Position numbers and translations under genes: made by a program. The notes beneath the pieces were generated by a model. That model saw only the letters and a program-made list of their open reading frames with translations. It was not told the DNA's origin and ran no database searches. A stretch of DNA of 64,000 nt from a virus. The stretch is from the IMG/VR virus record IMGVR_UViG_3300032053_000002, positions 108,752 to 172,751 of that record; one strand, written 5' to 3'. This document shows, piece after piece, positions 1 through 64,000 of this stretch (positions are counted from its first letter, which is position 1; each line of letters begins with the position of its first letter).

Positions 1-332
1 AGTATTTTGGATACGGCTAATGCAACCGCAACCGATCTAGACATTCCGGCTTCGCAATTTATTAAAATATCGTTTACGTCATGTTTATATCTAAGAACGA
101 AATCTACAATACGTTTAGCAAGAAATTCCGAAAAATGAATAAGATCATTCATGTCTACTCGATAAAATGAATTAACGTCACCGTCATAATTTATATCATG
201 AAATTCCAGATACAAAACATCTTTACAAAAAGAAGTCTCAGGCAACCTATAAAATGGAGCTCCCGGAGAAAATATGGAAATGGCGACGAACGGAATTTTA
301 ATTCCATCGATAAATACCTTATCGGTAGCCAT
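1..332 (-). CDS. Partial CDS (runs off the window start); CX5R phosphatase-like protein (dual-specificity/tyrosine phosphatase signature CEAGMSRS)
   Basis: Minus-strand ORF starting at ATG 332 (MATDKVFIDG...), no stop before window edge; contains C-X5-R-S P-loop motif typical of Cys-based phosphatases; consensus promoter immediately upstream (368-396). Confidence 0.45.
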   Translation of the reverse strand, partial: MATDKVFIDGIKIPFVAISIFSPGAPFYRLPETSFCKDVLYLEFHDINYDGDVNSFYRVDMNDLIHFSEFLAKRIVDFVLRYKHDVNDILINCEAGMSRSVAVALAVSKI

Positions 333-367
333 ACGTTTATTTATCGCAACTATTTTATACATAGTAT

Positions 368-396
368 AATATAACCAATTTTTTATAGAAAGTCAA
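368..396 (-). promoter_or_regulatory. sigma70-like promoter, minus strand: TTGACT-N17-TATATT
   Basis: Reverse complement reads TTGACT ttctataaaaaattggt TATATT ahead of ATG at 332. Confidence 0.6.
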
Positions 397-399
397 CCG

Positions 400-585
400 C
401 TACTTTAACAGAAAATTCGCCAGCCTAATTATAAAAATAATTACGAATGCCCAGAATCCTATTCCGAAAGCAGTTCGGTCAAACACCGTCGATTTACCTC
501 GGGAATCAAAGATGATATACAACACCATTAGTCCACCGAATAAAAACAACAAACCAACACCGATATAAATTAATAAGTTTAACAT
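400..585 (-). CDS. small hydrophobic (membrane) protein, 61 aa
   Basis: ORF track; strongly hydrophobic two-helix sequence. Confidence 0.4.
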   Translation of the reverse strand: MLNLLIYIGVGLLFLFGGLMVLYIIFDSRGKSTVFDRTAFGIGFWAFVIIFIIRLANFLLK

Positions 586-596
586 TCCATTTCCTT

Positions 597-896
597 TTAA
601 CTTTTTATGTATGTTTTAGCAACATGCGCGATATCGCGAATTCGTTTAGTATGACCAGAAGTTTCCAATTTTTCAAGACAAACCACAATCTTTTCATAGT
701 CTAATTGCGGATAATAATATTTCATTTTAATCAGATTGACAATAGAAGATTCCACAACTCCGTCGTTATTGTGTTGTAATCCATTTAAATAATTAGCGAG
801 ACCCCGCTCAATTTTAATAGCCGAATCATTTACTTGCGACAATACTTGCGAAAACATTACGCTAATCAATATCACTACTAAAAAAAGTTTTTTCAT
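597..896 (-). CDS. secreted/signal-peptide protein, 99 aa
   Basis: N-terminal MKKLFLVVILISVMFSQVLS signal-like segment; AGGAG-like RBS upstream. Confidence 0.5.
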   Translation of the reverse strand: MKKLFLVVILISVMFSQVLSQVNDSAIKIERGLANYLNGLQHNNDGVVESSIVNLIKMKYYYPQLDYEKIVVCLEKLETSGHTKRIRDIAHVAKTYIKS

Positions 897-984
897 TTTC
901 TCTCTCCTTTTGTTTACATACTATTAAACGAAAAGAAAGAGTAAATGTTGTCACATCCAAGTAAACAATTGTAAAAAATTGTCA

Positions 985-1074
985 TGGCGGAGAGCATAGG
1001 ATTTGAACCTACGCTGCGTTACCGCAGGCCTCGCCTTTCCAGGGCGGCACAATACCTGATTCTGTCAACTCTCC
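985..1074 (-). tRNA. tRNA-Ser (anticodon GGA), type II with long variable arm, CCA encoded
   Basis: Reverse complement GGAGAGT..ACA/TGT D-stem..anticodon loop CTGGAAA..variable hairpin CTGCG/CGCAG..T-arm GTAGG TTCAAAT CCTAT..acceptor GCTCTCC-G-CCA. Confidence 0.8.
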
Positions 1075-1082
1075 ATCTTTCT

Positions 1083-1364
1083 TTACTGATCCAACTTTAA
1101 AAAATTATAAAATTTTTTTAACTCTCGCATAGTCATCACAACCCTTTTTACTCCATATACCACAGAATAAACGGCATCGAGTTCTGGAGTATAAACAAAA
1201 CTCTCGGATTCTTTTCCGGTATCTAATAAATGTTTATCTTTAATCCACACCATTTTTCCGTTAAACGGATATTTTTCAATAAATGTCCAACCATCTTTTC
1301 GTAATCGTCTCGGTGTAATTTTGAGCATCCATAAGTCTCCTTTGTATCGCGTTACGAATTTCAT
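1083..1364 (-). CDS. hypothetical protein, 93 aa
   Basis: ORF between two tRNA genes. Confidence 0.5.
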   Translation of the reverse strand: MKFVTRYKGDLWMLKITPRRLRKDGWTFIEKYPFNGKMVWIKDKHLLDTGKESESFVYTPELDAVYSVVYGVKRVVMTMRELKKFYNFLKLDQ

Positions 1365-1379
1365 TTTTTAAGTTTTTCG

Positions 1380-1466
1380 CGGAGAGCATAGGATTTGAAC
1401 CTACACGACTTTTCAGTCGACCTCGCATTTCGAGTGCGGTACAATACCGGATTCTGTCAACTCTCC
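1380..1466 (-). tRNA. tRNA-Ser (anticodon CGA), type II
   Basis: Reverse complement GGAGAGTTGACAG...anticodon stem CGCA/TGCG loop CTCGAAA...T-arm GTAGG TTCAAAT CCTAT...acceptor GCTCTCC. Confidence 0.8.
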
Positions 1467-1472
1467 ATAATA

Positions 1473-1649
1473 TTAATATTTCCTTTTAGATTTTCTGAAA
1501 GTCTCCAATACGTTCGGATCGGTTGTTGGTGATTTCTTTTCCGCCCACTTTTTCTCTTTATTTTCCGTCCACTTTGTTAATTGTTTATTCACAAAATATA
1601 AAATAAATACGGCGACTAAAACAATCAATCCAATAAATAAAACGTTCAT
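1473..1649 (-). CDS. small membrane protein (~58 aa; start trimmed to internal Met so it does not overlap tRNA)
   Basis: Track ORF 1473..1709 overlaps tRNA-Ser(TGA); internal ATG at 1649 gives MNVLFIGLIVLVAVFILYF... single TM helix plus Lys-rich tail. Confidence 0.4.
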   Translation of the reverse strand: MNVLFIGLIVLVAVFILYFVNKQLTKWTENKEKKWAEKKSPTTDPNVLETFRKSKRKY

Positions 1650-1676
1650 ATGTATTTCCTTTCTATTGGCTTTTCG

Positions 1677-1762
1677 CGGAAGATGAAGGATTTGAACCCT
1701 CGCGTCCAAAGGACGACCTCAGCTTTCAAGGCTGGTGCGATGCCGGACTCCGCCAATCTTCC
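1677..1762 (-). tRNA. tRNA-Ser (anticodon TGA), type II
   Basis: Reverse complement GGAAGAT..anticodon loop CTTGAAA (stem CAGC/GCTG)..T-arm GAGGG TTCAAAT CCTTC..acceptor ATCTTCC perfectly pairs GGAAGAT. Confidence 0.8.
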
Positions 1763-1766
1763 AATA

Positions 1767-2003
1767 CTATTTTTCTTTATCTTCTTTTCTTTTATTAAGG
1801 AATATTTTATTTATCAACGTCCATGCACTTAATCCAATAGAAATTAAAACTCCTAATTCCTTAACTACATCTAATAAATAATAAATGTTTAATTTTTGAA
1901 GTATGTATGTTAATAAAAACGCTCCCGCTGCCGCAGAAACTAAAAATTCTGTTACCGCGTGCCACATCCGTGACTTCCAAAACTTACCTGTTATGTTTTT
2001 CAT
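1767..2003 (-). CDS. small membrane protein, 78 aa
   Basis: ORF track; two hydrophobic segments. Confidence 0.45.
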   Translation of the reverse strand: MKNITGKFWKSRMWHAVTEFLVSAAAGAFLLTYILQKLNIYYLLDVVKELGVLISIGLSAWTLINKIFLNKRKEDKEK

Positions 2004-2039
2004 AACATAAACTCCAATTAGCGGAGAGTATAGGATTTG

Positions 2040-2125
2040 AACCTATGTGCCCAAAGGGCAACCTCGGTTTAGCAAACCGGTACAATACCTGACTCTGCCA
2101 ACTCTCCAGAACGATCTTTATTTCA
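2040..2125 (-). tRNA. tRNA-Ser (anticodon GCT), type II
   Basis: Reverse complement GGAGAGTTGGCAG...anticodon loop TTGCTAA...T-arm ATAGG TTCAAAT CCTAT...acceptor ACTCTCC. Confidence 0.8.
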
Positions 2126-2168
2126 TTTTTATCGCCATGGTGTTTCTCCAAATTTTTATATATAGATA

Positions 2169-2197
2169 AATATACGAAAATAAAATATACAAGTCAA
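2169..2197 (-). promoter_or_regulatory. sigma70-like promoter TTGACT-N17-TATATT, directed toward tRNA-Ser(GCT)
   Basis: Reverse complement TTGACT tgtatattttattttcg TATATT. Confidence 0.6.
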
Positions 2198-2213
2198 GTT
2201 ATTTGTTGAGTAT

Positions 2214-2684
2214 TTATAACTCAAAACTTTCTACTTCTTCTGGCGACAAATCATACACACTAGAAAATAGTGTTTTAAGATTGCTGTGCCAGTCGACTCC
2301 GTATTTCTTAACTATTATATAAAATTCGTTAATATCATGTCTTCTAATCCGATATTCCCATTCGCCAGATTTATCATTTGTTATCGCTAAAACATGCAAT
2401 AACTCGTGCCATAACAGTATCATTCGCTGTTCTTCTGTTATTTTATCCCAAAACTCCCCAGATAATTCTATAACATAATCGCATTCACCAAACACTTTTA
2501 ATAAGTTACTGGCTCTGGTGCATCTTCCGGCCGTTGTTTTGCTTATTGTGGGATAAACTAATAGATACTTTATTCTTGCGTTACCTATTTGAATTAGTTT
2601 ATCTTTGATAACTTCTTCCGCCAAATTTTCCACATCTGGCGACTTAACATACTCTTTTTTCTTAATTTTTGTTGTGTTGGACAT
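2214..2684 (-). CDS. SprT-like zinc metallopeptidase (HExxH: WHELLH)
   Basis: 156 aa; HELLH zinc-binding motif with downstream acidic residues; size and layout typical of SprT/DUF45 family. Confidence 0.5.
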   Translation of the reverse strand: MSNTTKIKKKEYVKSPDVENLAEEVIKDKLIQIGNARIKYLLVYPTISKTTAGRCTRASNLLKVFGECDYVIELSGEFWDKITEEQRMILLWHELLHVLAITNDKSGEWEYRIRRHDINEFYIIVKKYGVDWHSNLKTLFSSVYDLSPEEVESFEL

Positions 2685-2741
2685 GACATACCTCCGTTAA
2701 TATATTACTATAAGTTAAACGAAATTTTTCAAAAAAAGTTC

Positions 2742-4244
2742 CTATTTCGAATCCAAAACATCTCGTACCCGTTTAAGTATAGTCAGTGGAGTAACCGGTT
2801 TTTCAATAAAATTAATATTTTCGTGTAGTATTCCATAATGTACTATTGTATTATCAGTATATCCTGACATATATAATGTTTTAATTTTTGGGTATTTTTT
2901 GATTAGATTTTCTACTAATTCTACTCCATTCATTTTTGGCATAACGACATCAGTTAATACAATGTCGATTGGAACATTAAGTGTTTCCACTTTTTCTAAT
3001 GCGATCACACCATTTGAAGCCATAATTACGGTATATCCAGAATTTTCTAAACGGTCTTTTATAAGATTTCTAACTTCTAGTTCATCTTCTACTAATAATA
3101 CTGTTTCGGTTCCTCTTATATCGTTTTCATTTATTTTATCAACCAAAAAGCGTTTTACGGCAATATCATCAGTTGAAGGAAAATAAATATAAAATGTTGC
3201 TCCGTGCCCAGGTTCACTTTCTGCCCAAATATGTCCATTACTTTGTTTAACAATGCCGTATACCACAGGCAAGCCAAGACCGGTTCCTCTTCCCAATGGT
3301 TTAGTCGTAAAAAATGGTTCAAATAATCGATCCTTTACTTCTTTAGTCATTCCTACGCCAGTATCTGAAATAGAAATCAAAACAAATGAACCTCTTTTAT
3401 CAAATGGTTCGATGGATTCAACGTTTTCAGTTTTTATTACCAATTTTCCCCCATCTGGCATAGCATCAATCGCGTTTATACAAATATTTATTAAAACTGA
3501 TTGAAATTGAACCGTATCTATTTTAATATTTTTAATATCTGGGGATAGATTTAAAGAAAAATCAATGTCTTCTTTTATAAACTGACTTAAAAAATCTTTT
3601 TGTTCGGATAAAAATTGATTTGGGTCAACAGTTTCCATTTTCATCATTTGTTTTTTACTAAATGCTAAAAGTCGTTTTACAAATTTTTCTGCCCGTTCAC
3701 TCGCACGAAAAATTTTTCCAACTTTAACTTGTTCATTTGAATCTGGAACTAATTTATTCATTAGCTCTTCGCTATATCCTTTTATAACGGTTAAAATATT
3801 ATTAAAATCATGTGCGATACCGCCCGCTAATAAACCAACGGCTTCTAATTTAGAAGTATTTTTTAATTGGTCTTCTAAAACAGTTTTTTCATTTTCAAGG
3901 CACGTTATATCTCTAACATAAACAATCCCAAGCGTTTCATTGTCATGATTAAAAAATTTTGCATATACTTCGCATGAAAATGAACTACCATCTTTTTTTC
4001 TATTAATAGTTCTAGTAAAGAATTTTCCTGTTTTTTTACCGATTTCCATTAATTTAGGCAGAGTCATTTTATAATATTCTTCCGAAGTTAAATCATGTAC
4101 ATTTAATATAGATTTAAATTCTTCGCGTGTATATCCGTATAATTCAATGGCAGTTTGATTACAATCTAAAATAGTACCATCTAATTTTTCTAAAAAAATT
4201 GCGTCCGGTGACGTATCAAGTATTAAATCAAAAAATCTTTTCAT
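2742..4244 (-). CDS. hybrid sensor histidine kinase with C-terminal receiver domain (PAS - HisKA - HATPase_c - REC)
   Basis: 500 aa; PAS-like N-term; H-box HDFNNILTVIKGY; G-box ISDTGVGM...GTGLGL; receiver with LLVEDE...D(TDVVMPKMNG) phospho-acceptor Asp. Confidence 0.8.
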   Translation of the reverse strand: MKRFFDLILDTSPDAIFLEKLDGTILDCNQTAIELYGYTREEFKSILNVHDLTSEEYYKMTLPKLMEIGKKTGKFFTRTINRKKDGSSFSCEVYAKFFNHDNETLGIVYVRDITCLENEKTVLEDQLKNTSKLEAVGLLAGGIAHDFNNILTVIKGYSEELMNKLVPDSNEQVKVGKIFRASERAEKFVKRLLAFSKKQMMKMETVDPNQFLSEQKDFLSQFIKEDIDFSLNLSPDIKNIKIDTVQFQSVLINICINAIDAMPDGGKLVIKTENVESIEPFDKRGSFVLISISDTGVGMTKEVKDRLFEPFFTTKPLGRGTGLGLPVVYGIVKQSNGHIWAESEPGHGATFYIYFPSTDDIAVKRFLVDKINENDIRGTETVLLVEDELEVRNLIKDRLENSGYTVIMASNGVIALEKVETLNVPIDIVLTDVVMPKMNGVELVENLIKKYPKIKTLYMSGYTDNTIVHYGILHENINFIEKPVTPLTILKRVRDVLDSK

Positions 4245-4266
4245 TGCCGATCTCCTTCAATAAAAG

Positions 4267-4346
4267 AACCCCGAGCGGGATTTGAACCCGCCTTTTCAGC
4301 TCCATCTACGAATAGAAGTTTAGGAAACTCCCTCGGCTATCGGGGC
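4267..4346 (-). tRNA. tRNA-like element (type-II-like, degenerate D-arm; anticodon unresolved, possibly CCU)
   Basis: Reverse complement has acceptor GCCCCGA/TCGGGGT, U8 A9, perfect T-arm GCGGG TTCAAAT CCCGC and a long variable region, but no canonical D-stem; a hairpin GGAGT/ACTTC with loop TTCCTAA lies too close to the 5' end. Confidence 0.4.
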
Positions 4347-4350
4347 AAAA

Positions 4351-4617
4351 TTATTTTTTCCTCTTTTTTCTGGCCGCTGGCGGTATAGGTGGACGAGAAG
4401 TAGATGGCGGATAATTTTTTCCACCCTTAACAGTTTTGCCTTCGGTCAATAATGGAAAGTCGGGTTTAGAATTTTTCACGACTTCCGATAAAGCATCAAC
4501 CACAACTTGCTCCATTGTTTTTCCAACTTTGTTGGCATACGCTTCCAACTTTTTAAATAAGTCATTATCCAAATCGATTTCCACGTCCACATACTTTTTC
4601 ATTTTTTCTTTTTTCAT
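4351..4617 (-). CDS. hypothetical protein, 88 aa, Lys/Pro-rich C-terminus
   Basis: ORF track. Confidence 0.5.
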   Translation of the reverse strand: MKKEKMKKYVDVEIDLDNDLFKKLEAYANKVGKTMEQVVVDALSEVVKNSKPDFPLLTEGKTVKGGKNYPPSTSRPPIPPAARKKRKK

Positions 4618-4644
4618 AACTCTTTCCTTTATTTAATATAAATA

Positions 4645-5322
4645 TCATTTATTTCCGAAATATTTATTTATTTTATCATTTATTGTTTCCACCATTTTCA
4701 TATTTTCGAATATTATGTCGCGAAACTCTTTTAAGTTTTTCGCCGTTGGAAATTTCACGGTTTTCTTCTGGCGAAAATAATACTCATTTTCTCTGGTAAT
4801 ATTTAAAACGCCTATTTTCTGAAATGGAATGTGAAAGCGCTCAATCATTTGCGGTTTATCATCCAATAAATAATCACCGTTAAATAATTGTTTCTCTTTG
4901 GTAAAAATCAAATCATCATATACATTATCAACATTTTCATTCAACCATTCTATTGTCGCAATTCTCGCCGCCGTTGTTTCCTGATGCGTAGAAATGACTA
5001 TTCGACAACCTGGTATTTTGTTTTTTAATATGACGATATGATTTTTCCACTCATCCACCGATATTAACGGCTTCGCATTTCTGAAAATGTCGTAACTGGT
5101 TTTCGGGTTTTCAAAGAATACCGTGTTGCATAACTCTTCCGCCTTCTTGGCTACTTTTGGATCGAACATTCCATCAAATCCCCAACCCGTTGATTTGCCG
5201 CGAGGCAATTCATACTTTTTAAGTTCCGGATGAACTTTATAAAGCACTACCATCGCATAACCGATGAAATTTCTTAAAACGCCGTCGCAATCATGATGTA
5301 TAGTTATTATTTTATTTTCCAT
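4645..5322 (-). CDS. HAD-superfamily 5'(3')-deoxyribonucleotidase-like protein
   Basis: 225 aa; N-terminal HAD motif I ITIHHDCDGVL (DxDx[TV]); this family is common in large phages. Confidence 0.5.
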   Translation of the reverse strand: MENKIITIHHDCDGVLRNFIGYAMVVLYKVHPELKKYELPRGKSTGWGFDGMFDPKVAKKAEELCNTVFFENPKTSYDIFRNAKPLISVDEWKNHIVILKNKIPGCRIVISTHQETTAARIATIEWLNENVDNVYDDLIFTKEKQLFNGDYLLDDKPQMIERFHIPFQKIGVLNITRENEYYFRQKKTVKFPTAKNLKEFRDIIFENMKMVETINDKINKYFGNK

Positions 5323-5323
5323 T

Positions 5324-5596
5324 TTACTTTTCTTCCAGTTTAATGTCGTGATATATTTTGTTAATTATATTTAATATATGTTTTGATATAGTTATTTCCA
5401 TATCCGCAACTATAAGCCTTCTTAACTTGCCAATGGATGAATAAATGGCTCGAATATCATTTTCAGTATAAAAGTTTACTGAATTTGACGAACGCAAAAA
5501 CGTCCACCCGGGTGCATTACTCAACAGCCAATCAATTTTATTTAAAATAATATTTTTATCAGCGAAATCAAATATTCTATAATAAGTAAAACTCAT
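5324..5596 (-). CDS. hypothetical protein, 90 aa
   Basis: ORF track, overlaps start/stop with neighbours (ATGA-type coupling). Confidence 0.5.
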   Translation of the reverse strand: MSFTYYRIFDFADKNIILNKIDWLLSNAPGWTFLRSSNSVNFYTENDIRAIYSSIGKLRRLIVADMEITISKHILNIINKIYHDIKLEEK

Positions 5597-6009
5597 GTAG
5601 CTATCACTTTCGAAACAAGTTCTAGTGCTTCTCGCAACGATAACAGTTCTCCTTTTTCATTTATCATATTTTCTCGTGCATACTTTACCGCGTGAATTTT
5701 TCCATGTAATTTATAAATGTGAAAAATGTGTAATTTATGTATTTCATCTTCGGGCATTTCTTTTATCGTTACCCCCTTTTCGGTCATATACTTTTCTATC
5801 AATTTGTGTTTTTTATAAATAAAATTCGCACGCGCCATATCTTCAATAGAAAAACGAGAATTTTTTTCTATTTCATCAACTATTTTTAGAATGTCTAACA
5901 AATCTGGCGGAAATAACCACGAATCGTCGTCTTCATAATTTTTTTTAATTAGTACGGTAACCGTACGCAATTTTTTTAAAATTTCTGTTTTCTTTTCGGC
6001 TTCTTCCAT
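5593..6009 (-). CDS. hypothetical protein, 138 aa
   Basis: ORF track. Confidence 0.5.
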   Translation of the reverse strand: MEEAEKKTEILKKLRTVTVLIKKNYEDDDSWLFPPDLLDILKIVDEIEKNSRFSIEDMARANFIYKKHKLIEKYMTEKGVTIKEMPEDEIHKLHIFHIYKLHGKIHAVKYARENMINEKGELLSLREALELVSKVIAT

Positions 6010-6020
6010 TTTCTAACAAC

Positions 6021-6353
6021 TTAATTTTCGTTCAATATATCAAGTCTTTCTGGCGCAGTAACATTCCAAATAGATTTGCTCTCTAAATAAATACTTTTTC
6101 GCCACTCTTTAAGCATAGTGATAGCCGTCTTATAATCTTCATCTATAAGAACCCATAAAATTCGTCTGGCTTCAAGTCCTCGATAATTATCAAATCTCGC
6201 AAATATTTGCGATAAATCATCTTCCACCAGTTTAGAATTTCCGGATGATATTTCCTGTATCCACGTTGTTATGTCGTGAATAAGCTTTGGATTTTGCCTA
6301 CTCCGTTTTGTTCGAAACGTCATTTTTGCTGCGTCCATATTTTTTACTCCCAA
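6021..6353 (-). CDS. hypothetical protein, ~100-110 aa (true start probably at an internal Met)
   Basis: ORF track; 5' end overlaps next gene so start likely downstream. Confidence 0.45.
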   Translation of the reverse strand: MGVKNMDAAKMTFRTKRSRQNPKLIHDITTWIQEISSGNSKLVEDDLSQIFARFDNYRGLEARRILWVLIDEDYKTAITMLKEWRKSIYLESKSIWNVTAPERLDILNEN

Positions 6354-6579
6354 TTATTTTTTTATGTTGTTTATTTCTAATGTCTTCTATGTCGATTTCT
6401 TGCTTCATTTCAACTTCAATTTGAAGTTTCATTCTAAATGGATTTGTCATACTCCATGTTCTTTTGACCGAAATAATATTATATTTTTTCTTTAAATTAT
6501 TCAATACTTTATTCACATTAAAAAAATAAGTATTAAATGATATTTCAAAGGTGTATCTTTTCTGAATTATTTTATCCAT
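6298..6579 (-). CDS. hypothetical basic protein, 93 aa
   Basis: ORF track; consensus promoter just upstream (6585-6613). Confidence 0.45.
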   Translation of the reverse strand: MDKIIQKRYTFEISFNTYFFNVNKVLNNLKKKYNIISVKRTWSMTNPFRMKLQIEVEMKQEIDIEDIRNKQHKKIIGSKKYGRSKNDVSNKTE

Positions 6580-6584
6580 AATAC

Positions 6585-6613
6585 AATATACTAAAATGAA
6601 CGTTAAAAGTCAA
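6585..6613 (-). promoter_or_regulatory. sigma70-like promoter TTGACT-N17-TATATT
   Basis: Reverse complement TTGACT tttaacgttcattttag TATATT. Confidence 0.55.
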
Positions 6614-6621
6614 GTAATATT

Positions 6622-7011
6622 TTATTCGTCAGATTCTTCGGATATGTTATCAATAACGTCTAAATCAAAATTATCTATTAAAAAATGCCACGAAGGCGTT
6701 CTGTCTTCCAGTGGAACGGTAGATAGTATTTTACCAACATCGAGACGACCAACTTTAAACGCAGTATACTCTTTATCACTATCAATATATTCTATCAGCT
6801 CCGGCACATTCGCGCGGTTGCATATATATTCCAACAGAAGTGAAAATATATCAAGCTCCCACAAGAAAGTATCCAGTCCCTCAACCTGTTCCTTAACAAA
6901 ATCTGAAAATTCCTTCGCGTCTATTGCCGATCCTTCCATCCATTCAATGAATTCATCTAATTGGTTATCATCAAGGTTAAACAATTCTTTTATTAAGTCA
7001 TCCATAATCAT
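6622..7011 (-). CDS. highly acidic hypothetical protein, 129 aa
   Basis: ORF track; Asp/Glu-rich throughout. Confidence 0.5.
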   Translation of the reverse strand: MIMDDLIKELFNLDDNQLDEFIEWMEGSAIDAKEFSDFVKEQVEGLDTFLWELDIFSLLLEYICNRANVPELIEYIDSDKEYTAFKVGRLDVGKILSTVPLEDRTPSWHFLIDNFDLDVIDNISEESDE

Positions 7012-7307
7012 GCCGCATCTCCTTTTTGGATTTTTGTTACTATTCCCAGTTTGTCAAATTGTTTTTTTAAATTATTTATATAATCATTGTCGCCGTCGGC
7101 GATAATGGTTTCTCCGGTATAGTGTGCTTCAGCGGCTCGTTTCAGCGCGTCATCAAACTCCATATCGCAGACTTCCACCAGCGCGTCCATGATATATTCC
7201 GCTTCATTGGTATCATCGTTCACCAGAACCAACACGGCGAAAGACCTATCAATGTTTATATCGTGTTTTATTCCTTCATCATTTAAAATACTCGTCAACT
7301 CTTTCAT
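7008..7307 (-). CDS. ClpS-like ATP-dependent Clp protease adaptor
   Basis: 99 aa; VLVLVNDDTNEAEYIMDALVEVC...HYTGE pattern resembles the ClpS core (VxLxNDDxxxxxFVxxxL...H..G). Confidence 0.45.
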   Translation of the reverse strand: MKELTSILNDEGIKHDINIDRSFAVLVLVNDDTNEAEYIMDALVEVCDMEFDDALKRAAEAHYTGETIIADGDNDYINNLKKQFDKLGIVTKIQKGDAA

Positions 7308-7384
7308 TTTTTATTTACTCCTTAATTTTTGTAACATTCTAATAAAACTCTCGTATATTAATATAAATAGAAGAGAACGATGAT

Positions 7385-7519
7385 ATGAAACACTTTCTAA
7401 TTTATATAGTATGTTTTTTAATTTCATTTCCATTTGCGTATATAATTGTCGCGGATATAATCGATATTTATAAACGATTTCACTCGTATCTGTATATAAT
7501 TATATCCAAAATATTTTAG
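7385..7519 (+). CDS. small hydrophobic peptide, 44 aa (plus strand)
   Basis: ATG 7385, in-frame TAG 7517-7519; MKHFLIYIVCFLISFPFAYIIVADI...; sits in a divergent intergenic region. Confidence 0.25.
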   Translation: MKHFLIYIVCFLISFPFAYIIVADIIDIYKRFHSYLYIIISKIF

Positions 7520-7528
7520 GAGAATATT

Positions 7529-7846
7529 ATGCATTCGCTAGTACCTATTGCGTTTTTTGCAATGATTGTTCTAATAGTCAAATTTATTTCTGACAACAAG
7601 ATACGAAAAAAAATCATAGAGGCCGGAAATCTTAACCAGAGTTTAAAATACCTCTGGGAAAAGTCATACGCACGTAAACCGTTACAATCACTTAAAGTTG
7701 GAGCAATTGCTGTCGCGATTGGACTAATCTTTTTAGTCGGCTCAATTAGCAAATTTGAAGAGTTGGTTATCGCCGGTGCGTCTCTAGTTTCAGTTGGAAT
7801 CATATACATCATATATTATTTTATTGAACATAAAAAAGAAAATTAA
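7529..7846 (+). CDS. membrane protein, 105 aa (one of very few plus-strand genes)
   Basis: AGGAG RBS 8 nt upstream of ATG; two or three TM helices. Confidence 0.55.
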   Translation: MHSLVPIAFFAMIVLIVKFISDNKIRKKIIEAGNLNQSLKYLWEKSYARKPLQSLKVGAIAVAIGLIFLVGSISKFEELVIAGASLVSVGIIYIIYYFIEHKKEN

Positions 7847-8058
7847 AAACCGATTTCTTTAGATAGTTGCGGAGTCCATCCACCAAGTTCTCGAAATCGA
7901 TATGATATTAGGTTCTGGATTTCAACCTCTTCTTCCAATTTTTCGCGGAAATTAGTTTCGTCGATGAAGTTCATCCCCGGACTCGGCAAAAATCTTTGCC
8001 AAATCGCCAATCGAAATTTATCCGCATTCATGACTTGCTCTTTTGTTGGATAATTCAT
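7843..8058 (-). CDS. hypothetical protein, 71 aa
   Basis: ORF track. Confidence 0.45.
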   Translation of the reverse strand: MNYPTKEQVMNADKFRLAIWQRFLPSPGMNFIDETNFREKLEEEVEIQNLISYRFRELGGWTPQLSKEIGF

Positions 8059-8609
8059 TTTAAATCCTCTTTTTTTATATTATGTTTTTTTATTATTTTA
8101 TTTATTCCTTCAATCGCACTAGCACGAAATACATCGTTTTCCTGTAATTCAGTTAACGCGCTAGATATATAAAAACTTTCGTAATCCGTATCTGTTCTTT
8201 CATCAATTTTACTTAGTAATTTCGACAACGCATTGATAATAAATTCTTTTTTATATTTTATTATAACGGTTATCCATTCCGGAATAGCCATATCATATTT
8301 TTTAAAATGTTCTTTCGCCATCGGCACGTTCTCGATATATAATATATCATTGTTACCCACAACTCTAAAATATATGTTTTCAATTCTGTGTAATAGTAAT
8401 ATAGAATCCGCTACAATTTTTTCTGAATTTCGTAACATTTCAGGAATAGATTTATATTTCGAAAATGGATACGGAACTTTATCCATTTTTACGGCCAAAT
8501 CAAATCTTCCCGTCCCACCCAAAAAGCAATCTTCACTATCCGTAATTTCTACTATTCCCGGAATAGCCGTGCACATTTGCGGTTGGTCTTTAAATCTAAA
8601 CGCTCTCAT
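8055..8609 (-). CDS. paralog-family protein, long form (N-terminal M[KR]A[YF][KR]F...IEI[ST]D motif)
   Basis: 184 aa; N-terminus similar to 15381..15992 and the frameshifted 13046..13562 gene; C-terminal INKIIKKH resembles the LNxIYKKY motif. Confidence 0.55.
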   Translation of the reverse strand: MRAFRFKDQPQMCTAIPGIVEITDSEDCFLGGTGRFDLAVKMDKVPYPFSKYKSIPEMLRNSEKIVADSILLLHRIENIYFRVVGNNDILYIENVPMAKEHFKKYDMAIPEWITVIIKYKKEFIINALSKLLSKIDERTDTDYESFYISSALTELQENDVFRASAIEGINKIIKKHNIKKEDLK

Positions 8610-8730
8610 GTTTGTTTAGAAAACCAATTCTTCTGATTTTTCGTTTTTATTGGGAATCGAATTCAGCATTTCCAATTCTTCTTCCAAAGTTAAATAAAAC
8701 TTGTAATCGTCATTAAACATTTTTATATCC

Positions 8731-9159
8731 TCATTTTTTGTATTTTTTATAAATCGTATTCAATTGTTTAACATCTTCTTCTGTTAGTTTTGTAGATAAA
8801 AACCGAGTTGTACTGATTCTTCCGGTGCCGTCTATTTGAACGAATTTGTCTTTCAACATTTTCACATATTTTTTGTCGGCTCTAAACATCGAATCTCCCA
8901 TTCCACCCGTTGTTTTAGTTAATACTTCATACAAACGATACACCCTCAGCCATATATAAAACTTGTCGCAAATGTATTTAAGTCTTTCCAGTTGATTGCG
9001 AAATGTGTAATTAGTGCTTAACATCTGATTTAACAATATAATGTTAATTCTATTGTCAGGACCGACTTCAATGTCGGTAATTTTTATTTCGTCGACATAA
9101 TAACTATACCTTTGCAGATTTGACGTTGGCGAATTCCTAATTAATGTGGTTTTTTTCAT
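8731..9159 (-). CDS. paralog-family protein (CDKFYIWLRV core, C-terminal LNTIYKKYKK)
   Basis: 142 aa; shared motifs with at least 12 other ORFs in the window. Confidence 0.6.
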   Translation of the reverse strand: MKKTTLIRNSPTSNLQRYSYYVDEIKITDIEVGPDNRINIILLNQMLSTNYTFRNQLERLKYICDKFYIWLRVYRLYEVLTKTTGGMGDSMFRADKKYVKMLKDKFVQIDGTGRISTTRFLSTKLTEEDVKQLNTIYKKYKK

Positions 9160-9164
9160 TCTAT

Positions 9165-9617
9165 CTATCTATACTTTTTATAAATTTCATTTAACTTAAA
9201 AATATCGGCTTCTTCTATACTATTGACTCTAGAAAGAAACCAGGTCATTAACTTTCCACTGTTCATGTTGGCAATACCATCTTTTAATTCTTTTACATAA
9301 TTCAACGTTCCAACTTTAGCATTTTTAGAAATTAAAAGTTCGTATAAAGTATGCAATCGTAGCCATATATAAAACTTATCACACGCATACAAAACTTCTT
9401 CCGTAATTTTTTGTTTATCTCCGCCAAAATGAGAGATCGGAACCGTATAATCTATATTAAATATTTGATTTAGTAATGAAATCCTAATGGCCGGCCCCAG
9501 CGACTTTTCACCCCTATCAAATACTTCGATTTCTGTAATGCAATTCCCGCGTGAATGGTACTCATACACGGCGGATTTTGAATCGATATTAATTTCAACT
9601 AATTTAGATGTTTTCAT
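9165..9617 (-). CDS. paralog-family protein (CDKFYIWLRL, C-terminal LNEIYKKYR)
   Basis: 150 aa. Confidence 0.6.
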   Translation of the reverse strand: MKTSKLVEINIDSKSAVYEYHSRGNCITEIEVFDRGEKSLGPAIRISLLNQIFNIDYTVPISHFGGDKQKITEEVLYACDKFYIWLRLHTLYELLISKNAKVGTLNYVKELKDGIANMNSGKLMTWFLSRVNSIEEADIFKLNEIYKKYR

Positions 9618-9643
9618 TTTTTATCTTATCTTTTAATATAACT

Positions 9644-9705
9644 AATATAATCATTCCCGAACTACCAGTCAAGAATTATTTTTAAATATTGTGATTTTTT
9701 TCACA
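9644..9705 (-). promoter_or_regulatory. sigma70-like promoter TTGACT-N17-TATATT with upstream perfect TGTGA-N6-TCACA palindrome (9690-9705)
   Basis: Reverse complement TTGACT ggtagttcgggaatgat TATATT; palindrome TGTGATTTTTTTCACA. Confidence 0.6.
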
Positions 9706-9720
9706 TACCCGAATCCTTAC

Positions 9721-10236
9721 CTAATATGGGTTCGCACCTTTATACTTTTTATAAATTTCATTTAACTTAAAAATATCGGTTTCAGTTATACGCGCCGCCG
9801 TAATAGTCAGTCTTGTGTTTTTATCTTTAATGAATCGGCTTTTCAATTCATTTACATAACGCAAATCGTTCGCAAATGAAGACAAATCCACACTTACTCC
9901 GATAGTTATTAAATCGGCGCCAACATAATATCTTTCTATCATCTTGTAAAGTTTGTCTAATCGTCGCCAGATATAATATCTATTACACGTTATCAAGCAA
10001 TTATCCTGATTTGAAACCGCAAAAGTATAGTCGTGTAATTCCAAACGTTCATTTAATTCAGGAATCAATATTTCGTAGCAACTCATTGTTTCTCGGATGT
10101 CAACGCGAAAAAGTTGATATTTACCCATACGATATAGATATACTCGCCAGGTACCGAACAACGCTCCAGTTATTATCTGATAAGATTTGTCAGTATATAA
10201 TAAACTTCTATTGCCGATTTTTATTATACTTCGCAT
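9721..10236 (-). CDS. paralog-family protein (CNRYYIWRRL, C-terminal LNEIYKKYKG)
   Basis: 171 aa. Confidence 0.6.
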   Translation of the reverse strand: MRSIIKIGNRSLLYTDKSYQIITGALFGTWRVYLYRMGKYQLFRVDIRETMSCYEILIPELNERLELHDYTFAVSNQDNCLITCNRYYIWRRLDKLYKMIERYYVGADLITIGVSVDLSSFANDLRYVNELKSRFIKDKNTRLTITAARITETDIFKLNEIYKKYKGANPY

Positions 10237-10720
10237 ATATTCCGTTTAATTTTTTAATAGTTGATTTGCATATTTTTGGAGTGTGTCCTGCAAAATTAGT
10301 ATAAATTGCGCCCTTAGAAATATGAGAAAACCCCACTTTTAGTTTGGAAACATATCTTTTGTCTTTCAAATCAAAATTTTTCGCGGAAGAATTTATTAGC
10401 TCAAAAAGATTCTGTAGCCTTTTCCAAAAATAAAATCTATTACATATTCTTAAACACTCCGCAAGACACTCCGACGGTATTGCAAAAAAATCATTGTTGG
10501 GATCAGAAGAAAGCGTCGGCACGTATATGGTATAGTCAGGTATCGATAAATATTTTTGGAGTTCCATTATTTGTATTTTATTAAACGTATGACAAATATC
10601 AACTCTCGAAATAAGTACATCGTTTACTTTATAATGATATACGTACCAGAGATCATCCAGGGTATCAAACACGGTAGTAATATAGTCCAATTTTCTATTA
10701 TTAATTTCGGAGTTTTGCAT
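10208..10720 (-). CDS. paralog-family protein (CNRFYFWKRL, C-terminal LNGIYAKYNK)
   Basis: 170 aa; overlaps neighbours by a few codons (operon-like). Confidence 0.6.
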   Translation of the reverse strand: MQNSEINNRKLDYITTVFDTLDDLWYVYHYKVNDVLISRVDICHTFNKIQIMELQKYLSIPDYTIYVPTLSSDPNNDFFAIPSECLAECLRICNRFYFWKRLQNLFELINSSAKNFDLKDKRYVSKLKVGFSHISKGAIYTNFAGHTPKICKSTIKKLNGIYAKYNKNRQ

Positions 10721-11195
10721 ATATTTTATTCAGTTTTATAATGTCTTCTTTAGTTAAAATCGGCCCGGTCCGGGCTTGAAAATCGGTGAATAATATCCTA
10801 TTTTTATCCTGTATGGCGAATTTATGCATTAAAGATACGACATATTGCTGCATTTTCGCCATTTCATCCGAACCATCTTTACTATAAACGGTTGCGAGAT
10901 AAAGGTTATTTAACCTGTACCATATATAAAATCTATTGCATATTTTTAAGTATTCGTCCATTGATTGTGCGACTTTTTTTACTCGTATACAATAATCTGG
11001 TCTGTCATAATATTCATTTAAGAAAATTATTTTTATCAATCCCCCAGGATCTAAAGAAATGTAAACATTAGTTATGGCGACATCATCTACTTTATATTCA
11101 TATACGTCCCACTGGGTAATCGTGGCGACCTTTCCCGTAGAATCTTTCACTATTTCACTACGACCACCAACTTTTGTTAAAGTTTTATTTTCCAT
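10701..11195 (-). CDS. paralog-family protein (CNRFYIWYRL, C-terminal LNKIYAKLRN)
   Basis: 164 aa. Confidence 0.6.
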   Translation of the reverse strand: MENKTLTKVGGRSEIVKDSTGKVATITQWDVYEYKVDDVAITNVYISLDPGGLIKIIFLNEYYDRPDYCIRVKKVAQSMDEYLKICNRFYIWYRLNNLYLATVYSKDGSDEMAKMQQYVVSLMHKFAIQDKNRILFTDFQARTGPILTKEDIIKLNKIYAKLRN

Positions 11196-11697
11196 ACGGC
11201 GGTCTATATATTTTATAAAGTTTATTTAAAAGTTTAACTTCGTTGGGGACTAGTCCCAATTTTGAGTGGTGTTCTATGTGGTACGGAATTTTATTCAATA
11301 TTCCACCGCGCGGACATTTCACAAAAAGGTGTTTTTTTAAATTTTCAACATACCGGAGGTTCTCTTCGTGTATTCCAAGTTCGTGTCTGGTTAGTTCATT
11401 AACTACACTATAATTAGACATCATAACAGACAATAATTGTAGTCTATACCAAATATAAAATACATCACACGCGACGTTTAAATTACCGGTAATAGTTTGA
11501 TGTGGTCTCGGAGTTATTTTGATACTATAACTTTGGTCGCCTATAATATCGTTTAATATCTGGATTCGAATTACCCAACTATTGTTGTGATTTTGGCTCA
11601 AATAAACACGAGTTAGAAAGTTGCCGTTAGTATCGTAATTGTACTCGAATAAATCTTCGTCTCGCTCGTGTCTAATATAAACTAATTTTTTATCCAT
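11185..11697 (-). CDS. paralog-family protein (CDVFYIWYRL, C-terminal LNKLYKIYRP)
   Basis: 170 aa. Confidence 0.6.
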   Translation of the reverse strand: MDKKLVYIRHERDEDLFEYNYDTNGNFLTRVYLSQNHNNSWVIRIQILNDIIGDQSYSIKITPRPHQTITGNLNVACDVFYIWYRLQLLSVMMSNYSVVNELTRHELGIHEENLRYVENLKKHLFVKCPRGGILNKIPYHIEHHSKLGLVPNEVKLLNKLYKIYRPPYGK

Positions 11698-11774
11698 TTT
11701 TTCCCGCGGGTTTCAATTATAAAATAAAATCTTGCTTGCCGTGCAAATCTTGCCCGGACACTTTTTGCAACCAA

Positions 11775-11890
11775 TATATTTCGCAACCATATTTATTAAC
11801 TTCTCGCTCGCAACCATATTTATTAACTTCTCGCTCGCAACCATATTTATTAACTTCTCGCACGCAACCACATTCATTAATCTTTCGTTA
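11775..11890. repeat. 27-bp direct tandem repeat, 3 near-perfect + 1 degenerate copy (cgcaaccatatttattaacttctcgct)
   Basis: Visible by eye; the track ORF 11713..11895 (MVASEKLIN x3) is produced by this repeat. Confidence 0.8.
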
Positions 11891-12044
11891 CGCAACGAAC
11901 ACTTTTCTTTAATCTAATCTCAATATCTATTAATTTTTCGCATAGTGGGCACTTAAATGGAAACCAATTCCAATTCATCATCGTATTTTTTTCACCGCAG
12001 TGAGGACACGTAAAATCGGCCGTTATCTGTTTAATTTTAATCAT
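11877..12044 (-). CDS. small zinc-ribbon protein, 55 aa (CPHCG...CPLCE)
   Basis: ATG at 12044, TAA at 11877-11879; two CxxC pairs; below the 60-aa track cutoff. Confidence 0.3.
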   Translation of the reverse strand: MIKIKQITADFTCPHCGEKNTMMNWNWFPFKCPLCEKLIDIEIRLKKSVRCVTKD

Positions 12045-12207
12045 AATAACACCTCAATCAATAATATCCAAAGACTAACTAAAATAATATTTAAAATCGC
12101 TCCCATAGGATTAAACTTGAATTTTTCAGTATACCAACCGTATCCTTATGCTGCCGTACACGCTCCAATAGTAAAACATCCCGCAAAAATCAAAAGTCGG
12201 TTCATAT

Positions 12208-12825
12208 TTAACCCTTGCTAAAAAACTCTTTCATTAAATAACTTATTATTAATTTACTCTTATTCTTAATATGCAATTTAAGTTCGGAGTGTACTTCTAA
12301 ACCAATCCTAATACGCAAACATTCAACTGGCGACAAACATTTCTTTGCTAAAGTCATTATATAATTACGTGCCGCTTCTTCAGTATGATTCTCATTTTCT
12401 TTTATACAAAAATGATGCCCTACCTCATGCGCAAGAGTATATATATCAAAATCTTTTATCAATTCAATACATGGATATTCTGGTATTGTTTTTATGGCAA
12501 ACCCTTTCGGAAATCCAAACGTCTTTTCAATATCTCTGATTTGATTATATAATTCTTTTCCTTTATCATTCAAATAAACATATCTCCCACATGCGGCTTG
12601 AAGCATCGTTTCTTTATCGGCTAAAGGCGATATATTATTTAGTTTATATATATCGTCATAAAGTTTTATTGGGATGCCTTCCTGTTCGCAAATCCCTAAC
12701 AGCTTGCTTCTGAATTTCTCTAATACCTTTTTTTCTTCTTTCCTGTTTAACTCAAAGAAAGAAATTTTCATTGAAAATATTAAACACGCCCATGTAATTA
12801 TGGCGCAAATAATAATAATTATCAT
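12208..12825 (-). CDS. membrane-anchored ImmA/IrrE-like zinc metallopeptidase (HEVGHH)
   Basis: 205 aa; N-terminal TM helix; HExxH motif AHEVGHHF followed by conserved Glu-containing region. Confidence 0.45.
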   Translation of the reverse strand: MIIIIICAIITWACLIFSMKISFFELNRKEEKKVLEKFRSKLLGICEQEGIPIKLYDDIYKLNNISPLADKETMLQAACGRYVYLNDKGKELYNQIRDIEKTFGFPKGFAIKTIPEYPCIELIKDFDIYTLAHEVGHHFCIKENENHTEEAARNYIMTLAKKCLSPVECLRIRIGLEVHSELKLHIKNKSKLIISYLMKEFFSKG

Positions 12826-13064
12826 AATATTTTCTCCGGAAACAAAATTTTGCGTCGTCTTTCGAGTTCCTTTTTGGTATCAGACGGAATCAGTTGCACT
12901 TTCATTACTCTGTCGCCGTTTCTCCAGCATGCTTTCCACGATTTATTAGCAGATTTTGCGTGTTCTTTTACGGCCTGTCGCCGAGTGAGCCACGTTTTTG
13001 GGTAGAATCCATCTTTACCGATGATTGCCCACATAATGATTTTTTTCATGTTGTGTCTTTCCAT
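12822..13064 (-). CDS. hypothetical basic protein, 80 aa
   Basis: ORF track. Confidence 0.45.
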   Translation of the reverse strand: MERHNMKKIIMWAIIGKDGFYPKTWLTRRQAVKEHAKSANKSWKACWRNGDRVMKVQLIPSDTKKELERRRKILFPEKIL

Positions 13065-13562
13065 ATTTTATTTAATTCCTTAATATCATTTAGAGATAGT
13101 TTTCCGTTATTCATAAAGTTTTTATATATATTTATAGTATCAGCTGAGCGAATCGTTTCAAATAACTTTGCAAATTTATCGTAAATACGATTGAACTTTT
13201 CAATGTGTTCTATATTAGATATATGAAATTCGACTGCAGAATGATTTGTCTTTGTTTGATATGCTATTTCATCTTTAATTTCTTTAATGTCCGAATATAC
13301 AAATATATAATTTGTGTTCCGATTTCCATAAAAAAATGTTTTTTCGATTCGGTATAGGTCATTTGTATCATTTACGAATACTAAATGCGGATGATGATAT
13401 ATTTCGCGTATTAACGAAAAATGCTGAAATACATCGGGAAGTTTTGTTTTTTTTATATCCGATAGGTAAATATACGGGTTCATCGCATTCTGTAACTTCT
13501 AATATTCCGGGAATGGTGTGTATATACTTATACTTTTTTGTAAATTCAAATGTATTTAACAT
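13046..13562 (-). pseudogene. paralog-family gene interrupted by a frameshift in an A8 homopolymer (track ORFs 13368..13562 and 13046..13483 are its two halves)
   Basis: N-terminal half MLNTFEF...IPGILEVTECDEP matches the N-termini of 8055 and 15381; downstream half continues the family sequence and ends with LNDIKELNKIWKDTT; the frame change falls at the tttttttt/aaaaaaaa run near 13448-13455. Confidence 0.45.
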
Positions 13563-13587
13563 AATTTATTTACTTTTCAATTTAAAG

Positions 13588-13770
13588 TTAGCCGTCAATC
13601 GTATTGTCGACATATCCGGTTACTTTATGCCAATATAACCAAATATTCGCCTCTTCTGCTGATTTGAACTTTGGAGCACCTGGAAACGCTTCTTCGTTAT
13701 TATCGTTTCGTGTTAGTTGCCCAGTTTTTAAGTTCAGAGTGTAATAGTAATTTTCTTCTTGATTTTCCAT
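13588..13770 (-). CDS. hypothetical protein, 60 aa
   Basis: ORF track; two tandem consensus promoters upstream. Confidence 0.4.
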   Translation of the reverse strand: MENQEENYYYTLNLKTGQLTRNDNNEEAFPGAPKFKSAEEANIWLYWHKVTGYVDNTIDG

Positions 13771-13797
13771 GATTTTCTTTCTTTTTATTTATAATTA

Positions 13798-13826
13798 AAT
13801 ATAACAAATTTAATACTCAAAGTCAA
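13798..13826 (-). promoter_or_regulatory. sigma70-like promoter TTGACT-N17-TATATT (a second, weaker copy lies near 13880-13895)
   Basis: Reverse complement TTGACT ttgagtattaaatttgt TATATT. Confidence 0.55.
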
Positions 13827-14031
13827 CTGTTATTTTTTGTTGTAAATTACTATAATAGTAACGGCCGTTATTTCAAATATAATACTTAAAGTCAACTGTT
13901 ATTTGTTATAAACTATTATAATGATGACGGTTACCTGTTATACTGCTAATAGGTTATCGTTAGGGTATTGTATTCTCTATTTATTATTAGTGTATTATTA
14001 TTTTAAATTTTAATTTAGGGGAGAAAATATT

Positions 14032-14727
14032 ATGATTAATAAACCGATTATTTATAATGGTTCGCTTATATATGCAGATTTATCAAATCTGGATAATATT
14101 ATTGCAGCTCCAAATTTTACCGGTAGCAGTTGCAGTACCGGCAGCGTCAATGCTATACGAGTAACTCTCAGTCACATGGAACGATTTACATTTCCCACGG
14201 CTGTTATGGATATTCCGGTATCGTGGTCGTTGCTCGAACAAACTATTACGTTAGGCACATTTCTATCGCAAAGTTTGTGGCATAATAACATTATACAGGC
14301 TGCATATCCAGGGCATCAGATGCATATGAGACTTCAATTTAAAAGTTCTACTGACATGAGCGATTATTCGCCAACAATGTCTTTTTGCGTCGAACCTTAT
14401 CCTGTAATGACGTTAACTGATCCCACCCCCGGAGAAGAAATCCCTTCAATTGCTAGTTGGGGTCAGGTAGGATTTAGTTGGGGAGCCTTTTCGGCCAGAT
14501 TTGGTCATTGCAGCGGAAGTATATGGTTTCGTTATCAGATTCAGGTGGATAATAATAGTGATTTTTCTTCTCCACTGTTTAATGAGTACTGGACTACTCC
14601 GTATACTAATGTTAAATCTATAGCACTTGGAACTTATTATTGGAGAGTTCGGGCTTTAAAAGAATACGCCGCGGTTTGGTATTGCCAACCGTGGTCTTCA
14701 GTACGAAGTTTTACGGTTATTCCTTAA
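14032..14727 (+). CDS. hypothetical protein, 231 aa, plus strand, with fibronectin-III-like C-terminal segment (GTYYWRVRA)
   Basis: GGGGAG RBS 8 nt upstream; composition noticeably less AT-rich than neighbours; followed by a strong terminator. Confidence 0.6.
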   Translation: MINKPIIYNGSLIYADLSNLDNIIAAPNFTGSSCSTGSVNAIRVTLSHMERFTFPTAVMDIPVSWSLLEQTITLGTFLSQSLWHNNIIQAAYPGHQMHMRLQFKSSTDMSDYSPTMSFCVEPYPVMTLTDPTPGEEIPSIASWGQVGFSWGAFSARFGHCSGSIWFRYQIQVDNNSDFSSPLFNEYWTTPYTNVKSIALGTYYWRVRALKEYAAVWYCQPWSSVRSFTVIP

Positions 14728-14737
14728 ATTTGGAATT

Positions 14738-14776
14738 AAAGATCCCCGCTTTTTTTCACGCGGGGATTTTTGTTTT
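14738..14776. terminator. rho-independent terminator, probably bidirectional (ATCCCCGC-loop-GCGGGGAT with flanking T/A runs)
   Basis: 8-bp GC-rich inverted repeat followed by TTTTTG on plus strand and preceded by AAAG. Confidence 0.65.
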
Positions 14777-14884
14777 CTTGGACAGATTTTCCGAAAAATT
14801 TTTAACTCCTTGACTTGAATTGTCGCCAGATGTGCCTCGTAAAATTCGTTTTTTATTAATAACTGCAAAATATGTTTATTGATA

Positions 14885-15075
14885 ACTGCGAAATACTTCA
14901 GGCGAAGTTATCTCTGCAAAATACTTCAGGCGTCCGTTCCGATGACAGAAGAATGATGTCAGCAAAATACTTCAAATGATGTCAGCAAAATACTTCAGGC
15001 GTCCGTTCCGATGACAGAAGAATGATGTCAGCAAAATACTTCAGGCGTCCGTTCCGATGACAGAAGAATGTGCGA
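14885..15075. repeat. iteron-like array: 17-mer GCAAAATACTTCAGGCG x5 within ~46-bp units x3
   Basis: Direct inspection; ORF-free region. Confidence 0.75.
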
Positions 15076-15380
15076 TACCCCTTGACCCGCTCGAGCGCAT
15101 TGCGCATCTCGGACTTCCTGACTTTCTACGCCTGAGACACACCCACCAAGACCACAAGACAGGCCATGTGAAACCCTTCACAAACTGCCATACCCGCACG
15201 ACTACCCCCGCACTAAAAGGCACTCGCCGCTCGTCTACTGGCACGTCCAGAAAACGTTCTCTGATGCGGGTTGACATCGTTATACCGCTCCAGCTCCGCT
15301 CCAGCTCCGCTCCAAATAGATATGGAGATTTTTTGCCCTGGAAAATAACTTACAGTTTGCAAAGAGTTATATAGTGGGAA

Positions 15381-15992
15381 TTATAAGTTAATTTTTTTTA
15401 TAGTGACATTGATTACAGGTGTTTGACGTAATAGCATATGATGATACTTATTCAGTGAGTCAATAGAGTTTTGTGTTAGTGTATCATCACTGATAAGTTT
15501 GTCGCGGATTTTTAGTATACTTTCCAATATATGAGGGCGAGTCCGTGATATGTCGACCGTAGCCGCTACGGTCGCGACGTTTTTATAACCGCTATCTATA
15601 TTCTTGTATAATTTTTCTATCTTAGCTAATAGATATATTTTCTTTATATAGCGAGTCGCCGCGGGGTGTTCCTTAATTATATGTTTAGTGAAATTGGGTC
15701 TATCGAAAAAGAATACAGTTTCCACATTTTCAATCAGCTTGAAATACTTGGGATCATCTTTAAGGATGCCGCCGTTCGCAATACGATATATTTCTTCATG
15801 AGTACCTGTTAACTTTATTCTACTCGCCCCTTCTTTAATCTCGGCGACGGTATTAAATACTTTCAGATTTTTCGGGAATGGAACTTCATATGATTCACCG
15901 ACGTTAAAATGCGGTTCCCCATCTGAAATCTCTATCATTCCCACCGTAGTAAAACGATAGCCGCTATCATTTATAAACTTATATGCCTTCAT
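15381..15992 (-). CDS. paralog-family protein, long form (N-terminal MKAYKF...IEISDGEPHF)
   Basis: 203 aa; N-terminus paralogous to 8055..8609. Confidence 0.55.
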   Translation of the reverse strand: MKAYKFINDSGYRFTTVGMIEISDGEPHFNVGESYEVPFPKNLKVFNTVAEIKEGASRIKLTGTHEEIYRIANGGILKDDPKYFKLIENVETVFFFDRPNFTKHIIKEHPAATRYIKKIYLLAKIEKLYKNIDSGYKNVATVAATVDISRTRPHILESILKIRDKLISDDTLTQNSIDSLNKYHHMLLRQTPVINVTIKKINL

Positions 15993-16416
15993 TGTTATAC
16001 TTTCTATTTATCTTGTTCAACTTTTTAACTTCGTCGCCAGTCAATCTAGACCGATTAAACTTGGTGCCTTGTATTGTACCAGGCGCCAATAAGTCACGCG
16101 ACGCAGGAGTTTTGCCAGCAGTAGAGAGAACTATAAATCTCGCTATAATTTCACCCACATAATCATGCGCCATCTTTGATCCAGGTCTGGTTGTATCATT
16201 CATACGTCCCAATGTAGCGTACAGTTTCAGTAATCTCCGATAGATATTATACCCTTTATACAAACTTATAAACAGCTGCTTAGCAGTAGTTAAATTCCGC
16301 GATGCATAGGTTTTTGGTATATCTTTTAATGTTAGTTCCGATTCCACCAATGAATATGTCGCCAGTACTTCACCGTTTTCCACGTACAGGTATTTAATCC
16401 ATTTTCCAGGTAACAT
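15979..16416 (-). CDS. paralog-family protein (C-terminal LNKINRKYNNEGI)
   Basis: 145 aa. Confidence 0.55.
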   Translation of the reverse strand: MLPGKWIKYLYVENGEVLATYSLVESELTLKDIPKTYASRNLTTAKQLFISLYKGYNIYRRLLKLYATLGRMNDTTRPGSKMAHDYVGEIIARFIVLSTAGKTPASRDLLAPGTIQGTKFNRSRLTGDEVKKLNKINRKYNNEGI

Positions 16417-16421
16417 ATTCC

Positions 16422-18674
16422 TTAATTCCTTTTAATCGTCGAGAACAAAGAATTCAACTCTTTAGCAAGCGGAACCAGTTGATCAACCCTGATGAAGCGA
16501 CTATCCTTACCGTACATTTCGCGGAAAGTTACAGCGGAACTAGACGTGGTATCTACGCGATCACTTACGAAAAAGGACATAACCCGAATACCGTTTGCTC
16601 TCATTTTATCTACGGCTTCTTTTGTCAGAGTTTCAATATCCTTAATCCCATTATAGCTGTTAGGTTCACCGTCGCTGATGTTGATGAAGTACGATACTTT
16701 TCCGACACTACTATTAAGTATTTCTTTCATCGTCGCCTCGAAACACAATCCTTCGGGAGTACCACCAGTGGAACACATCATAGAGAAGTATTTACGAAAC
16801 TTACCGAAACTGTCTTTGCGACTATCATACGCAAGCAGAACCGTCGGCGCTTGCATACCATTAGTAACGTAGTAATCCCACCGAAGAGAAATCATAACTT
16901 TTAAGTTATTCACCTGAGTAGCAGCGTAGGCTAAAGCCGACACCATAGTCATCGTCCTATTCCACTTATCACCCCCCATAGACGATGACGCGTCAATACT
17001 AATATGTAGCATCGCTTCACCGAAAGTGTCCTTAGTAACCTGTGAAAAGACAGATTCCAAATCATATCCCAGTCCGTGAAGTAACCGTTTTTCCAGATGG
17101 CCGGTTTGTTTACGAATAAGTTTAGTAACCTTTGTCTCGTTACGAATCTGTAAGCGATTCGCCAACATCTTGCCTAACCGAATTCCGAGATTGACATACG
17201 TTTCAGACGGCTTACGATTGGAGTTATGAAATAAACTATCGCGCATCAAATGCATCGACTCGTCGTTCAGTTCGCGAATGACAACTACTTGTACACCTTC
17301 TTTACTTTCACCATGACTGTCAGATTCAGTACCGGTAGCGCCATCACCAACTTTAGTTTTTTTCCCACCAACGTTCTCAACCGTCGTACCGGACGCATCC
17401 ATTGCGTTAATTATTTCGTGCTCGTCTTTAGTGATAGCACCTTTCTTTACTTTTCCATTTACCAGTTCTTTTATTTCTTCAATAGCCTTTTTCAACTGTT
17501 TTTTCTGTTCTTTTGTCAGTTCATCTCCAGATTGTGGCGTTCCGTCTCCGACATTAACCATATCACCGTCTTGCAACTTATCTATTGGGTTATCGTGTTT
17601 CGAATCACCGTCATCTTTTTTATCACCGTCTTTGCTGTCGCCAGAGTCTTTGTCTTTTTTATCACTACCGTCAGAGTCTTTATCTTTTTTATCACTGTCG
17701 CCAGAACCGCCACCACTATCACCAGATTCTTCTCCACCATCACCGCTATCGCCAGATTCTTTTTCATCACCACTATCTTTTGTCTGCGACTCATCACCGG
17801 TTTCCGTAGGTTTATTTAACGGATGGTCAACCGGAAGCGGGTCAATGTTTTCTAACACAACCGTAAAAATCTTTTCGGCGACTATACGAGAATCGGACGT
17901 ACTTTCCAGGCGGTCGATATTGTCAATATCAAATATGTTACTGATTTTATCTAAACCAGGAAGTGCATTCAGGTCAATGTTACTTTTATCAGACGCCAGA
18001 CCGTAGAAGCGAAAATGATAACTTTCAAGATTTCTCTCGCGATAGTAACTTGATTTCAATCCAAGAGCAACTATTTTCGCGTTCCAATATCTATTATACA
18101 ACGATGTATAATATGGTCTATAACCGATAACTTTGTCCATCATAATACGGTCAATGCGACGATCTTCAATAAAGTTCCAGTAGTCAAAGAACAACTTTTC
18201 CAACTCTTCTTTATTGGTTATGTTTTTTGTAGCGGCTAAAGCCGTGATTGATGGGGTTACATTTATAGTTCCAGTTTTAAGAAACTCACTGTACAATATG
18301 TGACTGGACTCGTGGAGTGCTAACCCGACAACCGTATCAAAATCTTTGTTAGTAACGTTAGCACTAATAAAGACATTTTTACTGTCGGTCATACTATGAT
18401 CTTGAACGTTAAACAATACTTTGATTTTTTTGTCGCGAGTCGCGATGTGGACAAACCTGGCGACCGCTCTGCGAATAGACGACATTTCGATAAGCGATTT
18501 CTTATCTTTTTCTTCTGGGATAGCACGTAGCCAGTAACGAGAATACAGATTGGCGGTAGAGTAATCTTCATCTTCCCGAAAACCAAATCGCGTCTTGAAG
18601 AAATCTTTCGCCATTTCCTTATCGTATGCTTCGTCGGCTTTATTTTTGCCACCGAATAAGTTTTTTATACTCAA
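16422..18674 (-). CDS. CobT-like von Willebrand factor A (vWA) domain protein with long acidic low-complexity linker; TTG start
   Basis: 750 aa; C-terminal vWA/MIDAS-type domain (HISIDASSSMGG...), central D/S/G/K/E-rich repeat (DSGDS..., KKDKDSDGSDKKDKDSGDSKDGDKKDDGDSKHD); AAGGAA RBS before TTG; adjacent to a MoxR/CobS-like ATPase as in many large phages. Confidence 0.7.
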   Translation of the reverse strand: MSIKNLFGGKNKADEAYDKEMAKDFFKTRFGFREDEDYSTANLYSRYWLRAIPEEKDKKSLIEMSSIRRAVARFVHIATRDKKIKVLFNVQDHSMTDSKNVFISANVTNKDFDTVVGLALHESSHILYSEFLKTGTINVTPSITALAATKNITNKEELEKLFFDYWNFIEDRRIDRIMMDKVIGYRPYYTSLYNRYWNAKIVALGLKSSYYRERNLESYHFRFYGLASDKSNIDLNALPGLDKISNIFDIDNIDRLESTSDSRIVAEKIFTVVLENIDPLPVDHPLNKPTETGDESQTKDSGDEKESGDSGDGGEESGDSGGGSGDSDKKDKDSDGSDKKDKDSGDSKDGDKKDDGDSKHDNPIDKLQDGDMVNVGDGTPQSGDELTKEQKKQLKKAIEEIKELVNGKVKKGAITKDEHEIINAMDASGTTVENVGGKKTKVGDGATGTESDSHGESKEGVQVVVIRELNDESMHLMRDSLFHNSNRKPSETYVNLGIRLGKMLANRLQIRNETKVTKLIRKQTGHLEKRLLHGLGYDLESVFSQVTKDTFGEAMLHISIDASSSMGGDKWNRTMTMVSALAYAATQVNNLKVMISLRWDYYVTNGMQAPTVLLAYDSRKDSFGKFRKYFSMMCSTGGTPEGLCFEATMKEILNSSVGKVSYFINISDGEPNSYNGIKDIETLTKEAVDKMRANGIRVMSFFVSDRVDTTSSSAVTFREMYGKDSRFIRVDQLVPLAKELNSLFSTIKRN

Positions 18675-18704
18675 TCTATCTTTCCTTCTTTAATTGTATA
18701 CCTA

Positions 18705-18776
18705 AATATACCACCCCCCGGCGTATCAGTCAACTGTTATTTTAACTATTTTTTTAACCATATGAATTATTTCACA
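18705..18776 (-). promoter_or_regulatory. sigma70-like promoter TTGACT-N17-TATATT with UP-like AT block and upstream near-palindrome TATGAATTATTTCACA
   Basis: Reverse complement TTGACT gatacgccggggggtgg TATATT. Confidence 0.6.
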
Positions 18777-18852
18777 TGACCGTTCCTGGAAAAAAAGAAA
18801 TACCCCCTGCACATAATGTATAGGGGGTATTTCGCCTTCTTAGGGAAGGATT

Positions 18853-20160
18853 TTACATTAAGTCATCTTGATGAAACAGGTCGCCAGATCCAGCCACGAC
18901 CGGTTCAACTTCTTCTTTTTCCTTTTTCTCTTTTTTCGGCTCTTTGACTACATCTTTTTCGAACAGCGGCTCGGCGTCGAGGTTACTATATTGCTGAATG
19001 AACTGCAACAGATGTGTTCTTTCGGAATCGGCACCACCTTCACCGGAAAACATATTCACCACACTGGCTTCCATCACTTCACTGAAAGTAAACCCATCGT
19101 TCAACATGCTAACCTGCGCGACAGTGGAGCGGATAGAAATCATGGTAGTCAGGGTTGGCGCTTCACTGGTAGCCTCTTTACGAGTATACCCGGCAACAGC
19201 AACAATACCCTTAATAAGTTTCTGGTTAATTTCAGGATATAAAAGTTTTAACAACTTGAATTCTTCGGCTTCAGTAGGAATATCCATTTCAATCATGACC
19301 GGAAAACGGTCTTTCGTAGCACGATCAATGATACGAGTAGCGGTGTATTCACCACCGACGTTAGCGGTCGTAAAGAACGTTACTCCAGGAGCGACATTGA
19401 TTACAGGTGTTTTCGGGTCTTCATCCAACCGCACATAACGCTGATCCGGATCGAGAATCGTCATAAGGATATTTTCAGCATCAGGATTGGCACGAGTTAT
19501 TTCGTCCAAGAGAATTACAGCACCCGGTGTCGTAATGGCTTTGATAAACTCAGACTTGACGAAGTAAGTACCGGTTTCCTTATTGAAGTGTGTGTTACCG
19601 ATTAAAGTAGCACGAGCGTCCTGTGTAGCCCCAAGATTAAACTTGAAGAACGGGCGACCCAGAACTTTACCGATAGTGCGACCGGTAAGTGTTTTACCGA
19701 ATCCACTATAACCCGTAAAGATGATATTCTGGCCACGAAGAGCAGAGTGCACCGCATACTTCCATTTCAGTTCAGCCAATATGAGGGTCTTCGGTTTCAG
19801 TGAGATTGCGTTCTTGATAGCAGTACGTACATCTTCATCAGATGGGGTTACGTATCCTGTATATTCAGATGGAGTAGTCGCCTCGACTGTGGGGTTGGCG
19901 ACAACCGAAGTAGGCATAAGTGTAGAACCGTTACTATATTCATAGTCAACGGGAACTTCATCGGCTTTCAAACGACGCCAGAAAACATTACCGGCCTTCG
20001 ATACCACTTTTCCTAAGTAGATACCGTGGTCAGCCGCATGGCGACGAGCGCCGTAAGGTATTGGTTCGCTATACATCTTCTCCGTCTTGATTTCAATCGG
20101 GTTCAGATGAGAACCATCGCGAACGACTTTAACGATTACTAAAAATTTTGGTGATTTCAT
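18853..20160 (-). CDS. CobS-like / MoxR-family AAA+ ATPase
   Basis: 435 aa; Walker A GYSGFGKT, Walker B ILLDEITRANPDAENILMTILD, sensor motifs; partner of the vWA protein. Confidence 0.75.
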   Translation of the reverse strand: MKSPKFLVIVKVVRDGSHLNPIEIKTEKMYSEPIPYGARRHAADHGIYLGKVVSKAGNVFWRRLKADEVPVDYEYSNGSTLMPTSVVANPTVEATTPSEYTGYVTPSDEDVRTAIKNAISLKPKTLILAELKWKYAVHSALRGQNIIFTGYSGFGKTLTGRTIGKVLGRPFFKFNLGATQDARATLIGNTHFNKETGTYFVKSEFIKAITTPGAVILLDEITRANPDAENILMTILDPDQRYVRLDEDPKTPVINVAPGVTFFTTANVGGEYTATRIIDRATKDRFPVMIEMDIPTEAEEFKLLKLLYPEINQKLIKGIVAVAGYTRKEATSEAPTLTTMISIRSTVAQVSMLNDGFTFSEVMEASVVNMFSGEGGADSERTHLLQFIQQYSNLDAEPLFEKDVVKEPKKEKKEKEEVEPVVAGSGDLFHQDDLM

Positions 20161-20193
20161 GTAACTTTATTCCTTCCCTAAATTGTATACTTA

Positions 20194-20265
20194 AATATAC
20201 CAAATCCCGGCTTACTAGTCAACTGCTATTTTAACTATTTTTTCAGCCTTGTGAATTATTTCACT
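20194..20265 (-). promoter_or_regulatory. sigma70-like promoter TTGACT-N17-TATATT plus upstream TGTGA-N6-TCAC half-palindrome
   Basis: Reverse complement TTGACT agtaagccgggatttgg TATATT ... GGAAGGA SD ... ATG. Confidence 0.6.
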
Positions 20266-20545
20266 TGACCTTTTTCTTAGCGAATTCTGAAAACGTATCA
20301 CTCTTTCGAGCGACAGTCGCTACTTTCATTAACCGCTTACCGAACACCCGATCACAATCTTTGTCAGCAAGAGTTTTCTCTATTCTTTGCTGAACTTTCG
20401 CCACAAGCGCCGGGTGGATGTTAAAAGACGTAACCTTATATCCCCATTCCCGAACTTCAAACTTGAATATGCCCACCTTTTTAGGCATTCGTTTCAGTAT
20501 CGTTAAAGTCAGACGATTATCCTGTTCCTTAAATATCGCTTTCAT
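20261..20545 (-). CDS. hypothetical basic protein, 94 aa
   Basis: ORF track. Confidence 0.45.
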   Translation of the reverse strand: MKAIFKEQDNRLTLTILKRMPKKVGIFKFEVREWGYKVTSFNIHPALVAKVQQRIEKTLADKDCDRVFGKRLMKVATVARKSDTFSEFAKKKVK

Positions 20546-20752
20546 TTATAGCGCTCCCATTCTTTTTAATTTGTTAATTGCGGTATGCAGTTCGTGGCAA
20601 AGATATTTATGCGCAACAAACTTTTCAACATCCTCTTCTTTTCGAGCACGGTGAACTATCGTATAGCGTTTGGATTCCTTAACCCACCCAAATACCAGCC
20701 ATTCGCGATGCCCCCTCAATGTCTTAAATAATCTTGGTCTTCCCGATTTCAT
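20546..20752 (-). CDS. hypothetical protein, 68 aa
   Basis: ORF track. Confidence 0.4.
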   Translation of the reverse strand: MKSGRPRLFKTLRGHREWLVFGWVKESKRYTIVHRARKEEDVEKFVAHKYLCHELHTAINKLKRMGAL

Positions 20753-21201
20753 TATACTTGTTCCTTGTTATATTTCATGTATATTTTATTTAATTTTGTC
20801 GCCACCTTTTCACCTATCGGAATCTTCTCATCGGATGAAATGGCTCTTAATACGGTTAGTATCAACATGCACGACTCTACCTCGTCACGATCTTCCCCCA
20901 CAGCAATTAACTGTAATTTTTTCAGCTTCTCATATAGTATCGTAAAATCTTTTAATTCCACGACTTTCGCTTTGTAAATGTATAAAATTTCGCCTCTTTT
21001 GTATTTATCTACTTTCGGCGTATTATTAGGATCAGAATGTCGTATATCAAATACCATACTAAAAGTACCGCTGGCATTCCCATACAAATCGACTGTGCCC
21101 GACCAGGGTTCGGCAGGTTCTATCAAAGAACCACCTAACCCCTGCTTCTCGTACCCGTCTTTTTTATCGAATTCTATTATCTTGTATACCATATCAATCA
21201 T
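20752..21201 (-). CDS. paralog-family-related protein (C-terminal LNKIYMKYNKEQV)
   Basis: 149 aa; has the C-terminal motif but lacks the FYIW core. Confidence 0.5.
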   Translation of the reverse strand: MIDMVYKIIEFDKKDGYEKQGLGGSLIEPAEPWSGTVDLYGNASGTFSMVFDIRHSDPNNTPKVDKYKRGEILYIYKAKVVELKDFTILYEKLKKLQLIAVGEDRDEVESCMLILTVLRAISSDEKIPIGEKVATKLNKIYMKYNKEQV

Positions 21202-21451
21202 TTATCAGTAAAAGTTTCATCCCATCGATGGAAACATATCTCCAGCCATGCGTTTCTCCTTCACCATCTTTGTCGGCTCCAGAAAATATAAAGGTTCGTT
21301 TTTCTCCAGTACTCTCGTTCAACACAGTAACACAATTGTATAAGTGATGGTTTTTCACACGACCACTCAAATCACTCCATTCCCATGCCAGTGTCCGGGT
21401 TTTCTTATCCCACCCATTTTTCATCAGTTGGTTATTTACAGTGATTATCAT
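21194..21451 (-). CDS. hypothetical protein, 85 aa
   Basis: ORF track. Confidence 0.45.
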   Translation of the reverse strand: MIITVNNQLMKNGWDKKTRTLAWEWSDLSGRVKNHHLYNCVTVLNESTGEKRTFIFSGADKDGEGETHGWRYVSIDGMKLLLIND

Positions 21452-21452
21452 A

Positions 21453-21623
21453 TTATTTGATCCTCTTTGATGTTAAAAAACTGTAGATGACGTACATAAC
21501 TGCGGCGAATGCGAACAGCATCGGTTCCGTTATCAGTAAGTAAGTCAGTATCGCGACAACAAATATCGTTTCAAATGTCGCCTTCAATATCATTTTTTTA
21601 TTCACTTTACTTTTCATATTCAT
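21453..21623 (-). CDS. small membrane protein, 56 aa (below track cutoff)
   Basis: ATG 21623, TAA 21453-21455; MNMKSKVNKKMILKATFETIFVVAILTYLLITEPMLFAFAAVMYVIYSFLTSKRIK; consensus promoter directly upstream. Confidence 0.35.
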   Translation of the reverse strand: MNMKSKVNKKMILKATFETIFVVAILTYLLITEPMLFAFAAVMYVIYSFLTSKRIK

Positions 21624-21652
21624 ATATTACATCTTTCCGAATTATCAGTCAA
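21624..21652 (-). promoter_or_regulatory. sigma70-like promoter TTGACT-N17-TAATAT
   Basis: Reverse complement TTGACT gataattcggaaagatg TAATAT. Confidence 0.5.
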
Positions 21653-21718
21653 ATTATATTTTAACTATTTTTATTCTTTGTGAAAAATTTCACTTTATTT
21701 GTGTCCTATTTTTTAATT

Positions 21719-22087
21719 TTAATGCCAGTTAGTCTGATATACGGAACTTCCACTCCATACGTACGCGCGTTCAAAAGAAGAGATCGATATAAACTCGCGA
21801 CCATCTTTGGTAAGTTTTACCTTTTTCATTTTATTTTCCATACGAGCATAGTCATTACCGGCATTTAGGTCAGGTATAACGTAGTCGCTTAAACCGGTTT
21901 CCCTCTTCACGATCTTCTGCCCCACTCCGACAACCTTCACAGACTTAGCGGTCACGGCAACCACTTTATAAAAGTTTACGTTGGTCTGTTCATAACCCCA
22001 GCAACTTACGAGAATGTCATTTACTTTCATTATTATTTCCCTTTTAGTTTTAGTGTCAACATAAATGGATACAACCGCGTCAACCAC
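21719..22087 (-). CDS. hypothetical protein, 122 aa
   Basis: ORF track. Confidence 0.5.
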   Translation of the reverse strand: MVDAVVSIYVDTKTKREIIMKVNDILVSCWGYEQTNVNFYKVVAVTAKSVKVVGVGQKIVKRETGLSDYVIPDLNAGNDYARMENKMKKVKLTKDGREFISISSFERAYVWSGSSVYQTNWH

Positions 22088-22230
22088 TTTTCTACTTCTT
22101 CCAAAAGTGTTTCGTCAGAAACCGTTGATTTTGTCCGTGGTCTTAGCCAAGCTGCGAGTTCTTTTTTTATTTCGTCGAATGGACGAGTAGTGTCAATCGT
22201 AAACGGTGCGTCATTTTTTGATTTACTCAT
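22033..22230 (-). CDS. hypothetical protein, 65 aa
   Basis: ORF track. Confidence 0.35.
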   Translation of the reverse strand: MSKSKNDAPFTIDTTRPFDEIKKELAAWLRPRTKSTVSDETLLEEVEKWLTRLYPFMLTLKLKGK

Positions 22231-22325
22231 TTTATTTATGTCCTATTTTTTTACTTACCAGTGAATGTATCGTATAGCACATCGCCAGATTCGCGGCGAC
22301 AACTACTAAAACAACGACTACCATT

Positions 22326-22691
22326 TTAATTAGTCCTCGACTTGGATGCACGTAACCAGTCAGTATTGACTACTACCGGAACGACATCAGTGATCTTACC
22401 ATTAGCAACTTTCGCTAACTGACCAATATATTTTTTGATTCTACGTTTGATGATGGCGAACTGCTTGTCAGTGATAAACCCAAACCGTGAATAGAAGTTA
22501 CCGATGCTGGTAAATATCTCACCATCGACACCAGTGAACCCCACTCCATTATCTTCGGTCGTACCAACGAATGATTTTTCGCCACGAGTCTGAAGAGAAT
22601 AGATTCTCAGGAAACCCTTGAATATGGCGTAGTCATTGTCTATCAGCATATTCGCTATATCTTCTTTATTATACTTTGGTTTTGTTTTCAT
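22326..22691 (-). CDS. hypothetical protein, 121 aa
   Basis: ORF track; consensus promoter at 22700-22728. Confidence 0.5.
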   Translation of the reverse strand: MKTKPKYNKEDIANMLIDNDYAIFKGFLRIYSLQTRGEKSFVGTTEDNGVGFTGVDGEIFTSIGNFYSRFGFITDKQFAIIKRRIKKYIGQLAKVANGKITDVVPVVVNTDWLRASKSRTN

Positions 22692-22699
22692 AATAGTAT

Positions 22700-22728
22700 A
22701 ATATACAATTCCTCAGTATAACAGTCAA
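22700..22728 (-). promoter_or_regulatory. sigma70-like promoter TTGACT-N17-TATATT
   Basis: Reverse complement TTGACT gttatactgaggaattg TATATT. Confidence 0.55.
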
Positions 22729-22754
22729 ATTATTTTTTAACTATTCTTACAGAG

Positions 22755-22883
22755 TGTGAAATTATTCACAAGATCGTCGCCGTGACTGGCGACTTGCCAT
22801 CCCGAGCCTTGTGAAGTTTTTCACAAAGTAGCGGCTCAGCTTGACGCGAGCAAGCGGCCGGCCGCGTTGTGAAATTTTTCACA
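22755..22883. promoter_or_regulatory. cluster of three perfect CRP-like palindromes TGTGA-N6-TCACA (22755-22770, 22810-22825, 22868-22883) with GC-rich hairpins between them
   Basis: TGTGAAATTATTCACA, TGTGAAGTTTTTCACA, TGTGAAATTTTTCACA; also GTCGCC-gtgactg-GGCGAC hairpin and 12-bp palindrome GCGGCCGGCCGC. Confidence 0.6.
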
Positions 22884-22899
22884 AGCGACTGTAATAAAA

Positions 22900-23255
22900 A
22901 AGTCCTACGTCCGTGACTTCCATGTAGCCTCGGGTTGCGATCCCGTTCGTCATGGCCTCGTCACGTAATTCGTAGGACTTTTCTCACCTAAGTCGTTTCC
23001 GACTGTCCACATTACCTGCTAGCCGGCGGGATAGTTGGATGGGCGACGACTCCCATCATCTCATACCGACACATACGGCCGGTGCGCCTTTCTTCCTTAG
23101 ACCACAACTATTTTCGGTGATTCTCGCGATTTCTGCCGAATTCGCGATACTTTTATTCATTTCTCAAAGAACAAAAGAGTGCCCCGTAGGACACCCCCGA
23201 ACGTTCTCCCGGGGAGTGTCCTCCACGCGGGTATACGTTCCATATTTGATATACT
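22900..23255 (-). ncRNA. candidate ~350-nt structured non-coding RNA (GC-rich, ORF-free, own promoter and terminator-like 3' stem)
   Basis: Consensus promoter at 23256-23284 fires into this segment; no credible ORF on either strand; 3' end forms long stem GTCCTACG...CGTAGGAC followed by a U-run (plus-strand aaaaaaGTCCTACG at ~22905); GC content far above surrounding DNA. Confidence 0.4.
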
Positions 23256-23284
23256 AATATACAACTTCTTGGCGAGAAAGTCAA
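23256..23284 (-). promoter_or_regulatory. sigma70-like promoter TTGACT-N17-TATATT
   Basis: Reverse complement TTGACT ttctcgccaagaagttg TATATT. Confidence 0.55.
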
Positions 23285-23292
23285 CTGTTATT

Positions 23293-23472
23293 TTAACTAA
23301 ATGGGGAATCTCGATCTTCTAACTCGTCGAGCGTACGCTTGAAATCTTCGAGCGTCTCAATATATTTCAACTTCAGCTGCTTGTTTTCTTTAAGCAATCG
23401 CTCCACTTCCTTCTTCAACTCGGAGATGGTTTTCAGCATCTCGATCTTATTCTTTAGTTCAGCGGTAGTCAT
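23293..23472 (-). CDS. small coiled-coil protein, 59 aa (below track cutoff)
   Basis: ATG 23472, TAA 23293-23295; MTTAELKNKIEMLKTISELKKEVERLLKENKQLKLKYIETLEDFKRTLDELEDRDSPFS. Confidence 0.35.
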   Translation of the reverse strand: MTTAELKNKIEMLKTISELKKEVERLLKENKQLKLKYIETLEDFKRTLDELEDRDSPFS

Positions 23473-23498
23473 ATCTTATCCTTATTTTTAAGTCTTAG

Positions 23499-23723
23499 TT
23501 ATAGAACAAAAAAAACCGCTCGGTTCTTTCCAACCTTTTCATACGTCAACACCCTTGAAGGGCGGAAATCGCTCAAATAACCGGCGAGTTCATCCAAAGA
23601 ATCGAAATACTTCGGCGAAAAAAACTTATCAGGATCGGGGTCTTTTTCCAATACCCATCGCTTGTTGAGCATTTTGCGCCGATTTTTGACCTTGTTGGCG
23701 AAATAATGGTCGGTGGTTTTCAT
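23499..23723 (-). CDS. hypothetical protein, 74 aa
   Basis: ORF track. Confidence 0.45.
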   Translation of the reverse strand: MKTTDHYFANKVKNRRKMLNKRWVLEKDPDPDKFFSPKYFDSLDELAGYLSDFRPSRVLTYEKVGKNRAVFFVL

Positions 23724-23753
23724 ATATTGTTTCCTTTTTTTATATTTTAATCT

Positions 23754-23829
23754 TGGGGTGCACGGTGAGATTCGAACTCACGCTCCGCGGGTCACAGCCG
23801 CGTAATGCTACCGCTACATCACGCGCACC
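23754..23829 (-). tRNA. tRNA-His (anticodon GTG) with G-1:C73 and encoded CCA
   Basis: Reverse complement G-GTGCGCG..anticodon stem CGCGG/CCGCG loop CTGTGAC..T-arm GTGAG TTCGAAT CTCAC..CGTGCAC-C-CCA. Confidence 0.85.
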
Positions 23830-23836
23830 ATATATT

Positions 23837-24058
23837 TTATCCTGAGAAAGCTTTTTCCAATGTTATTCGTTGCAACACTTCCCAGTATAACTTCGGCATT
23901 GCCTTCTTATCGATCATTTCCGATATATTCCGAGCCGATCCGAATTCGTCTTCAAAAGCCTGTTCGGACTTCTCAATGTACTTTTTTACTTCTTTTAAAA
24001 ACGTCATGTTACTCTTCACGGCGAAACTCTCCTTAATTTTTATACTATAATATAACAC
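23837..24058 (-). CDS. hypothetical protein, 73 aa
   Basis: ORF track; consensus-type promoter at ~24049-24078 (spacer 18). Confidence 0.45.
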   Translation of the reverse strand: MLYYSIKIKESFAVKSNMTFLKEVKKYIEKSEQAFEDEFGSARNISEMIDKKAMPKLYWEVLQRITLEKAFSG

Positions 24059-24086
24059 CTATCAGCTTACCAGTCAACTGCTATTT

Positions 24087-24524
24087 TTACTTATTTTTTG
24101 CGTATGCATTTAGTGCCCATCTCCACATTTCGTTTAAAAACCCAACGTCTTTTATACTGAGTTTGCGGGTTTTTAAAAATTCTTTATAAAATAACGTTAT
24201 TTCCGTTGCTGATTCGGTACACCCGACATTCTTTAAACTACTAATTAAAAGCTCAATTTTTTCGCTGATTCTTTTTATTTTCTCTTCGGGCGACTCTACT
24301 CTTTCTAGTACGAAAAATGGAAAATTATATCCGCTATCAAGATGAATTCCTTTACTTCCGCTACAAATAAACGTTATGTCGCCCTCTTCACCGACATATT
24401 TGTCCATCATAGAAGTCCAAGTATTATCCCATCCATTTTCATGATTATGAGCAATCATTACAACTTTTACTCTGTCGCCAACTTTGAATCCGGCAGCTTT
24501 TTGTTTGATTTCGTATTCACTCAT
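24087..24524 (-). CDS. hypothetical protein, 145 aa; paralog of 24521..24955
   Basis: Shares KVGDRVKVV...W.NTW N-terminal block and C-terminal FLNEMW motif with neighbour. Confidence 0.55.
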   Translation of the reverse strand: MSEYEIKQKAAGFKVGDRVKVVMIAHNHENGWDNTWTSMMDKYVGEEGDITFICSGSKGIHLDSGYNFPFFVLERVESPEEKIKRISEKIELLISSLKNVGCTESATEITLFYKEFLKTRKLSIKDVGFLNEMWRWALNAYAKNK

Positions 24525-24955
24525 TTTTTAATATACGCTTTCCATATTGCATTTAAATACTCAACATCGTCTATACTGAATTTATGACTTTTTTTAAATC
24601 GCGCGTACATTTTATACACTTCGTTAGCAACACGTTTGCATCCGTTATTCTGTAAACCACTAATTAAACGCTCAAACTTTTCACTTACTCTCTTTATTTT
24701 CTCATCGGACGACTTCACTTTTTTCAGTACGGAAGGTGGGAATCTGTATGTCGGGCCTTTACGGGGAATACTTTCTAAACGAATTCCTGCGGTCTTATGA
24801 ATATCGGATATAACCATTATTTTGCCAACACTTTTATTCATCTCAAGTACCCATGTATTCCGCCACTCACTCGTGTAGCTCTCAGCAATACCGGTAACTT
24901 TTACTTTGTCGCCGATTTTGAACTGGGTGGGGGTTCTCTTTTTTCCTGGCGACAT
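24521..24955 (-). CDS. hypothetical protein, 144 aa; paralog of 24087..24524
   Basis: KIGDKVKVTGIAESYTSEWRNTW; C-terminal YLNAIWKAYIKK. Confidence 0.55.
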   Translation of the reverse strand: MSPGKKRTPTQFKIGDKVKVTGIAESYTSEWRNTWVLEMNKSVGKIMVISDIHKTAGIRLESIPRKGPTYRFPPSVLKKVKSSDEKIKRVSEKFERLISGLQNNGCKRVANEVYKMYARFKKSHKFSIDDVEYLNAIWKAYIKK

Positions 24956-24957
24956 CT

Positions 24958-25512
24958 CTACACACTCTCCAAATATGCGTGATTTAACCCGCCTTTTTTA
25001 TTACTGTATATAGACACTTCTGCATCAAGTTCACTGGGAGTATTACTTACCCAACCGAAGAACTTCTTTCTACAATCACTGTGACGACAGAAGTCAACTT
25101 GCGGACCGTCAACCGGTTTACCACAGTAGTGGCAATACCTTTCTTCACGAAACATTTCTGTTTTCGGAAGTAAACGTTTCCATAGGGAAATATCCTTCCG
25201 CTTATACGTTTTCTTCACCACTGCGGGACTTCCAAATATAACTTCACCATGCAACTTAGCGAGATAAGGTCTTATCCATTTTACCGAGTATTCCACCACG
25301 GCGACTCGCTTATAAGTGTATTTATAATCGAACAACTTATCCATAGCGTCTTGCTGTTTTCTAATCAACTCCAGCATACCTGAATCATCTTTCACAGTAA
25401 CGGTAATCCCCAGCTCACTATTCTTGAAAACTAGGAAGGTACGCCCGACTTTATACGCAAAAGATACTTTCGCGTCTCCGTATGTCTCGTAAAACTTTTT
25501 TTCGTTCATCAT
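24958..25512 (-). CDS. hypothetical protein with C-terminal Cys-rich zinc-binding segment, 184 aa
   Basis: CHYCGKPVDGPQVDFCRHSDCRKKFFGW. Confidence 0.5.
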   Translation of the reverse strand: MMNEKKFYETYGDAKVSFAYKVGRTFLVFKNSELGITVTVKDDSGMLELIRKQQDAMDKLFDYKYTYKRVAVVEYSVKWIRPYLAKLHGEVIFGSPAVVKKTYKRKDISLWKRLLPKTEMFREERYCHYCGKPVDGPQVDFCRHSDCRKKFFGWVSNTPSELDAEVSIYSNKKGGLNHAYLESV

Positions 25513-25534
25513 TATTCTTTTCTCCTATACCTAA

Positions 25535-25563
25535 AATATACCACTTCTCAGCGTATCAGTCAA
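25535..25563 (-). promoter_or_regulatory. sigma70-like promoter TTGACT-N17-TATATT
   Basis: AGTCAA at 25558-25563 and AATATA at 25535-25540 on plus strand. Confidence 0.55.
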
Positions 25564-25664
25564 GAACTATTTTCGCTATAGCGGCATTCCGGACGGCAAT
25601 GCGGTCGTAACTAGAGCCCTTCGTGAACTTTTTCACATACGGTCTGTACGTTTTCTGTAAGTGG

Positions 25665-25745
25665 TTTTTCAATCCGCTCGCTCCTCTCGGTTGCAATCCG
25701 CTCGCTCCTCTCGGTTGTCAATTCGCTCGCTCCTCTCGGTTGTAG
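25665..25745. repeat. ~23-bp direct repeat x3 (ccgctcgctcctctcggttgcaat)
   Basis: Direct inspection, GC-rich ORF-free island. Confidence 0.8.
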
Positions 25746-25854
25746 GGGGCAACTCGGTAGACGTGTCAGGCGAGTTCAGAACCGTGCATGCAAATAGGCA
25801 GCCTGAAGTGTGTTCGTCGTGTGGGGGGGTTCTTGGCGGGAGTTTGTGGTTTGT

Positions 25855-25912
25855 GCGGGAGTTCTTGCGAGAGTTTGCGCGGGAGTTCTTGCGGGAGTTT
25901 GCGCGAGGAATC
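25855..25912. repeat. ~22-bp direct repeat x2.5 (gcgggagttcttgcgagagttt)
   Basis: Direct inspection. Confidence 0.75.
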
Positions 25913-26084
25913 GTGGAGAAGTGGGGGCATGGGGGTGGCGGTGCTTCCGACGAGTAGCAATTGCGCATCGGCAATACCTGCGACCCACTATTATAATATT
26001 ATCCGAATATCAAAAAGGCGTGGATTATTTATTTATAATAGGGAAGTGATTATCAATTCCAGCAAGTTGTATCAAATAGGCGAG

Positions 26085-26165
26085 TGATATGCAGCGATAT
26101 GCAGTGATATGCAGCGATATGCAGTGATATGCAGTGATATGCAGTGATATGCAGCGATATGCGCT
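26085..26165. repeat. 10-bp tandem repeat gatatgcagY x8
   Basis: Direct inspection. Confidence 0.85.
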
Positions 26166-26178
26166 GTAATATATATGG

Positions 26179-26937
26179 CTAATAACGTTGTATAAAAGCG
26201 AGTTCCGATTTAAGATTAGAAAGAAAGAAATGTTCATCAGTAGTTCTATCGAATACTATTGTAGCATCGTGTATAGTAGGTTGATCATAAATTAGTTTCG
26301 GATCTATATTATTTTTAGAATAGTCGCCGATTAGTTGTTTGGCCAGAACATTTAATGTTTGTAAATCATCTTTTTTTAAAGATGGTCGCAGTAACAAATG
26401 GTCTACAAATATAAATCGTAATCTTGCCTGAAAGCGTTCTTCTGATATTAAATACTCAAATATTCTCTCATATTTCGAAGTATCATTTTCCCATAATGCA
26501 TAGGATTCGCGAAGAATATGTCTCAATTTGTTTAATATCGTATAGTATTTATTTATGTAATATTTTTCGCCGAGGTGATTCGTATGATATTTACTTCTCC
26601 AGAATTCAAGCCGGGTTGAAACACTAACATCTTTACTAAGAAGGCTTTGCAGATGATTAATAGAAAAAAATGTTTCACTTTGATTGAGTAACTTGCGAAC
26701 TTCATTAAAATCATAGCTTTCGCCTTCTTGCGAAGTTTGGGCAGATTTATTTAGACACTTAGATACGATTTGGTGCTCTATTATTTTATAGTGCGAAAAA
26801 TCTTTATCATACATTAAAACACCGCCGATTGGCAGCGCTTCTGCATAAAACACATAAGAGCGAATATGTATTTTGTTGTCTTTATAAAAAGATTTTAAGT
26901 TGATAGCGTGAACAGGTACTATATTTGTATTAGACAT
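26179..26937 (-). CDS. hypothetical protein, 252 aa; paralog of 29441..30142
   Basis: N-terminal VPVHAINLKSFYKDNKIHIRSYVFY matches LPVHVINLRENMSRARIYVKSIVIY of 29441..30142. Confidence 0.55.
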   Translation of the reverse strand: MSNTNIVPVHAINLKSFYKDNKIHIRSYVFYAEALPIGGVLMYDKDFSHYKIIEHQIVSKCLNKSAQTSQEGESYDFNEVRKLLNQSETFFSINHLQSLLSKDVSVSTRLEFWRSKYHTNHLGEKYYINKYYTILNKLRHILRESYALWENDTSKYERIFEYLISEERFQARLRFIFVDHLLLRPSLKKDDLQTLNVLAKQLIGDYSKNNIDPKLIYDQPTIHDATIVFDRTTDEHFFLSNLKSELAFIQRY

Positions 26938-26943
26938 AACTAT

Positions 26944-27192
26944 TTATTTCGCCAACCAGGCCCAATATTTTGGAGTTCCGTAAGCACCTATTGACAAACC
27001 GTTGCACCATATGGTGCAACGGTTACCGTTGTACCATTGTAAAGGATTTAGTTCGTCTTTCCATGGCGAAAATGATACGGCTCTATTGTGGTTGAACCAT
27101 ACCAGAATAGCACTATTATAATCAACCGTATTAACGTCTGGCGGGTCGCCTTCAATCCACTCCAAATCAAGCGGTGATTTTGTTATTTTCAT
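26944..27192 (-). CDS. hypothetical Trp-rich protein, 82 aa
   Basis: ORF track. Confidence 0.45.
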   Translation of the reverse strand: MKITKSPLDLEWIEGDPPDVNTVDYNSAILVWFNHNRAVSFSPWKDELNPLQWYNGNRCTIWCNGLSIGAYGTPKYWAWLAK

Positions 27193-27201
27193 AAGTCGTT
27201 C

Positions 27202-27558
27202 CTATTTTTCTTTTATTGTAAACGTGCTGTCAGTAGGTTGAGTAATGATGTAGTGATTGTCCCCTATTACTACTGGGATTTCGCGTGGTTTGGATCTAAA
27301 TTGATTACTTTTCAATATACGAGAAATTTCCATTAACTTGCGCCTTGGTTCATCATACTTTCGGAATATTATAAACTTTTCTTTTTGAAAGTTGATTTCG
27401 TCGATAACCGCAAACAACGAATCACCAATCTCTTTTGAAAAACTATTTTTTTCGGAGAGTATCTTAAAAATAACCGTCAACTCTTCGGTTGGTTCTATAT
27501 CACAACCGAGCGACATTAAAAATATAGAACATAATAATAATAACATTAAATTTTTCAT
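27202..27558 (-). CDS. putative lipoprotein, 118 aa
   Basis: MKNLMLLLLCSIFLMSLGC lipobox-like signal. Confidence 0.5.
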   Translation of the reverse strand: MKNLMLLLLCSIFLMSLGCDIEPTEELTVIFKILSEKNSFSKEIGDSLFAVIDEINFQKEKFIIFRKYDEPRRKLMEISRILKSNQFRSKPREIPVVIGDNHYIITQPTDSTFTIKEK

Positions 27559-27980
27559 TTTTTAACTCCAATTATTTTTGCTATTTTATTTAATCTTAAC
27601 ACATCATATTCGGTAAGGCGAGTACCCGAAAGATGAGTCCAATTTTCATTGGCTCCGTAACTCTCAACAAACTTTTCTACTAAACGATTAACATAAATTC
27701 GATCTCCCCACGCCTTTTGTTTGGAGTATGATAAATATATCCCATCGTTTATAAACCTATTAAGTTTATTCGATAATATTTTTAATCGTCGCCAGATAGT
27801 TAAACCCTTGTATAAACCGTCTATTTTCTTCTTTGCCTCGTCAACCGTCATTATATCATAATAGTTGGCCGGAACTTCAAGTATAACCATAATCTGAGAA
27901 TCGGGTTTCCATTCGGCTATTGCGGGTACGCGACGATCTTCATAACAAAAATTTCCAACCCACGTCAAAACATCATTCAT
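27555..27980 (-). CDS. paralog-family protein (TIWRRLK core, C-terminal LNKIAKIIG)
   Basis: 141 aa. Confidence 0.55.
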   Translation of the reverse strand: MNDVLTWVGNFCYEDRRVPAIAEWKPDSQIMVILEVPANYYDIMTVDEAKKKIDGLYKGLTIWRRLKILSNKLNRFINDGIYLSYSKQKAWGDRIYVNRLVEKFVESYGANENWTHLSGTRLTEYDVLRLNKIAKIIGVKK

Positions 27981-28468
27981 CTATTCTTATTTCCTTCAAC
28001 GCACCTATTTATTTTATTTAGCATTTTTACTTCTTCGTCAGTTAGTCTCGACTCAAATCGCGGTATAACTTTTATGCTTCCAGGAACTTCGGCGGACTCT
28101 AGATAAGTAACAAATTTGCCAATTAGCCCATTAACATACCTTTCGTATTCTTCCAATACCAGAGACATTTTGGCGTAAGAAGATGGATAGTCTTTGTATT
28201 TAACCACCAGAGTTTTTTCCAGTTCAATAATTTTAAGTAGTAATTCTTTTAATCTTCGCCAGATGGTTGTGCCCTTATACAGGTCGTTCATCGCAACTTT
28301 TGCTACATCGAGGCTTAGGCAATCATGGTATACGTGCGGAACTTCGTGTAATATTAAAGATTTTTCTTCTGCGTTATAAGTCGCTATCTTATTAGAAGAC
28401 CCGGTTTTCACGTCGCCTTCGTAACATTCATCATCAACCCATTGTAAAGTATTTTTTATTGCGTTCAT
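27977..28468 (-). CDS. paralog-family protein (TIWRRLK core, C-terminal LNKINRCVEG)
   Basis: 163 aa. Confidence 0.55.
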   Translation of the reverse strand: MNAIKNTLQWVDDECYEGDVKTGSSNKIATYNAEEKSLILHEVPHVYHDCLSLDVAKVAMNDLYKGTTIWRRLKELLLKIIELEKTLVVKYKDYPSSYAKMSLVLEEYERYVNGLIGKFVTYLESAEVPGSIKVIPRFESRLTDEEVKMLNKINRCVEGNKNR

Positions 28469-28632
28469 AACTTACTCTCGATACGTTTTTCCATTACTTT
28501 GCATTTTCTGCATAAGCATCCAATCACTAAATTAAGATATTTTTTTCGCCAACGAGATTCTCTCGTTTTTAAAAACTCGTTTTCTTCTGTTAATTCAAGT
28601 ATTCTCGCCTTCAATTGGGCGACCTCTTTCAT
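28465..28632 (-). CDS. small coiled-coil/Cys-containing protein, 55 aa (below track cutoff)
   Basis: ATG 28632; TGA 28465-28467 overlaps next ATG as ATGA; MKEVAQLKARILELTEENEFLKTRESRWRKKYLNLVIGCLCRKCKVMEKRIESKL. Confidence 0.3.
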   Translation of the reverse strand: MKEVAQLKARILELTEENEFLKTRESRWRKKYLNLVIGCLCRKCKVMEKRIESKL

Positions 28633-28640
28633 ATGTTTGC

Positions 28641-29429
28641 TCATAATCTTTCAATCTTTTTACCGTATTTGGACAAGTAAATACCCACACATCCGATACA
28701 GCTACTTTCCGTGTTGTTAGGTATCGTGATGGCGATTCGCATACACTCTTCACTACAAAAACCGGCAGTTATAGTTTTGCCTTTTTCTAAATAACAACTA
28801 CCTTTAATATGTTCGTAATGCAGGTGTCCGGTAAATGTTCGTGCCTTTTTACCGCAAATTATACACCTATCAACGTGCCAATGGATATGGTTTTTTGCGA
28901 TATTGTTCATGGCATCTACCATACCAGGAGTAAACCGGTCATTATTTTTAACCTGCCGCATCACTGCTAAAACCCTTGATCTCGCACTTTCATCATCAAC
29001 ATTTTTCAGAATACTTTTTAGTTTTTTTAAGAGTCTCTCTTTTTTATGCGGTATAACATAATCATCATATAATTCGGCTAATATTTTATATTTGCCATTA
29101 AAAACGGGGCATAATCTACCCGCGAAGTTATTATACGCAAAAATATAGTCATCTCCGTTACGATGTATGAAATACGAACTCGGGGTTAAGAAAAATAATC
29201 CAAACGAAGCCACTCCGCGTCCGGTCTTGGAAAAAACTACATTCAATAATTTGGATTTTTTTACTATTTCGCGAACATTTTTATATCTTCTAAAGTTTTC
29301 CGGAAGTGGTACGAGCGACATTATTTCCGGGATGCCGGTAATTTCTATCATATTTTTATATAATAAATGTCCACCGTCCCCATCATAAATTTCTATGTCA
29401 GGAGTTTCATATTTATTTGCAACTAACAT
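28641..29429 (-). CDS. hypothetical protein with C-terminal Cys/His-rich zinc-binding region, 262 aa
   Basis: HIHWHVDRCIICGKK...HLHYEH...CSEEC...CIGC. Confidence 0.5.
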   Translation of the reverse strand: MLVANKYETPDIEIYDGDGGHLLYKNMIEITGIPEIMSLVPLPENFRRYKNVREIVKKSKLLNVVFSKTGRGVASFGLFFLTPSSYFIHRNGDDYIFAYNNFAGRLCPVFNGKYKILAELYDDYVIPHKKERLLKKLKSILKNVDDESARSRVLAVMRQVKNNDRFTPGMVDAMNNIAKNHIHWHVDRCIICGKKARTFTGHLHYEHIKGSCYLEKGKTITAGFCSEECMRIAITIPNNTESSCIGCVGIYLSKYGKKIERL

Positions 29430-29440
29430 AACTTTTATTC

Positions 29441-30142
29441 CTATACATGACGCAAATATGGTTTGTCTTTACCGGGTGCAATATCCAATACCGTACCAGA
29501 CGTGTCAAACAAATAATAATCATTTCCATTGTAACAATTGACTTCTTGATAAACTTCGGTGGCGGTCATAAAATCCGAGTAAGAAATGATTTTATTTTTA
29601 ATCAACCCGTCCGATATTTTGTTTAAAGTTTCAATCGACACAAAATTTTTAAAACTCTCTATTAGTAAAGTGTGTATTAACGTGCCTTTTATTATATCAT
29701 AAATATTTTTATTAACAATAGTTGGAAATTTTTTAGTCATATGAAGATACAGGTATTTTAGTTTATTTAGTATCCTGAAATATTTTGCAGACTCCAGGTC
29801 ATGCATTTGCTTAAAATAATCCCAATCGAGAACCACGTTGATATTGTCATAATGAATTGATGGGCGAAATTCGGAATCTATATAATTATAAATTTTCGTT
29901 ATCGCTTCGCCTTGAGGAAACGATGCTAATATTCCTTCAGTCTTAGATTCTTTTATAATTTTGTTCTGAGTTTTACTTATCAAAAATGCTTTAACTGAAA
30001 ATCTTGTTGGTGGTCTGTATTTTTTTGTGTCAGATACTTGCGAATAAATAACAATAGATTTGACATAGATTCTCGCTCGTGACATATTTTCTCTTAAATT
30101 TATAACGTGAACTGGTAAATACCTATCCAGTGATGAAGCCAT
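29441..30142 (-). CDS. hypothetical protein, 233 aa; paralog of 26179..26937
   Basis: Shared N-terminal block. Confidence 0.55.
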   Translation of the reverse strand: MASSLDRYLPVHVINLRENMSRARIYVKSIVIYSQVSDTKKYRPPTRFSVKAFLISKTQNKIIKESKTEGILASFPQGEAITKIYNYIDSEFRPSIHYDNINVVLDWDYFKQMHDLESAKYFRILNKLKYLYLHMTKKFPTIVNKNIYDIIKGTLIHTLLIESFKNFVSIETLNKISDGLIKNKIISYSDFMTATEVYQEVNCYNGNDYYLFDTSGTVLDIAPGKDKPYLRHV

Positions 30143-30172
30143 TTTCTGATAACCTTACTTTTTTATCTATAA

Positions 30173-30520
30173 TTAAATCATTTTTATTGCGGAGTGGTCG
30201 AATAGATAACCTTTAATTTCTTTATTATACATATTCCAATTCTTTTCGTACATTGGATATTCATTATAAATATATTCTTTATATTCATCCAATTCGTTTT
30301 TTTCTGCGTACAACCACTCATACTCATACGCAAAATATGACGTATTTAATATGACCGCCAAATTTCCAATAATTAATGCGACGGCGAAAAGATAAAACAA
30401 AATCATCGCATCAGTTATTACTAGAGCCGGATAAGAAAATATAAGAATAATCAGTGTTAATAATTCAGTATTAATCGTTACGATAACACCATTTCTACTA
30501 AATGTGTATGTGTAATTCAT
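30173..30520 (-). CDS. membrane protein, 115 aa
   Basis: Two long hydrophobic helices. Confidence 0.5.
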   Translation of the reverse strand: MNYTYTFSRNGVIVTINTELLTLIILIFSYPALVITDAMILFYLFAVALIIGNLAVILNTSYFAYEYEWLYAEKNELDEYKEYIYNEYPMYEKNWNMYNKEIKGYLFDHSAIKMI

Positions 30521-30521
30521 A

Positions 30522-30836
30522 TCAAATATTTCTCCATCTTTTTGATAATGTTTTATCTAATTCTTCGGGAGTGGGTATTCTGGAAAATTGCAGAGATTCA
30601 CTTTCATCCGCCATTTCCAAACGTCCGGCATCGATATAAAACGCCTGTTTTGGAAAACGAGACGCAAGAAGTGTTATCACTCCATTCTTCGGTTCGTTAG
30701 TGTCAGATATAGATTCTACCCTATCTTCTGACGCCAGAATGTTTTTATCTATTGAAAATGTTTGAGATGGGAATAATGAATGCAGTATGTTTAATAACTC
30801 ATTATCATCTTTTATAACGATGTCGCGAAATTTCAT
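30522..30836 (-). CDS. hypothetical protein, 104 aa
   Basis: ORF track. Confidence 0.5.
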   Translation of the reverse strand: MKFRDIVIKDDNELLNILHSLFPSQTFSIDKNILASEDRVESISDTNEPKNGVITLLASRFPKQAFYIDAGRLEMADESESLQFSRIPTPEELDKTLSKRWRNI

Positions 30837-30877
30837 AAATCTATTTCTATTTTTTTATTTTGATAAAAACTAAAAAA

Positions 30878-30905
30878 CGGGCGGGATTTGTGTCCGCATC
30901 TCTTA
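30878..30905 (-). terminator. rho-independent terminator for the 30999..31337 gene (GCGGA-tttgtg-TCCGC, U-run on minus strand)
   Basis: Plus strand aaaaaCGGGCGGGAtttgtgTCCGCatc; initially resembled a tRNA fragment but lacks tRNA architecture. Confidence 0.5.
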
Positions 30906-30998
30906 CCCCAGAGCCGGCTCCGGATAAAGTGTTTTTTCAGCCTTCTATCTATTATGAGCCTACTTATTAAACTACCGTTCTATTATAAAGTTTCTCAC

Positions 30999-31337
30999 TT
31001 ACTCCAACGGTGATATAGAAACGTCGCCAGTCTTTAATCCAGTGGCGACAATATAATATTTATATCTTGAAGACATGGATAATCCGCTAGTGGAATATTG
31101 TATTTCAATTATAGCAATATTAACATCGTTTTCGCCGAAGCCGTCTATTACTCGGGTGCCTTCGTATAAGACTTTAACGCCTTTTACTTCGAAACCTCCA
31201 GACGTTGTTTGCGAATTCGCGATTTTTATGAATCCGGTGCCGAATAACAAAAACAATATTAGCATGGTTAAAAAGAATGTTAGCGCCGTTTGAACGGAGG
31301 CCGATTTTAATATTTTATTCATAATGTTTCTCCTCAA
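30999..31337 (-). CDS. secreted protein with N-terminal signal/TM segment, 112 aa
   Basis: ORF track; hydrophobic N-terminus. Confidence 0.5.
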   Translation of the reverse strand: MRRNIMNKILKSASVQTALTFFLTMLILFLLFGTGFIKIANSQTTSGGFEVKGVKVLYEGTRVIDGFGENDVNIAIIEIQYSTSGLSMSSRYKYYIVATGLKTGDVSISPLE

Positions 31338-31354
31338 TTTATTTACGTTTTTTA

Positions 31355-31451
31355 GGAAGGACGGTGGGATTCGAACCCACCTATTACTTGCTCATACGGA
31401 CTTAAACCGTCGCACTTTTGTCGCATTCCCGACATTCCTGTCACGTCCTTC
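31355..31451 (-). tRNA. atypical ~97-nt tRNA-like gene, anticodon loop UUUAAGU (anticodon UAA, Leu-type), Sec-like geometry
   Basis: Reverse complement: acceptor GAAGGAC/GTCCTTC, U9, D-arm TGACA-GGAA-TGTCG (5 bp, 4-nt loop), 19-nt insert, anticodon stem ACGG/CCGT, 14-nt variable region, 6-bp T-stem GGTGGG TTCGAAT CCCACC. Confidence 0.45.
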
Positions 31452-31462
31452 ACCACCAAAAA

Positions 31463-32533
31463 TTACTTTACGGGTTGAATATTTACGAACGGAACCGCGC
31501 CACCAGTAACTTGTGGCAAAATACCATTCCAAGTTTGAACCGCTTGCCATTGAATTAATGCTTGTGTTAAAGACGCATTGACGATTCGATTAGCTTCAGC
31601 TTGTCCTTTCGCCACGTTAATAAGTGATTGAGCCGTACCTTCAGAAGTTTTAATCTTCTGTTGTGCTTCCGCATCAGCTTGACGAATCTTATTTTCGGCT
31701 TCGATAGCACGCTGTGTTGCTTCAATAACGGCGTTAATACTGGCCTTGACCGTTGGGTCAACGCGCATTTCGCCGACAAACCCAATCATATCAAACTTAA
31801 ATCCCTTCGGCTCAAGATCCTTCACAGCTATTTCTTTAACTCTATCAAGTAGTTCTTGTTTTCCCGCTCCAAAAATAGCCGTAACTTTCATACTTGAAGC
31901 AATACGATTAAAATAATCCCTAATTTTTGAACGAACATAAACACGGGCAATGTGTTCGGGGTCTTGACGATATTCAACGAATAAAGATGGTACTTTTTCA
32001 GAAATATATCCAAACGATACGGCTATATCTGTATTGATAACAGCACCTTCGATAGAATTAAAAGTAATGGCTTCGTCGGTTGGCGACCCCTCGTTAAGGT
32101 CTTGTGTCCATACCCAGTTTTGTAAAAATGTCGGGAATTTGTAAACATCTTCGGTAAATGGGTTTAGCCAAACACGACCGGTCATCAAAGGAAAATCTTC
32201 CACACCTTTTTGGGTGCCGTATTGGTTTACTTTGATTCCCACATAACCGGGTTCTACTTTTACGCAACCATTTAAAGTAAGAAAACAAAACGCGATAATC
32301 ATTCCCAGCATGAAAATCTTTTTGACTTCTTTCACTAAAAAGATGCCCCAAAATACTGCGGCGAAAATCATAAGAACCAATATCACCACACCGACTAAAA
32401 CGGCAATGGAGCTCGGTTCACTTATCATTTCGCCAACACTTTCGAATACCCACATAAATGCGAAGATACCGAAAATAATCAGCGCAATGGCCTTGAGAGT
32501 CGCAGAGACTCTCGGGTTCATGTTAAATAACAT
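31463..32533 (-). CDS. SPFH/band-7 (prohibitin/HflK-like) membrane protein
   Basis: 356 aa; N-terminal TM helices; C-terminal QADAEAQQKIKTSEGTAQSLINVAKGQAEANRI coiled segment typical of SPFH proteins. Confidence 0.65.
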   Translation of the reverse strand: MLFNMNPRVSATLKAIALIIFGIFAFMWVFESVGEMISEPSSIAVLVGVVILVLMIFAAVFWGIFLVKEVKKIFMLGMIIAFCFLTLNGCVKVEPGYVGIKVNQYGTQKGVEDFPLMTGRVWLNPFTEDVYKFPTFLQNWVWTQDLNEGSPTDEAITFNSIEGAVINTDIAVSFGYISEKVPSLFVEYRQDPEHIARVYVRSKIRDYFNRIASSMKVTAIFGAGKQELLDRVKEIAVKDLEPKGFKFDMIGFVGEMRVDPTVKASINAVIEATQRAIEAENKIRQADAEAQQKIKTSEGTAQSLINVAKGQAEANRIVNASLTQALIQWQAVQTWNGILPQVTGGAVPFVNIQPVK

Positions 32534-32546
32534 GGTTTACCTCCTG

Positions 32547-32804
32547 TTAGTTATTGTTTATAGTTATTGTTCTTTTGCCTTCTTCAAGGTTTTTTATTCG
32601 TTTATGAAGTTCAAGTATACTGTCGTTTAATTTACCATTTTGTGTTATCGTGCCATTTACGAGATCCAAAATATCGTTGCTTTGTTTAAGAATCCATTTA
32701 TCATTTTTGTAAATGCGGATTCCCAGAACAACCATATATATAGTCAATCCGATAATTATACCATATAATAAACTTAGCATAAAATTACTTTCTTTTTCTT
32801 GCAA
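32547..32804 (-). CDS. small membrane protein, 85 aa
   Basis: ORF track; N-terminal TM helix. Confidence 0.45.
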   Translation of the reverse strand: MQEKESNFMLSLLYGIIIGLTIYMVVLGIRIYKNDKWILKQSNDILDLVNGTITQNGKLNDSILELHKRIKNLEEGKRTITINNN

Positions 32805-32814
32805 AACATATCTA

Positions 32815-33066
32815 TTAATTCATCGTATTAAATTTTTTAATAAGTAATTCTTTACGTTCTCCATCAATTTCTTCTTCATGTTTCAATATCAAATCCATCC
32901 TCGTGTATTTTTTCACTATTTCTTCTTCGGTTAAGGAATTCGGGTATTCTTCCGCAAGAACCAATAAAGTAATTTTTTCGCTCTTGGTTAAAGAATACCA
33001 ATTTTTATCATTTACGAAATTTTCGATAACTAATTTATACCCACCGTGCATTTTTAATCTCCCCAT
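32815..33066 (-). CDS. hypothetical protein, 83 aa
   Basis: ORF track. Confidence 0.45.
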   Translation of the reverse strand: MGRLKMHGGYKLVIENFVNDKNWYSLTKSEKITLLVLAEEYPNSLTEEEIVKKYTRMDLILKHEEEIDGERKELLIKKFNTMN

Positions 33067-33068
33067 TA

Positions 33069-33344
33069 TCAGATTGAAAAACTTGCAATCACGTCTTTCA
33101 GTCTTGCTTCAAACATATCATTTTTTATTCTTTTTTTCTTATCCGGCATAATCCAGTTAAGATGTTTCCCGGTAGTGTTGCCCCAAATATTCTCGGAGCA
33201 AATCAGCCCATGATGAGAAGTGCTAAATGCGACAGGTGTACTGTACGAGAAATAGACCGACAGATTGCCGATAGAAACTATTAACGTATGAGCACCATAG
33301 TTACTGGTTGAGTATTTTCCGTAATTTTCAATTTTTGGTAACAT
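33069..33344 (-). CDS. hypothetical protein, 91 aa
   Basis: ORF track. Confidence 0.45.
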   Translation of the reverse strand: MLPKIENYGKYSTSNYGAHTLIVSIGNLSVYFSYSTPVAFSTSHHGLICSENIWGNTTGKHLNWIMPDKKKRIKNDMFEARLKDVIASFSI

Positions 33345-33374
33345 AAAATTATAACCTTTTACTTTTTATGATGT

Positions 33375-33602
33375 TCAATTTAGATTGTTATTATTACTTG
33401 GTTGCATGGTTTTAATAAAAATATTATATTTCTCTTCGCCTAAAATTAAATATAAAACCGAATGAATTGCTTTATTTTTTTCATCTTCACTGTATTTTGT
33501 GGCGTCAACTCCGGTCGATTCGAAAATTTCGTAAACCACTTTATGAAATCGCTCATATTGGTCAGTCGTTTTTAATGATTTTTCTATTTTTGATAAATCC
33601 AA
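33375..33602 (-). CDS. hypothetical protein, 75 aa
   Basis: ORF track; consensus promoter (spacer 16) at 33636-33663. Confidence 0.45.
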   Translation of the reverse strand: MDLSKIEKSLKTTDQYERFHKVVYEIFESTGVDATKYSEDEKNKAIHSVLYLILGEEKYNIFIKTMQPSNNNNLN

Positions 33603-33659
33603 TTCACTTTCCTTTTTTATTATAATATACTATTAAATATACGAAATATAATTAAAAAG

Positions 33660-33971
33660 TCAAGGTTTATTTTTGTTTCTCATAATATAATTTTTCGCCC
33701 ATATGAACGCATCGGCGCTTGAAGCATATCCGACACATTCGAATAAAATTTGTTCCCATGAGTGTTTGCGAGTGTCAATCACTTGCCATACGTTGAAACG
33801 TGCTTTATAATAGATGATAAGGTTTTCAAACTGATAACGCTCGTCGTTTAACGCAACTATCAGACGCACTTTTTCCGACTCTACTCGTTTTTCGTCGATG
33901 TGATTTAATTTTTCACGGCGGCGTTCTTTTAAACCGTACTCTATTTTCTTCTTATTATTATTACTTACCAT
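33660..33971 (-). CDS. hypothetical protein, 103 aa
   Basis: ORF track. Confidence 0.45.
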   Translation of the reverse strand: MVSNNNKKKIEYGLKERRREKLNHIDEKRVESEKVRLIVALNDERYQFENLIIYYKARFNVWQVIDTRKHSWEQILFECVGYASSADAFIWAKNYIMRNKNKP

Positions 33972-34534
33972 TTTTATTCTTGCCTCCTACCCAAACTTTG
34001 AAAACATACGCCGTAAGTGCGATAATAATTCCCGCAAATCCCCAATTTGAATCTAGTGTTAGTACCATAAATAACGCGCATATCAACGAAATAAAAATTA
34101 AGATTCCGCTGACTATAAGTTTTAATGGCTTCATAACTTTTTTCTTTTATTTTATTTTCATATTGGATATTTTTATTTTAATTTTTAACTTTATGTATAG
34201 TATTTTCATATAAAATCCCCCGGCCTTCTTTTTGTTATAGGTGACAGTATCCATCATCGATTAACGATTTAGCAGTACGACCATAAAATCCCTGTAATTG
34301 CCATACCACTCCGGAATCAATCATCTTCTGAAATTCGGTGATGACTTCATCTTCAGTCGCCTCACCATTTTCAAAACGTAAAATAAAATCTAAATTCGGC
34401 ATTATTTTGCTCCTTTATTTTTTCTTGTTTTCATTCCACCACATCACAAATTGTTTCCATACCCACTCTAAAAAATGATAGGCGACAATACAAATTATTA
34501 TATCTATTAGGTATGACAGTACTATTCGCATATT

Positions 34535-34897
34535 TTATACGTGCTCTCCATTATTCAATTTCCGGTATAACTCTTTTACCGTTATCGGCCTGAAATACTT
34601 ATCTCGTTCAAGTCCGCAACCCGGAAAAATTTCTACGGACTCCAGTTCTTTTAGCGATATTGAACCCATTTCAGGCCCCACATCGTCAAACAGAATTGCC
34701 ACTCCCCATAAATAATCGGAGTCTTTCGGATCCTGGTTCATTAGATACCAGGTCGCCCGACCGTAGGGATTAAAGATTTTGGCGACAACTTCCTGTTCGA
34801 ATGACGAACCTTTTGGAAATTGTTTTTTTAATTTAGTCTCTAACTCTTTGGTGAGTAACTTCATTTGCCTATTCCTTTTTGGTTTTTGTTTTAACAA
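34535..34897 (-). CDS. DUF2958-like protein (FNPYGRATWYL motif), 120 aa
   Basis: Motif ...AKIFNPYGRATWYLMNQDP...; recollection of DUF2958 signature, not database-verified. Confidence 0.4.
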   Translation of the reverse strand: MLKQKPKRNRQMKLLTKELETKLKKQFPKGSSFEQEVVAKIFNPYGRATWYLMNQDPKDSDYLWGVAILFDDVGPEMGSISLKELESVEIFPGCGLERDKYFRPITVKELYRKLNNGEHV

Positions 34898-35039
34898 CCG
34901 GTTTTTTAACTTCCGCCAACCACGTTTTAGTCGCGTCAGTATTTTTACGAACCATAACTTCTAAGCAATGCATTTTGTATTCTCCTTGTTATACTCTAAT
35001 ATACGAAATTTAAACCTATTTGTCAACTGAATAAATAAA

Positions 35040-35205
35040 TAGTGCCTGGAGGAGGAGTTGAACCCCCGACCATCCATTCGGGCAAATCTACTAAGGATGG
35101 CTTCTCAGTAGGCGATTCTACTTCAGTCATTTGCCAACCGAAATATATTCTTTTCCTACCTACCCGCTCCGGCGGTTCCGGGCATAATAAATTGTTTTTT
35201 ATCAT
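35040..35205 (-). ncRNA. candidate small RNA / tRNA-like element driven by a consensus promoter
   Basis: Promoter 35211-35239 points into this ORF-poor segment; transcript would end ...GGTCGGGGG TTCAACT CCTCC TCCAGGCA (T-arm-like plus acceptor-like 3' end); 5' segment GCCCGGA could pair with TCCAGGC with one mismatch; internal 7-bp hairpin GCCATCC/GGATGGT; does not fold as a canonical tRNA. Confidence 0.3.
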
Positions 35206-35210
35206 ACCAG

Positions 35211-35239
35211 AATATACAACTATTTAAAGTAACAGTCAA
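35211..35239 (-). promoter_or_regulatory. sigma70-like promoter TTGACT-N17-TATATT
   Basis: AGTCAA 35234-35239, AATATA 35211-35216 on plus strand. Confidence 0.55.
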
Positions 35240-35288
35240 GTGGTATTTTGATTATTTTTTTGAAATGGTATACGAATGTACACCAGTG

Positions 35289-35819
35289 TTATTTTTTAAG
35301 TTTTATCTCTTGTATAATTTCTCCAGTATACGGGTCATATAGATATTCCCGTTTTTTTCCGGTCAAATTTCCAACAGTATAAAAATTACAATTATAACAG
35401 ATCAGTGTTAGATTTTCTAGTTTATAGTTTGTTTTGTCACCATCATTAAACCCGAGCAATAACGGTGTTCTACCATCCACTATTCGTTTTTCATTGAGTC
35501 CACATATAGAACATTTTTCTTCGACCATTAATTCGGCGATTATTTGGTCTCTGAAACGGGTAGTATTCATTTTTTTACCGTTATATTTTCCTTCGAGCGT
35601 CGCTTTGAATCGTTCCCTAGAGAACCCCCGAAACTTTACAGTACCCTTGCCACTTCTATTTTTTCCACCACATTCAAATATACCATAACTCTTCGCGACT
35701 TTCTTGAACGTATTATAACTAATATGGAGATAGCGAGCCGCATCCATATATGAATGCGTTTTATCGATTGCATCTCTTAATGTAACTTCTGATAATTCGA
35801 TTAGTGGTCTTCCAGTCAT
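35289..35819 (-). CDS. HNH endonuclease with N-terminal HTH-like segment
   Basis: 176 aa; CSICGLNE...NGDKTNYKLENLTLICYNCN (HNH-like Cys/His/Asn pattern). Confidence 0.55.
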   Translation of the reverse strand: MTGRPLIELSEVTLRDAIDKTHSYMDAARYLHISYNTFKKVAKSYGIFECGGKNRSGKGTVKFRGFSRERFKATLEGKYNGKKMNTTRFRDQIIAELMVEEKCSICGLNEKRIVDGRTPLLLGFNDGDKTNYKLENLTLICYNCNFYTVGNLTGKKREYLYDPYTGEIIQEIKLKK

Positions 35820-36127
35820 TCGTTTTCCTCATTTTGTAAATTATTCCATAGAACAATGGCTTTTTTTATTGTTTCGGATTTTTCTGATTCTTTTCCGCAT
35901 TCTATACAACATATGGAAACCAAAGTCGGCTCACCGACATATATGTTTGGTATAAGTTTATCATTCCCGCACTTGCAAGGAACTGTATTCTCGTACACTT
36001 CATTTCCCCTGCCCGCGATAAGGTTTTTTATATTTTTTGCTTCCTTTTCTAAAGCGCTTGGTATTCGGAGAATTTCCTTGCCGAGTCTTTTTTGATTTTC
36101 TTTTGCTATTGTCTCGTTTGTATTCAC
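35816..36127 (-). CDS. zinc-ribbon protein, 103 aa
   Basis: CKCGNDK...CIECGKE. Confidence 0.5.
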   Translation of the reverse strand: MNTNETIAKENQKRLGKEILRIPSALEKEAKNIKNLIAGRGNEVYENTVPCKCGNDKLIPNIYVGEPTLVSICCIECGKESEKSETIKKAIVLWNNLQNEENE

Positions 36128-36153
36128 CTATAAAAGCCGCCATAATTTTTCTC

Positions 36154-36951
36154 CTATTTTTGTTTTCCTACCCAAATATAAGTATCACCTTTGAATTTAA
36201 GAGTCTTATGCTCAGAAACTTCAAATTTTGTTTTTAATAAGTCTAATAAATAATACTTTCTATCACAATCATCTTTACTACGATTTTCAAAAATATTCAT
36301 AGTCAAATAAACGTTATTCGAATACGAAAGTATGGAATCGAAGAAAAACTTTGTAGCCGAAACATTCATTTCGGATAAACAATAATCACTGATAGTCAAA
36401 TAACTTTCTTTTTTTTCGACACTGTCAGACGAATTAAATATAACATTGTTTAAATTAAATTTACTCAGGTATTTTTTAGATAACTCTATTGCTTCAGGCA
36501 TATCAACCAATCTATACGAATTAAATTTGTATACGCAACTAGTTATTAGGCATTGACCACCATATGCAGAACCTATTTCGGTTATATCTTTATTATTTAA
36601 GTCGCCAAAATGTTTTCCTAAATCCCCAACAACTTTTATATAGCGCGTTGTATTTGGCGAAAATTTACCGAATTTTTCATATTCGTATATTGGAGGAGAA
36701 CCATGTATATCATTCTTTCTAAACTCGTCGAAGTGATTTATTAAATATGGATATTCTTTTTCAATATAGGTAAGGAATTGTTTTCCTCTTTCAATTCCAT
36801 GGCTATCACACCCAACAATTTGTATGTATTCTCGTAATCTTTTAAATGATGAAAATGTTTCTTCATTTACGGCGGCTTCCTTACAAATTTTTGTATATGG
36901 TTCTGCGAATCTTCGTTCAAGCATCCAATGTCCCTTTACTGTGATAGTCAT
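36154..36951 (-). CDS. putative SAM-dependent methyltransferase, 265 aa
   Basis: ITEIGSAYGGQ glycine-rich motif-I-like segment followed by acidic residue region (LVDMPEA). Confidence 0.4.
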   Translation of the reverse strand: MTITVKGHWMLERRFAEPYTKICKEAAVNEETFSSFKRLREYIQIVGCDSHGIERGKQFLTYIEKEYPYLINHFDEFRKNDIHGSPPIYEYEKFGKFSPNTTRYIKVVGDLGKHFGDLNNKDITEIGSAYGGQCLITSCVYKFNSYRLVDMPEAIELSKKYLSKFNLNNVIFNSSDSVEKKESYLTISDYCLSEMNVSATKFFFDSILSYSNNVYLTMNIFENRSKDDCDRKYYLLDLLKTKFEVSEHKTLKFKGDTYIWVGKQK

Positions 36952-36952
36952 T

Positions 36953-38566
36953 TTAATTATCCTTCTTTAATTTGCTTACTAAAAGTTTCAATTCATAAAA
37001 ATATAAAAAATCAATTTGAGTTTTTAAAAAACATTCGATGGCATCTTTTGGAGTTTCAACAATAGGCTCTCTATCGTTAAAACTGGTATTCAATATTAAA
37101 GGGATTCCGGTTTTTTCTTTCCATTTTTTTAAAAAATTATAATACCATTTATTGTCTTTTTCTGTTACGGTTTGTATTCTCGCCGAACCGTCTGCGTGAA
37201 CTACTGCCGGAACTTTGTTTTTCATATCTTCTTTAAATTTAACAACGATAGACATATATGGACTGTCTACATCTCTAACAAACCAATCTTCTACGTCTTC
37301 TCTCAAAATACTCGGAGCAAAAGGGCGAAACCACTGGCGATGTTTTACTTTTTCATTTACTTTATCTTTCATTTTTATGTCGCGAGGATCGGCAAGAATA
37401 CTTCTATTTCCCAGTGCTCTTCTTCCGGTTTCAGATTTTCCACCATATACGGAAATTATTTTTTGGTTATTCAATAAATCAATGGCTTCTTCATCATTTG
37501 AATTCCGTGATTCGATGTTGCTATATTGTTTAATAGATTTAAAAACGTCCGAATCAGGATAAGAATACCCCAAATACGGAGTGAAATTATCTTTCCAGAA
37601 TATTCGAGGATTGTTGTTGATATGATGCCAAAAGTATTGAGCGGAGCCGATGGCGCACCCAGAATCAGCTGGGGTTGGTGATACGTATATTCCGTCAACG
37701 TTGGGAAACCAATCATAAAGTTTCCCGACCATAACGGAATTAAGAGCCACCCCTCCGGCCAAGCATAAGAATGTTGGGTTGTATTTTTCAATATAGGGCG
37801 ACAATGTTTCTCGAATTAAAATTTCTGTATATTTTTGAAGCGCCGCGGCGACATCAAATTTATATTGCTCATTCTGCTGTATAAGTTCTCGAAGTGCTTC
37901 ACGCGATATAGGAATTTCTTGAGTTACATTTTTGAAAAATCTTTCCGGGTCTCCAAACGCAGACATTGCCATAACCGTTCCTTCCTGAGATCCAATCGGA
38001 TACCCGACAGACAACCCGAATACCTGACTCGTATATTTCTGCCATATCTCTCCGATATTTGGGTCTCCCTGAAATATTTTGATGGGGTATATTTTATTAT
38101 CCACACCTGCCCAAATAGTAAATCCGGAAACTTGTTTACAAATACCACCGTCTTCGCCATTATGAAATTCGTCGCCACCACCATCCATCGTAATAATTAA
38201 CGCATTTTTATAATTGGAAGAAAAAAACGCATTCGCTGCATGAGATTTATGATGCCCAATACCATAACTGGGATTAGTTCCCGGGTCTCCATAAAAGTTA
38301 GCTATTTTTTCAGCTTTTTCATACGTATCAGGGTATCGTTTTTTAATTCCGCCGTGCCATGTCATAACAGGATGAGTAAATGCGTTTATATCACTATAAT
38401 ATGGATATACATTAAACATGAATTCAATAGAATCGGAAACTTTCATCTTCTCTCGCGAAAATCTTTCCAACTCGTGATGAACGGTCGGTATTCCATTTTC
38501 TAATATTGCAAATGAGCAATCATGCCCGCTAAGAAGTCCGCATATTTTCATTTCTTTTATCTCCAT
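36953..38566 (-). CDS. carbamoyltransferase (NodU/CmcH family)
   Basis: 537 aa; N-terminal ICGLLSGHDCSFAILENG Kae1/YrdC-like fold start and HHxSHAANAFF motif typical of this family. Confidence 0.75.
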   Translation of the reverse strand: MEIKEMKICGLLSGHDCSFAILENGIPTVHHELERFSREKMKVSDSIEFMFNVYPYYSDINAFTHPVMTWHGGIKKRYPDTYEKAEKIANFYGDPGTNPSYGIGHHKSHAANAFFSSNYKNALIITMDGGGDEFHNGEDGGICKQVSGFTIWAGVDNKIYPIKIFQGDPNIGEIWQKYTSQVFGLSVGYPIGSQEGTVMAMSAFGDPERFFKNVTQEIPISREALRELIQQNEQYKFDVAAALQKYTEILIRETLSPYIEKYNPTFLCLAGGVALNSVMVGKLYDWFPNVDGIYVSPTPADSGCAIGSAQYFWHHINNNPRIFWKDNFTPYLGYSYPDSDVFKSIKQYSNIESRNSNDEEAIDLLNNQKIISVYGGKSETGRRALGNRSILADPRDIKMKDKVNEKVKHRQWFRPFAPSILREDVEDWFVRDVDSPYMSIVVKFKEDMKNKVPAVVHADGSARIQTVTEKDNKWYYNFLKKWKEKTGIPLILNTSFNDREPIVETPKDAIECFLKTQIDFLYFYELKLLVSKLKKDN

Positions 38567-39560
38567 TTATCATATAATATTTTTTCCAATATTCGATCAT
38601 TTCATCTAACATTTCTTCAAATGTTATTTCCGGTTTCCAACCCGTAGCATTTCTTAATTTGGTCGAGTCTCCCCGTAGTTCATTTAGTTCTTCAGGTCGT
38701 AAATATTTTTTATCAATTTTAACATAATTTTTCCAATCCAATCCTAAAGATGCAAATACATATTCGAGCAATTCCTTAACTGAATGAGATACACCGGTGG
38801 CACAAACAAAATCATCTGGACTATCTTGTTGTAAAATTAACCACATGGCTTTGGCATAATCTTTTGCGTGTCCCCAATCTCTTTTTGCATCAATATTTCC
38901 GAGGACTAACTCGTTTTCCAATCCAAGTTTTATTTCTGTAGCTCTCTTAACAATTTTATTAGTGACAAAATTAGTTCCTCGAACAGGCGATTCATGATTA
39001 AATAAAATTCCATTTGATGCGAATAATTTATATGAATGTCTATAATTTCTTGTAATATTATACGCAAATAATTTCGAGCATCCGTATGGACTTACTGGAT
39101 TTTTTGGCGTTGTTTCTCGCTGAAATCCATCACTATCAATATTGTTTCCAAACATTTCGCTTGAGCTCGCCTGATAAAATTTCGCGTTAGGAGTGATTAA
39201 TTTAATGGCTTCTAATAAGTTCAACGTTCCTATCGCATTCGTCTGTGACGTATAAATAGGTTGGTCGAAACTTATTCTAACATGAGATTGCGCCGCGAGA
39301 TTATAAATTTCGTCGGGCCGTGAATCTTGTAATACACGAATTAGCGAAGACATATCCGTCATGTCACCATAAACAAGTTCTAATTTTTTATGTAATTCTT
39401 TTTTAAACAGATCTTGTAATCTAGATGTTTGATTTTCGGCGACAGAATTTCTTTTTACTATTCCCCAGACTTTATAATTTTTTTCTAATAAGAATCTCGC
39501 TAAATAGCTTCCGTCCTGACCACCGGCACCAGTGAGGAACGCGACTTTTTTTATTCTCAT
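38529..39560 (-). CDS. gmd: GDP-mannose 4,6-dehydratase
   Basis: 343 aa; FLTGAGGQDGSYLARFLLEKNYKVWGIVKRNS N-terminus and YGCSKLFAY catalytic YxxxK are characteristic of GMD. Confidence 0.85.
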   Translation of the reverse strand: MRIKKVAFLTGAGGQDGSYLARFLLEKNYKVWGIVKRNSVAENQTSRLQDLFKKELHKKLELVYGDMTDMSSLIRVLQDSRPDEIYNLAAQSHVRISFDQPIYTSQTNAIGTLNLLEAIKLITPNAKFYQASSSEMFGNNIDSDGFQRETTPKNPVSPYGCSKLFAYNITRNYRHSYKLFASNGILFNHESPVRGTNFVTNKIVKRATEIKLGLENELVLGNIDAKRDWGHAKDYAKAMWLILQQDSPDDFVCATGVSHSVKELLEYVFASLGLDWKNYVKIDKKYLRPEELNELRGDSTKLRNATGWKPEITFEEMLDEMIEYWKKYYMINGDKRNENMRTS

Positions 39561-40771
39561 ACGGAAACTCCTTTATATCTATTTAATATATTACAGATAT
39601 ATTCAACGTCTTCGTCGTTCATTTCGGGATGATTGGGGACGTAAAATCCGAATTGGTCGGCTTTGTTGGCGTTATATAGTAATTTGTTTCCATATTTTTG
39701 AATGTACATCGGCTGAGTACCCATTGAACCGCATATCAGGGGTCTGGTTTCCACTCCGGCGTCAATTAAATCATACGTGATAGCGTATTTCATCGGATGA
39801 ATAACAGGATACGCGAAGTTTGAAACAAAAGTATCGTTTAATGGCTTGGGTTTCCATCCAGGCAAATTTGGAACGTTTTCTTTCCAGATAAGATTTTGAT
39901 ATGTATTAAAATTTTTATTTCTGATTTCAACATTTTTATTAAGTTTTTTGAGTTGTAGTAATCCAAGTTTAGCATTTAAATCGGTTGACCTTAAATTAAA
40001 TCCTGGATGATAAAAAGTCAGAAGCGCATCAAAATTATTTACATTCCAATGTTTTCTAAGTAGATTTCTTTTTTCTTCTGGCAAATCCCTGTCCCATCCA
40101 TGGCTTCGCAACATTAATAACATATGATATAAATCTTCGTCGTTTGTATTCACAAATCCGCCTTCAATGGTCGAAATATGATGTCCGAAATAAGTTGAAT
40201 ATGTGCTGGCGATACCAAAATTGCCTAAATGTTTACCATGATATTTTGTTCCCATTGATTCACAGTTATCCTCAATCAAATCGACATGGTATTGTTTAGA
40301 AATATTTACGAGCTTATCCATATTTGGCGAAAACCCAAGAACCGAAACAGAAATAACGGCGACTATATGGTTGTCGTTTTCTAAGATTGTGGCTAATTGA
40401 TCTAAATCAAGTGTTAAATCATCCATATTACAATCAACCAACACGGGCTTAAATCCAAGTTGTATAACCGGTGATAAGTCTGTCGCCCAAGAAATTGCGG
40501 GGACAACCACTCTAGCATTTCCGTCATAAAATTTTGCATACGCACTATTTTTACTTAATAAAGATAACGCGTACAATAAAAGAAGATTCGCGGACGAACC
40601 ACTATTTACAAACACCGAATATTTAGTTCCGATATATTTTGCCCATTCAGATTCAAGTTGAACAGTTAGTTCACCTTTGGTCAACCTCGGAAATGTTTTT
40701 AACCATTCAATTAATTCGTCAATATCTTGTTTGTCAATTGTATCATTTATTAATGCAATTTTTTTCATCAA
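39557..40771 (-). CDS. DegT/DnrJ/EryC1/StrS-family PLP-dependent sugar aminotransferase (GDP-perosamine-synthase-like)
   Basis: 404 aa; N-terminal LTKGELTVQLESEWAKYIGTKYSVFVNSGSSANLL pattern; genomic coupling with gmd. Confidence 0.8.
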   Translation of the reverse strand: MMKKIALINDTIDKQDIDELIEWLKTFPRLTKGELTVQLESEWAKYIGTKYSVFVNSGSSANLLLLYALSLLSKNSAYAKFYDGNARVVVPAISWATDLSPVIQLGFKPVLVDCNMDDLTLDLDQLATILENDNHIVAVISVSVLGFSPNMDKLVNISKQYHVDLIEDNCESMGTKYHGKHLGNFGIASTYSTYFGHHISTIEGGFVNTNDEDLYHMLLMLRSHGWDRDLPEEKRNLLRKHWNVNNFDALLTFYHPGFNLRSTDLNAKLGLLQLKKLNKNVEIRNKNFNTYQNLIWKENVPNLPGWKPKPLNDTFVSNFAYPVIHPMKYAITYDLIDAGVETRPLICGSMGTQPMYIQKYGNKLLYNANKADQFGFYVPNHPEMNDEDVEYICNILNRYKGVSV

Positions 40772-41471
40772 TAATCCCTTTCTTTTTCATATCATCAATT
40801 ATATCCTGTGATAATGTTCTGTTATCATTGATTAAATTAAAATTTAGAGGCAGGTCAAGTCTTCCTCGTCTTATAGCCTGACATGGTTGAATGACATAAT
40901 CTCTATATGTCGCCAATATTTTATATCCGTCATTTCTCGCGGCATTAGACCCGTATATTTCAAATTCCCATGGCGACCAACCGGGTAATATATATTTTAA
41001 TAAATATTTTCTATTCCATATCGACCACATTGCCGATAATCGGTAATCAACGTTGGGGCGATTAATTATAACATCAAATCCCACTTGCGAACTACAAAAA
41101 TCAAATGGTCGTAATTTACCATCATTCGTTAAACAAAATCTGCCCAACTCATCTGTTAGATAGTTTCCAATTATGTGATTATATATAAAAAAATTAACCG
41201 GTTGCATAATGAATTGATCTTCTGTTGCCCATACAAAAAATTCATCATCAATCGACTCAAAAAAAATTTTCAAATCCGTTGACCACATTTGTATTCCACC
41301 GGTTTGTTTTCCCATAGAAACAAATGTAAAATTACTCGGTAAATTAAATTCGGGCGCATCATACCCCAAAATGGTCACTGATGCGGTTGTACTCCAAAAC
41401 CTGTTAAACAAGTAAGAAAACACTTTTATTAAAGGCAAACATTGGTCGGCAGTTGAAATATAAATCTTCAT
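40743..41471 (-). CDS. hypothetical protein (possible glycosyltransferase), 242 aa
   Basis: ORF track; context. Confidence 0.45.
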   Translation of the reverse strand: MKIYISTADQCLPLIKVFSYLFNRFWSTTASVTILGYDAPEFNLPSNFTFVSMGKQTGGIQMWSTDLKIFFESIDDEFFVWATEDQFIMQPVNFFIYNHIIGNYLTDELGRFCLTNDGKLRPFDFCSSQVGFDVIINRPNVDYRLSAMWSIWNRKYLLKYILPGWSPWEFEIYGSNAARNDGYKILATYRDYVIQPCQAIRRGRLDLPLNFNLINDNRTLSQDIIDDMKKKGIIDEKNCINK

Positions 41472-42733
41472 TTATTAAGCACCATATTCCTTTCTTGAAT
41501 AAATTCTAATATTTCTTTTCTATGTTTTTTTAAATCTTCATTTGATAATTTATCATGCGTGAACACAAAATCTCTTTCATCTTCATCTTTATAGAGTCCG
41601 ACCGTAAATACATAATCACTAAAATTAAGTTGTTTTTTTAATTTAATATTATATTTTTCAGGATTGTTATAAATATCAGAACCTGGCAATGGGACAAACG
41701 TAGAAAGATCTACCGCGTCCGGATTGGTTTTTTTAATAAAATCAATCATATTTTTACTCACATCACTTTCCTGCCCCGGCAATCCTATCATTAAAAATGC
41801 TCTAATTTTAATTCCCGCTTCTTTTGTATTATGGATCGCTTCATAGATTTCACTAACATTAACCCCTTTATTATTTATATCTAAAACATTTTGAGAAACG
41901 TCTTCAATTCCAAAATCTAATTCATAACACCCAGCATCAAACATTTTTTTTAGAACGTCTTTTTCAGCAAAATCTATTCTTGTATTCGCTCTCCATTTGA
42001 TATTCAAATCTTTTATTGTATCGCAAAATTCAAATACCCACTTTTTGTTGGATGTTAAAGTATCATCTTGAAATCTAAATTGTTTTATATCGTATTTATT
42101 AATAATATCACGTATTTCTAGCGAAACATTTTCTGGGCTTCTATATCGCAATCTTCTTTTCCAGATGCTATTGATAGCACAGAAAGAACAGTTGAAAGGA
42201 CATCCACGAGACGCAATTATAGAAGTTGCGTCTTCTCCCCTTTCGCAAAGATATTTACTAATAAAAGAATCTTTTGGAAGAAGATGTCTAGCCGGAAAGG
42301 GCAAATCGCTTATATTTTTTATTAATTTCGCCTCGTATACATTTTTAAGATTGTTTTTTTCATAATCGTTTATCGCATCAATTGTAGATAACTCGCCTTC
42401 TCCAATTATTACAGAATCAAATATTTCATCAACTTTGGATGCGGTTCCATGCATTCCACCGAGAATTATTTTGCATCTATTATCTCTTCCTTTTAGCAAT
42501 TTCGCGAGTTTTAAAACGGTTGGATATTCCGGTGTAGTAGCCGTAATCCCATATATCTCATTTTGTGGCACAAAATTTAACCATCCACGTTCTTCAATAT
42601 TCCGTAAATCTATCATTTCTACCAAAAATCCGTTCGTTTCAAGATATGACGCAATATACATTATACCCAGAGACGGATTGCGTTTCTGGTCTCCTAAAAA
42701 TAGTGATGGTGGTATTATTAGAATTATTTTCAT
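41468..42733 (-). CDS. B12-binding-domain radical SAM enzyme
   Basis: 421 aa; N-terminal cobalamin-binding-like Rossmann segment then CPFNCSFC (CxxxCxxC) radical SAM cluster motif. Confidence 0.75.
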   Translation of the reverse strand: MKIILIIPPSLFLGDQKRNPSLGIMYIASYLETNGFLVEMIDLRNIEERGWLNFVPQNEIYGITATTPEYPTVLKLAKLLKGRDNRCKIILGGMHGTASKVDEIFDSVIIGEGELSTIDAINDYEKNNLKNVYEAKLIKNISDLPFPARHLLPKDSFISKYLCERGEDATSIIASRGCPFNCSFCAINSIWKRRLRYRSPENVSLEIRDIINKYDIKQFRFQDDTLTSNKKWVFEFCDTIKDLNIKWRANTRIDFAEKDVLKKMFDAGCYELDFGIEDVSQNVLDINNKGVNVSEIYEAIHNTKEAGIKIRAFLMIGLPGQESDVSKNMIDFIKKTNPDAVDLSTFVPLPGSDIYNNPEKYNIKLKKQLNFSDYVFTVGLYKDEDERDFVFTHDKLSNEDLKKHRKEILEFIQERNMVLNK

Positions 42734-42739
42734 AACGAA

Positions 42740-43123
42740 TTATTTTTTGTTGTTTTTTAAACGACCTTTATTTTCCTTACGATTTTTATATTTGTTTTCT
42801 TCATTTTTCATTTTTGTTTTTTTAATTTCAGAAAACTTTTCGAAATTTTCTTCTTGTTCGTCAAGTTCTTCAAAATCCTCGATTTCTCTAAGATTTATTT
42901 TAGGCATTTTAATTTTCTCCTCTAAGTTTTTCGTTAGGTCGTTTATGTTTAAATTGGAAGGTACTACTGATACTATTCCGAAATGATGCAATGATTTGAA
43001 GTTCCCCATCGCGAATTTTGTCGCCTCGAAAATGGAATAAGACATCACATCGCACAATTTTTGCGGTTGTGTATGTTCATTTTCCATATAAACCATGTAT
43101 GATTTTAATTGATTTTTTTTCAT
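42740..43123 (-). CDS. Lys/Glu-rich hypothetical protein, 127 aa
   Basis: ORF track; low complexity. Confidence 0.4.
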   Translation of the reverse strand: MKKNQLKSYMVYMENEHTQPQKLCDVMSYSIFEATKFAMGNFKSLHHFGIVSVVPSNLNINDLTKNLEEKIKMPKINLREIEDFEELDEQEENFEKFSEIKKTKMKNEENKYKNRKENKGRLKNNKK

Positions 43124-43410
43124 TTAAATAAATTATTAAACCACGCCGTTATCTTTTTAACTCTTTCATATTTCCATAAGTATTTAGAAAAAAAAATATG
43201 CAAGGGCGAAACATATGTTGCATCTATCAACTCTTGTATTGTGTGCTGATAAATATCATCGGCGAGAATAATGAATCCTATTGTAATAATTACTTTCGCT
43301 ACTATAATGAGAATTATGTAGTGAATAGCAATTGCCAGCCATAATAAAAGAGCGCCAAAAATCACCAAACCAATTCCTAGATATCCATGATGCCATTCTC
43401 TCCAAGTCAT
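43120..43410 (-). CDS. membrane protein, 96 aa
   Basis: Three hydrophobic helices. Confidence 0.45.
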   Translation of the reverse strand: MTWREWHHGYLGIGLVIFGALLLWLAIAIHYIILIIVAKVIITIGFIILADDIYQHTIQELIDATYVSPLHIFFSKYLWKYERVKKITAWFNNLFK

Positions 43411-43832
43411 TTTTTATTCTCCAATTTGTAAATTTCATAGTCGCGATTTTTTTCAATTGACTCTAAGGATAAATATACTAATCTTTGTTTATAGTCTCGT
43501 ACTGAATAATCTTTTTTTATATCTCTTCTAACCGCAATATACGCCTTTCCGTTTGGAGTTAATAGTCTTTTTATTTTCTTGAGTATTGTCGCCTGAACTA
43601 CTTCTGAAACAACATTCAACACAAACAAACAGGTAATAGTATCAAATTTTTCTTCAGGAACGGTGGGATTCCAGTGCGGGTCATACGATTCTGTTTTTAA
43701 TATTTTCGCATCTTCTCCCTGACCGCAACCATAATCTAAAATTCTTCCCACCAATAATTTATTATCGGCAAGAAATTTCATCGGCCGGGACAAGGATTTT
43801 CTTTTAATGGCGGCTTTCCAGGAAGTATTCAT
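43407..43832 (-). CDS. class I SAM-dependent methyltransferase, 141 aa
   Basis: ILDYGCGQGEDA motif I. Confidence 0.6.
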   Translation of the reverse strand: MNTSWKAAIKRKSLSRPMKFLADNKLLVGRILDYGCGQGEDAKILKTESYDPHWNPTVPEEKFDTITCLFVLNVVSEVVQATILKKIKRLLTPNGKAYIAVRRDIKKDYSVRDYKQRLVYLSLESIEKNRDYEIYKLENKK

Positions 43833-43834
43833 AA

Positions 43835-45034
43835 TTATCTATTCATCGATTTATCACAAAAAATTAATTCCCGTTCATAATGTTTTACGCGACTAACTAT
43901 AACAGTAAATATATCAAATTGATAATTTCCAACTTCGGTTAGTTGGTCGCCCAATATGAAGGGCATCTCGGCGACATAATTAAAAGTTTCTCTCGTCGCT
44001 TTTCTGGCGTCAAACTTAATCATAATATCAGGTTCAAAAAGAGTTTTATTTTTTTCATTTGGAAATACTCTTTTAGTTAAATCATAAAAAGTATTCGGTT
44101 GCTCTTCTTTAATATATTTTTCGCATTCACCAACTGGCAAATCTGTGAAGATGCGTGTTGAATACGGCTCCAAAAAGTGCAACAAATCCAGAGTTACTCC
44201 TGAAACGGAATATGTGATCTGATATTTGTGCGGGATAGTTGGTCTTAAATAATTGTCGTGTTTAACCATTGCGCCCCATTTGCGAATAAAGTTTCTTTCT
44301 GACCGACGATTTTGTATCAACCATTCTATTGAAGGAGTTCCCACCGTAGTGAGTTGCGGTTGAAATCTTGATCCGCGACAGGTCATATGATAGCAAAAAG
44401 AGTTCCACGTCTGTATTGGTTCATACCCCGCCAGAATAAATCTATTGAAAATATCAGAGTCTTCTCGCGACTGCGGAGCAAAAAGAGGATCGTGCCCACC
44501 AATTTTTAAAAAATCTTCCTTGTGTATCGCCCACGGCGCGAACATCCCCTTTGTTTTTTCTGAACTTTTTTGTTTTTCCGCAAACTCCAAAAAATCCTTT
44601 TCTATAAATTGTTCTGGTTCAGTACCATATGCGGCTAATATCTTTTCTGGGCCGGGCGGGTGGATTGGTGGTTCTATTCTGGTAACAGATACTACTGTTT
44701 TCGGTTTTATTAAATCAGATATTTCAGTATCCATTCCAGGGATTGCGTGCATGTCCGCGTGCCAGATCATTATTATTTCGTTTGTCGCCGAGTCGATTAA
44801 CCGGTCGTATAGTATGGTGTGACCGAGACGAGTTGGGCCTTCGTTACGAAATATCCGAACATTCTTATCTTTTTCGGCGACCTCTTGTAGCCATTTCCAC
44901 GTTCCATCGTTGGAAAAGTCGTCGTACATACAGATTTCGTGAGATGGGTCGCAATGTTTTCTTAGCGAATTATACGACCATTTTAAGTACTGTAAATTGT
45001 TTCGGCTTGGAACTATAAAACTGATTTTTTTCAT
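43835..45034 (-). CDS. family-2 glycosyltransferase (GT-A fold)
   Basis: 399 aa; ISFIVPSRNNLQYLKWSYNSLRKH...YDDFSNDGT. Confidence 0.65.
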   Translation of the reverse strand: MKKISFIVPSRNNLQYLKWSYNSLRKHCDPSHEICMYDDFSNDGTWKWLQEVAEKDKNVRIFRNEGPTRLGHTILYDRLIDSATNEIIMIWHADMHAIPGMDTEISDLIKPKTVVSVTRIEPPIHPPGPEKILAAYGTEPEQFIEKDFLEFAEKQKSSEKTKGMFAPWAIHKEDFLKIGGHDPLFAPQSREDSDIFNRFILAGYEPIQTWNSFCYHMTCRGSRFQPQLTTVGTPSIEWLIQNRRSERNFIRKWGAMVKHDNYLRPTIPHKYQITYSVSGVTLDLLHFLEPYSTRIFTDLPVGECEKYIKEEQPNTFYDLTKRVFPNEKNKTLFEPDIMIKFDARKATRETFNYVAEMPFILGDQLTEVGNYQFDIFTVIVSRVKHYERELIFCDKSMNR

Positions 45035-45267
45035 CCAAGTTTCTCCACAAGTTTTTCTTTAAACTTAATAATGGCCGGATTTTTTCCGCACATTGGAAAA
45101 TCGTTTATCACAGTATTACTCGTTATGACCGTGTTGCAGTATTCACACGCATAATAATCAGGTCGCAATTCAATCCAAAAATGAGAGTTGAAAACCCAAT
45201 CTTGCAGCATATTTTCTTTTTCGTCTTTTATATCCGTTGGTTTAAATGGTTCAAGTCTTTTAAGCAT
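45031..45267 (-). CDS. hypothetical protein, 78 aa
   Basis: ORF track. Confidence 0.4.
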   Translation of the reverse strand: MLKRLEPFKPTDIKDEKENMLQDWVFNSHFWIELRPDYYACEYCNTVITSNTVINDFPMCGKNPAIIKFKEKLVEKLG

Positions 45268-45607
45268 AACTACCTCCCGTTTTTATTTTTAAAATCTTTT
45301 TTTCTATATCTTTGATTTTAATCTCTTCCGCTTCAGATTTGTTGTCGCTTCCGCGCTCTAAAAATATAATGTCGCCATCATTATAAAATTCAAACAAATA
45401 ATACATATAATCTATTCTGAAAAATTCCATTATGACACCCTCCTCGGAAGAAGCGACTACTAAATCAGGAAGAAAATTATTTTTAGTGAAGATATTTACC
45501 GCTTCTATTGCATTTTTGATGGCGACATCATTTGGAGGGTTCGACTCATACGAATCAAATCCTACGGGTAAATCTTTGAAAGAAAGAATTTTACTTATTA
45601 AGTCCAC
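45260..45607 (-). CDS. hypothetical protein, 115 aa
   Basis: ORF track. Confidence 0.45.
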   Translation of the reverse strand: MDLISKILSFKDLPVGFDSYESNPPNDVAIKNAIEAVNIFTKNNFLPDLVVASSEEGVIMEFFRIDYMYYLFEFYNDGDIIFLERGSDNKSEAEEIKIKDIEKKILKIKTGGSYA

Positions 45608-45609
45608 TT

Positions 45610-46335
45610 TTATTTTTCTTTAGACGCTTTTTTTCGGTCTTCATCCGTAATTTCATAATCTCCGGTGGTACGATATGACGCGACTACTGTATTTACTGCG
45701 GAATATAAATTCATCGTTCCTATCGCATTCGCATTATAAGTTAGTGAAGATTTTGCTGAGATTCCATATTGAGACGCCGTGGTAATTGCATCCTGATTTG
45801 CTCCCAAAAATATAAATTCCCATTTATTATTTTCTTTTTTATCGGTAATGAGTTTGAAAATATGTTTAGCATCAAATTCTTTACTATTATTTTCGTAACC
45901 ATCCGTCATAACAATAATCATAACTTTTTTAGGCTTATCACTTTCGGCTAATAAACGTATTCTATCTTCCGTCGATTCTATGGTTCTACCTATCGCATCT
46001 AGTAAAGAAGTCATTCCTCTCGGAACAAAAGTGCTATCATCCAATTCGTTTGCGGTTTGTATATCTGCTCCGGTATAGACAACTTCATATTCATGATCAA
46101 ATTGGAATAAAGAAAATAACGCTCTATCTTTTAACTTTTTCTGTTTTTTAAGAAATTCATTAAATCCTCCGATAACATCGTTTTTAATAGACGACATCGA
46201 CCCCGACCGGTCTAATACAAATGATATGTCCGTGTAGTTTTGAGATCCTACTTTTTTACTATAATGTTTTTTAATGTAGTTATTCCTTTTTTTTCTAATC
46301 ACGGACTCTTCTTTTTTGTTAAGTTTTTTTTTCAT
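45610..46335 (-). CDS. vWA domain protein (MIDAS DxSxS: DRSGSMSS)
   Basis: 241 aa; ISFVLDRSGSMSS... Confidence 0.6.
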   Translation of the reverse strand: MKKKLNKKEESVIRKKRNNYIKKHYSKKVGSQNYTDISFVLDRSGSMSSIKNDVIGGFNEFLKKQKKLKDRALFSLFQFDHEYEVVYTGADIQTANELDDSTFVPRGMTSLLDAIGRTIESTEDRIRLLAESDKPKKVMIIVMTDGYENNSKEFDAKHIFKLITDKKENNKWEFIFLGANQDAITTASQYGISAKSSLTYNANAIGTMNLYSAVNTVVASYRTTGDYEITDEDRKKASKEK

Positions 46336-46483
46336 TTTTTGTTTCTCCTATTTTTAAATTATAACTCGTTTTTAATTATTTGAAAATGGATTTTTAGTTA
46401 AATCGTTTTCCGCCTTTTTCTCGCCTCGTGAACTTAAACTGAAAACAATGTCGTCTTTTTCGGGCGAATAATCTATAAGGACA

Positions 46484-46810
46484 TCAAAATTGAGGACGGA
46501 TTTTAATAACGCCAGTCCTATAAATATGGTATCCGCCCCATTTAAGAATTTTTTCTACTTCATTTACATCAAATCCTTTGTTATTTCGAGAAACCCCCAG
46601 ATTCGTAATCAATCTTATAGCAATTTCATCAGTCAACTCATGATTTGTGTTAATCAGAGTTTTTAATTCTTCGCTAACATTTTCGAGAAATTCTTCCGGG
46701 TTGCTGGACAGAAGTTTTTTTATTTTCTCGTCATTTTTTTGATTGCCTCTTGCCGATTTTGACTTCATTTCTCCTCTCCTATCTATTTTCAAACAACTTA
46801 TTGGGGTCAT
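46484..46810 (-). CDS. hypothetical protein, 108 aa
   Basis: ORF track. Confidence 0.45.
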   Translation of the reverse strand: MTPISCLKIDRRGEMKSKSARGNQKNDEKIKKLLSSNPEEFLENVSEELKTLINTNHELTDEIAIRLITNLGVSRNNKGFDVNEVEKILKWGGYHIYRTGVIKIRPQF

Positions 46811-47615
46811 TTGCTATATGTTTATAATCTTTTACTTTGCTCACACTCATGCCTTTATAATGGTAAATAAATGCGGTTTTACACACGGCAGAGAAATCAT
46901 TGTTCGGAATAAGGGTTGACCAGTTAAATTGGTCTTCGGCTTTATCCATCAAGAATTTCGAGTCGAATAAGAATCCGTCGTCTCTTTCATATTTAATAAT
47001 ATTACGACTCATCATAAAAAAGAAACCATTAAACATTTTCATGCGAAGTGGATCTAAAAAATATAAATTATTTTCTTTAGTTAATTTGGTTTTAATACTT
47101 AAAATCTGATCCTGAACGATTTGATAATTAACATCGAGAGTAACAAAATTTGCGTCTAATTGGTAATGATTTTCTATTCCTTGAAATTGGCCGTTGTGCC
47201 CTGCTCCGTATCTAGTTGACAGTGGTACAACCAATGAAAACGGCCATTTATTAAAAACATCAACCATTTCGCTTAATGCGCCATTTGGAACGAGAATATC
47301 ATTATTGGTGAGAACAATATATTTATAATTCGCGTTATCTTTAAAATGTTTATATGCATTGTTCCACGAATCAGTTAATCCTCTCCCCGTATCCTTTTCT
47401 TTAATCGTAACAGTGTTTTTATAACACCATTGTTGAGTGCCATCCTTTGATACATCGTCAAATATCATTAAATCATAATTTACGTCGGTTATTTTTTTAA
47501 TCGATTCGACACATAATTTAGTGAAAGGCAATTGATTGTATGTAGTAACCGCCAATAAAATTTGATCAGGCATTAGCACTCTCAACTTCGATTTTGTATT
47601 TCGCAAGTAATGCAA
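46779..47615 (-). CDS. family-2 glycosyltransferase
   Basis: 278 aa; LLAVTTYNQL...IFDDVSKDGT. Confidence 0.65.
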   Translation of the reverse strand: MHYLRNTKSKLRVLMPDQILLAVTTYNQLPFTKLCVESIKKITDVNYDLMIFDDVSKDGTQQWCYKNTVTIKEKDTGRGLTDSWNNAYKHFKDNANYKYIVLTNNDILVPNGALSEMVDVFNKWPFSLVVPLSTRYGAGHNGQFQGIENHYQLDANFVTLDVNYQIVQDQILSIKTKLTKENNLYFLDPLRMKMFNGFFFMMSRNIIKYERDDGFLFDSKFLMDKAEDQFNWSTLIPNNDFSAVCKTAFIYHYKGMSVSKVKDYKHIANDPNKLFENR

Positions 47616-47751
47616 TGAGTGCCTCTTCTAAAACGGCGTGTTGACTAGATTTTTTGTTTTCTTTGATTGTTTTCAAAACGACTAACTCTTCCAGTAACAC
47701 TTTTGTATCTTCTGAAACCTTAAAATTTAAATTTACTTTATGGCTTTCCAT
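47566..47751 (-). CDS. hypothetical small protein, 61 aa
   Basis: ORF track. Confidence 0.3.
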   Translation of the reverse strand: MESHKVNLNFKVSEDTKVLLEELVVLKTIKENKKSSQHAVLEEALIALLAKYKIEVESANA

Positions 47752-47812
47752 TTTTTTCCTCTATTTTATACTTTATAGTATTTATACTATTTATTTTAAA
47801 GAAAGTTCCATT

Positions 47813-48790
47813 TCATCTAAATAGTTCGTTGATAACGTTGTTAATATATGGTATATAATTCTTTTCATTATATAACGATTTATTAAAATTTTCTCGGGCT
47901 TCCAATTCGCACTCTTTTCTAAAAACTTCGTCGGTCTTTAATTTTTTTGCTAATTTTGTCGCCGTGAGAATATCGCCATCACTAACACTTAGTTTTGGCT
48001 GGCAGCTTTCTTGCGTATCCAACCCCCTATATCCGATGCAAGGAATTCCATAAAAAGAGCAATTCAAAGTAAACGTTCCTGCGGCGTGAGTCGGCATTAA
48101 ATGCACCCCAAAGGAAAATTGTGAAAGTTGTCTCATCCATTCCAACCAATCAACAAACGGTATATGAATTAACTCCAAATCTTCTTCCTGTTTTATTCTT
48201 CTTCCCATACTAGGAGCATATATTGGGTAACCGAATGTTTGGGCGACAATATAAGAATCGAATCCCCCATACCATCTAACCATATTTCCACCAATTATAG
48301 TCAATTCCCGTCTATTGACAATATTTTGTGAAAGTCTTTCTGTAATCATTAAAGTCGGGTTAATAACAGTTTTAACTCCAGTAAGTCCTTGATAATAACT
48401 GGCATCTTTTTTATTGTGCGCCCAAATCATATCAAATTCTGTTAAAATATTATAATACCAAACCTGTTCTGCCATAGAAAAATCTTGGAAATACCAATGC
48501 GGCCCCTCTTGCATCATTATCATTTTTTTAGAATTTTTTTTAATTTTTTCTATCGAATTCAGTTGAATTAGAGCGGTTATATTTTTTTTAGGTAATGTTA
48601 CAATAGATAAATCAAATTTTATATCAGGAACATTAAATCTTGTATCGGGAACATTAAAAATACAATAGTGAGTCGCGTTTAAAACATGCATCCACGCCGA
48701 GTCATTTCTCATATTACGATGATCTCTAGGAATTTTTCCGACCCAGTTGCCCTCTGTAAACCACGCAATGTTTAAGTCTTTTATTTCCAT
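47813..48790 (-). CDS. hypothetical protein (possible glycosyltransferase), 325 aa
   Basis: ORF track; context. Confidence 0.45.
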   Translation of the reverse strand: MEIKDLNIAWFTEGNWVGKIPRDHRNMRNDSAWMHVLNATHYCIFNVPDTRFNVPDIKFDLSIVTLPKKNITALIQLNSIEKIKKNSKKMIMMQEGPHWYFQDFSMAEQVWYYNILTEFDMIWAHNKKDASYYQGLTGVKTVINPTLMITERLSQNIVNRRELTIIGGNMVRWYGGFDSYIVAQTFGYPIYAPSMGRRIKQEEDLELIHIPFVDWLEWMRQLSQFSFGVHLMPTHAAGTFTLNCSFYGIPCIGYRGLDTQESCQPKLSVSDGDILTATKLAKKLKTDEVFRKECELEARENFNKSLYNEKNYIPYINNVINELFR

Positions 48791-49704
48791 ATCAGGTCTT
48801 CCATTTCTTTGATAGACATTTTTTCCGCCGTTAAAGAAGAATACTTTTCAAGCAATCTTGTATTCGAATTGGTATTCTTTTCATTTTTAATGTATATAAA
48901 GTCGCCTTCGACATATGAATATAATATTTCCATATCATTTATTAAATCTTCATTTATTTTTTCGCCTTCTCTATCTCCTACTATCATTACTTTGTCGGAA
49001 ATGATTTTTGCTAAAGAATACATATTTACTGATTTTGATTTATACAATCCGATTATTCCACCGCCATTTTTTACTGTATATTCCAGTACGTTTTTTATCG
49101 TAGTCGCCGCATTTTCTTGGCTCAACATCAATCTATTCATATCGGGATTAGTAAGTAACAAGGGCTCTCCATTTTCTTTTAGTGATAACCAGTATGGTAT
49201 AACGGAACCGGTACTGTGCGCGACATTAGCAAACCTGACTATCGAAAATTTATTTTTTTCAGAATTGGAATTCAAAAAACACTTTTCCATTAAATACTTA
49301 GTTGACCCGTATACATTGCTCGGAGAACACGCTTTATCTGTGCTGATAAATAATGTGACTGGAACATTGGTGCGTAAAGACGCATCTATAACGTTTAAAC
49401 CGCCCGTTATATTTACTTTACACGCATACGTTGGATTTTTTTCAATCAAATCAACGTGTTTTAATGCTGCGGTATGAATCACCGCATGCGGTTTAACTTC
49501 AGAAAAAACTTTTAATAAAAATCCGGCGTCTTCAATTCCTCCCGAATACGTTTTAATGCCAGGAAATTCCCTATTCAATTTTACTGAATTTATTTCCGTT
49601 CTATTCACATTTATAAATTCGTAATCGTTTTTATATTTCCTTATAAAAGAACTTCCAATAGTCCCGCTTCCGCCGGTTACAAGAATTTTCATATTACTCG
49701 CCAT
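48781..49704 (-). CDS. NAD-dependent epimerase/dehydratase (CapD/PseB-like)
   Basis: 307 aa; MKILVTGGSGTIGSSF; YGSTKYLMEK. Confidence 0.7.
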   Translation of the reverse strand: MASNMKILVTGGSGTIGSSFIRKYKNDYEFINVNRTEINSVKLNREFPGIKTYSGGIEDAGFLLKVFSEVKPHAVIHTAALKHVDLIEKNPTYACKVNITGGLNVIDASLRTNVPVTLFISTDKACSPSNVYGSTKYLMEKCFLNSNSEKNKFSIVRFANVAHSTGSVIPYWLSLKENGEPLLLTNPDMNRLMLSQENAATTIKNVLEYTVKNGGGIIGLYKSKSVNMYSLAKIISDKVMIVGDREGEKINEDLINDMEILYSYVEGDFIYIKNEKNTNSNTRLLEKYSSLTAEKMSIKEMEDLIWK

Positions 49705-50083
49705 CCGATGCGTGGTTTATTTTTATATCTTTAAATCCTTCACCGTATTCTTCAACAATTTCATTTTTTATTGCAACTCTTTTCTTATTCAGGTCGCGAA
49801 TTTTTATTGCGCGTCTTCCTACTTCTTCAAGACCGAGTTCACCCTCTCTACCCTTTCGTATGTCAGATTCAAGATCCCAGATTTCCGCATTTATATTGTA
49901 TAATCGTTCGGCATATGAAAAAATATCATTAACTTCTTTTCCATTGTCGCGAGTTTTCCAAAATTCGGTTATTTCATCAATATACATCTGAATTTCTTTT
50001 AACATATCAGCACCCGTTCTCTCTCGTTTGAGAACGCAAATAGAATATCTATCCGCTATTTCTGAAATAGGCATTGGTATCAT
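49694..50083 (-). CDS. hypothetical protein, 129 aa
   Basis: ORF track. Confidence 0.45.
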   Translation of the reverse strand: MIPMPISEIADRYSICVLKRERTGADMLKEIQMYIDEITEFWKTRDNGKEVNDIFSYAERLYNINAEIWDLESDIRKGREGELGLEEVGRRAIKIRDLNKKRVAIKNEIVEEYGEGFKDIKINHASDGE

Positions 50084-51108
50084 TTTATTACTCCTTGTAC
50101 TTTCTCAAAATAATTTTCCCACGTATGAAATTTGAAATTCGGATTATCTAAATTATTCAGATTTGCTTTTGACATATCTACCAGCATCGACCACCACAAT
50201 CCCTTATCAGTTGATCCGCAAAATCCCATTTCATTATTTTCGCCTTTAATGTATAGCCGTTTTTTTGAACGGCGACGATTATGTACGCGCAAAATATTTT
50301 TTATGATGTATTGAGTATAGTTTTTTCCAAGTATTTTTTTCGCCGACCATCCAAAACTAGTGTCTTCTCCGCTACATAATAATGCGTGCGGAATATTTAC
50401 TCCGCACTTAACCATTTCGGAACTAATAACCAAACACGACCCATCAAATTTTGGTTCATCCGTTATTCTAATATCATACTTTACGGACTTTTTATTTATT
50501 TCATTCATTTGTTCGATTGACATATAACATTTTTCACTGGCGATATTTTTTAGCGTCCACTCGTCATTATCCTGGAATTGTTCATTTTCAAATTCAGGGT
50601 GTTCCAACAATTTCCAATCCGTTCCCCACATTTTACGATAGGCGAAAACAATCGTATACCGGCGATTTTCATTGTTTTTTTCAATGTGTTCAGAAATGCT
50701 TTCTATTATATGAAATGTTTCTTGTGGAAAAAAACTATCCGTTTCCAACCACAATAAAAAATCCACCATTTCGCAATATTTATGATTAAAATCTCTTCGA
50801 TACTGAGCAATATTATATGGGAACTTTTCGTTTTCGTCATATAAAATTTTATCATTAACAGTTAATCCAACACTTGTTAATCTGTTTTTTTGCGTATTAT
50901 ATTTTTCTATTATCTTTTCTCTAGTAATTTTATTAATATCTATGGTTTCAAAAAATTGCGTTGTATTGAAACAAAAATCTATAATAATATTCTCCTTATT
51001 TTCTATATCTTTAATCATATTTAATATACCATCAACAAATTCTATAAACATCTCTACTTCGTAAAATTGAATCAAACATCCCAATCCATATTTGTTTTTA
51101 AGGATCAT
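50080..51108 (-). CDS. hypothetical protein, 342 aa
   Basis: ORF track. Confidence 0.5.
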   Translation of the reverse strand: MILKNKYGLGCLIQFYEVEMFIEFVDGILNMIKDIENKENIIIDFCFNTTQFFETIDINKITREKIIEKYNTQKNRLTSVGLTVNDKILYDENEKFPYNIAQYRRDFNHKYCEMVDFLLWLETDSFFPQETFHIIESISEHIEKNNENRRYTIVFAYRKMWGTDWKLLEHPEFENEQFQDNDEWTLKNIASEKCYMSIEQMNEINKKSVKYDIRITDEPKFDGSCLVISSEMVKCGVNIPHALLCSGEDTSFGWSAKKILGKNYTQYIIKNILRVHNRRRSKKRLYIKGENNEMGFCGSTDKGLWWSMLVDMSKANLNNLDNPNFKFHTWENYFEKVQGVIK

Positions 51109-51109
51109 T

Positions 51110-51877
51110 TTATTTTCCCCATATTTCTATAAATTCACATTTTAAATAATTAATAATTTCTTGTTTTCTTTTTTTATCTTTTTCAATTTGAAATCGGTGA
51201 CGCTTTTCATAATATTCAAACCAAGTATTAGTTGATTTACTATATCCGTCGGCCCAATATCCTAAATCTTTAATATAAAACTCGCCCCCGTTTTCGGCGT
51301 GTTGCAAATCTGTAATATTGAGTTTTTCCGCGTTTGATTCTAGAATCGGAATGGCTCTTGGATTATAATTTGGTTTTATTTGCCCTTTATTTTTTTCTAT
51401 TCTTTTAATAGCAGACAATCTCATTTTTTTCTTTGTTTCTTTTGATAGTTTTTTTCCTGAATTGGCTTTATTCCCAATAGTTGCGTTACCTATTTTTCTT
51501 TTCGTCTCTTCCGTATGTAAATGCCAAGAATTTACTCTTATTTTTTCTTTTGATTCTTCGGAATGTTTTCTACCACCAAATCCCGCCGGTTTAACTCTCT
51601 TTATAGATTCGCTAATCTTTCTTCTATGTTCTGATGAAAGTTGCTTGCCGAAAAAAGGATTTCCTTCTCCGGTTTTTGATTTACTCATATTTAACTTCGC
51701 ATTCTCAGAAAGGTGTCTTCCTGAGAATGTACAGGAAAGACATTTATAATTTCTAATTTCTGCAAAATTTCTGTTTTTTTGTGATTTATAGAATATTTTT
51801 TTCTCACACTTAGGGCACTTTCTGCTCCATTTTTTTTCTTTTATTTTCCCAATATCGCTTTTTGTTTCGTTCATCAA
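51110..51877 (-). CDS. zinc-finger protein with three NUMOD3-like repeats (homing-endonuclease-type DNA-binding module)
   Basis: 255 aa; CPKCEKK...CLSC; repeats GKQLSSEHRRKISESIKR / GRKHSEESKEKIRVNS / GKKLSKETKKKMRLSAIKR. Confidence 0.45.
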   Translation of the reverse strand: MMNETKSDIGKIKEKKWSRKCPKCEKKIFYKSQKNRNFAEIRNYKCLSCTFSGRHLSENAKLNMSKSKTGEGNPFFGKQLSSEHRRKISESIKRVKPAGFGGRKHSEESKEKIRVNSWHLHTEETKRKIGNATIGNKANSGKKLSKETKKKMRLSAIKRIEKNKGQIKPNYNPRAIPILESNAEKLNITDLQHAENGGEFYIKDLGYWADGYSKSTNTWFEYYEKRHRFQIEKDKKRKQEIINYLKCEFIEIWGK

Positions 51878-52050
51878 TTTTCTCCTTATTTTTCCAATAA
51901 AATCTGCGAGATTTTTGACGGTTTGCTTCCATCAGCTCTTCTTTTGTTTTATATTTTTTTAGTCGTCCCATTTAAAATCTCTTTTAATATAAATATCGGA
52001 AAAATAAAAAAGTTAGAAAAAAAGTTAGATTATTTTCTATTATTTCTTTT

Positions 52051-52863
52051 TTAAACATATTTGTCTTTAACCATTTCCCACGTTTCTTTCATCAATCTAT
52101 TTCTTGTTTCTCCTCTGTCAGAATATCCTGAAAAAATCCAGCAATAACAATATTTGATAAAAAATGGCGTGGTATCTTCTTTAAGTTGCCAGTTGTGTGA
52201 AAATAATTCGTGGCGATATAAATGGCTAGCCCCATACACTATCGGAAGATAGTTTACGTCTATGTTTTTTATTTGCAATAAATAATTTATTACTGGTTGG
52301 TCTCGTCCCCTTTTTACTTTAACATCTTCCAATTCTATAATTTTATCTGTATTCTGCAAATAAAAATCTTTTAACTCCCTGAAAAATTGTTCGTGGTATT
52401 GTTTATTAAAAACTATAAATCCAGACGCGATATACTTATCAATATCAAAATTGAAATTATTAAAAAACTCTTTATATCCCATCGCGCTCTCATACGTCCA
52501 TTTCAAGTTTTCATCAGAACGAAATGCGCATAATCTTCTTTTATCGAGTTCAAAATAATTTGGAGCGTCCCATCTCACCATTGTACTGGCATCAACTGAT
52601 AATATGTTGTCATAGTCGCCAGGAACAATATCAGATATGTCGAGCCATCGAGCCCAATTTATTTTAGTTTTTAGCATATCTATATTTTTATCCAGCGGCT
52701 TCTCGTATGGAATAAACGTAACCCCATTTTTATTGCACCAGTATTCCCACGTTTTCCGAGAATAATCCATCCACGAGAAATCTCCATACCCGTATTTTTC
52801 ACTAACTCTCGGATCATCTGATTTTACGCCCGTCCAGAATACAAAATTTTTCATTTTATACAC
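52051..52863 (-). CDS. hypothetical protein, 270 aa
   Basis: ORF track. Confidence 0.5.
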   Translation of the reverse strand: MYKMKNFVFWTGVKSDDPRVSEKYGYGDFSWMDYSRKTWEYWCNKNGVTFIPYEKPLDKNIDMLKTKINWARWLDISDIVPGDYDNILSVDASTMVRWDAPNYFELDKRRLCAFRSDENLKWTYESAMGYKEFFNNFNFDIDKYIASGFIVFNKQYHEQFFRELKDFYLQNTDKIIELEDVKVKRGRDQPVINYLLQIKNIDVNYLPIVYGASHLYRHELFSHNWQLKEDTTPFFIKYCYCWIFSGYSDRGETRNRLMKETWEMVKDKYV

Positions 52864-53306
52864 TCCTCAACCCATTTTTTAGTTTCTTCAGCAATAGTTA
52901 TTTTATTTTTATTTTTTTCATACCACTCTTTTATATCCACGAATCCGTTTATTGCTCTTCCCGCGCCAATCCAGTCGCATAACATTTCAACGCGATATTT
53001 TATAGACATCTCCATAACTTTTTCTTTTCCTTCGTCCTCTCTTAAAATCCACCATTGCCAGTGGTGTTTATTTCTTCTTTGATGGAGTAACCACGCAAAA
53101 TCAAACTTCTTTTTATTTTCATCATTTTTTTCGCCAAAGAAATAGTTCGTGTAAGGAATAAATTCCGATGGAAGCAACTTTGACCAGTCGTGAATGATCC
53201 CCAGCAAATACTGTTTTCTTTTAAAGCACTCAATTGCCACAAACCATTTATGGCGAAGAATATAATTAAAAGTTTTTAAATATTTATTCATTTTTATTTT
53301 TTCCAT
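52851..53306 (-). CDS. hypothetical protein, 151 aa
   Basis: ORF track. Confidence 0.45.
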   Translation of the reverse strand: MEKIKMNKYLKTFNYILRHKWFVAIECFKRKQYLLGIIHDWSKLLPSEFIPYTNYFFGEKNDENKKKFDFAWLLHQRRNKHHWQWWILREDEGKEKVMEMSIKYRVEMLCDWIGAGRAINGFVDIKEWYEKNKNKITIAEETKKWVEECIK

Positions 53307-53559
53307 ATAATAGTTTTTTAAAAAAGTCTTCTACGTCTATCGCGAAATATGTACCGACAAAAAGACCAAACAACCACGGAAATATTGGCCAAGAATTTAT
53401 AATTATTCCTTTGATTATGACGGCTGCAAATATTCCGGTAGCGACTGAATAGAATGCGCCCTGTAATTTTTTTCCTTCGGCAACTTTTCTGATATACAAT
53501 GCCCAAACTATGTCCGTGAATACTCCCGTCAAAAATAATATTAGTGCATAAAGTATCAT
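53284..53559 (-). CDS. small membrane protein, 91 aa
   Basis: Three TM helices. Confidence 0.4.
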   Translation of the reverse strand: MILYALILFLTGVFTDIVWALYIRKVAEGKKLQGAFYSVATGIFAAVIIKGIIINSWPIFPWLFGLFVGTYFAIDVEDFFKKLLYGKNKNE

Positions 53560-54917
53560 TTTAATTCACCCCAAAAGTATCCGTAAGTTTTTTTCATCCA
53601 ATAATTCGTCGCTTGGTTGTTTTCATTGTTTGGTATGGCATTAAACTGATATATCCAACCGCATTTAGTAAAGAGTAAATCTTCGGTCAAAATTTCTTTT
53701 CTATTCATATCTACCATATTGTACGAGTACGGGAGTTGAATGCGCGGAATATTATTCATTTGCAGCAAAAAATTAACTGGAGTCTGGTCGGTTCCTCCGT
53801 GAAACTTTTCCATTTCTTTTAGTGCGTTTTTACTACTCAAATAAAATTGAAGTATATTATCATAAAATTTTTTATGCATTTTATTTACGATAAAAAATCC
53901 TGCATCCATATATTCCCAATAGTTTATCATACTACCACCAAAAATAAACTTGGAATAGTTTTCTATGCTTCTCAAAACCCAATCCCAACTTCCCGCAAAA
54001 TGCGCTCCCGCGAAATCATATTTAGTCATATCAAAAAAATTGGGCGTATCTGGGTGAACTATTGTGTCAGCATCAACCATTAAAATTTGATTATATTTTA
54101 CGCCATTTCCTACCAAAATTTGAAACATATAATATCTTTGCCAACAGATGCCCATTTCCTCGATTGGCATCAGCAAATCTTCTAGCAAAATCACATCCGA
54201 GTTATTTTTCTCCGCCCATTTTTGCCAACTGGCGATAGAATATTTGTACGGTTCGCTACGGCTACTTGACCATCTTCCGTCACCAGATAGTTTTATATTT
54301 AGCATAAAGATTATATCTTTTTTTCTCTTCAATTTGAGAATAACCCCCTCCGGATCATCGGGACGAAACTCCGTTCCTTTTGCAGAAATTAAATCTTTTC
54401 CTAACTCTCCTATGTAGTGAATCGACTCCACCGCTCCAGATTCAACTAACTCGCTTACAACCTGTTTTACTCCGACATTTGGATGCGCATAATCATCAAA
54501 AATAATATATGGGTCATTCAAATTATCAGTAAATCTTTCGACATCATATTTTATGGAACTATAATCGTGCCCCGCATCAATCCAGATTATGCGAACATCG
54601 CTCGGGCATTCAAACGTTTTAGAATATACATCGTCTACATAAAATTCCGTATTAGCGCGATTTTTATTAACTTCTTTTGCAATAGAAATTGCGTTTGGAT
54701 CTTTGTCCACCGCGAAAACCTTTTTAAACAAATGACTTAATATAAAAGTTGAATAGCCATTACTACACCCCAATTCAAGCACTTTTAAACCCCGGCTGCC
54801 AATTTCTTCTTTGGAAAAATATTCGATAAGGTCTTTCTTGAATTTCCGACTAGTCGTATTTTTATCAGTATTTTTATTATGGGGAACCTGGTTTAGCAAT
54901 TCTTCATAATTTATCAT
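53556..54917 (-). CDS. two-domain protein with N-terminal class I SAM-methyltransferase fold, 453 aa
   Basis: VLELGCSNGYSTFILS motif I. Confidence 0.5.
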   Translation of the reverse strand: MINYEELLNQVPHNKNTDKNTTSRKFKKDLIEYFSKEEIGSRGLKVLELGCSNGYSTFILSHLFKKVFAVDKDPNAISIAKEVNKNRANTEFYVDDVYSKTFECPSDVRIIWIDAGHDYSSIKYDVERFTDNLNDPYIIFDDYAHPNVGVKQVVSELVESGAVESIHYIGELGKDLISAKGTEFRPDDPEGVILKLKRKKDIIFMLNIKLSGDGRWSSSRSEPYKYSIASWQKWAEKNNSDVILLEDLLMPIEEMGICWQRYYMFQILVGNGVKYNQILMVDADTIVHPDTPNFFDMTKYDFAGAHFAGSWDWVLRSIENYSKFIFGGSMINYWEYMDAGFFIVNKMHKKFYDNILQFYLSSKNALKEMEKFHGGTDQTPVNFLLQMNNIPRIQLPYSYNMVDMNRKEILTEDLLFTKCGWIYQFNAIPNNENNQATNYWMKKTYGYFWGELK

Positions 54918-55672
54918 AGCAACTCCTCAGGAAAAGATACCATTTCGGCTTTCATAGACTCTTTGATTTCTTTATTTTTTTCGGGTATCAGAGATAAAAA
55001 ATTGTAATAGTTGTTATATCCTGTTTCTGTCCAGGAATACGGGTGACATAACAACTGTAATTTATTTATTTTAGATAAATCTTCTTTTAATGGGTGCCCA
55101 TATTTCCACGAATGATTGCTATCAGAAAAATAATAAACATCTAAATCGATAGGTCTTTCGCCTTCGAAATAACGAAAAAATGGTTTATCAAAAAGATTTA
55201 TCAATTTATTTACTTCAATACGACTTTTTAATAAATCGGGCGTGGGACGATGAAATACGAATCGATCAATAGAAATGTTCAAAAAATGCCCGAGAGTCCA
55301 CGCATCTTGATAAATAAAACCTCTCAAAAGCTCAGGAATAACGATATGGTTTTTCCAATAATCTATATGAACATGCGCACCTAGGTGGTGCCCTAAATCG
55401 TAGATTTTTCTCGCCAATTCTATATTTTTATCTGATAGTGCGTTATAATTATTATTTCGCAATTGTATATTATAAGTCGACTGCACTCCCATTTCTTTTT
55501 CAACTTTCGCAAGTTTGTATGCACGTTTCATTGAAAATTCTATGTCGTGGCGAATAACACAATACTTGTCTAAATTTTTATCAATAACGTCTTTATAGTC
55601 AACGATCGGCAAATATTTTCTGATCGTGTCCATTATAATTGCGTATTCTTTGTAACTAAATTGTTCTACCAT
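54914..55672 (-). CDS. hypothetical protein, 252 aa
   Basis: ORF track. Confidence 0.5.
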   Translation of the reverse strand: MVEQFSYKEYAIIMDTIRKYLPIVDYKDVIDKNLDKYCVIRHDIEFSMKRAYKLAKVEKEMGVQSTYNIQLRNNNYNALSDKNIELARKIYDLGHHLGAHVHIDYWKNHIVIPELLRGFIYQDAWTLGHFLNISIDRFVFHRPTPDLLKSRIEVNKLINLFDKPFFRYFEGERPIDLDVYYFSDSNHSWKYGHPLKEDLSKINKLQLLCHPYSWTETGYNNYYNFLSLIPEKNKEIKESMKAEMVSFPEELL

Positions 55673-55782
55673 TTTTTAAGTCTCCTAATTATCAAATAAA
55701 TTTTTTAATAGTTATATTTTTTCAGTATCTTTATGTGGAGTTTCATCTAATATTTTTTTATTTAGTCGCGAAAACTCTTCCA

Positions 55783-56568
55783 TTATATTCCCCTTTCTAT
55801 GTCGCGAATTCGCGAGAATGGGTTTTTCCAATGAAATAAATAATCATATACATTAAACGGGCATCCCGTTTTATCAAGTAAACTCCCAAATCTAAGTCCT
55901 TGCGCTTCTAGAACACGTTTTGTTCCATCAAACGCGATACAATCATCCCATCTATCAAATTCGAAAACTGCATGAGTTAAATAAGATTTTAAAAAACCGT
56001 CAATAAAATATTTTCCTCGTTCCCCCAAATTGAAAATCATAATATCCGTCTCGGTATAAAGACCAAACAATTTTCTATCTATATGGCAAACATCGAATTT
56101 TTGTACCCACGCTAAAAATTCATCATCGATAGGCTTTTTCCAAAAAACATCTGCGCCTACCCAAATTAAAAAAGGTGTTTTTACCATATTAATAACACTA
56201 TGCAATGCGACTACTTTTCTAAACCAAAATATTGCGTTTCTTTTCCAATAATGAGGTGGATCAAAAGTGGATGGGGTTCCGAATGTATGGCAATATTTAA
56301 AAGGGCTATTAGATAAAAAATCGGGCAGCCACGGATTCAACTCAAATAAATCGTATACGTGAAGCTTATCCCAATTTTCCTTAATTATTACCTCTTCCCT
56401 CCCTCGTTCTTTTTCAAATTTATTTTCATGAAATACAAAAAAATCCATATCAGGATAAGTATCTAACATACTTTTTACTATCATACAATATTCATTTTCG
56501 TATAATCGTTTATTAAAAGTTGTTCCGACAGTAAAAAGTTCTTCTATGGAAAGTTCTTCCGTAATCAT
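55783..56568 (-). CDS. hypothetical protein, 261 aa
   Basis: ORF track. Confidence 0.5.
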   Translation of the reverse strand: MITEELSIEELFTVGTTFNKRLYENEYCMIVKSMLDTYPDMDFFVFHENKFEKERGREEVIIKENWDKLHVYDLFELNPWLPDFLSNSPFKYCHTFGTPSTFDPPHYWKRNAIFWFRKVVALHSVINMVKTPFLIWVGADVFWKKPIDDEFLAWVQKFDVCHIDRKLFGLYTETDIMIFNLGERGKYFIDGFLKSYLTHAVFEFDRWDDCIAFDGTKRVLEAQGLRFGSLLDKTGCPFNVYDYLFHWKNPFSRIRDIERGI

Positions 56569-56592
56569 CTCGAATTTTCCTCCTTATTATTT

Positions 56593-57510
56593 TTATCCCA
56601 TGCCTAAATTGTAAAAGTTTTCAAAATACCATTCATACGTTTTTCTCAACCCGTTTTCCAACGAAGTAAACGAATATTCATATCCTAACAAACTATTTAA
56701 TTCGCCGTTATCTCCATCTTTTCTATATTGCCCATCAAGTTTCCCATTGAATTTTATATGTAGATGTTTACCGCTAATTTTTAATACCATGTCAATATAT
56801 TCTTTAATACTGATATTTTCTTTTGGCGCAACTATTATCGGAATATCATTGTGATGTTTTTCCAACAGAATAGGAATAATATTAGCCAAATCGTCTACAT
56901 ATAATTCTTGTCTTAATGGATTTCCAGTACCAAAAAATTCTATCGTGTCCCCATTACGTGCATGCACAACTTTTCTAATAAGAACGGATGTAAAATGCGA
57001 GGTTTCCAGATCAAAATTGCTTCCCGGCCCATATAAATTTGACGGTACGAAAGTACAATAATCCATGCCATATTGTTTTCTACACGCATTAATGTGAACG
57101 ATCAGCATTCTCTTCGCATATCCATAGCCTAAATTTGTTTCAGCTGGAGCCCCTTCATGCAAATCTCTTTCAGCCATTGGATATTTTGGAAGAACATCTG
57201 GAAAAGAACAAACACTAGACGCCGCAATAAGTCTTTTAATTTTCATTTCAAGCGCGGCTTTAACAACATTAGTATTGATCATAATGTTCTCATAATAAAA
57301 CGTTTCTGGAAAACTACTATTTGCTTTAATCCCCCCAACGCGTGCGGCTAAATGAATAATTGCGTCCGGATTATAATATTCTACCATATCACGTGTGTCT
57401 TTAAAATCAATAAGATTGTTGTGTTCGTTTCCAACGTATATCCATTCGGGTTTAACCTTACGTAACGCACTTCCTACAAATCCAGTACCACCGGTGACTA
57501 ATATTTTCAT
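56593..57510 (-). CDS. GDP-L-fucose synthase-like (GDP-4-keto-6-deoxymannose 3,5-epimerase/4-reductase)
   Basis: 305 aa; MKILVTGGTGFVGSAL; HLAARVGGIKANS; SNLYGPGSNFDLETSHF..VLIRK matches Fcl/WcaG signature. Confidence 0.75.
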   Translation of the reverse strand: MKILVTGGTGFVGSALRKVKPEWIYVGNEHNNLIDFKDTRDMVEYYNPDAIIHLAARVGGIKANSSFPETFYYENIMINTNVVKAALEMKIKRLIAASSVCSFPDVLPKYPMAERDLHEGAPAETNLGYGYAKRMLIVHINACRKQYGMDYCTFVPSNLYGPGSNFDLETSHFTSVLIRKVVHARNGDTIEFFGTGNPLRQELYVDDLANIIPILLEKHHNDIPIIVAPKENISIKEYIDMVLKISGKHLHIKFNGKLDGQYRKDGDNGELNSLLGYEYSFTSLENGLRKTYEWYFENFYNLGMG

Positions 57511-57514
57511 AATA

Positions 57515-57937
57515 TCACTCCCAACTTATTTCCCAATCTTTAAATTCTGCGGCTATACAATCTATTTTATAATCTTTTCTACCGCCAATTATATTTTGTA
57601 TTTTATTTTTCGCCGTGTTTCTGATACCATTCAGACCATGAGTTAATCCAAGATTTCCGTTTCCGGTACCCGCACGATATTCGGTTTCGTTATGCCAGAT
57701 ATGCAAGTTCATCTGCGACAAAACAACAATAGCACGAATGACATCTGCATTCATATCCGGATCATTTTCTGCTAATATCAAATCTATATCATGCATTATA
57801 TCCTTGATCTCTTGAGCATATTCTTCTTTGTGTTCTGGAATAAAAACTTCTTTCAGTTGTATAATGGATAATCTATCTATCAATTCTGCAAATGTGGGAA
57901 GATAACGTCTTCCATTATTTTCTATGCCCATTTTCAT
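57515..57937 (-). CDS. hypothetical protein, 140 aa
   Basis: ORF track. Confidence 0.45.
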   Translation of the reverse strand: MKMGIENNGRRYLPTFAELIDRLSIIQLKEVFIPEHKEEYAQEIKDIMHDIDLILAENDPDMNADVIRAIVVLSQMNLHIWHNETEYRAGTGNGNLGLTHGLNGIRNTAKNKIQNIIGGRKDYKIDCIAAEFKDWEISWE

Positions 57938-58682
57938 TTCTCCACTTTATAAGTTTCTGAATGTCTTCTTCTATTCTCTGTTTACCTTCCCCGTGATCTA
58001 ACCAGTACTTAGCAGGGACTTTTACTTTTGTAGAATATCCTCCAGCACCATCGTCGGGTAATCCAAAAATTAATTTTTTCGCTCCACCATCATCATAATA
58101 ATCCATTTCGCCTTTTCCTCTTTGTAAGTGGAGCATTTTCATATTAGCATTTAATGGAAGAATACCCGCGCCAATTCCCACCAATTTTAAATAGCCATCC
58201 GTTGCTCTACTTCCACTAACCCTTCCAATGATTTCGTACCATTTTCTATTTATTCCAACAAAAGTCGGAGTCCCCTTCCAAATTTCGTTTAGCGGAACGC
58301 TCGCAATCCAAAATGGCTGCCCTTTGACCGGAGCAACAGCGTTTCTAAGATTGGTATCCCACCCCCCTTCTATACAAATTAGATCGTCGTTAAAAATAAA
58401 TAAACATTCTCCGGTAAACAATTCTCCCGCCTTATTTTGGTATTGTTCTAATTCCCCGTACCCGTATCGTTTGTCCATAACAAAACAAAACAATTGCGCA
58501 TCATTCGCATAACACATTGGCGAAATTTTAGTCAACGCGTCTTCGGTTTCCTTATCGTCGGGGTCTAATGCAAAAAAATACTCGATATTTTTATTATCAT
58601 CCGCATTTTGAATAAATGACGAAAGAGAATATACCAATTCGTGCGAACGTTTTCTTGTTATCCACACCACACTAATTTTCAT
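57915..58682 (-). CDS. hypothetical protein (possible GT-A glycosyltransferase, DPDD), 255 aa
   Basis: ORF track. Confidence 0.45.
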   Translation of the reverse strand: MKISVVWITRKRSHELVYSLSSFIQNADDNKNIEYFFALDPDDKETEDALTKISPMCYANDAQLFCFVMDKRYGYGELEQYQNKAGELFTGECLFIFNDDLICIEGGWDTNLRNAVAPVKGQPFWIASVPLNEIWKGTPTFVGINRKWYEIIGRVSGSRATDGYLKLVGIGAGILPLNANMKMLHLQRGKGEMDYYDDGGAKKLIFGLPDDGAGGYSTKVKVPAKYWLDHGEGKQRIEEDIQKLIKWRNENGHRK

Positions 58683-58683
58683 T

Positions 58684-59721
58684 TTATCTCCAATATTGAT
58701 ATAATCCTTTTTCTATTTCGTAGTTTTCCCATTTATATACTGGGCGATTTGGTTGTATTTTGGCCCACTCCCACATTTTTTCCAACCCCTCTTTCAATCC
58801 AATCTTATGTTCGAACCCGAGAAAATCAATAGATTTTTGATAAGTCGAAAACGCATTTTGAACTTCGTGACGACACTCAAGAAATTTCATTTCACCTTTA
58901 CCGGCAACATCAATTAAAGTTTTAGCCGCATCAAGAATAGTAATTGACTCAAATCCTCCAAGATTTATAATTTCATCAGTCGATTTTTTGTCGATAGCAT
59001 TCCACAAAGGTTCTAAAATATCGTCGACAAAAGTGAATGCTCGGCGTTGTTCACCGTTACCGTATATAGAAATCGGTTCATTATTTAAAATTTGTCTTAC
59101 CCAAATTCCGAGAACATTCCGATATTTATCCCATATATTTTGGTTAATACCATAAACATTATGAGGGCGAATAATCGTATACTCTAACCCATGTTGGGCG
59201 TACGCCACTTGTAAGTCTAATTCACACGCAAGTTTTGAAATGCCGTACGGGTCGATTGGTTTTGGAACATCACGCTCATCAAATGGCACTTCGCCGTGTC
59301 CATATACAGCTAAAGAAGATGTGAAAATAAACTTCTTAACGTTATATTTAATCGCCATATTGATCAATCGTACTGTCGCAATTAAATTTGTTTCATAATT
59401 AAAGTGCCGTATAAATGGCGACAATCCTTCGGCAGCATATGCGGCGAAATGATATACATAATCAATTTTATGGTTTATAAAGATATTTTCAACATTGTCG
59501 TGAACCAGATTCATTTTTTGAAAATAAACACCCTGAGGAATATGTTCCAAATATCCGCCGCTTAAATCATCGATTCCGATAATCATAACATCTTTTTTAT
59601 TTTCAAGAACCCAGTGACAAAATCGCGACCCGATCATTCCTGCGCATCCCGTTACTAAAATTATCATGTACTTCTCCTTAAATTTATAATACACCTCTCC
59701 AATATTCCAGCAAATCATCAC
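58684..59721 (-). CDS. NAD-dependent epimerase/dehydratase (extended SDR)
   Basis: 345 aa; ILVTGCAGMIGSRF; YGISKLACE (YxxxK). Confidence 0.75.
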   Translation of the reverse strand: MMICWNIGEVYYKFKEKYMIILVTGCAGMIGSRFCHWVLENKKDVMIIGIDDLSGGYLEHIPQGVYFQKMNLVHDNVENIFINHKIDYVYHFAAYAAEGLSPFIRHFNYETNLIATVRLINMAIKYNVKKFIFTSSLAVYGHGEVPFDERDVPKPIDPYGISKLACELDLQVAYAQHGLEYTIIRPHNVYGINQNIWDKYRNVLGIWVRQILNNEPISIYGNGEQRRAFTFVDDILEPLWNAIDKKSTDEIINLGGFESITILDAAKTLIDVAGKGEMKFLECRHEVQNAFSTYQKSIDFLGFEHKIGLKEGLEKMWEWAKIQPNRPVYKWENYEIEKGLYQYWR

Positions 59722-60673
59722 AGATATGAGTTAAACTCTTTTTAGGTTTCCAACCAAACTCATTTCTAAACTTTGAGCTGTCGGGAATCTGTAAAGTAAT
59801 ATCAGTTGGTCTAATTCTGTCGGGATTTAGTTGTTTGTAAAAAGCGTCTGGATATTTAGACATGGAAATTAGCATATCTAAAGCATCGCCAACAGTACAA
59901 GTATAATCCCCTCCGATATTGTATACTTCGCCAAACTTTTTTGCAGAAGAACATAACCAATATGCTTCAACCGCATCTTCAATATGATTATACGTCCTAA
60001 CGGAGTTTAAGTTCCCGTGCTCTATTGAATATAATCCGATTGGAAAATCTTTTGATTTTTCATGCGCGACTATTTGATGCGCAAAAGAAGATAGTGCGAA
60101 TTGTTTGCTGCGTCTTGCTCCCTCGTGACTAAACATTCTCGTAATAATAACCTTCATGCCATACGCCGAATGATAATATTGTGACATCAAATCATGCCCG
60201 ACTTTGGAAATTGAATAAGGATTCGCCGCTCGAATCGGATTTTTTTCTGTAATCGGAACTTCGTCTTTGGTAGGATTTCCATAGACTTCAGAAGAAGATA
60301 CACTAACTATTATTGGATTACACCATCCCGCTTCTTTAAAGTTTTTTAGTTCTTCCATAAGATTTGTCGTACCAAGCACATTTGTTGTCAAAGTCATTAT
60401 CGGAGTTAAGAAACTCGTTTCAGGAAAACTTTGCGCGGCAAAATGATAAACAATATCTGGTAAAGATGCTTTAATAGCTCTAAATAAACTTCCTCTGTCT
60501 GTTAAGTCGGCTTCGAGAAACTTTACTCTCATATCAGAATAGAAATGTTTTATATTATCATCTCTACTTCTCCATCGTCTTATCGCATATATTTGTATAT
60601 TTTCTTTTTTCAGAAGATAGTCCACCATGTGACTACCGACAAATCCCGTGCAACCTGTAAGTAAAACTTTCAT
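59684..60673 (-). CDS. NAD-dependent epimerase/dehydratase (extended SDR)
   Basis: 329 aa; MKVLLTGCTGFVGSHM; YSISKVGHD. Confidence 0.75.
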   Translation of the reverse strand: MKVLLTGCTGFVGSHMVDYLLKKENIQIYAIRRWRSRDDNIKHFYSDMRVKFLEADLTDRGSLFRAIKASLPDIVYHFAAQSFPETSFLTPIMTLTTNVLGTTNLMEELKNFKEAGWCNPIIVSVSSSEVYGNPTKDEVPITEKNPIRAANPYSISKVGHDLMSQYYHSAYGMKVIITRMFSHEGARRSKQFALSSFAHQIVAHEKSKDFPIGLYSIEHGNLNSVRTYNHIEDAVEAYWLCSSAKKFGEVYNIGGDYTCTVGDALDMLISMSKYPDAFYKQLNPDRIRPTDITLQIPDSSKFRNEFGWKPKKSLTHICDDLLEYWRGVL

Positions 60674-60873
60674 AAACTTTCTCCCGTTTTTATATCATAT
60701 ACCGGCAACTTGCTCGTATGTTTTTTCTCATACGCATAAATAAACGCGGACGAACTTTTGCGATATATATTCTGCGAACGACAATTTGGGCATTCAATAA
60801 AAGATTCATAATCCGTATCAACCCATTGTGTATCGCAATCTTCACACCACATTTCTTCAACATTTGTATTCAT
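60670..60873 (-). CDS. zinc-ribbon protein, 67 aa
   Basis: CEDCDTQ...CPNCRSQ. Confidence 0.45.
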   Translation of the reverse strand: MNTNVEEMWCEDCDTQWVDTDYESFIECPNCRSQNIYRKSSSAFIYAYEKKHTSKLPVYDIKTGESL

Positions 60874-61819
60874 TTTTATACCATTTCAGAGTTTTCTTTA
60901 TTCCTTCGTCTATACCGGTTTTCGCCGACCAGCCTAATAAATCTTTCGCCTTTGAGCAATCTAAATATAAAGATGTTGGAATTGTTGGTTTTGATAGATC
61001 ATGCGTTACCTTTAATTGTTTCCCAGAGTGTTGAATTATTTTATTTACCAGGTCTATTATTTTAACAGCTTTACCCACCCCAACATTAAATAGTTCATAA
61101 TTAGATTTTTGGTTTTCTAGCGACAAATCTATAAAATCTATTAAATCGTCTACATATAATAAATCTCTCGCCTCTTCACCGGTTCCCCAAACAACCAACT
61201 CTCCAGTTTTATTTGTCATTACTTTAGTAATTGTGGCGCCGAAAACATGGCTTTTTTCTAAATCATATTTATCGTACGGCCCGTACACATTCGAATGGCG
61301 AATTACTGTATGTTTGGTTCTTCCCAACCTCGAATAAAACTCACACATTTTTTCAATATAAACTTTTGTATTGCCTACACCAAAATAAGTTTTGTATATC
61401 TCGTCGTTACCGTTAAAATCCGTTTCCTTTAATGCTTTATCAGATGGTTGATACATAACAGTGCAACTTGGAAATATAATATGTTCTATCTTTTGTTCGT
61501 AGCATTCTCTTAAAATATAACTATTCATGACCGCATTATCAGTAACGTGAACGTATGGTTGATTGACTATATCGTTAGCACCAGACGTTGTTGCGGCGAA
61601 CTGAAGTACAATATCAACATCTTTCAGTGCGTCTTTAACATCTACGGGATTTCTCAAATCGCACCAAACCCATTCAGCATTTCGATATTCTCTCGCCAAA
61701 AATAATGACCACACGGAAAGAAATGGTATTCTAATTTTGTATTTTCCACTTTTGTAATAATGATTTAATAAATTTCTGCCTATAAAACCAGATGCTCCGC
61801 AAATTAAAATTCTTTTCAT
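60857..61819 (-). CDS. NAD-dependent epimerase/reductase, GDP-fucose-synthase-like
   Basis: 320 aa; MKRILICGASGFIGRNL; SNVYGPYDKYDLEKSHV. Confidence 0.7.
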   Translation of the reverse strand: MKRILICGASGFIGRNLLNHYYKSGKYKIRIPFLSVWSLFLAREYRNAEWVWCDLRNPVDVKDALKDVDIVLQFAATTSGANDIVNQPYVHVTDNAVMNSYILRECYEQKIEHIIFPSCTVMYQPSDKALKETDFNGNDEIYKTYFGVGNTKVYIEKMCEFYSRLGRTKHTVIRHSNVYGPYDKYDLEKSHVFGATITKVMTNKTGELVVWGTGEEARDLLYVDDLIDFIDLSLENQKSNYELFNVGVGKAVKIIDLVNKIIQHSGKQLKVTHDLSKPTIPTSLYLDCSKAKDLLGWSAKTGIDEGIKKTLKWYKNEYKC

Positions 61820-61820
61820 T

Positions 61821-62006
61821 TTAACCCCTTCTCATTAAAAATCGTTTTGACACGATTGCTACAATTGCCAATGTTAATGTTATTAAAAAAGAAATACTCA
61901 TAACGTATATTATTGAATGAGTACCTTTTCCAGATAAGCAAACCAGAAAATAGTATACCCACGTTCCGACCACAACAAGAGTAAAATTTTTCCAACTCGG
62001 TTTCAT
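61821..62006 (-). CDS. small membrane protein, 61 aa
   Basis: ORF track. Confidence 0.4.
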   Translation of the reverse strand: MKPSWKNFTLVVVGTWVYYFLVCLSGKGTHSIIYVMSISFLITLTLAIVAIVSKRFLMRRG

Positions 62007-62009
62007 TTT

Positions 62010-62783
62010 TTAACTTCCTCCCAAATAATCATCAATTGCTTGCCATGATGTTTTTCCTGTATAAATTGGATTTGGAAATGTTTCTGGAGTAATATATGTA
62101 AAGTCGCCAAATTCAACATCGAAACCATAGTGATATTTAATATCTTTCAATTTAACATTTCCCGTAGTAACAAAATCATAAATTCCCTGTAAATCGTAAC
62201 ATTGTTCGCTCATAAAAAATTTCAAAAGATAATCATAGCAAACATAATTAAAGGTCGATTCTTCAGATAAAGTTATTTTTTCTCCTATAATCATTTTCGT
62301 GAAATGATTTTCTCTCATTCCTTTGCCAATTAATGCTGAACATCTCAATATCAATGAATTTGGGTATTGTTTAACAATCGATTCGGTGAATCTTTTAAAC
62401 ATACTGTAAAGATTTTCTTGTAAAGCGAACCAATATACATCAATAGATGAAATATAAATAAACTTACCATACTTCATGTTTAGCAATCTTTGGGTTAGTA
62501 AAATGTTATCATCGATATATTTGTAGTAGTCAGTTATTTTTTTTTCCTTATTGAAAGCACAATGAATAACAGTATCATATTCTTTATTTTTTATGTCGTC
62601 AAAATTATGTCTATTCAATCCAACAGAGTTATTTAAATTTTCATATAAATATTTACCTAGACCGCTACCAACACCTGTAATCAAATATTTCTTTATCATT
62701 TTAATTTCCTTTCTTTTGGTAAGAAAGGGTACGCTCCAATTTTCCACCATATAAACACCGCTATTAAAAATAGAGAAATCCAA
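62010..62783 (-). CDS. Rossmann-fold NAD(P)-binding protein (SDR-like), 257 aa
   Basis: ITGVGSGLGKYL glycine-rich loop. Confidence 0.5.
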   Translation of the reverse strand: MDFSIFNSGVYMVENWSVPFLTKRKEIKMIKKYLITGVGSGLGKYLYENLNNSVGLNRHNFDDIKNKEYDTVIHCAFNKEKKITDYYKYIDDNILLTQRLLNMKYGKFIYISSIDVYWFALQENLYSMFKRFTESIVKQYPNSLILRCSALIGKGMRENHFTKMIIGEKITLSEESTFNYVCYDYLLKFFMSEQCYDLQGIYDFVTTGNVKLKDIKYHYGFDVEFGDFTYITPETFPNPIYTGKTSWQAIDDYLGGS

Positions 62784-62807
62784 AACACTAAAAATACAAT
62801 ATTCATA

Positions 62808-63803
62808 TTATTTAACTCCCTTCTTAAAAGCATTATATCTTTTATCAACAATATCTTTATTTTCTAAATACCATTTTATTGTATCTTTTATGCCTTCTTC
62901 AATTGAAATAAATGGCTCGAATCCATATGAACGAATGCGACCTGTATCGAATAGTCTTTCTAAATCTCCGGTAGGCTTGTCGCTCAACCATTTTATCGGT
63001 TTGTTAAATTCTTTCGCCACAATCTCGGCGACTTCCTTAATCGCTACCCCAAATCCACTTCCCAGATTAACTGGTTGAGTTATACCGCTTTCAACTGCTA
63101 ATATCATTCCCCTGGCGACATCATCGGCGTGTATAAAATCTCTAATGGGGCTTCCGTCTCCCCAAACTTCCAACATATCATTTTCATCGGCTTTTCGTAT
63201 TAGTGAAGGTATAACCATAGCATTTTCTGGATCGAAGTTATCATATCGCCCATAAACATTCGCGGGTCTGACAATAGATACTTTATTCCAATTATATTGT
63301 ATGGAATATGCTTCCGCTTGTAACTCTCCCATCCGTTTCGCCCAACCTGCAAACCTATCATTAGGCGATGGAAATGTTTTCCACACATCGTCTTCTCTAA
63401 ATAACTTAGCAGGAGAATACACACCAACAGAACTTGTATACAGATACCATTCTACATCTGCAAGTCTCGCCGCTTCCATCATGTTTGTGTTGAATTGCAG
63501 CATGGGAACAAAAAAACTTGCGGGTTGTTCCGCACACATTTTCGGAGAACCTTTTACGCCAACTAAATTAAATACGTAATCCATTCTTTCGCAAATAGCG
63601 CGGCAATCTTCAAAATTTCTTAAATCGGCATAAACGTATACGGCATCCAACCCTTCAGGATATGTCAAATCCGCCACTTCCACATCCGCTCCGCAAATCT
63701 TTAACCTCTCGACCAATGAGCGGCCTATCATTCCACTACCACCAGTAACTAAAACTTTTTTATTTTCTAAATTATTTTGTAGCATAACATTCTCCATACT
63801 CAA
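62808..63803 (-). CDS. GDP-L-fucose synthase-like NAD-dependent epimerase/reductase
   Basis: 331 aa; KVLVTGGSGMIGRSL; ANVYGRYDNFDPENAMVIPSLIRK. Confidence 0.75.
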   Translation of the reverse strand: MSMENVMLQNNLENKKVLVTGGSGMIGRSLVERLKICGADVEVADLTYPEGLDAVYVYADLRNFEDCRAICERMDYVFNLVGVKGSPKMCAEQPASFFVPMLQFNTNMMEAARLADVEWYLYTSSVGVYSPAKLFREDDVWKTFPSPNDRFAGWAKRMGELQAEAYSIQYNWNKVSIVRPANVYGRYDNFDPENAMVIPSLIRKADENDMLEVWGDGSPIRDFIHADDVARGMILAVESGITQPVNLGSGFGVAIKEVAEIVAKEFNKPIKWLSDKPTGDLERLFDTGRIRSYGFEPFISIEEGIKDTIKWYLENKDIVDKRYNAFKKGVK

Positions 63804-64000
63804 TTAATAATGTTGATATAAAATCATTTCTATTATATGCAAATTCAAATGCTGGAAATATCTGTTCAGCTGAATTTAATATTACTATATTAATTTCGTT
63901 TAACATATGTACGAACGCGGAAGTATGATTCTGGGTATGTTGAACTCCGGCGTCTAACGGTGTTTTCGACCCGACCGAAGTTCGTATAATAACTCTTGGC
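63772..64000 (-). CDS. partial CDS (C-terminal ~75 aa; gene continues beyond window end)
   Basis: Open frame ...RVIIRTSVGSKTPLDAGVQHTQNHTSAFVHMLNEINIVILNSAEQIFPAFEFAYNRNDFISTLLIEYGECYATK ending TAA at 63772-63774, overlapping the next gene start. Confidence 0.4.
   Translation of the reverse strand, partial: PRVIIRTSVGSKTPLDAGVQHTQNHTSAFVHMLNEINIVILNSAEQIFPAFEFAYNRNDFISTLLIEYGECYATK

Follow-up and report, generated by a model that had tools for sequence, protein, structure and literature searches.

A family of host-sigma70-type promoters and candidate host-regulator operators in a probable early arm of a large phage genome

The 64-kb stretch of phage DNA analysed here (the window) repeats one promoter-like sequence many times in its first half, and above some of the copies lies a palindrome that resembles the binding site of a bacterial regulator. 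This raises the question of what reads these promoters and whether the palindrome is part of them. A first-pass annotation had described a recurring three-part unit of a CRP-like palindrome, an A/T block and a core promoter. Our results point to a looser arrangement, which we favor on a small balance of probability: the phage reuses one cassette that would be read by the host polymerase, and six of its copies bear operators for a host regulator. The window represents the small-gene arm, probably the early one, of a large phage that has not been cultivated. A contig of 169 kb or more contains the same sequence.

A search for TTGACT-N16-18-TATATT gave 13 exact matches in the 64-kb window, where shuffled sequences led us to expect 0.08. 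These lie on the minus strand at 368-396, 2169-2197, 6585-6613, 9644-9672, 13798-13826, 18705-18733, 20194-20222, 22700-22728, 23256-23284, 24049-24077, 25535-25563, 33636-33663 and 35211-35239, and we name each copy by the first of its coordinates, where its -10 lies (P368 and so on). A two-block PWM scan recovered 15 copies with scores of 19.6 to 57.9, compared with a maximum of 8.7 in shuffled sequence. The two added copies, also on the minus strand, are P21624 (21624-21652; TTGACT-N17-TAATAT) and P34998 (34998-35026; TTGACA-N17-TATATT). Here we confirmed that at least 14 promoters lie on the minus strand, as the annotation had it, these being the 13 exact matches and P21624; the TATATT that it took to be uniform is present in the 13 and replaced by TAATAT in P21624, and P34998 had been overlooked. 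It had also assigned spacers of 16 or 18 bp to two copies, but 16 bp occurs only in P33636, the copy with the lowest PWM score among the 15, and 18 bp in none. All 15 copies are on the minus strand, which is the gene strand, between 368 and 35239; the scan found no match on the plus strand of the window and none from 36 to 64 kb, so that the placement in the first half holds. At least three further copies follow just past the window's left end, in flanking sequence from the same phage (L012). A gene-strand family in the half with small ORFs supports the proposed host-sigma70-type reading, and judging from the sequence we regard these promoters as an ordinary early-promoter family of that type, whose units would presumably be transcribed early.

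Each cassette consists of an A/T-rich block from -59 to -38, TTGACT, a 17-bp spacer that often terminates in the TG of an extended -10, and TATATT. A conserved (G)TAT(A/G) follows 6 to 8 nt 3' of the -10, and the predicted transcription start falls inside it. The A block noted earlier takes the form ATAGTTAAAATAACAG in six to seven copies and is looser in the others. Scored against the UP consensus of E. coli, the block matches on average 8.5 of 15 specified positions (background, 5.9), and seven copies score at least 10 (background rate, 4.4%). The block can thus be said to resemble a UP element in part. At four promoters an ATG stands 5 to 8 nt 3' of the -10, which suggests leaderless mRNAs and thereby supports the reality of the start sites. 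P368 leads at 5 nt into a 161-aa gene that exits the window's left end, P6585 at 5 nt into a 93-aa ORF, P21624 at 6 nt into an in-frame ATG that is likely leaderless, and P22700 at 8 nt into a 121-aa ORF. Besides small ORFs such as these, the cassettes drive tRNAs and non-coding RNAs. P2169 drives a four-gene tRNA-Ser cluster with small ORFs, P24049 a small ORF and tRNA-His, P23256 a 357-nt structured non-coding stretch (22893-23249), and P35211 about 160 nt ending in a tRNA-like T-arm. P18705, with its UP-like block at 18736-18757 and a terminator hairpin upstream at 18797-18833, drives a 750-aa HExxH and VWA protein, and P20194 drives a MoxR-type AAA ATPase; these two cassettes are 84% identical across 104 bp. 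Near P13798 there are a decayed partial duplicate of this promoter (13874-13899) and a different palindrome, TAACGGCCGTTA (13859-13870). A different inverted repeat, TGGTGTAC-N4-GTATACCA (35266-35285), is found near P35211 at about -71.

With at most one mismatch, TGTGA-N6-TCACA occurs 10 times in the window (1.28 expected) and the longer TGTGAA-N4-TTCACA 9 times (0.24 expected), 4 of the latter being perfect (0.02 expected). The symmetrised consensus is the 18-bp tTGTGAA-WWWW-TTCACAa, in which GTGAA/TTCAC is invariant in 15 to 16 of the 16 half-sites and the center is A/T-rich yet variable. Because only 6 of the 15 promoters carry the palindrome, there is no uniform three-part promoter. A position near -70 had been proposed and is borne out by the estimated centers of the proximal copies, at about -60.5 for P9644 (TGTGAAAAAAATCACA, 9690-9705), -70.5 for P18705 (18761-18776) and P20194 (20250-20265, overlapping the stop codon of the upstream ORF), -69.5 for P21624 (21679-21694) and P22700 (22755-22770), and -101.5 for P25535 (25622-25637). 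The copy at 22755 is perfect, and those at 18761, 20250, 21679 and 25622 have one mismatch. P22700 has two extra perfect copies, both full 18-mers, centered at -124.5 (22810-22825; TTGTGAAAAACTTCACAA with flanks) and -182.5 (22868-22883; TTGTGAAAAATTTCACAA); the latter comes right after the hairpin that terminates the non-coding unit upstream. An orphan perfect copy, TGTGAAGGGTTTCACA (15167-15182), has no adjoining promoter and lies beside iteron-like repeats. Five sites had been placed correctly in the annotation (9690, 18761, 20250, 22755 and 25622); a sixth, given as about 21692, exists but runs from 21679 to 21694, and the perfect copies at 22810, 22868 and 15167 had been missed.

Homology between cassettes with and without this box begins only at about -55 and extends downstream, which indicates that the box is a separate module, held in the same register at four promoters. 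It is found at six of the eight promoters that have 38 nt or more of non-coding DNA above them and at none of the seven that abut an upstream ORF (Fisher p = 0.006). A role as terminator is rejected, because as RNA the palindrome forms only a weak hairpin (-5.5 to -6.7 kcal/mol) without a U-run. Whether or not a box is present, the core promoters are the same and already close to consensus, and thus seem to need no activator. When the window is combined with an unrelated element (L032), the distances of the proximal sites cluster on a single face of the helix (R = 0.77, p about 0.005), with a best period of 10.6 to 10.9 bp; such phasing is absent in the IMG/VR set alone (R = 0.17). The four sites near -70 are due in part to the duplication that gave P18705 and P20194, and the window therefore provides only three independent palindrome distances.

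Conservation of the palindrome in related phages had been named as one test of the earlier proposal. The sole available relatives (L008, L009 and L010) are very distant, with 37 to 41% identity in the 750-aa protein. They keep the promoter type, as ACAG-TTGAC[AT]-N17-TATATT-nAGGTA on the gene strand, and the palindrome was not found in their 47 kb, a negative outcome for that test. Elsewhere, box arrays recur in about 40 unrelated phage contigs, several of them upstream of strong promoters; in L032, 14 boxes lie upstream of seven consensus promoters with A-rich blocks. The box is present in 38 IMG/VR contigs, compared with 4 for a control palindrome of the same composition. Among these boxes, 76 of 169 are perfect TTGTGAA-N4-TTCACAA, and 78% of the outer flanks are T. 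The box is common in phage contigs whose ribosome sites are strong (AGGAGG) and whose -10 boxes are extended (TGn). Such features suggest hosts among the Firmicutes, in which cAMP-CRP is not expected. As for the phage studied here, homologues of its histidine kinase loosely suggest Desulfobacterota or Acidobacteriota, its relatives carry Por_Secre_tail genes, and MAG bin labels are scattered across phyla.

The palindrome is probably an operator for a host regulator, as far as its sequence can tell. A search of the phage for a Crp/Fnr gene, as the annotation had advised, gave no Crp/Fnr, Rex or HTH domain, either among the 84 window proteins or among the Pfam annotations of the flank (L012, about 10 kb). 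The CRP/FNR consensus is there as the TGTGA-N6-TCACA core, but a Rex operator matches at least as well. Given the invariant GTGAA/TTCAC, the A/T center and outer T/A in place of A...T flanks, "CRP-like" is one of two equally good identities; we give roughly equal weight to a Rex box, suggested by sequence, and a class I CRP/FNR-type site, suggested by geometry.

Possibly, a host protein of the CRP type, using cAMP or a similar molecule, activates these promoters by the class I route, contacting the alpha C-terminal domain of polymerase seated on the UP-like block. We consider this tentative. Apart from the core motif, it is favored by the A/T block between palindrome and -35, by the phasing period, best near 10.7 bp in the window and L032, and by the centers of the proximal sites, all within about 1 bp of the class I activator positions, -61.5, -71.5 and -103.5. 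The pair at -69.5 and -124.5 of P22700 also resembles E. coli acs P2, where the CRP sites lie at -69.5 and -122.5. However, the E. coli CRP consensus is a 22-mer with A...T outer flanks, whereas those here are T...A; the A after TGTGA, invariant here, is not required by CRP; the near-consensus cores need no activator; and the box is common in the phages with AGGAGG and TGn features described above.

It is possible to the same degree that a host redox sensor of the Rex family binds the boxes at low NADH/NAD+ and dampens these units, for example because it keeps the alpha C-terminal domain from reaching the UP-like block or because tandem dimers bind cooperatively. Full expression of these early genes would then be confined to cells that are metabolically active and rich in NADH. 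The consensus equals the Rex operator of S. aureus, TTGTGAAW4TTCACAA (PMC2883068); the 18-mers at 22810 and 22868 match it perfectly, as do many boxes of other phages, and for promoters that are already maximal a repressor is more sensible than an activator. However, the Rex boxes that have been characterized lie across the core promoter, next to it or within a few bp of it (PMC2883068), whereas those here are 25 to 66 bp or more above the -35. In addition, ribosome sites are used in the window at only about 50%, a level atypical of Firmicutes.

Two further explanations are improbable. The boxes may not regulate the adjacent promoters at all and may simply occupy free intergenic space as replication or partition sites, as stem-loops of the PeSL type, or as decoys that titrate a host regulator while the phage genome replicates. 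They do occur wherever there is non-coding room, the orphan box adjoins iteron-like repeats, the IMG/VR set shows no phasing, and in T4-type phages PeSL cassettes pair a stem-loop with an early promoter (PMC4122927). In one contig (L095) about 25 boxes recur every 29 bp, an array more suggestive of a decoy, a centromere or an origin than of an operator for a promoter. Against this, at four promoters the box stands in one register with the -35, its arms are conserved as sequence and not just in pairing, the RNA hairpin is weak, and between strains that are 98 to 99% identical we saw no gene replacement bounded by cassettes. The boxes could also bind a phage-encoded protein of unrecognized fold, used, for instance, to regulate itself or to shut off some of the units early; this is doubtful, for although most window proteins lack a Pfam or PHROG match and the 14 boxes of L032, with their identical ATAT center, resemble a dedicated operator, the recurrence of one 18-bp consensus in unrelated phages speaks for a host factor that they share, and no protein is common to the window and any of the 39 other box-bearing loci, a weak point since these are only fragments.

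We therefore return to a reused cassette with host-regulator operators on six copies. RNA polymerase with the primary sigma factor of the host would read the cassette and start the transcription units. The six cassettes with free non-coding space upstream would carry one to three operators just above the UP-like block, candidate sites at which a dimeric global regulator of the host would bind. Placed at -60 to -100, this protein could modulate the contacts of the alpha C-terminal domain with the UP-like block, and about one third of the early units would be tied to the physiological state of the host. If so, early phage genes would be coupled to host energy or redox state.

Among the closest known systems are the early promoters and PeSL (promoter-early stem-loop) cassettes of T4-type phages (PMC2839356, PMC4122927, PMC2988021). 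These likewise comprise numerous early promoters of the sigma70 type that are nearly identical and have A/T-rich DNA upstream, placed between small ORFs of no assigned function and often right after a terminator hairpin. There are T4-like touches here: the flank encodes T4 RNA ligase 1, and a NUMOD3 endonuclease is present, as is TATAAATA in one gap. In contrast to PeSLs, the inverted repeat here is an operator-like palindrome of 16 to 18 bp, conserved in sequence and weak as an RNA hairpin, that can be tandem and is limited to a subset of promoters, and no PeSL-bounded indels were seen between strains. The class I and class III CRP promoters of E. coli (lac; acs P2) share the core at about -61, -71 and -102 on one helical face and, at one promoter here, the tandem sites; they differ in the flanks and the A after TGTGA, and their cores are weak. 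In rrnB P1, a core promoter and UP element are preceded by Fis sites at -71, -102 and -143, and the likeness lies in the strong core, the A/T block from -40 to -60 and protein sites at about -71 and -102. Fis itself does not fit as the binder, because its motif is a degenerate, odd-centered 15-mer and the palindrome here is an even-centered 16- to 18-mer. The Rex operators (ROP) of Gram-positive bacteria share the 18-bp consensus, including the A/T center, with perfect 18-mers here and elsewhere, but the known boxes repress by occlusion at the core (PMC2883068) and those here are found between -60 and -180. The searchable literature yielded no Rex box on the DNA of a phage. Finally, Spo0A boxes are present in early promoters of the Bacillus phages phi29 and Nf (PMC2731898). 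Although regulator, motif and repression geometry are all unlike those here, these are likewise sites of a host global regulator in phage early promoters, which couple phage development to the state of the host.

The promoter copies form a family that far exceeds chance. The window has 13 matches to TTGACT-N16-18-TATATT, every one on the minus strand, where shuffles predict 0.08, and a two-block weight matrix made from the copies and run over both strands of the window found exactly 15 sites, with scores of 19.6-57.9 against a shuffled maximum of 8.7. The two copies beyond the exact 13 are at 21624 (-10 of TAATAT) and 34998 (TTGACA). The first-pass annotation had listed the copies that we confirm, including the one at 21624, but had overlooked the one at 34998. 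It had also placed all copies on the minus strand of the first half, and indeed all 15 lie on this (gene) strand between 368 and 35239; the plus strand and the 36-64 kb part have no copy. Their general form, TTGAC[TA]-N16/17-TA[TA][AT]AT, has the hexamers and spacer of a sigma70/SigA promoter, and conservation extends well past the hexamers (aaaaATAGTTAAAATAaCAG-TTGACT-GnTA...tgGTATATT-tAgGTATA). A scan with generic sigma70 and terminator consensuses showed no enrichment (94 matches against 83 expected); it is only the specific motif that is informative, not the generic consensus. Each copy precedes the next feature and lies where the upstream ORF ends or just past it. The window ORFs are essentially all on the minus strand. 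The first half has 30 inter-ORF gaps of at least 50 nt and 15 promoter copies, and the tightly packed second half has no copy and 4 gaps of this size. Among the few gaps of this sugar-gene half, the one at 47752-47812 contains TATAAATA, the T4 late-promoter consensus, and a NUMOD3 homing-endonuclease-like ORF is found at 51110-51877. The strain contig L012, which is 100% identical to the window where they overlap and reaches 10 kb past its left end, adds three more copies, so the set of this phage comprises at least 18. We are confident that this promoter family is real and well supported; it is ordinary in kind.

At four copies (P368, P6585, P21624, and P22700, named by the start coordinate of the -10), the ATG of an ORF follows the -10 by 5-8 nt and coincides with the predicted transcription start. 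The simplest reading is that these units would be leaderless mRNAs, which would leave an uncertainty of one or two bases in the predicted +1. Four tRNA-Ser genes, one tRNA-His gene, and two non-coding stretches are preceded by other copies. The tRNA-Ser genes stand in a row behind P2169 (985-2107, minus strand; anticodons gga, cga, tga, and gct) and alternate with ORFs of 55-93 aa, and the tRNA-His gene (23754-23828) lies behind P24049. At gathering thresholds, Rfam models detected tRNAs only. From P23256 to a long hairpin with a U-run extends a GC-rich, ORF-free stretch of 357 nt (22893-23249, minus strand), with a predicted fold of -132 kcal/mol (z-score -4.5) and 12 differences in strain variants. 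It matched no Rfam family, giving only a weak sub-threshold match to skipping-rope, and is a candidate structured non-coding RNA. Three short non-coding units, at 31338-31462 (minus), 35045-35204 (minus), and about 7770-7830 of L012, end in a tRNA-like acceptor stem and T-arm (GGTGGGTTCGAATCCCACC and similar). They match the tmRNA model weakly, at its 3' end, ARAGORN called no tRNA in them, and two are directly upstream of a promoter copy.

The block at -59 to -38 was compared with the E. coli UP consensus, nnAAAWWTWTTTTnnAAAAnnn, at its 15 specified positions. On average 8.5 of the 15 positions matched, against a background of 5.9 +/- 2.1; 7 of the 15 copies had at least 10 matches, a level reached by 4.4% of background windows, and four had 7 or fewer. 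The block thus appears UP-like in about half of the copies and looser in the others. It is also lineage-specific, with ATAGTTAAAATAACAG in this phage and ATCAGAAAACAG in its relatives.

An INPHARED megablast with 18-26 kb returned nothing, hence no close relative among deposited phages, and the cassette sequence was not found in IMG/VR. Near-identical strains are present in several sediment-type metagenomes. The relatives found were either strains at 98-100% identity (L001-L006, L012, and L013), of which L002-L006 are collinear at 98-99% identity, or phages with at most 41% protein identity; our search for relatives of intermediate divergence, which a real conservation test needs, found none. 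To the right, the last gene of the window was matched on one 3.7-kb contig only. The distant relatives were compared through the protein driven by P18705. This 750-aa protein, with an HExxH motif and a C-terminal VWA/MIDAS motif, is paired with a MoxR-type AAA ATPase (16422-20160, minus strand) and is also found on a 168,695-bp contig. Its family has more than 600 members in phage-like contigs, and no Pfam model was found for it. In L008, L009, and L010 (the last from a 288-kb contig), which have 37-41% identity to this protein, the gene-strand promoters read ...gaaaACAG-TTGAC[AT]-N17-TATATT-tAGGTA. As these are of the same type as in the window, the promoter appears to be a clade trait, and because the same motif marks putative early units of such distant relatives, it is useful for annotating transcription units in an uncultivated phage clade. 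The more distant IMG/VR contig L007 and Microcystis phage Mel-JY01 have neither the promoter motif nor the palindrome.

Several features bear on the host. Ribosome-binding motifs precede about 50% of the window ORFs, against a background of 12%, and the MAG bin labels of the 750-aa protein family are scattered over phyla. L010 carries Por_Secre_tail genes, and Bacteroidota-type promoters (TTTG/TAnnTTTG) were considered for this reason; the motif does not agree with this type. A hybrid PAS-HisKA-HATPase-REC histidine kinase (2742-4244, minus strand) has 40-47% identity to proteins labelled Thermodesulfobacteriota, Deltaproteobacteria, and Acidobacteriota, and is closest to CckA-like kinases of sediment anaerobes. 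A stand-alone receiver protein is encoded about 5 kb downstream (L012 7097-7456), and no DNA-binding output domain was seen for this pair.

The inverted repeat TGTGA-N6-TCACA noted in the first-pass annotation is indeed enriched in the window (10 sites with at most one mismatch, 1.28 expected). The conserved unit is the longer TGTGAA-N4-TTCACA, with nine sites at no more than one mismatch (0.24 expected) and four perfect ones (0.02 expected). The proposal of a recurring three-part promoter holds only in part: the palindrome is present upstream of six promoters but absent from the other 9 of the 15. Eight of the nine palindromes belong to these six promoters, and the ninth (15167) is an orphan adjoining iteron-like repeats. 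With the seventh base after the -10 taken as +1 throughout, the palindromes are centred at -60.5 (P9644), -70.5 (P18705 and P20194), -69.5 (P21624), -69.5, -124.5, and -182.5 (P22700), and -101.5 (P25535); relative to the -35, the centres of all promoter-linked boxes lie 25-147 bp upstream. Of the eight promoters preceded by 38 nt or more of non-coding DNA, six have the palindrome, and all seven that abut the upstream ORF lack it (p = 0.006). Because cassettes with and without it can be aligned only from about -55 downstream, the palindrome is an independent module, which four promoters have gained in the same register. The cassettes of P18705 and P20194 are 84% identical over 104 bp, so the regularity at -70 partly reflects duplication. 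Among the strains, five variable positions lie between the three P22700 boxes and none within them, a difference that is not significant (p about 0.28). The first-pass annotation had made its proposal depend on the palindrome being kept in related phages; it is absent from 47 kb of promoter-sharing relatives, which by that criterion speaks against the proposal, although these relatives are all very remote.

The window also contains other repeats. Two promoters with a long upstream spacer lack the TGTGAA box and each carry a different inverted repeat at about -71 to -73, namely, TGGTGTAC-N4-GTATACCA (35266-35285) and TAACGGCCGTTA (13859-13870). Above P25535, about 600 nt of non-coding DNA (25564-26178) contains three repeat arrays, one of which consists of eight copies of AGTGATATGC with a 10-bp period (26083-26162). 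The iteron-like direct repeats (14852-15070; 23- and 46-bp units, GAAGTATTTTGCTGACATCATT) adjoin the only convincing plus-strand ORF (14032-14727, 231 aa, no family match) and stand where a 12-kb stretch of higher GC begins (40-42%, compared with 31-35% elsewhere). This region could be an origin or the edge of a module that was acquired.

The palindromes are probably operators for a dimeric regulator. Their GTGAA/TTCAC arms do not vary in 15-16 of 16 half-sites, around a centre that is A/T-rich and variable. The symmetrised consensus, t-TGTGAA-WWWW-TTCACA-a, is tTGTGAAatatTTCACAa, which matches the published Rex operator, TTGTGAAW4TTCACAA (PMC2883068). Two window sites are perfect Rex 18-mers (22810 and 22868), one has a single mismatch, and the others have two or three. 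The palindrome had been called CRP-like, and it does contain the CRP/FNR core, but its consensus is equally the Rex operator and the extended E. coli CRP flanks (AAA-TGTGA...TCACA-TTT) are missing from the window sites. Of the 18 half-sites (nine sites), 10 have T as the outer flank, and the promoter-proximal flank is A in six of the eight promoter-linked sites. In the E. coli CRP 22-mer the flanks are A...T, the opposite of T...A, and CRP does not need the A that follows TGTGA.

The positions of the boxes would argue for a CRP/FNR-type protein. Class I CRP sites are centred near -61.5, -71.5, -82.5, or -92.5, all facing the same side of the helix. By analogy, the window centres of -60.5, -69.5/-70.5 (four promoters), and -101.5, which depend on the assumed +1 and represent only three independent distances, would be typical of class I sites, and the -69.5/-124.5 pair at P22700 is similar to class III CRP promoters. 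Characterised Rex boxes are located inside the core promoter or a few bp away and repress by occlusion (PMC2883068), whereas the window boxes are all well above the -35. No Crp/Fnr, Rex, or HTH domain was found in the 84 window proteins or among the Pfam marks of the 10-kb L012 flank, so the search for a Crp/Fnr-family phage gene that had been suggested found none in this part of a genome of at least 169 kb. A regulator of the host is more likely than one of the phage. Judged by sequence it may be of the Rex type and judged by geometry of the CRP/FNR type, and it could activate or repress. If a Rex or CRP/FNR protein binds, part of the early programme would be coupled to the energy or redox state of the host.

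Similar boxes occur in unrelated elements. Public metagenomes were scanned for the palindrome followed by a gap and TTGAC-N17-19-TATATT, and most matches were unrelated hairpins. L032, a low-GC element of 4.5 kb, has the same three-part design as the window: 14 copies of GTGAAATATTTCAC(AA), grouped in twos or threes, precede seven TTGACA-N17-TATATT promoters, all of which have an A-rich block. Taking one value per independent distance, the -35 and the centre of the proximal box are separated by 25, 35, and 66 in the window and 35, 36, 46, 47, 60, and 68 in L032. Together these fall on one helical face (R = 0.77, p about 0.005, significant only with L032 included), with a best period of 10.6-10.9 bp when all periods of 6-16 bp were scanned. 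The IMG/VR loci alone, where promoter assignments are crude, show no phasing (R = 0.17), and the phasing is suggestive only. In IMG/VR, two boxes within 6-36 bp were found on 38 contigs, and a control palindrome with identical composition was found on 4. Several of these contigs carry 6-22 boxes, and in one family of roughly 90-120-kb contigs a terminator is followed by two or three TTGTGAAWWWWTTCACAA boxes and TTGACT-N17-TATAAT. The outer flanks at these loci are 78% T, and 76 of the 169 boxes are perfect Rex-type 18-mers. Since the window shares no protein with any of the 39 box-bearing loci, which are fragments, a common host factor is favoured.

A non-promoter role for the boxes, as decoys, for titration, or otherwise, is also on the table, as the core promoters need no help and other phages carry long box arrays. 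On L095 (IMG/VR 3300045988_163471), an unrelated viral contig of 95 kb, about 25 Rex-box-like palindromes recur with a 29-bp period over 700 bp (1-720), an array that cannot be a simple promoter operator. It is conceivable, and in our view rather unlikely, that many unrelated large phages, this one among them, independently gained Rex-type box arrays by their strongest early promoters in a gating or decoy role. Gating boxes would tie early transcription to the NADH/NAD+ state of the host from an unusual upstream position. Multicopy decoys would titrate the regulator and thereby derepress the fermentative metabolism of the host during phage replication. The about 40 unrelated box-bearing phage contigs may be coupled to host state like the window, or they may titrate the regulator. 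Rex-type boxes on phage DNA were not described in the literature that we searched, and either version, if true, would represent a so far undescribed means by which phages sense or rewire the redox control of the host. Fis was considered for the -71/-102 geometry and rejected, as its site is an odd-centred motif of 15 bp. The palindrome does not act as an intrinsic terminator either, as its RNA hairpin is weak (-5.5 to -6.7 kcal/mol) and is followed by A-rich sequence with no U-run.

The closest described systems come from T4-type phages, namely, their sigma70-type early promoters and the promoter-early stem-loops (PeSLs), cassettes that combine a terminator stem-loop with an early promoter between variable small ORFs (PMC4122927, PMC2839356, PMC2988021). 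The terminator-then-promoter order is clear at P18705 and P22700. Unlike in PeSLs, the conserved palindrome itself is not the terminator, and no PeSL-like indels or replacements bounded by cassettes were found between the 98-99% identical strains (L002-L006). To our knowledge, well-known cases comparable to the operators proposed here are few, and LexA boxes in temperate phages are one of them. The nearest precedent for sites of a host regulator in phage early promoters is Spo0A in phi29 and Nf (PMC2731898).

Follow-up and report, generated by a model that had tools for sequence, protein, structure and literature searches.

A clade of huge phages carries a complete tRNA-Ser set that may free serine decoding from host tRNA-Ser

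Results

Organisation of the tRNA-Ser array

The window (the whole 64-kb stretch of viral DNA analysed here) carries four tRNA-Ser genes within 1.1 kb on the coding strand. These are all the tRNA-Ser genes that ARAGORN finds in the window, and every one lies on the minus strand. The features of the tRNA slot and of its borders are listed below in minus-strand order.

2214-2684, minus strand: phage metallopeptidase gene (Pfam PF18894, E = 8.6e-25), upstream border of the tRNA slot
2169-2197, minus strand: promoter, exact motif TTGACT-N17-TATATT, heading the tRNA operon
2118-2138, minus strand: six-codon remnant (MAIKMK, then stop) of a 119-aa ORF, with its GGAG Shine-Dalgarno sequence retained at 2146-2149
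2021-2107, minus strand: tRNA-Ser(GCU) (ARAGORN; Rfam RF00005, 52.8 bits), reads AGU and AGC, without encoded CCA
1767-2003, minus strand: ORF78, two transmembrane (TM)-like segments, GGAG 8 nt before the ATG and inside the tRNA 3′ trailer
1676-1762, minus strand: tRNA-Ser(UGA) (ARAGORN; Rfam RF00005, 50.6 bits), reads UCA (plus wobble), without encoded CCA
1473-1649, minus strand: ORF58, single-pass membrane peptide, AAGGA Shine-Dalgarno site
1379-1466, minus strand: tRNA-Ser(CGA) (ARAGORN; Rfam RF00005, 43.5 bits), reads UCG only, without encoded CCA
1083-1328, minus strand: ORF81, soluble basic protein without a TM segment, AAAGGAG site before the ATG at 1328
985-1074, minus strand: tRNA-Ser(GGA) (ARAGORN; Rfam RF00005, 44.3 bits), reads UCC and UCU, with CCA encoded, unlike the other three
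597-896, minus strand: ORF99, after the last tRNA, N-terminal hydrophobic segment resembling a signal peptide, AAGGAG Shine-Dalgarno site
400-585, minus strand: ORF61, two TM-like segments, last gene of the tRNA/ORF unit
368-396, minus strand: next copy of the promoter, marking the downstream end of the tRNA/ORF unit
1-362, minus strand: N-terminal part of a DUSP-like cysteine phosphatase (C-EAGMS-R motif), running off the window start, downstream border of the slot

The sequence-only reading had recognised four type-II tRNA-Ser genes with anticodons GGA, CGA, TGA and GCT. This is borne out by ARAGORN, which assigns all four to Ser, and by the Rfam tRNA model RF00005 (gathering score 29; E-values 1.7e-8 to 6.3e-6 over the whole window), and none of the four has the look of a pseudogene. 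The structures drawn by ARAGORN are 7/5 cloverleaves (7-bp acceptor stem, 5-bp T stem) with a long variable arm, the variable region in each case comprising 17-18 nt with a stem of 4-5 bp. All four tRNAs have G73, G1-C72, G2-C71, A3-U70 and C11-G24, the SerRS identity elements known for E. coli. Their anticodons are those standard in bacteria and between them read every Ser codon, and the phage does, as had been proposed, encode an entire Ser decoding set. The only other tRNA in the 64-kb window is a tRNA-His (type I), and the 13.1-kb locus L049, reaching ~10 kb past the window start, adds a single tRNA-Leu; this census covers ~74 kb, the genome being 293 kb or longer. By isotype the cluster in the window is Ser only, and relatives add tRNA-Cys.

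Identity to the same isoacceptor in relatives reaches 91% for tRNA-Ser(GCU) (in L056) and is 83% between tRNA-Ser(UGA) and its counterpart in L036, and the nearest relative of tRNA-Ser(CGA) is the GGA paralogue of its own genome (83-84% identity). In strain L005, tRNA-Ser(GGA) shows paired changes on both strands of the variable-arm stem.

Promoter and small ORFs of the unit

The promoter lies where it had been claimed. The window has 12 exact copies of its motif against 0.03 expected, always on the minus strand and, judging from the coordinates, between the listed ORFs, and the copies have an AAAATA-type upstream element in common. A generic σ70 scan of the window gave only chance-level results (23 found, 21.8 expected). 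Two of the 12 exact copies bound the tRNA/ORF unit, and the stretch from 396 to 2169 has no other copy, not even at one mismatch. In sister strains L002 and L006 an intact 119-aa ORF stands between the promoter and tRNA-Ser(GCU), indicating that this is an operon promoter rather than one dedicated to the tRNAs; in the window that ORF has been cut to its six-codon remnant by a deletion whose junction lies in the direct repeat AAAAATGAAA. From this layout, the unit is likely to be co-transcribed and processed.

Each tRNA had been described as separated from the next by a small ORF, most of them encoding membrane peptides. The separation holds, all three intervening ORFs having Shine-Dalgarno sites, and "most" comes down to two of the three: ORF78 and ORF58, the latter with one strong TM segment at residues 2-20 (Kyte-Doolittle score of 2.88 over 19 residues). 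The third was listed as ORF93 (1364-1083); the ATG at 1328, which gives ORF81, is the more likely start, on account of its AAAGGAG site and of the 81-aa length in metagenome contigs. Spacing is tight, with 4-8 nt from stop codon to next tRNA, here and in relatives, and the ATGs of the inter-tRNA ORFs, with their Shine-Dalgarno sites, lie 14-50 nt past the tRNA 3′ ends. Between strains, ORF78 differs by synonymous changes only, ORF81 by mostly synonymous ones, ORF99 by a single synonymous one, and ORF61 is identical in those compared. ORF58 is hypervariable, a second allele having 79% protein identity, whereas the other ORFs compared differ by 0-3 nucleotides each. No usable family assignment for the small ORFs came from Pfam, PHROGs, PADLOC or NCBIfam, and blastp against L022, L036, L047 and L048 detected no homologue of them. 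Variable between strains and without conservation between lineages, the interleaved ORFs appear to be exchangeable cargo of the operon, outside its conserved function.

A conserved slot in a clade of huge phages

The phage origin of the window is supported by the PhageMetallopep domain, hits to PHROGs, a T4 Rnl1-type ligase, the placement of nearly all long ORFs on one strand, the large contigs of its relatives (293-309 kb) and distant similarity to an uncultured 484-kb phage and to a Microcystis phage. Megablast of window positions 1-12000 against GenBank phages gave no match, and an IMG/VR scan with the metallopeptidase returned no relative. The clade to which the window belongs consists of huge phages, with contigs of up to about 293-309 kb, among them the 292,723-bp contig that bears the phosphatase P0001 and ERZ27256783 k141_2119345 at 309,378 bp. 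Its members share a gene order of NT5C, hybrid histidine kinase, phage metallopeptidase, the tRNA slot and the DUSP-like phosphatase, with an Rnl1/HD/kinase cassette farther on. This order is kept at 40-56% protein identity in L022 and L036, and L053-L056 have a matching order of Pfam-annotated genes. The metallopeptidase orthologues of L022 and L036 (49-56% identity) are upstream of the tRNA slot, and in L053-L056 a PhageMetallopep gene occupies the equivalent position. The slot holds a complete four-isoacceptor Ser set in all six other lineages (L022, L036, L053, L054, L055 and L056), making seven of seven with the window. The order of the tRNAs, the individual tRNA genes and the interleaved ORFs all change from lineage to lineage, but the Ser set stays complete.

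On the downstream border, the full phosphatase (P0001, L001/L049:2608-3093) has 43-46% identity with its orthologues in L022 and L036, which directly follow the last tRNA-Ser of their arrays. The phosphatase marks the clade, with about 45 proteins matching it at E < 1e-30. More distant homologues, on large contigs that do not look phage-like, do not adjoin tRNAs. A single-sequence structure model of P0001 was unusable (pLDDT 37); an AlphaFold2 model built from an alignment reached pLDDT 95.8, with DUSP16, DUSP8, DUSP10 and DUSP22 as its best PDB matches (TM ~0.5). The idea that the phosphatase acts on tRNA was rejected, as the enzyme matches generic DUSPs and gave no RNA-related match; beyond the conserved adjacency within phages the idea is not supported. 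NADAR is also present, and in relatives NAD-salvage genes occur inside the slot.

The RNA-repair genes lie outside the array:

L049, 12528 to the end of the locus: Rnl1 ligase gene (PF09511), ~10 kb downstream of the array; the DNA read ends inside the gene

Rnl1-HD-AAA_33 kinase cassettes, in which the HD and AAA_33 genes follow the ligase, were found in L053, L054 and L056, and the distance between RNA-repair cassette and tRNA array is 10-16 kb.

Variation of tRNA-Ser across the clade

Across the clade, 29 tRNA-Ser genes were compared. G73 is present in 26 of them, and 26 have a C27.A43 mismatch whatever the anticodon. Every stem position other than 27:43 stays paired (two positions show one or two exceptions), and compensatory changes are seen at many, which together indicate that the genes are under selection as tRNAs. 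Their anticodon loops are canonical. The shared tRNA-Ser body has a 3-nt linker followed by a short variable-arm stem, whereas in the bacterial tRNA-Ser used for comparison, which are not from known hosts, the anticodon stem is fully paired and the variable arm starts at once. An unrelated phage-like array, L043, likewise has a non-Watson-Crick pair at 27:43.

For 20 of the 29 genes the best match in another genome has the same anticodon, which argues that the Ser set is ancestral. The remaining nine appear to have switched or been replaced, among them a UGA tRNA of foreign origin in L022 and L054; the set stays complete through this turnover. In the sister lineages a tRNA-Cys(GCA) with U73 stands beside the Ser set, with a long variable arm in four of six.

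IMG/VR, GTDB genomes and JGI metagenomes were scanned with tRNA 23-mers spanning the T arm and acceptor stem. Most of the matches were bacterial tRNA-Ser(GCU) genes or mixed phage arrays without relation to this one. One contig with Ser and Trp tRNAs among ORFs that, from their translations, appear to be homing endonucleases (L011) was judged unrelated. Assigning a host from a shared 23-mer was rejected, since the bacterial contig concerned (L034) has 52% GC and its tRNA-Ser(GCU), which L012 and L017 carry in identical form, matches the phage tRNA at no more than 73% identity.

Serine codon usage

Ser makes up 6.0% of the 17,313 codons of the window and 4.4-6.3% of codons in relatives, with all six Ser codons in use. 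The genomes are AT-rich (29-35% GC), and UCG accounts for 3-16% of Ser codons, falling in L055 to 3%, or about 0.16% of all codons. Three of the four tRNAs serve the main Ser codons of the clade, UCU, AGU and UCA; the fourth, tRNA-Ser(CGA), reads UCG only and is kept in all seven lineages. A strong Ser codon-usage mismatch with the host had been suggested to explain the set, and from the phage side it finds no support: Ser is not enriched, and tRNA-Ser(CGA) is always retained although UCG is only 3-16% of Ser codons, which counts against codon-bias compensation.

Discussion

The interpretation that we favour, and to which we give about even chances, is that the array is an ancestral, conserved operon of huge phages that makes Ser decoding independent of host tRNA-Ser and so protects against loss of that whole isotype. 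The complete set in six of six related lineages suggests that these viruses need to decode Ser without the tRNA-Ser of the host. Its purpose is probably to insure against loss of the entire isotype, for instance through MenT3/AbiE-like toxins that read the variable arm, and codon-bias matching is less likely than isotype loss to be the selective reason.

Under this interpretation the σ70 RNA polymerase of the host would start at the 2197-2169 promoter and produce one precursor of ~1.8 kb, containing in order tRNA-Ser(GCU), ORF78, tRNA-Ser(UGA), ORF58, tRNA-Ser(CGA), ORF81, tRNA-Ser(GGA), ORF99 and ORF61. Host RNase P and 3′-end processing enzymes of the RNase Z type would excise the tRNAs, at the same time splitting the transcript into short mRNAs whose 5′ UTR is a tRNA 3′ trailer with a Shine-Dalgarno site. 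The three tRNAs without an encoded CCA would be finished by the host CCA-adding enzyme, and all four would be charged by host SerRS, so that decoding of the six Ser codons would no longer be tied to the host tRNA-Ser pool. The most likely selective pressure would be the disappearance of the entire tRNA-Ser isotype from infected cells, caused by host toxins that read the long variable arm, which all tRNA-Ser share, or, alternatively, by decay of host tRNA during infection.

Resistance to host factors that target tRNA, which had also been put forward for this array, is plausible but unproven. Toxins acting on tRNA-Ser are documented, and this counts in its favour together with the conserved Rnl1-HD-kinase cassette. 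PMC11541572 describes MenT3 as acting with marked preference on tRNA-Ser by way of the variable arm; an activity of the MenT3 type would affect every Ser isoacceptor. Overexpression of VapC52 lowers the Ser GGA, CGA and UGA tRNAs, of which tRNA-Ser GGA and CGA are cleaved in vitro, according to PMC13273310. That phage tRNAs rescue infection from tRNA-targeting defences is likewise described in PMC10264068, PMC11555353 and PMC11464382. Against such resistance stand the canonical anticodon loops, which show no visible escape from anticodon nucleases and none of the loop substitutions by which T5 tRNAs are described to escape. These loops also count against the favoured interpretation, as does the distance of the RNA-repair cassette, 10-16 kb from the array, where it could serve other purposes. 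A toxin that reads the variable arm should, moreover, hit the phage tRNA-Ser as well unless features specific to the clade protect them, and from sequence comparison the C27.A43 mismatch of 26 of the 29 tRNAs and the 3-nt linker before the short variable-arm stem are candidates for such protection.

Compensation for codon supply, in which the host would be short of the Ser tRNAs needed by AT-rich phage genes, is the classical account of phage tRNAs. It fits the low GC content of these genomes and the dominance of UCU, AGU and UCA, and the bacterial contigs sharing the T-arm/acceptor 23-mer of tRNA-Ser(GCU) include the one at 52% GC; we nevertheless consider it unlikely. Ser, at 4.4-6.3% of codons, is not enriched, the UCG-only tRNA is retained in seven of seven lineages even where UCG falls to 3% of Ser codons (L055), and AT bias should touch all codon families, yet other amino acids have at most one tRNA each in the ~74 kb read. 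Somewhat less probable still is a contest over the whole isotype, in which an enzyme of host or phage that reads the variable arm would remove host tRNA-Ser or type-II tRNAs, and the phage set, with its modified body, would escape while still being charged by SerRS. The tRNA-Cys(GCA) with U73 would then fit in as another protected tRNA, or else serve for recoding or as a decoy. We give little credence to the proposal that host tRNA-Ser, or the type-II tRNAs as a group, are destroyed or inactivated by the phage itself, which supplies a resistant set. The conserved complete Ser set and the distinctive body common to the tRNA-Ser (C27.A43 in 26 of 29, the linker and the short variable-arm stem) would suit it, as would the other tRNAs of these loci, a long-armed tRNA-Leu and a tRNA-Cys that is long-armed in four of six lineages. 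Among ten scanned proteins adjoining the array, however, there is no candidate tRNA nuclease or toxin, and the neighbouring phosphatase has a generic DUSP fold without an RNA-related match; the window also holds an ordinary type-I tRNA-His, and a non-Watson-Crick 27:43 pair recurs in the unrelated L043 array.

Tight, regular spacing could mean instead that the tRNAs act chiefly as RNA-processing punctuation or stabilisers for small accessory ORFs, decoding being secondary: only 4-8 nt separate stop codons from tRNAs, the Shine-Dalgarno sites lie in tRNA 3′ trailers, and relatives are arranged alike. This is improbable, for it is the ORFs that turn over and the anticodon set that is conserved, and punctuation needs none of the features kept under selection here: four Ser anticodons, canonical loops, G73 and SerRS identity elements. 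In some relatives, besides, tRNAs stand side by side with no ORF between them (L054 9478-9655). That the array is a chance remnant of a larger mixed tRNA cluster, its completeness unselected, is an outside chance. Mixed arrays of 7-21 tRNAs with Ser(GCU) and Ser(UGA) are common among the phage contigs matched by the 23-mers, but the typical mixed arrays retrieved hold two Ser isoacceptors only, while the same four Ser anticodons, no more and no fewer, are retained in seven of seven lineages that differ at about half of their protein residues. The standing of the favoured interpretation, Ser decoding independent of the host, depends in part on the remainder of the genomes: further tRNAs or a SerRS gene outside the ~74 kb read would make the Ser set less special, and if the full genomes hold a large general tRNA bank the finding would be ordinary huge-phage biology.

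A literature search for a Ser-complete phage tRNA set found no precedent. The array resembles the tRNA regions of large lytic phages (T4, T5, jumbo and "huge" phages) in that tRNAs are clustered on the coding strand amid small unknown ORFs, apparently co-transcribed and reliant on host processing enzymes; L008, L009, L025 and L032 are mixed arrays of that type recovered in this analysis. Known phage clusters mix many isotypes and usually have one or two Ser isoacceptors, whereas here every Ser isoacceptor is present throughout the clade and other isotypes have at most one tRNA each in the ~74 kb read. The tRNAs abut ORFs, and their excision would set mRNA ends, as in the tRNA punctuation of mitochondria and of the bacterial tufB operon, though in this case the tRNAs are conserved and the ORFs variable, and processing is predicted from the layout. 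As in the T4 Rnl1/Pnkp repair system, an Rnl1-family ligase lies downstream (L049), and in relatives genes for an HD phosphohydrolase and a P-loop kinase come after it; end healing would here fall to enzymes of the HD and AAA_33 type rather than to T4 Pnkp, and the cassette is outside the tRNA unit.

Phage tRNAs have lately been recast from codon-bias helpers into tools of counter-defence. T5 tRNA-Tyr against the retron PtuAB, T5 tRNA-Lys against PARIS and evasion of anticodon nucleases are cases, as described in PMC11555353, PMC11464382 and PMC10264068, in which the phage supplies a tRNA that the host would lose. The surroundings are also alike, RNA-repair and other counter-defence-type genes lying near the array of the window. 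A documented route to loss of tRNA-Ser (PMC11541572, PMC13273310) is by toxins of the MenT3/AbiEii and VapC types. MenT3 and VapC are cellular toxins characterised in Mycobacterium, and for this phage they are only a candidate selective pressure, not part of the locus. The locus gives a testable prediction for the encounter of toxins that read the variable arm (MenT3-type nucleotidyltransferases) with phages, and its 29 natural tRNA-Ser variants with a non-Watson-Crick 27:43 pair are material for separating recognition by SerRS from recognition by toxins. In the proven cases of counter-defence a single tRNA species is targeted through its anticodon loop and the phage copies are changed in that loop; here a whole isotype with canonical loops is conserved across a clade, which points to a different pressure, the loss of every tRNA for one amino acid.

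Four tRNA-Ser genes and five small ORFs

Across the 64-kb window ARAGORN called five tRNA genes, of which four are for serine and one is for histidine. The serine genes carry the anticodons GGA, CGA, UGA and GCU at exactly the positions proposed in an earlier sequence-only reading, and all four exceed the Rfam tRNA gathering score (43.5-52.8 bits against 29), so the full serine decoding set that it attributed to the phage was recovered. It had also described tiny membrane-protein genes between the tRNAs; three small ORFs do separate the four tRNAs, with transmembrane (TM)-like segments in ORF78 and ORF58 and a soluble product predicted for ORF81.

Genes of the tRNA unit, the adjoining phosphatase and the remaining tRNA (window coordinates)
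2021-2107, minus, tRNA-Ser(GCU), ARAGORN and Rfam
2003-1767, minus, ORF78, two TM-like segments
1676-1762, minus, tRNA-Ser(UGA), ARAGORN and Rfam
1649-1473, minus, ORF58, single strong TM segment
1379-1466, minus, tRNA-Ser(CGA), ARAGORN and Rfam
ATG at 1328 (mechanical start 1364, giving 93 aa), minus, ORF81, soluble and basic
985-1074, minus, tRNA-Ser(GGA), ARAGORN and Rfam
past the last tRNA-Ser, minus, ORF99, signal-peptide-like
past the last tRNA-Ser, minus, ORF61, two TM-like segments
1-362, running off the window start, minus, DUSP-like cysteine phosphatase (C-EAGMS-R motif); full gene at L001/L049:2608-3093 (protein P0001) in longer DNA of the same phage
23754-23828, minus, tRNA-His(GUG), ARAGORN

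When drawn, the four tRNA-Ser are canonical, with an acceptor stem of 7 bp, a T stem of 5 bp and a long variable arm whose stem has 4-5 bp. All four contain G73, G1-C72, G2-C71, A3-U70 and C11-G24, which match the E. coli SerRS identity set. Mean column identity among them is 79%; the acceptor stem and the D and T arms are common to all four, and most of the divergence falls in the anticodon stem and the variable arm. CCA is encoded only by the GGA gene.

Each of the five small ORFs is preceded by a Shine-Dalgarno site; that of ORF81 at the 1328 start is AAAGGAG, and metagenome gene calls use the same start (81 aa). Stop codons lie 4-8 nt from the next tRNA, and the start codons of the three inter-tRNA ORFs lie 14-50 nt from the preceding tRNA 3' end. 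Strain differences in ORF78, ORF81 and ORF99 are nearly all synonymous, which supports these as real genes. None of the small ORFs matched a known family in Pfam, PHROGs, PADLOC or NCBIfam.

Promoter and transcription unit

A generic sigma-70 scan of the window performed at chance (23 sites against 21.8 expected); the exact motif TTGACT-N17-TATATT occurred 12 times against 0.03 expected by chance. All 12 copies are on the minus strand between listed ORFs and have an AAAATA-type upstream element in common; they make up a phage promoter class.

Copies of TTGACT-N17-TATATT (window coordinates)
368, 2169, 6585, 9644, 13798 and 18705, minus
20194, 22700, 23256, 24049, 25535 and 35211, minus

Two copies bound the tRNA unit, at 2197-2169 and then at 396-368, and no copy was found between 2169 and 396 even with one mismatch allowed; a single unit of ~1.8 kb thus comprises the four tRNAs and the five ORFs. 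The promoter already noted at 2169-2197 is thus a genuine copy of the motif. It would drive an operon rather than the tRNAs alone: ORF119 (119 aa; L002:6210-6569) lies between promoter and tRNA-Ser(GCU) in the sister strains L002 and L006.

The gene order, promoter motif, spacing, Shine-Dalgarno sites, tRNA features and conservation of the unit were observed directly. Host sigma-70 RNA polymerase would transcribe the unit as a single precursor, from which RNase P and RNase Z-type processing would free the tRNAs and split the mRNA into monocistronic pieces. A host enzyme would add CCA to three of the four tRNA-Ser, and host SerRS would charge them.

Six promoter copies are grouped at 18-26 kb, in a GC-richer, promoter-rich island (14000-26000; GC 0.38-0.42 against ~0.33) that also holds tRNA-His(GUG), ~220 nt downstream of a copy. 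In L049 (the same phage) and in the related lineage L054, the Rnl1 ligase gene also has a copy ahead of it. The exact motif was also seen ~55-160 nt upstream of tRNA-Ser(GCU) in nine bacterial-looking contigs (L015, L017, L023, L029, L031, L034, L038, L040 and L041; GC of L034, 52%) whose tRNA has the phage T-arm/acceptor 23-mer. The compared tRNA sequences are identical, so these contigs together probably provide a single independent instance of a strong sigma-70 promoter, and they were counted as no evidence for a host link.

A complete serine set throughout the clade

Relatives were found by scanning for the tRNA T-arm/acceptor 23-mer and then by phosphatase-homologue look-ups, which recovered six further lineages (L022, L036, L053 on a 309,378-bp contig, L054, L055 and L056); orthologues in L022 and L036 have 40-56% protein identity. 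Gene order is the same in all six: NT5C, hybrid kinase, metallopeptidase, a variable slot of 2-6 kb, phosphatase and Metallophos. Where the DNA extends further, the next genes are NADAR (missing in L054), an RNaseH-like gene and a receiver-domain gene, with Rnl1 ligase, HD and AAA_33 kinase genes further downstream in L053, L054 and L056. The slot contains all four tRNA-Ser anticodons in 6/6 relatives, GCU always first and the other three in varying order. That the complete tRNA-Ser set characterises the clade is the main new result.

A tRNA-Cys(GCA) lies upstream of the serine set in all six relatives; neither the 64-kb window nor L049 has one. In four lineages a tRNA-Cys(GCA) just upstream of the set has U73, a length of 87-91 nt and a long variable arm; in L056 it adjoins a normal 75-nt tRNA-Cys. 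This long-arm form resembles the selC* tRNA-Cys (Mukai et al., PMC5389517) but is here drawn as a 7/5 structure. A tRNA-Leu follows the receiver-domain gene in the window phage, L053, L054 and L056, with the anticodon AAG in three of these lineages and GAG in one. A34 in a Leu anticodon is unusual in bacteria.

Further features of the window phage and its relatives
L022:5435-5521, L053:6459-6549, L054:6374-6460, L056:5858-5946, long-arm tRNA-Cys(GCA)
L049:7711-7795 (~4.8 kb past the window start), L054:14657-14741, L056:16143-16227, L053:15200-15284, tRNA-Leu
L022:7926-8017, L054:9809-9898, divergent tRNA-Ser(UGA)
L022:5709-6726, L053:7442-7888, L054:7495-8796, L055:5589-5819 and 12564-13184, L056:8517-8735, slot and flank genes
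L053:16751-19617, L054:17374-20250, L056:17706-20495, RNA-repair-type cassette (Rnl1, HD phosphohydrolase, AAA_33 kinase)
L049:12528-13093, T4 Rnl1-family ligase, the only cassette gene visible before the fetched DNA ends
L049:7097-7456, stand-alone receiver protein
window 2742-4244, minus, hybrid histidine kinase (PAS-HisKA-HATPase-receiver)
window 36000-64000, long sugar/nucleotide-sugar modification block
L051:190-366, L052:701-877, second allele of ORF58 (window 1473-1649)

Turnover of tRNAs and ORFs

In the 29 tRNA-Ser genes of the window, L022, L036 and L053-L056, every stem position except 27:43 is paired, with 1-2 non-standard cells at two positions, and double changes (GC-to-AU or other) occur at many of them, which marks these as functional tRNAs under selection. 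Anticodon loops are canonical, and a 3-nt linker precedes the short variable-arm stem. At the top of the anticodon stem, 27:43 is a C.A mismatch in 26/29 genes regardless of anticodon, whereas the anticodon stem is fully paired in the bacterial tRNA-Ser compared.

For 20 of the 29 genes the best match in another genome has the same anticodon, and the set of four is therefore ancestral. The other nine look to have arisen by conversion from a paralogue or by replacement: the window GGA and CGA genes are mutual closest relatives (84%), tRNA-Ser(UGA) of L056 has a GCU-type body, and L022 and L054 carry a foreign, divergent tRNA-Ser(UGA) with U73. The divergent type, not among the Rfam gathering-score matches, has one nucleotide from acceptor to D stem and an anticodon stem of 5-6 bp, and may be an allo-tRNA-like species. 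The set has thus stayed complete while its members turned over.

Conservation between lineages does not extend to the interleaved ORFs (no blastp homologues in L022, L036, L047 or L048), and strains of the population differ in them. Some strains have ORF119 and others lack it: its deletion from the window is precise, between AAAAATGAAA direct repeats, and leaves six codons at 2118-2138 together with the Shine-Dalgarno site. ORF58 has two alleles with 79% protein identity, both keeping the TM segment and a C-terminal KSKRKY; the other ORFs compared differ by 0-3 nucleotides each, and ORF58 is a local diversification or recombination hotspot. By sequence comparison, the tRNAs form the conserved element and the small ORFs are exchangeable cargo. 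In several lineages the gene after tRNA-Ser(GCU) is a small ORF with two TM segments; it is PnuC-like in L022 and L054 and is the unrelated ORF78 in the window.

Throughout the clade the phosphatase directly follows the last tRNA-Ser, and in L048, a more distant IMG/VR phage, a 31%-identical homologue lies between tRNA-Ser(GCU) and tRNA-Ser(GGA) (L048:1747-2088). Its AlphaFold2 model (pLDDT 95.8) gave generic dual-specificity phosphatase matches (TM ~0.5), and remoter homologues on large non-phage-like contigs had no adjoining tRNAs; with a generic fold and homologues away from tRNAs, a tRNA role was not assigned.

Genome context

The window has a GC content of ~33-35% and nearly all long ORFs on the minus strand; recognised genes include PhageMetallopep, the hybrid histidine kinase, NT5C nucleotidase, an AAA+ ATPase and the sugar-modification block, which holds a carbamoyltransferase, a DegT-type aminotransferase, a B12-binding radical SAM enzyme, glycosyltransferases and methyltransferases. 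Megablast of window 1-12000 found no close relative among GenBank phages. A 750-aa window protein has 32-34% identity to proteins of an uncultured 484-kb phage and a Microcystis phage, which, with the PhageMetallopep gene, bears out the phage origin, and a 292,723-bp contig encodes a protein identical to P0001. The window thus belongs to a huge phage that metagenomes alone have yielded. The hybrid kinase and stand-alone receiver recur in relatives wherever the fetched DNA reaches those positions. A two-component system is unusual on a phage. NAD-related genes (PnuC-like fragments, NAD synthase and the nucleotidyltransferase-family CTP_transf_like) lie in or beside the relatives' slot, as does a ribosomal protein L31 homologue in L056.

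Why serine

The sequence-only reading had proposed a strong serine codon mismatch with the host or resistance to host tRNA-targeting nucleases; phage codon usage does not support the mismatch. All six serine codons are in use, serine makes up 6.0% of 17,313 window codons (4.4-6.3% in relatives), and the UCG-only tRNA is kept in 7/7 lineages with UCG at 3-16% of serine codons. Compensation by an AT-rich phage for a GC-richer host is likewise not supported: it would not require a UCG-only tRNA, and it predicts tRNAs for other codon families, whereas no amino acid besides serine has more than one tRNA in the ~74 kb read. What seems to be selected, therefore, is completeness of the serine isotype.

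The simplest cause of this completeness would be loss of tRNA-Ser as a class in infected cells. Activities of this kind are on record: the toxin MenT3 has a marked preference for tRNA-Ser, exerted via the variable arm (PMC11541572). When VapC52 is overexpressed the Ser GGA, CGA and UGA tRNAs fall, and in vitro it is GGA and CGA that undergo cleavage (PMC13273310); PMC10264068, PMC11555353 and PMC11464382 describe phage tRNAs overcoming tRNA-targeting defences in other systems. No escape mutations were seen in the anticodon loops. A counter-defence role is plausible, and the neighbourhood fits a counter-defence region, with Rnl1, NADAR and, in relatives, the Rnl1-HD-kinase cassette (10-16 kb from the slot in L053, L054 and L056) and NAD-salvage genes in the slot.

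Unrelated phage arrays sharing the 23-mer are mixed-isotype clusters whose only serine isoacceptors are GCU and UGA. The unit described here is likewise a phage tRNA cluster, but one that is isotype-complete, conserved across its clade and kept through gene turnover.

Follow-up and report, generated by a model that had tools for sequence, protein, structure and literature searches.

A CckA-like hybrid histidine kinase and a stand-alone receiver encoded by distantly related, probable jumbo phages

Bacteria rely on two-component phosphotransfer as their main sensory system, and hybrid kinases normally reach a second receiver through Hpt proteins. Phages eavesdrop on their hosts via peptide systems (arbitrium) and captured quorum-sensing receptors. 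As a function owned by phages, two-component phosphotransfer has hardly been examined, and reports consist of catalogue entries or of single kinases without partners. Phage-borne kinases as such are already known, from PHROG families and from two published cases: the C. difficile phage phiCDHM1 carries agrC without agrA, and signaling to a host regulator has been proposed (PMC4124054), while phoR has been described among phage auxiliary genes (PMC10987575). Hybrid kinases have also been reported from EsV-1, a virus of a brown alga (Delaroque 2000, as cited in PMC6163359). Like the kinase described here, all of these are carried by viruses and have a proposed link to host signaling. AgrC and PhoR are, in contrast, membrane proteins of non-hybrid type that belong to other subfamilies and reside in temperate or small phages, and EsV-1 infects a eukaryote. 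In the accounts cited here, none of the three is reported with a virus-encoded stand-alone receiver that is conserved across a phage lineage.

The kinase studied here is encoded within a 64,000-nucleotide stretch of the IMG/VR record IMGVR_UViG_3300032053_000002 (the window). Its reading frame extends just 4 codons upstream of the ATG start and specifies 500 amino acids (Table 1). All four Pfam domains expected of a PAS, HisKA, HATPase, REC hybrid kinase were detected above curated cut-offs (PAS_9, residues 13 to 114, 46 bits; HisKA, 35 bits against a cut-off of 26.9; HATPase_c, 82 bits; Response_reg, 70 bits), in agreement with the original prediction, which was also right that the protein has no output domain. 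The protein lacks transmembrane helices and begins at its single PAS domain, which ends in a D112-I113-T114 motif leading into the J helix; inspection by eye, rather than a formal test, recognized no LOV- or FixL-type or other known cofactor motif in this domain. The AlphaFold2 model (mean pLDDT 81) has the canonical succession of PAS, long J-DHp helix, CA, and REC, with a five-stranded PAS core followed by a helix spanning residues 114 to 164, and structure matches place it close to PAS-kinase structures and CckA. In a sequence search of the PDB, the top match was the DHp-CA fragment of CckA (5idj, E = 2e-46).

Table 1. Features of the kinase gene and its surroundings (window positions)
Feature	Coordinates	Strand	Evidence
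Hybrid histidine kinase gene, PAS-HisKA-HATPase_c-REC, soluble	2742..4244	-	ORF, Pfam, NCBIfam, PDB, AF2 pLDDT 81
PAS sensor domain, residues 4-114	3903..4235	-	Pfam PAS_9 1-102/103 and PAS; AF2 model
HisKA/DHp domain, residues 138-199	3648..3833	-	Pfam, invariant columns, codons
HATPase_c catalytic domain, residues 243-357; N, G1, F, and G2 boxes	3174..3518	-	Pfam, motifs
Receiver (REC) domain, residues 382-494	2763..3101	-	Pfam, conserved residues
Shine-Dalgarno AAGGAG, 7 nt 5' of the kinase ATG	4252..4257	-	Sequence read
Four tRNA-Ser genes (GGA, CGA, TGA, GCT) with interleaved small ORFs, downstream of the kinase	985..2107	-	ARAGORN, Rfam
PhageMetallopep gene, conserved downstream neighbor of the kinase	2214..2684	-	Pfam E = 9e-25; 59% identical syntenic copy in IMGVR_UViG_3300017971_000200
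NT5C-family 5'-nucleotidase gene, conserved upstream neighbor	4645..5322	-	Pfam; 39% identical syntenic copy in IMGVR_UViG_3300017971_000200
tRNA-like RNA immediately upstream of the kinase gene	4267..4346	-	Rfam tRNA, 27.5 bits vs 29-bit threshold
88-aa ORF, weak ribbon-helix-helix/Arc-like repressor match	4351..4617	-	phrog_876 E = 9e-6, phrog_582 E = 3e-5

The catalytic His and Asp are both intact, in alignments and at the codon level. The phospho-accepting H145 (codon 3810-3812, CAT) sits in an AHDFNN H-box and is invariant in the alignments, and the REC phospho-acceptor D432 (codon 2949-2951) is accompanied by E386, D387, S460, and K482. D146 and N149 occupy the H+1 and H+4 positions relative to H145, forming what we take to be the DxxN phosphatase motif of HisKA kinases. 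The ATP-binding boxes are likewise complete (N253/N257; G1, D294-x-G296-x-G298; F box, F308EPFFTTK; G2, G320TGLGL), and the kinase retains 120 of the 141 positions conserved at ≥90% among 119 homologs. By sequence it is a class I HisKA-type hybrid kinase with a complete set of catalytic residues, and it is predicted to autophosphorylate on His with ATP. K197 (codon 3654-3656) stands where all 119 homologs have Arg. The corresponding CckA mutant, R374A, is kinase deficient and dominated by basal phosphatase activity (PMC5026420); since K197 replaces this invariant Arg, kinase output may be weakened. The distant relative introduced below keeps Arg at this position, so K197 is not a trait of the lineage.

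CckA of Caulobacter and Brucella (PDB 5idj, 5idm) provides the top NCBIfam and PDB matches of the kinase. The two proteins share a DHp-proximal PAS domain with a DIT motif, the AHDFNN H-box, a YGIVKQS segment in the CA domain, and a C-terminal receiver; the DIT(E) motif has been described for CckA-like kinases (PMC5026420). Four of the six c-di-GMP switch positions of CckA are identical as well (G318, Y514, G515, and K518 corresponding to G141, Y329, G330, and K333), while W523 is replaced by H338 and R374 by K197. CckA is an alphaproteobacterial, membrane-anchored protein with tandem PAS domains, whereas the kinase studied here is found in a phage, has one PAS domain, and is soluble. It scores 360 and 286 bits against NCBIfam NF046020 and NF046026, far below the equivalog cut-off of 1000, which places it by sequence in a very large, broader CckA-like family and excludes it as a CckA ortholog. 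Of the downstream partners of CckA, no ChpT-like DHp/CA homolog was found in six frames of the 64-kb window, and no CtrA was seen there either.

In bacteria, this family yields more than 8000 matches from many phyla. The nearest cellular homologs, at 35 to 50% identity, come from more than 10 phyla, and the full core could be aligned with orphan PAS-HisKA-HATPase-REC kinases of Desulfobacterota, Acidobacteriota, Planctomycetota, and other phyla. These cellular orphans are usually 600 to 870 aa long with several PAS or GAF domains, most homologs carrying two to four PAS domains, whereas the phage protein is a minimal form with one PAS domain and a shorter N-terminal sensor region. It also differs from them in K197, which is unique to it, and in falling within a clade of viral sequences. 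A separate receiver was encoded within 3 kb at only 14 of 80 bacterial genome loci, and orphan status is normal for the family. Some cellular members do have a gene for an Hpt or a stand-alone receiver right after them; the closest core homolog, P0106 from a Desulfobacterota metagenome-assembled genome (50% identity), has a stand-alone Hpt gene directly after it.

Such kinases had been described as rare in phages, which is only partly right. Residues 6 to 499 match phrog_5982 (E = 9e-100) and the receiver region phrog_731; relatives of the family are encoded at no fewer than 89 IMG/VR loci, and AgrC and PhoR have been published. The PHROG families concerned (phrog_5982, phrog_10912, phrog_857, and phrog_731) are annotated as "unknown function" or "kinase" without functional study, and the phrog_5982 profile has 1030 positions, which makes its members roughly double the length of the phage kinase. 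Many of the IMG/VR loci have high GC content and look cellular. A tblastn search of the kinase against deposited phages returned weak matches, mostly to bacterial-looking contigs filed as phage, and was uninformative on rarity.

An alignment-based scan of IMG/VR identified a syntenic relative, IMGVR_UViG_3300017971_000200, where a single-protein scan gave only an unrelated receiver. This viral contig (161.6 kb, GC 0.33) is distantly related to the phage of the window; the proteins common to both are only 30 to 59% identical. Its gene order is NT5C, a small ORF, a tRNA-like element, the kinase, PhageMetallopep, and four tRNA-Ser genes of the same isoacceptors as in the window; the two kinases are 45% identical. 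In a neighbor-joining tree of 152 sequences they were sisters in 130 of 200 bootstraps and belonged to a clade of at most five sequences in 182 of 200. A kinase from a 250-kb viral contig came next, and Desulfobacterota sequences were weakly placed beside the viral clade. The sister placement, together with the shared gene order, points to long-term retention of the kinase in a phage lineage. In other assemblies, strain variants carry 4 synonymous and 2 to 3 conservative changes in the kinase, none of them at a catalytic site. The relative also encodes an HD-GYP-type protein nearby, which has no counterpart in the 73 kb seen of this phage.

The kinase had been placed between a tRNA array and a tRNA-like element, and this arrangement holds, with one gene (PhageMetallopep) between kinase and array. 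In the tRNA-like RNA, an acceptor stem and a T arm accompany an anticodon-like hairpin whose loop reads UUCCUAA; the D arm is absent, and there is a variable insert of about 20 nt. ARAGORN calls this element at relaxed settings and not at default. It is kept at the same place in the relative, where 8 of 25 pairs are compensatory, and is possibly a processing signal for the kinase mRNA. The 88-aa ribbon-helix-helix-like ORF upstream of it is the sole DNA-binding candidate near the kinase. It was considered as a conserved partner and rejected, as its positional counterpart in the relative could not be aligned with it and had no ribbon-helix-helix match.

Several lines of evidence indicate that the window is likely of phage origin, as originally proposed. 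Of its 115 ORFs, 102 lie on one strand, and these ORFs are short and mostly without any family; ORFs of this kind lie on both sides of the kinase gene. PhageMetallopep, HNH endonucleases, ClpS, and a CobS-like ATPase with 60 relatives in IMG/VR are encoded, in addition to Lar and tRNA arrays, and a 750-aa protein is shared with a 484-kb uncultured phage and with Microcystis phage Mel-JY01. No ribosomal or housekeeping genes were seen. Further support comes from the syntenic IMG/VR viral contig, which encodes an RNA ligase of T4 type, a PNK-like protein, and a cluster for NAD salvage, and from the source contig: for proteins identical to the kinase and to the receiver described below, the longest contig on record is in each case 292,723 bp, and the window appears to belong to a genome as large as those of jumbo phages. 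A nucleotide search with window positions 1 to 20000 gave no match among deposited phages, and only 12 PHROG families were matched among 63 ORFs. Neither the 64 kb nor about 45 kb of inspected related loci showed a capsid, portal, or terminase gene, and the case for a phage is therefore indirect. Strong Shine-Dalgarno sites are present, which we take to argue loosely against a Bacteroidota host.

It had also been stated that no partner regulator is nearby. This is correct inside the 64-kb window and, as stated, unsupported for the genome, where a stand-alone receiver is encoded 4.1 kb past the window edge. A contig that is 100% identical to window positions 1 to 2969 runs on to an intact receiver gene (positions 7097-7456 of that contig) on the same strand as the kinase, 6.9 kb downstream of it and about 5 kb past the tRNA-Ser array. 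The apparent lack of a candidate partner regulator is an artefact of the window edge and a caution for window-based scans. The product is a 119-aa Response_reg protein (Pfam, 53.5 bits) with D9, D10, D57, S85, and K103 intact. A full-length copy with 53% identity occurs in IMGVR_UViG_3300017971_000200 within the same order of Metallophos, NADAR, RNaseH-like, and receiver genes, and a third phage has a copy with 45% identity after an RNaseH-like gene. Directly after the receiver gene comes a lineage-specific Cys-rich ORF of 78 to 85 aa, with no Pfam domain and no relatives outside this phage group.

The kinase and receiver genes lie 6.9 kb from each other here and 11.8 kb in the relative, and some 20 genes plus the tRNA array intervene; they do not form an operon pair, and their co-conservation may simply reflect general synteny of the region. 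The idea that the receiver belongs to the subtype found in the kinase family itself was rejected: the family profile and the generic Response_reg profile score equally (53.4 and 53.5 bits), and the receiver thus bears no mark of being cognate. Its best solved relative is TrrA (E = 4e-9), the partner of the PAS-kinase ThkA. ThkA of Thermotoga maritima (PDB 3a0r) in turn aligns with residues 2 to 359 of the phage kinase (E = 8e-26), and neither the ThkA/TrrA pair nor the phage proteins have a DNA-binding output domain. The systems differ in that ThkA is not fused to a receiver and is encoded right beside TrrA, whereas the presumed phage partners lie 6.9 kb apart.

No further component of a phosphorelay was recovered in the sequence covered. 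Pfam searches found no Hpt domain (PF01627) among 63 ORFs of window positions 1 to 36 kb, in 38 ORFs of the IMGVR_UViG_3300017971_000200 locus, or in the 10 ORFs past the window edge; a jackhmmer search seeded with one neighboring Hpt likewise gave nothing in the window or the viral loci, and no credible HxxKG motif candidate was seen. For positions 36 to 64 kb, the Hpt test consisted of the single-seed jackhmmer and motif searches, and Hpt domains are divergent. Receiver and HTH families were absent from the 63 other ORFs of window positions 1 to 36 kb, and no further REC, DHp, CA, or PAS domain was present in any frame of the 64 kb.

We give roughly even credence to the reading that these genes encode a phage-borne phosphotransfer module with protein-protein output, whose kinase has long been kept by a jumbo phage lineage and is not a recent passenger. 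The pairing of kinase with receiver is inferred, as are signal, transfer route, and target, and the scheme is drawn from the established chemistry of HisKA-type kinases. The kinase would dimerize through its PAS and DHp domains, and an intracellular cue read by the single PAS would set the balance of kinase and phosphatase activities, with c-di-GMP at the CckA-type CA site as an additional possible input. ATP bound in the HATPase_c domain would serve to phosphorylate H145, from which the phosphoryl group would pass to D432 of the attached receiver. D57 of the 119-aa receiver would gain its phosphoryl group by one of two routes, straight from the DHp domain, where the attached receiver would compete for it, or by way of a host Hpt. 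As the 119-aa receiver has no DNA-binding domain, its output would have to be a protein-protein interaction, presumably of the CheY, DivK, CpdR, or Spo0F type, with a host or phage target. The module would likely serve to adjust infection, or the host's physiology, to the cell's state.

Other readings assign the kinase a different role or a different origin. One, which builds on the original suggestion, is that the kinase plugs into a host relay, phosphate passing from H145 via D432 to a host Hpt and on to host regulators so that transcription or behavior is reprogrammed, with the phage receiver being unrelated. The general use of Hpt by hybrid kinases fits this reading, as do the Hpt gene next to P0106, the absence of Hpt from the phage sequence examined, the need of most bacterial family members, as orphans, for partners in trans, and the precedent of agrC without agrA in phiCDHM1. 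It leaves unexplained the stand-alone receiver in the same genomic block of three related phages, and at about 43 to 50% identity to any cellular homolog the receiver surface may misfit a given host Hpt; we regard it as rather doubtful. Slightly more doubtful is an extension of the module in which the PAS hybrid kinase, the CheY-like receiver, and the Cys-rich 78- to 85-aa protein as effector would form a self-contained circuit, possibly responsive to c-di-GMP, that sets the timing or mode of development from the state of the host. If true, the virus would own a two-component decision system instead of borrowing part of the host's. Alternatively, the protein might run mainly backwards as a phosphatase or phosphate sink, its REC draining a host Hpt or phosphorelay and its DHp hydrolyzing the phosphate, so that a host pathway, such as a stress, developmental, or defense-linked relay, is shut down while the phage infects. 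The intact D146/N149 motif would suit such a function, and so would K197 in place of the Arg whose loss leaves phosphatase activity dominant in CckA R374A (PMC5026420), as well as the four retained switch residues, given that CckA reverses to phosphatase under c-di-GMP. Arg to Lys is a conservative change, however, and a pure phosphatase would not need the full ATP-binding apparatus that is conserved here, which makes this reading improbable.

The remaining readings would deprive the kinase of a phage function altogether. If the window were bacterial chromosomal DNA, or came from a plasmid or some other large extrachromosomal element, the kinase would be an ordinary cellular one; the missing capsid, portal, and terminase genes, the few PHROG families, and the cellular-looking, high-GC character of many IMG/VR kinase loci would be accounted for. 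Against this stand the packing of short, mostly family-less ORFs on one strand, the phage-type gene content, the viral contig with its T4-type RNA ligase, PNK-like protein, and NAD salvage cluster as syntenic relative, and the lack of ribosomal or housekeeping genes, and we consider a non-phage origin quite improbable. A kinase acquired from a bacterium could also be a neutral passenger, without a role for the phage and as yet undegraded. Its family is huge and promiscuous among bacteria, acquired genes are plentiful in jumbo phages, and most homologs have a longer N-terminal sensor region. A passenger would hardly be expected, though, to share synteny and monophyly with the copy of a phage in which the proteins common to both are just 30 to 59% identical, or to have intact catalytic residues and strain changes that are mostly synonymous or conservative, and this is the least probable of the readings.

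Returning to the phosphotransfer module, the retention of both kinase and receiver in distantly related phages suggests that phages may run a signaling circuit of their own. The two proteins form a small soluble pair (500 aa and 119 aa) on which phosphotransfer can be tested directly. Signaling between them, or from them to a host relay, would show that very large phages sense intracellular conditions with bacterial-type hardware.

The kinase gene lies where the original prediction had placed it on the minus strand of the window, with only four extra codons available in its open frame upstream of the ATG. All four predicted domains (PAS, HisKA, HATPase, and receiver) were detected by Pfam, each above its curated cut-off, and the kinase match and the catalytic His and Asp on which that prediction depended were all found. 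Alignment together with a codon check revealed no required residue missing from the catalytic set: the H-box (AHDFNN) supplies H145, with D146 at H+1 and N149 at H+4; the ATP-binding motifs include N253 and N257, G1 (D294-x-G296-x-G298), the F box (FEPFFTTK), and G2 (GTGLGL); and the receiver domain contains E386, D387, D432, S460, and K482. The protein retains 120 of the 141 positions conserved in at least 90% of 119 database homologs, and among the changes that separate strain variants, four are synonymous and a further two or three are conservative (V206I, A341V, and R398S). An AlphaFold2 model (mean pLDDT, 81) showed a PAS core, a single long helix running from PAS to DHp, a CA domain whose ATP lid is disordered, and a receiver with the (beta/alpha)5 fold; its structural matches were PAS-kinase chimeras, CckA, LvrB, and ShkA. 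Judged by its sequence, the kinase is catalytically intact and very probably functional.

Features of the kinase region, its surroundings, and related loci. L064 and L241 are stretches of the related viral contig IMGVR_UViG_3300017971_000200, L236 is a contig of the window's own genome, and L246 is a locus of a third phage.
Feature	Location	Strand	Remarks
tRNA-Ser array	window 985-2107	minus	GGA, CGA, TGA, GCT (a full serine set); small ORFs interleaved
Kinase ORF	window 2742-4244	minus	ATG start; 500 aa
PAS_9	kinase residues 13-114		Pfam
HisKA	kinase residues 138-199		Pfam
HATPase_c	kinase residues 243-357		Pfam
Response_reg	kinase residues 382-494		Pfam
Ribosome-binding site AAGGAG	7 nt upstream of kinase ATG	minus	sequence reading
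tRNA-like element	window 4267-4346	minus	
tRNA-like element, relative	L064 8935-9015	plus	
88-aa ORF	window 4351-4617	minus	weak Arc/ribbon-helix-helix repressor match; directly upstream of tRNA-like element
750-aa protein	window 16422-18674		adjoins CobS-like ATPase; common to a 484-kb uncultured phage and Microcystis phage Mel-JY01
CobS-like AAA_5 ATPase	window 18853-20160		60 relatives on IMG/VR contigs up to 250 kb
tRNA-His	window 23754-23828		within higher-GC stretch
Sugar/glycan biosynthesis cluster	window 36154-63803	minus	nearly 28 kb; right half of window
tRNA array, relative	L064 15002-17867	plus	same four tRNA-Ser isoacceptors plus tRNA-Cys
Stand-alone receiver	L236 7097-7456	same as kinase	119 aa; Pfam 53.5 bits
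Receiver, relative	L241 10001-10366		53% identity; 11.8 kb downstream of the L064 kinase
Receiver, third phage	L246 1868-2239		45% identity; after RNaseH-like, GIY-YIG endonuclease inserted between
Small ORFs directly after receiver	L236 7462-7710; L241 10370-10627; L246 2271-2507		78-85 aa

The absence of a nearby partner regulator, also part of the original prediction, held inside the window but not for the genome. None of the 63 other ORFs in the first 36 kb matched Hpt, receiver, or DNA-binding response-regulator families, and REC, DHp, CA, and PAS profiles run in six frames over the whole 64 kb matched the kinase alone. The sole DNA-binding candidate near the kinase was the 88-aa ORF, which has a Pro- and Lys-rich tail; the small ORF at the equivalent position in L064 could not be aligned with it. 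Sequence past the window was reached via the window's edge protein in other assemblies, where contig ERZ27247916:k141_5371473 (L236), 100% identical to window positions 1 to 2969, extends further leftwards. Outside the window, 4,128 nt from position 1 and 6,868 nt from the kinase stop in the downstream direction, this contig encodes a stand-alone receiver, a complete single domain with intact catalytic residues (D9, D10, D57, S85, and K103). The kinase has a candidate partner just outside the window.

The relative's contig repeats the gene order of L236 (Metallophos, NADAR, a small ORF, RNaseH-like, and a full-length receiver), and the receivers of the three related phages span 119 to 123 aa. 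In each phage, a small ORF follows; the versions of the window phage and the L064 phage share 41% identity and a Cys-rich composition (C-x2-C ... C ... C). The small ORF has no Pfam family and no relatives beyond this phage group, and it is a candidate effector of the receiver. Among solved structures, the closest relative of the stand-alone receiver is TrrA, the partner of a PAS-kinase, ThkA. Because the phage receiver scored equally against a kinase-family receiver profile and generic Pfam, nothing in its sequence marks it as cognate. Further along the relative's contig, 2 to 5 kb past the receiver (L241 12137-15027), a T4 Rnl1-type RNA ligase, an HD_5 (HD-GYP-type) protein (3 kb from the receiver), and an HD+AAA_33 PNK-like protein are encoded consecutively, suggesting a tRNA-repair set and a possible c-di-GMP phosphodiesterase; no counterpart of any of the three was seen in the 73 kb available for the window's phage.

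An alignment-based IMG/VR scan with the kinase family returned at least 89 loci, most of them GC-rich and probably flanks of cellular DNA or mis-binned contigs. L064 (contig of 161,620 bp; GC, 0.33) shares with the window six further proteins around the kinase, and the order NT5C, small ORF, tRNA-like element, kinase, PhageMetallopep, and four tRNA-Ser genes is identical in both, with 39% identity for NT5C and 59% for PhageMetallopep. Its kinase is longer (753 aa, with extra PAS domains) and 45% identical to that of the window over residues 74 to 498. In a neighbor-joining tree built from 152 DHp-CA-REC core sequences (386 columns, 200 bootstraps), the two kinases were sisters in 130 of 200 replicates, and in 182 they belonged to a clade of at most five. 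Because the best bacterial sequences lie at similar raw distances, their monophyly is supported moderately, and not strongly; common descent is argued more strongly by synteny. Together, these data indicate that the predicted kinase is kept by a phage lineage. Next in the tree was a kinase (L065) of the 250-kb viral contig IMGVR_UViG_3300037086_000360, which encodes three or more hybrid histidine kinases (loci L065 and L067) amid HNH, DUF5131, RNA-ligase, and PnuC genes, one of them with periplasmic-binding, HAMP, and Cache-type sensor domains. L064 itself has an NAD+ salvage cluster upstream of the kinase block (2303-6335; NAPRTase, NMN adenylyltransferase-like protein, NAD synthase, and nicotinamidase) and a PnuC-like transporter elsewhere.

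Among 5.8 billion proteins, the best matches beyond near-identical strain copies shared about 43% identity (up to 50% over the core) and were cellular PAS/GAF hybrid kinases, usually of 600 to 870 aa. A one-genome-per-species search placed the family in Acidobacteriota, Planctomycetota, Gemmatimonadota, Desulfobacterota, Nitrospirota, and others at 35 to 47% identity, and no donor could be named from homologs so spread. CckA models ranked top in NCBIfam with 360 bits against an equivalog cut-off of 1000 bits, a score that marks the predicted protein as CckA-like and not a CckA ortholog. Orphan status is usual for this family, as a separate receiver lay no more than 3 kb away at just 14 of 80 bacterial loci. 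Of the cellular homologs, the one with the top core identity (50%), a GAF hybrid kinase on a Desulfobacterota MAG contig (L234 964-3775), is directly followed by a stand-alone Hpt gene and provides a reference for what the phage copy is without; beside another close bacterial homolog, a receiver gene comes next.

The tRNA-like element flagged in the original prediction proved real and occupies the same place in L064, 20 to 22 nt upstream of the kinase start in both phages (20 nt in L064). The Rfam tRNA model aligned its acceptor stem, anticodon-like arm, and T arm at 27.5 bits, below the 29-bit threshold; the D arm is collapsed, a variable insert of about 20 nt is present, and default ARAGORN made no call. 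The anticodon-like loop reads UUCCUAA in the window and CUCCUAA in L064. Eight of 25 predicted pairs are compensatory between the two phages, with both sides changed and pairing kept, and the element is identical in a strain variant. Since it is fixed just upstream of the kinase ribosome-binding site, this arrangement points to a possible RNase P/Z-type processing signal that would set the 5' end of the kinase mRNA.

HisKA kinases dimerize, autophosphorylate a His from ATP, and transfer the phosphoryl group to an Asp. By this established chemistry, the phage kinase would dimerize, phosphorylate H145, and pass the phosphoryl group to its own D432. As the end point of phosphotransfer we favor the phage's own receiver, a reading to which we assign an even chance. 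The group would reach it either directly from DHp, with the fused receiver as a competitor, or by way of a host Hpt, a route considered because no Hpt was found in the phage sequence examined (the window, the relatives' loci, and the ORFs past the window edge). Having no output domain, the stand-alone receiver would therefore act by protein-protein contact.

No cofactor motif is recognizable by eye in the single PAS domain, and c-di-GMP is a possible second input. In CckA, c-di-GMP cross-links CA and DHp via Y514, G515, K518, W523 and G318, R374, switching the enzyme into phosphatase mode, and about 2000 kinases from several phyla retain these positions (Dubey et al., PMC5026420). Mapped through the 5idj alignment, the phage kinase is identical at G141, Y329, G330, and K333 but has H338 in place of W523, at a position variable across the family, and K197 (codon 3654-3656) in place of R374, which is part of the c-di-GMP secondary site. 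Position 197 is Arg in all 119 homologs and in the L064 kinase, and CckA R374A is kinase-deficient (PMC5026420), which leaves room for a phosphatase-biased or phosphate-sink role; we consider such a role improbable.

Dense packing, mostly of short ORFs, with the minus strand encoding 102 of the 115 ORFs that have 45 or more codons, and gene content strongly if indirectly suggest a large phage, indirectly because no capsid, portal, or terminase gene was seen in the 64-kb window and roughly 45 kb of related loci. Among the 63 ORFs of the first 36 kb, matches were limited to ten Pfam and twelve PHROG families, including ClpS, Lar, DUF2958, and HNH endonucleases; PhageMetallopep and NT5C nucleotidase genes flank the kinase. 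Positions 14000 to 26000, containing the CobS-like ATPase, the 750-aa protein, and tRNA-His, have a GC of 0.38 to 0.42 versus about 0.33 elsewhere. The glycan cluster encodes GDP-mannose 4,6-dehydratase, a DegT-family aminotransferase, a carbamoyltransferase, a B12-binding radical SAM enzyme, glycosyltransferases, methyltransferases, and epimerases. The genome is present in at least eight assemblies (ENA, Logan, and JGI), and a 292,723-bp contig is the longest recorded for the exact kinase and, separately, for the exact stand-alone receiver; the kinase is part of a jumbo-phage-sized genome.

Histidine kinases encoded by viruses are already known, as are this protein family and the notion that a phage may bear a kinase. 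The C. difficile phage phiCDHM1 has agrC but not agrA, and signaling to a host regulator was proposed for it (PMC4124054), phoR is present in soil phages (PMC10987575), two-component proteins are reported for ammonia-oxidizer phages (bioRxiv 10.64898/2026.05.02.722434), and alga virus EsV-1 has hybrid kinases, as cited in PMC6163359. A PHROGs family labeled "unknown function" matches the kinase at E = 9e-100. A jumbo-phage comparative study mentions solely a divergent receiver, never linked to kinases (PMC7824862), and we found no study in the literature of a phage lineage that conserves both a hybrid kinase and a stand-alone receiver. The point of interest is that both components, kinase and receiver, are conserved at the lineage level, offering a clean, testable protein pair with which to ask if large phages operate two-component signaling of their own.
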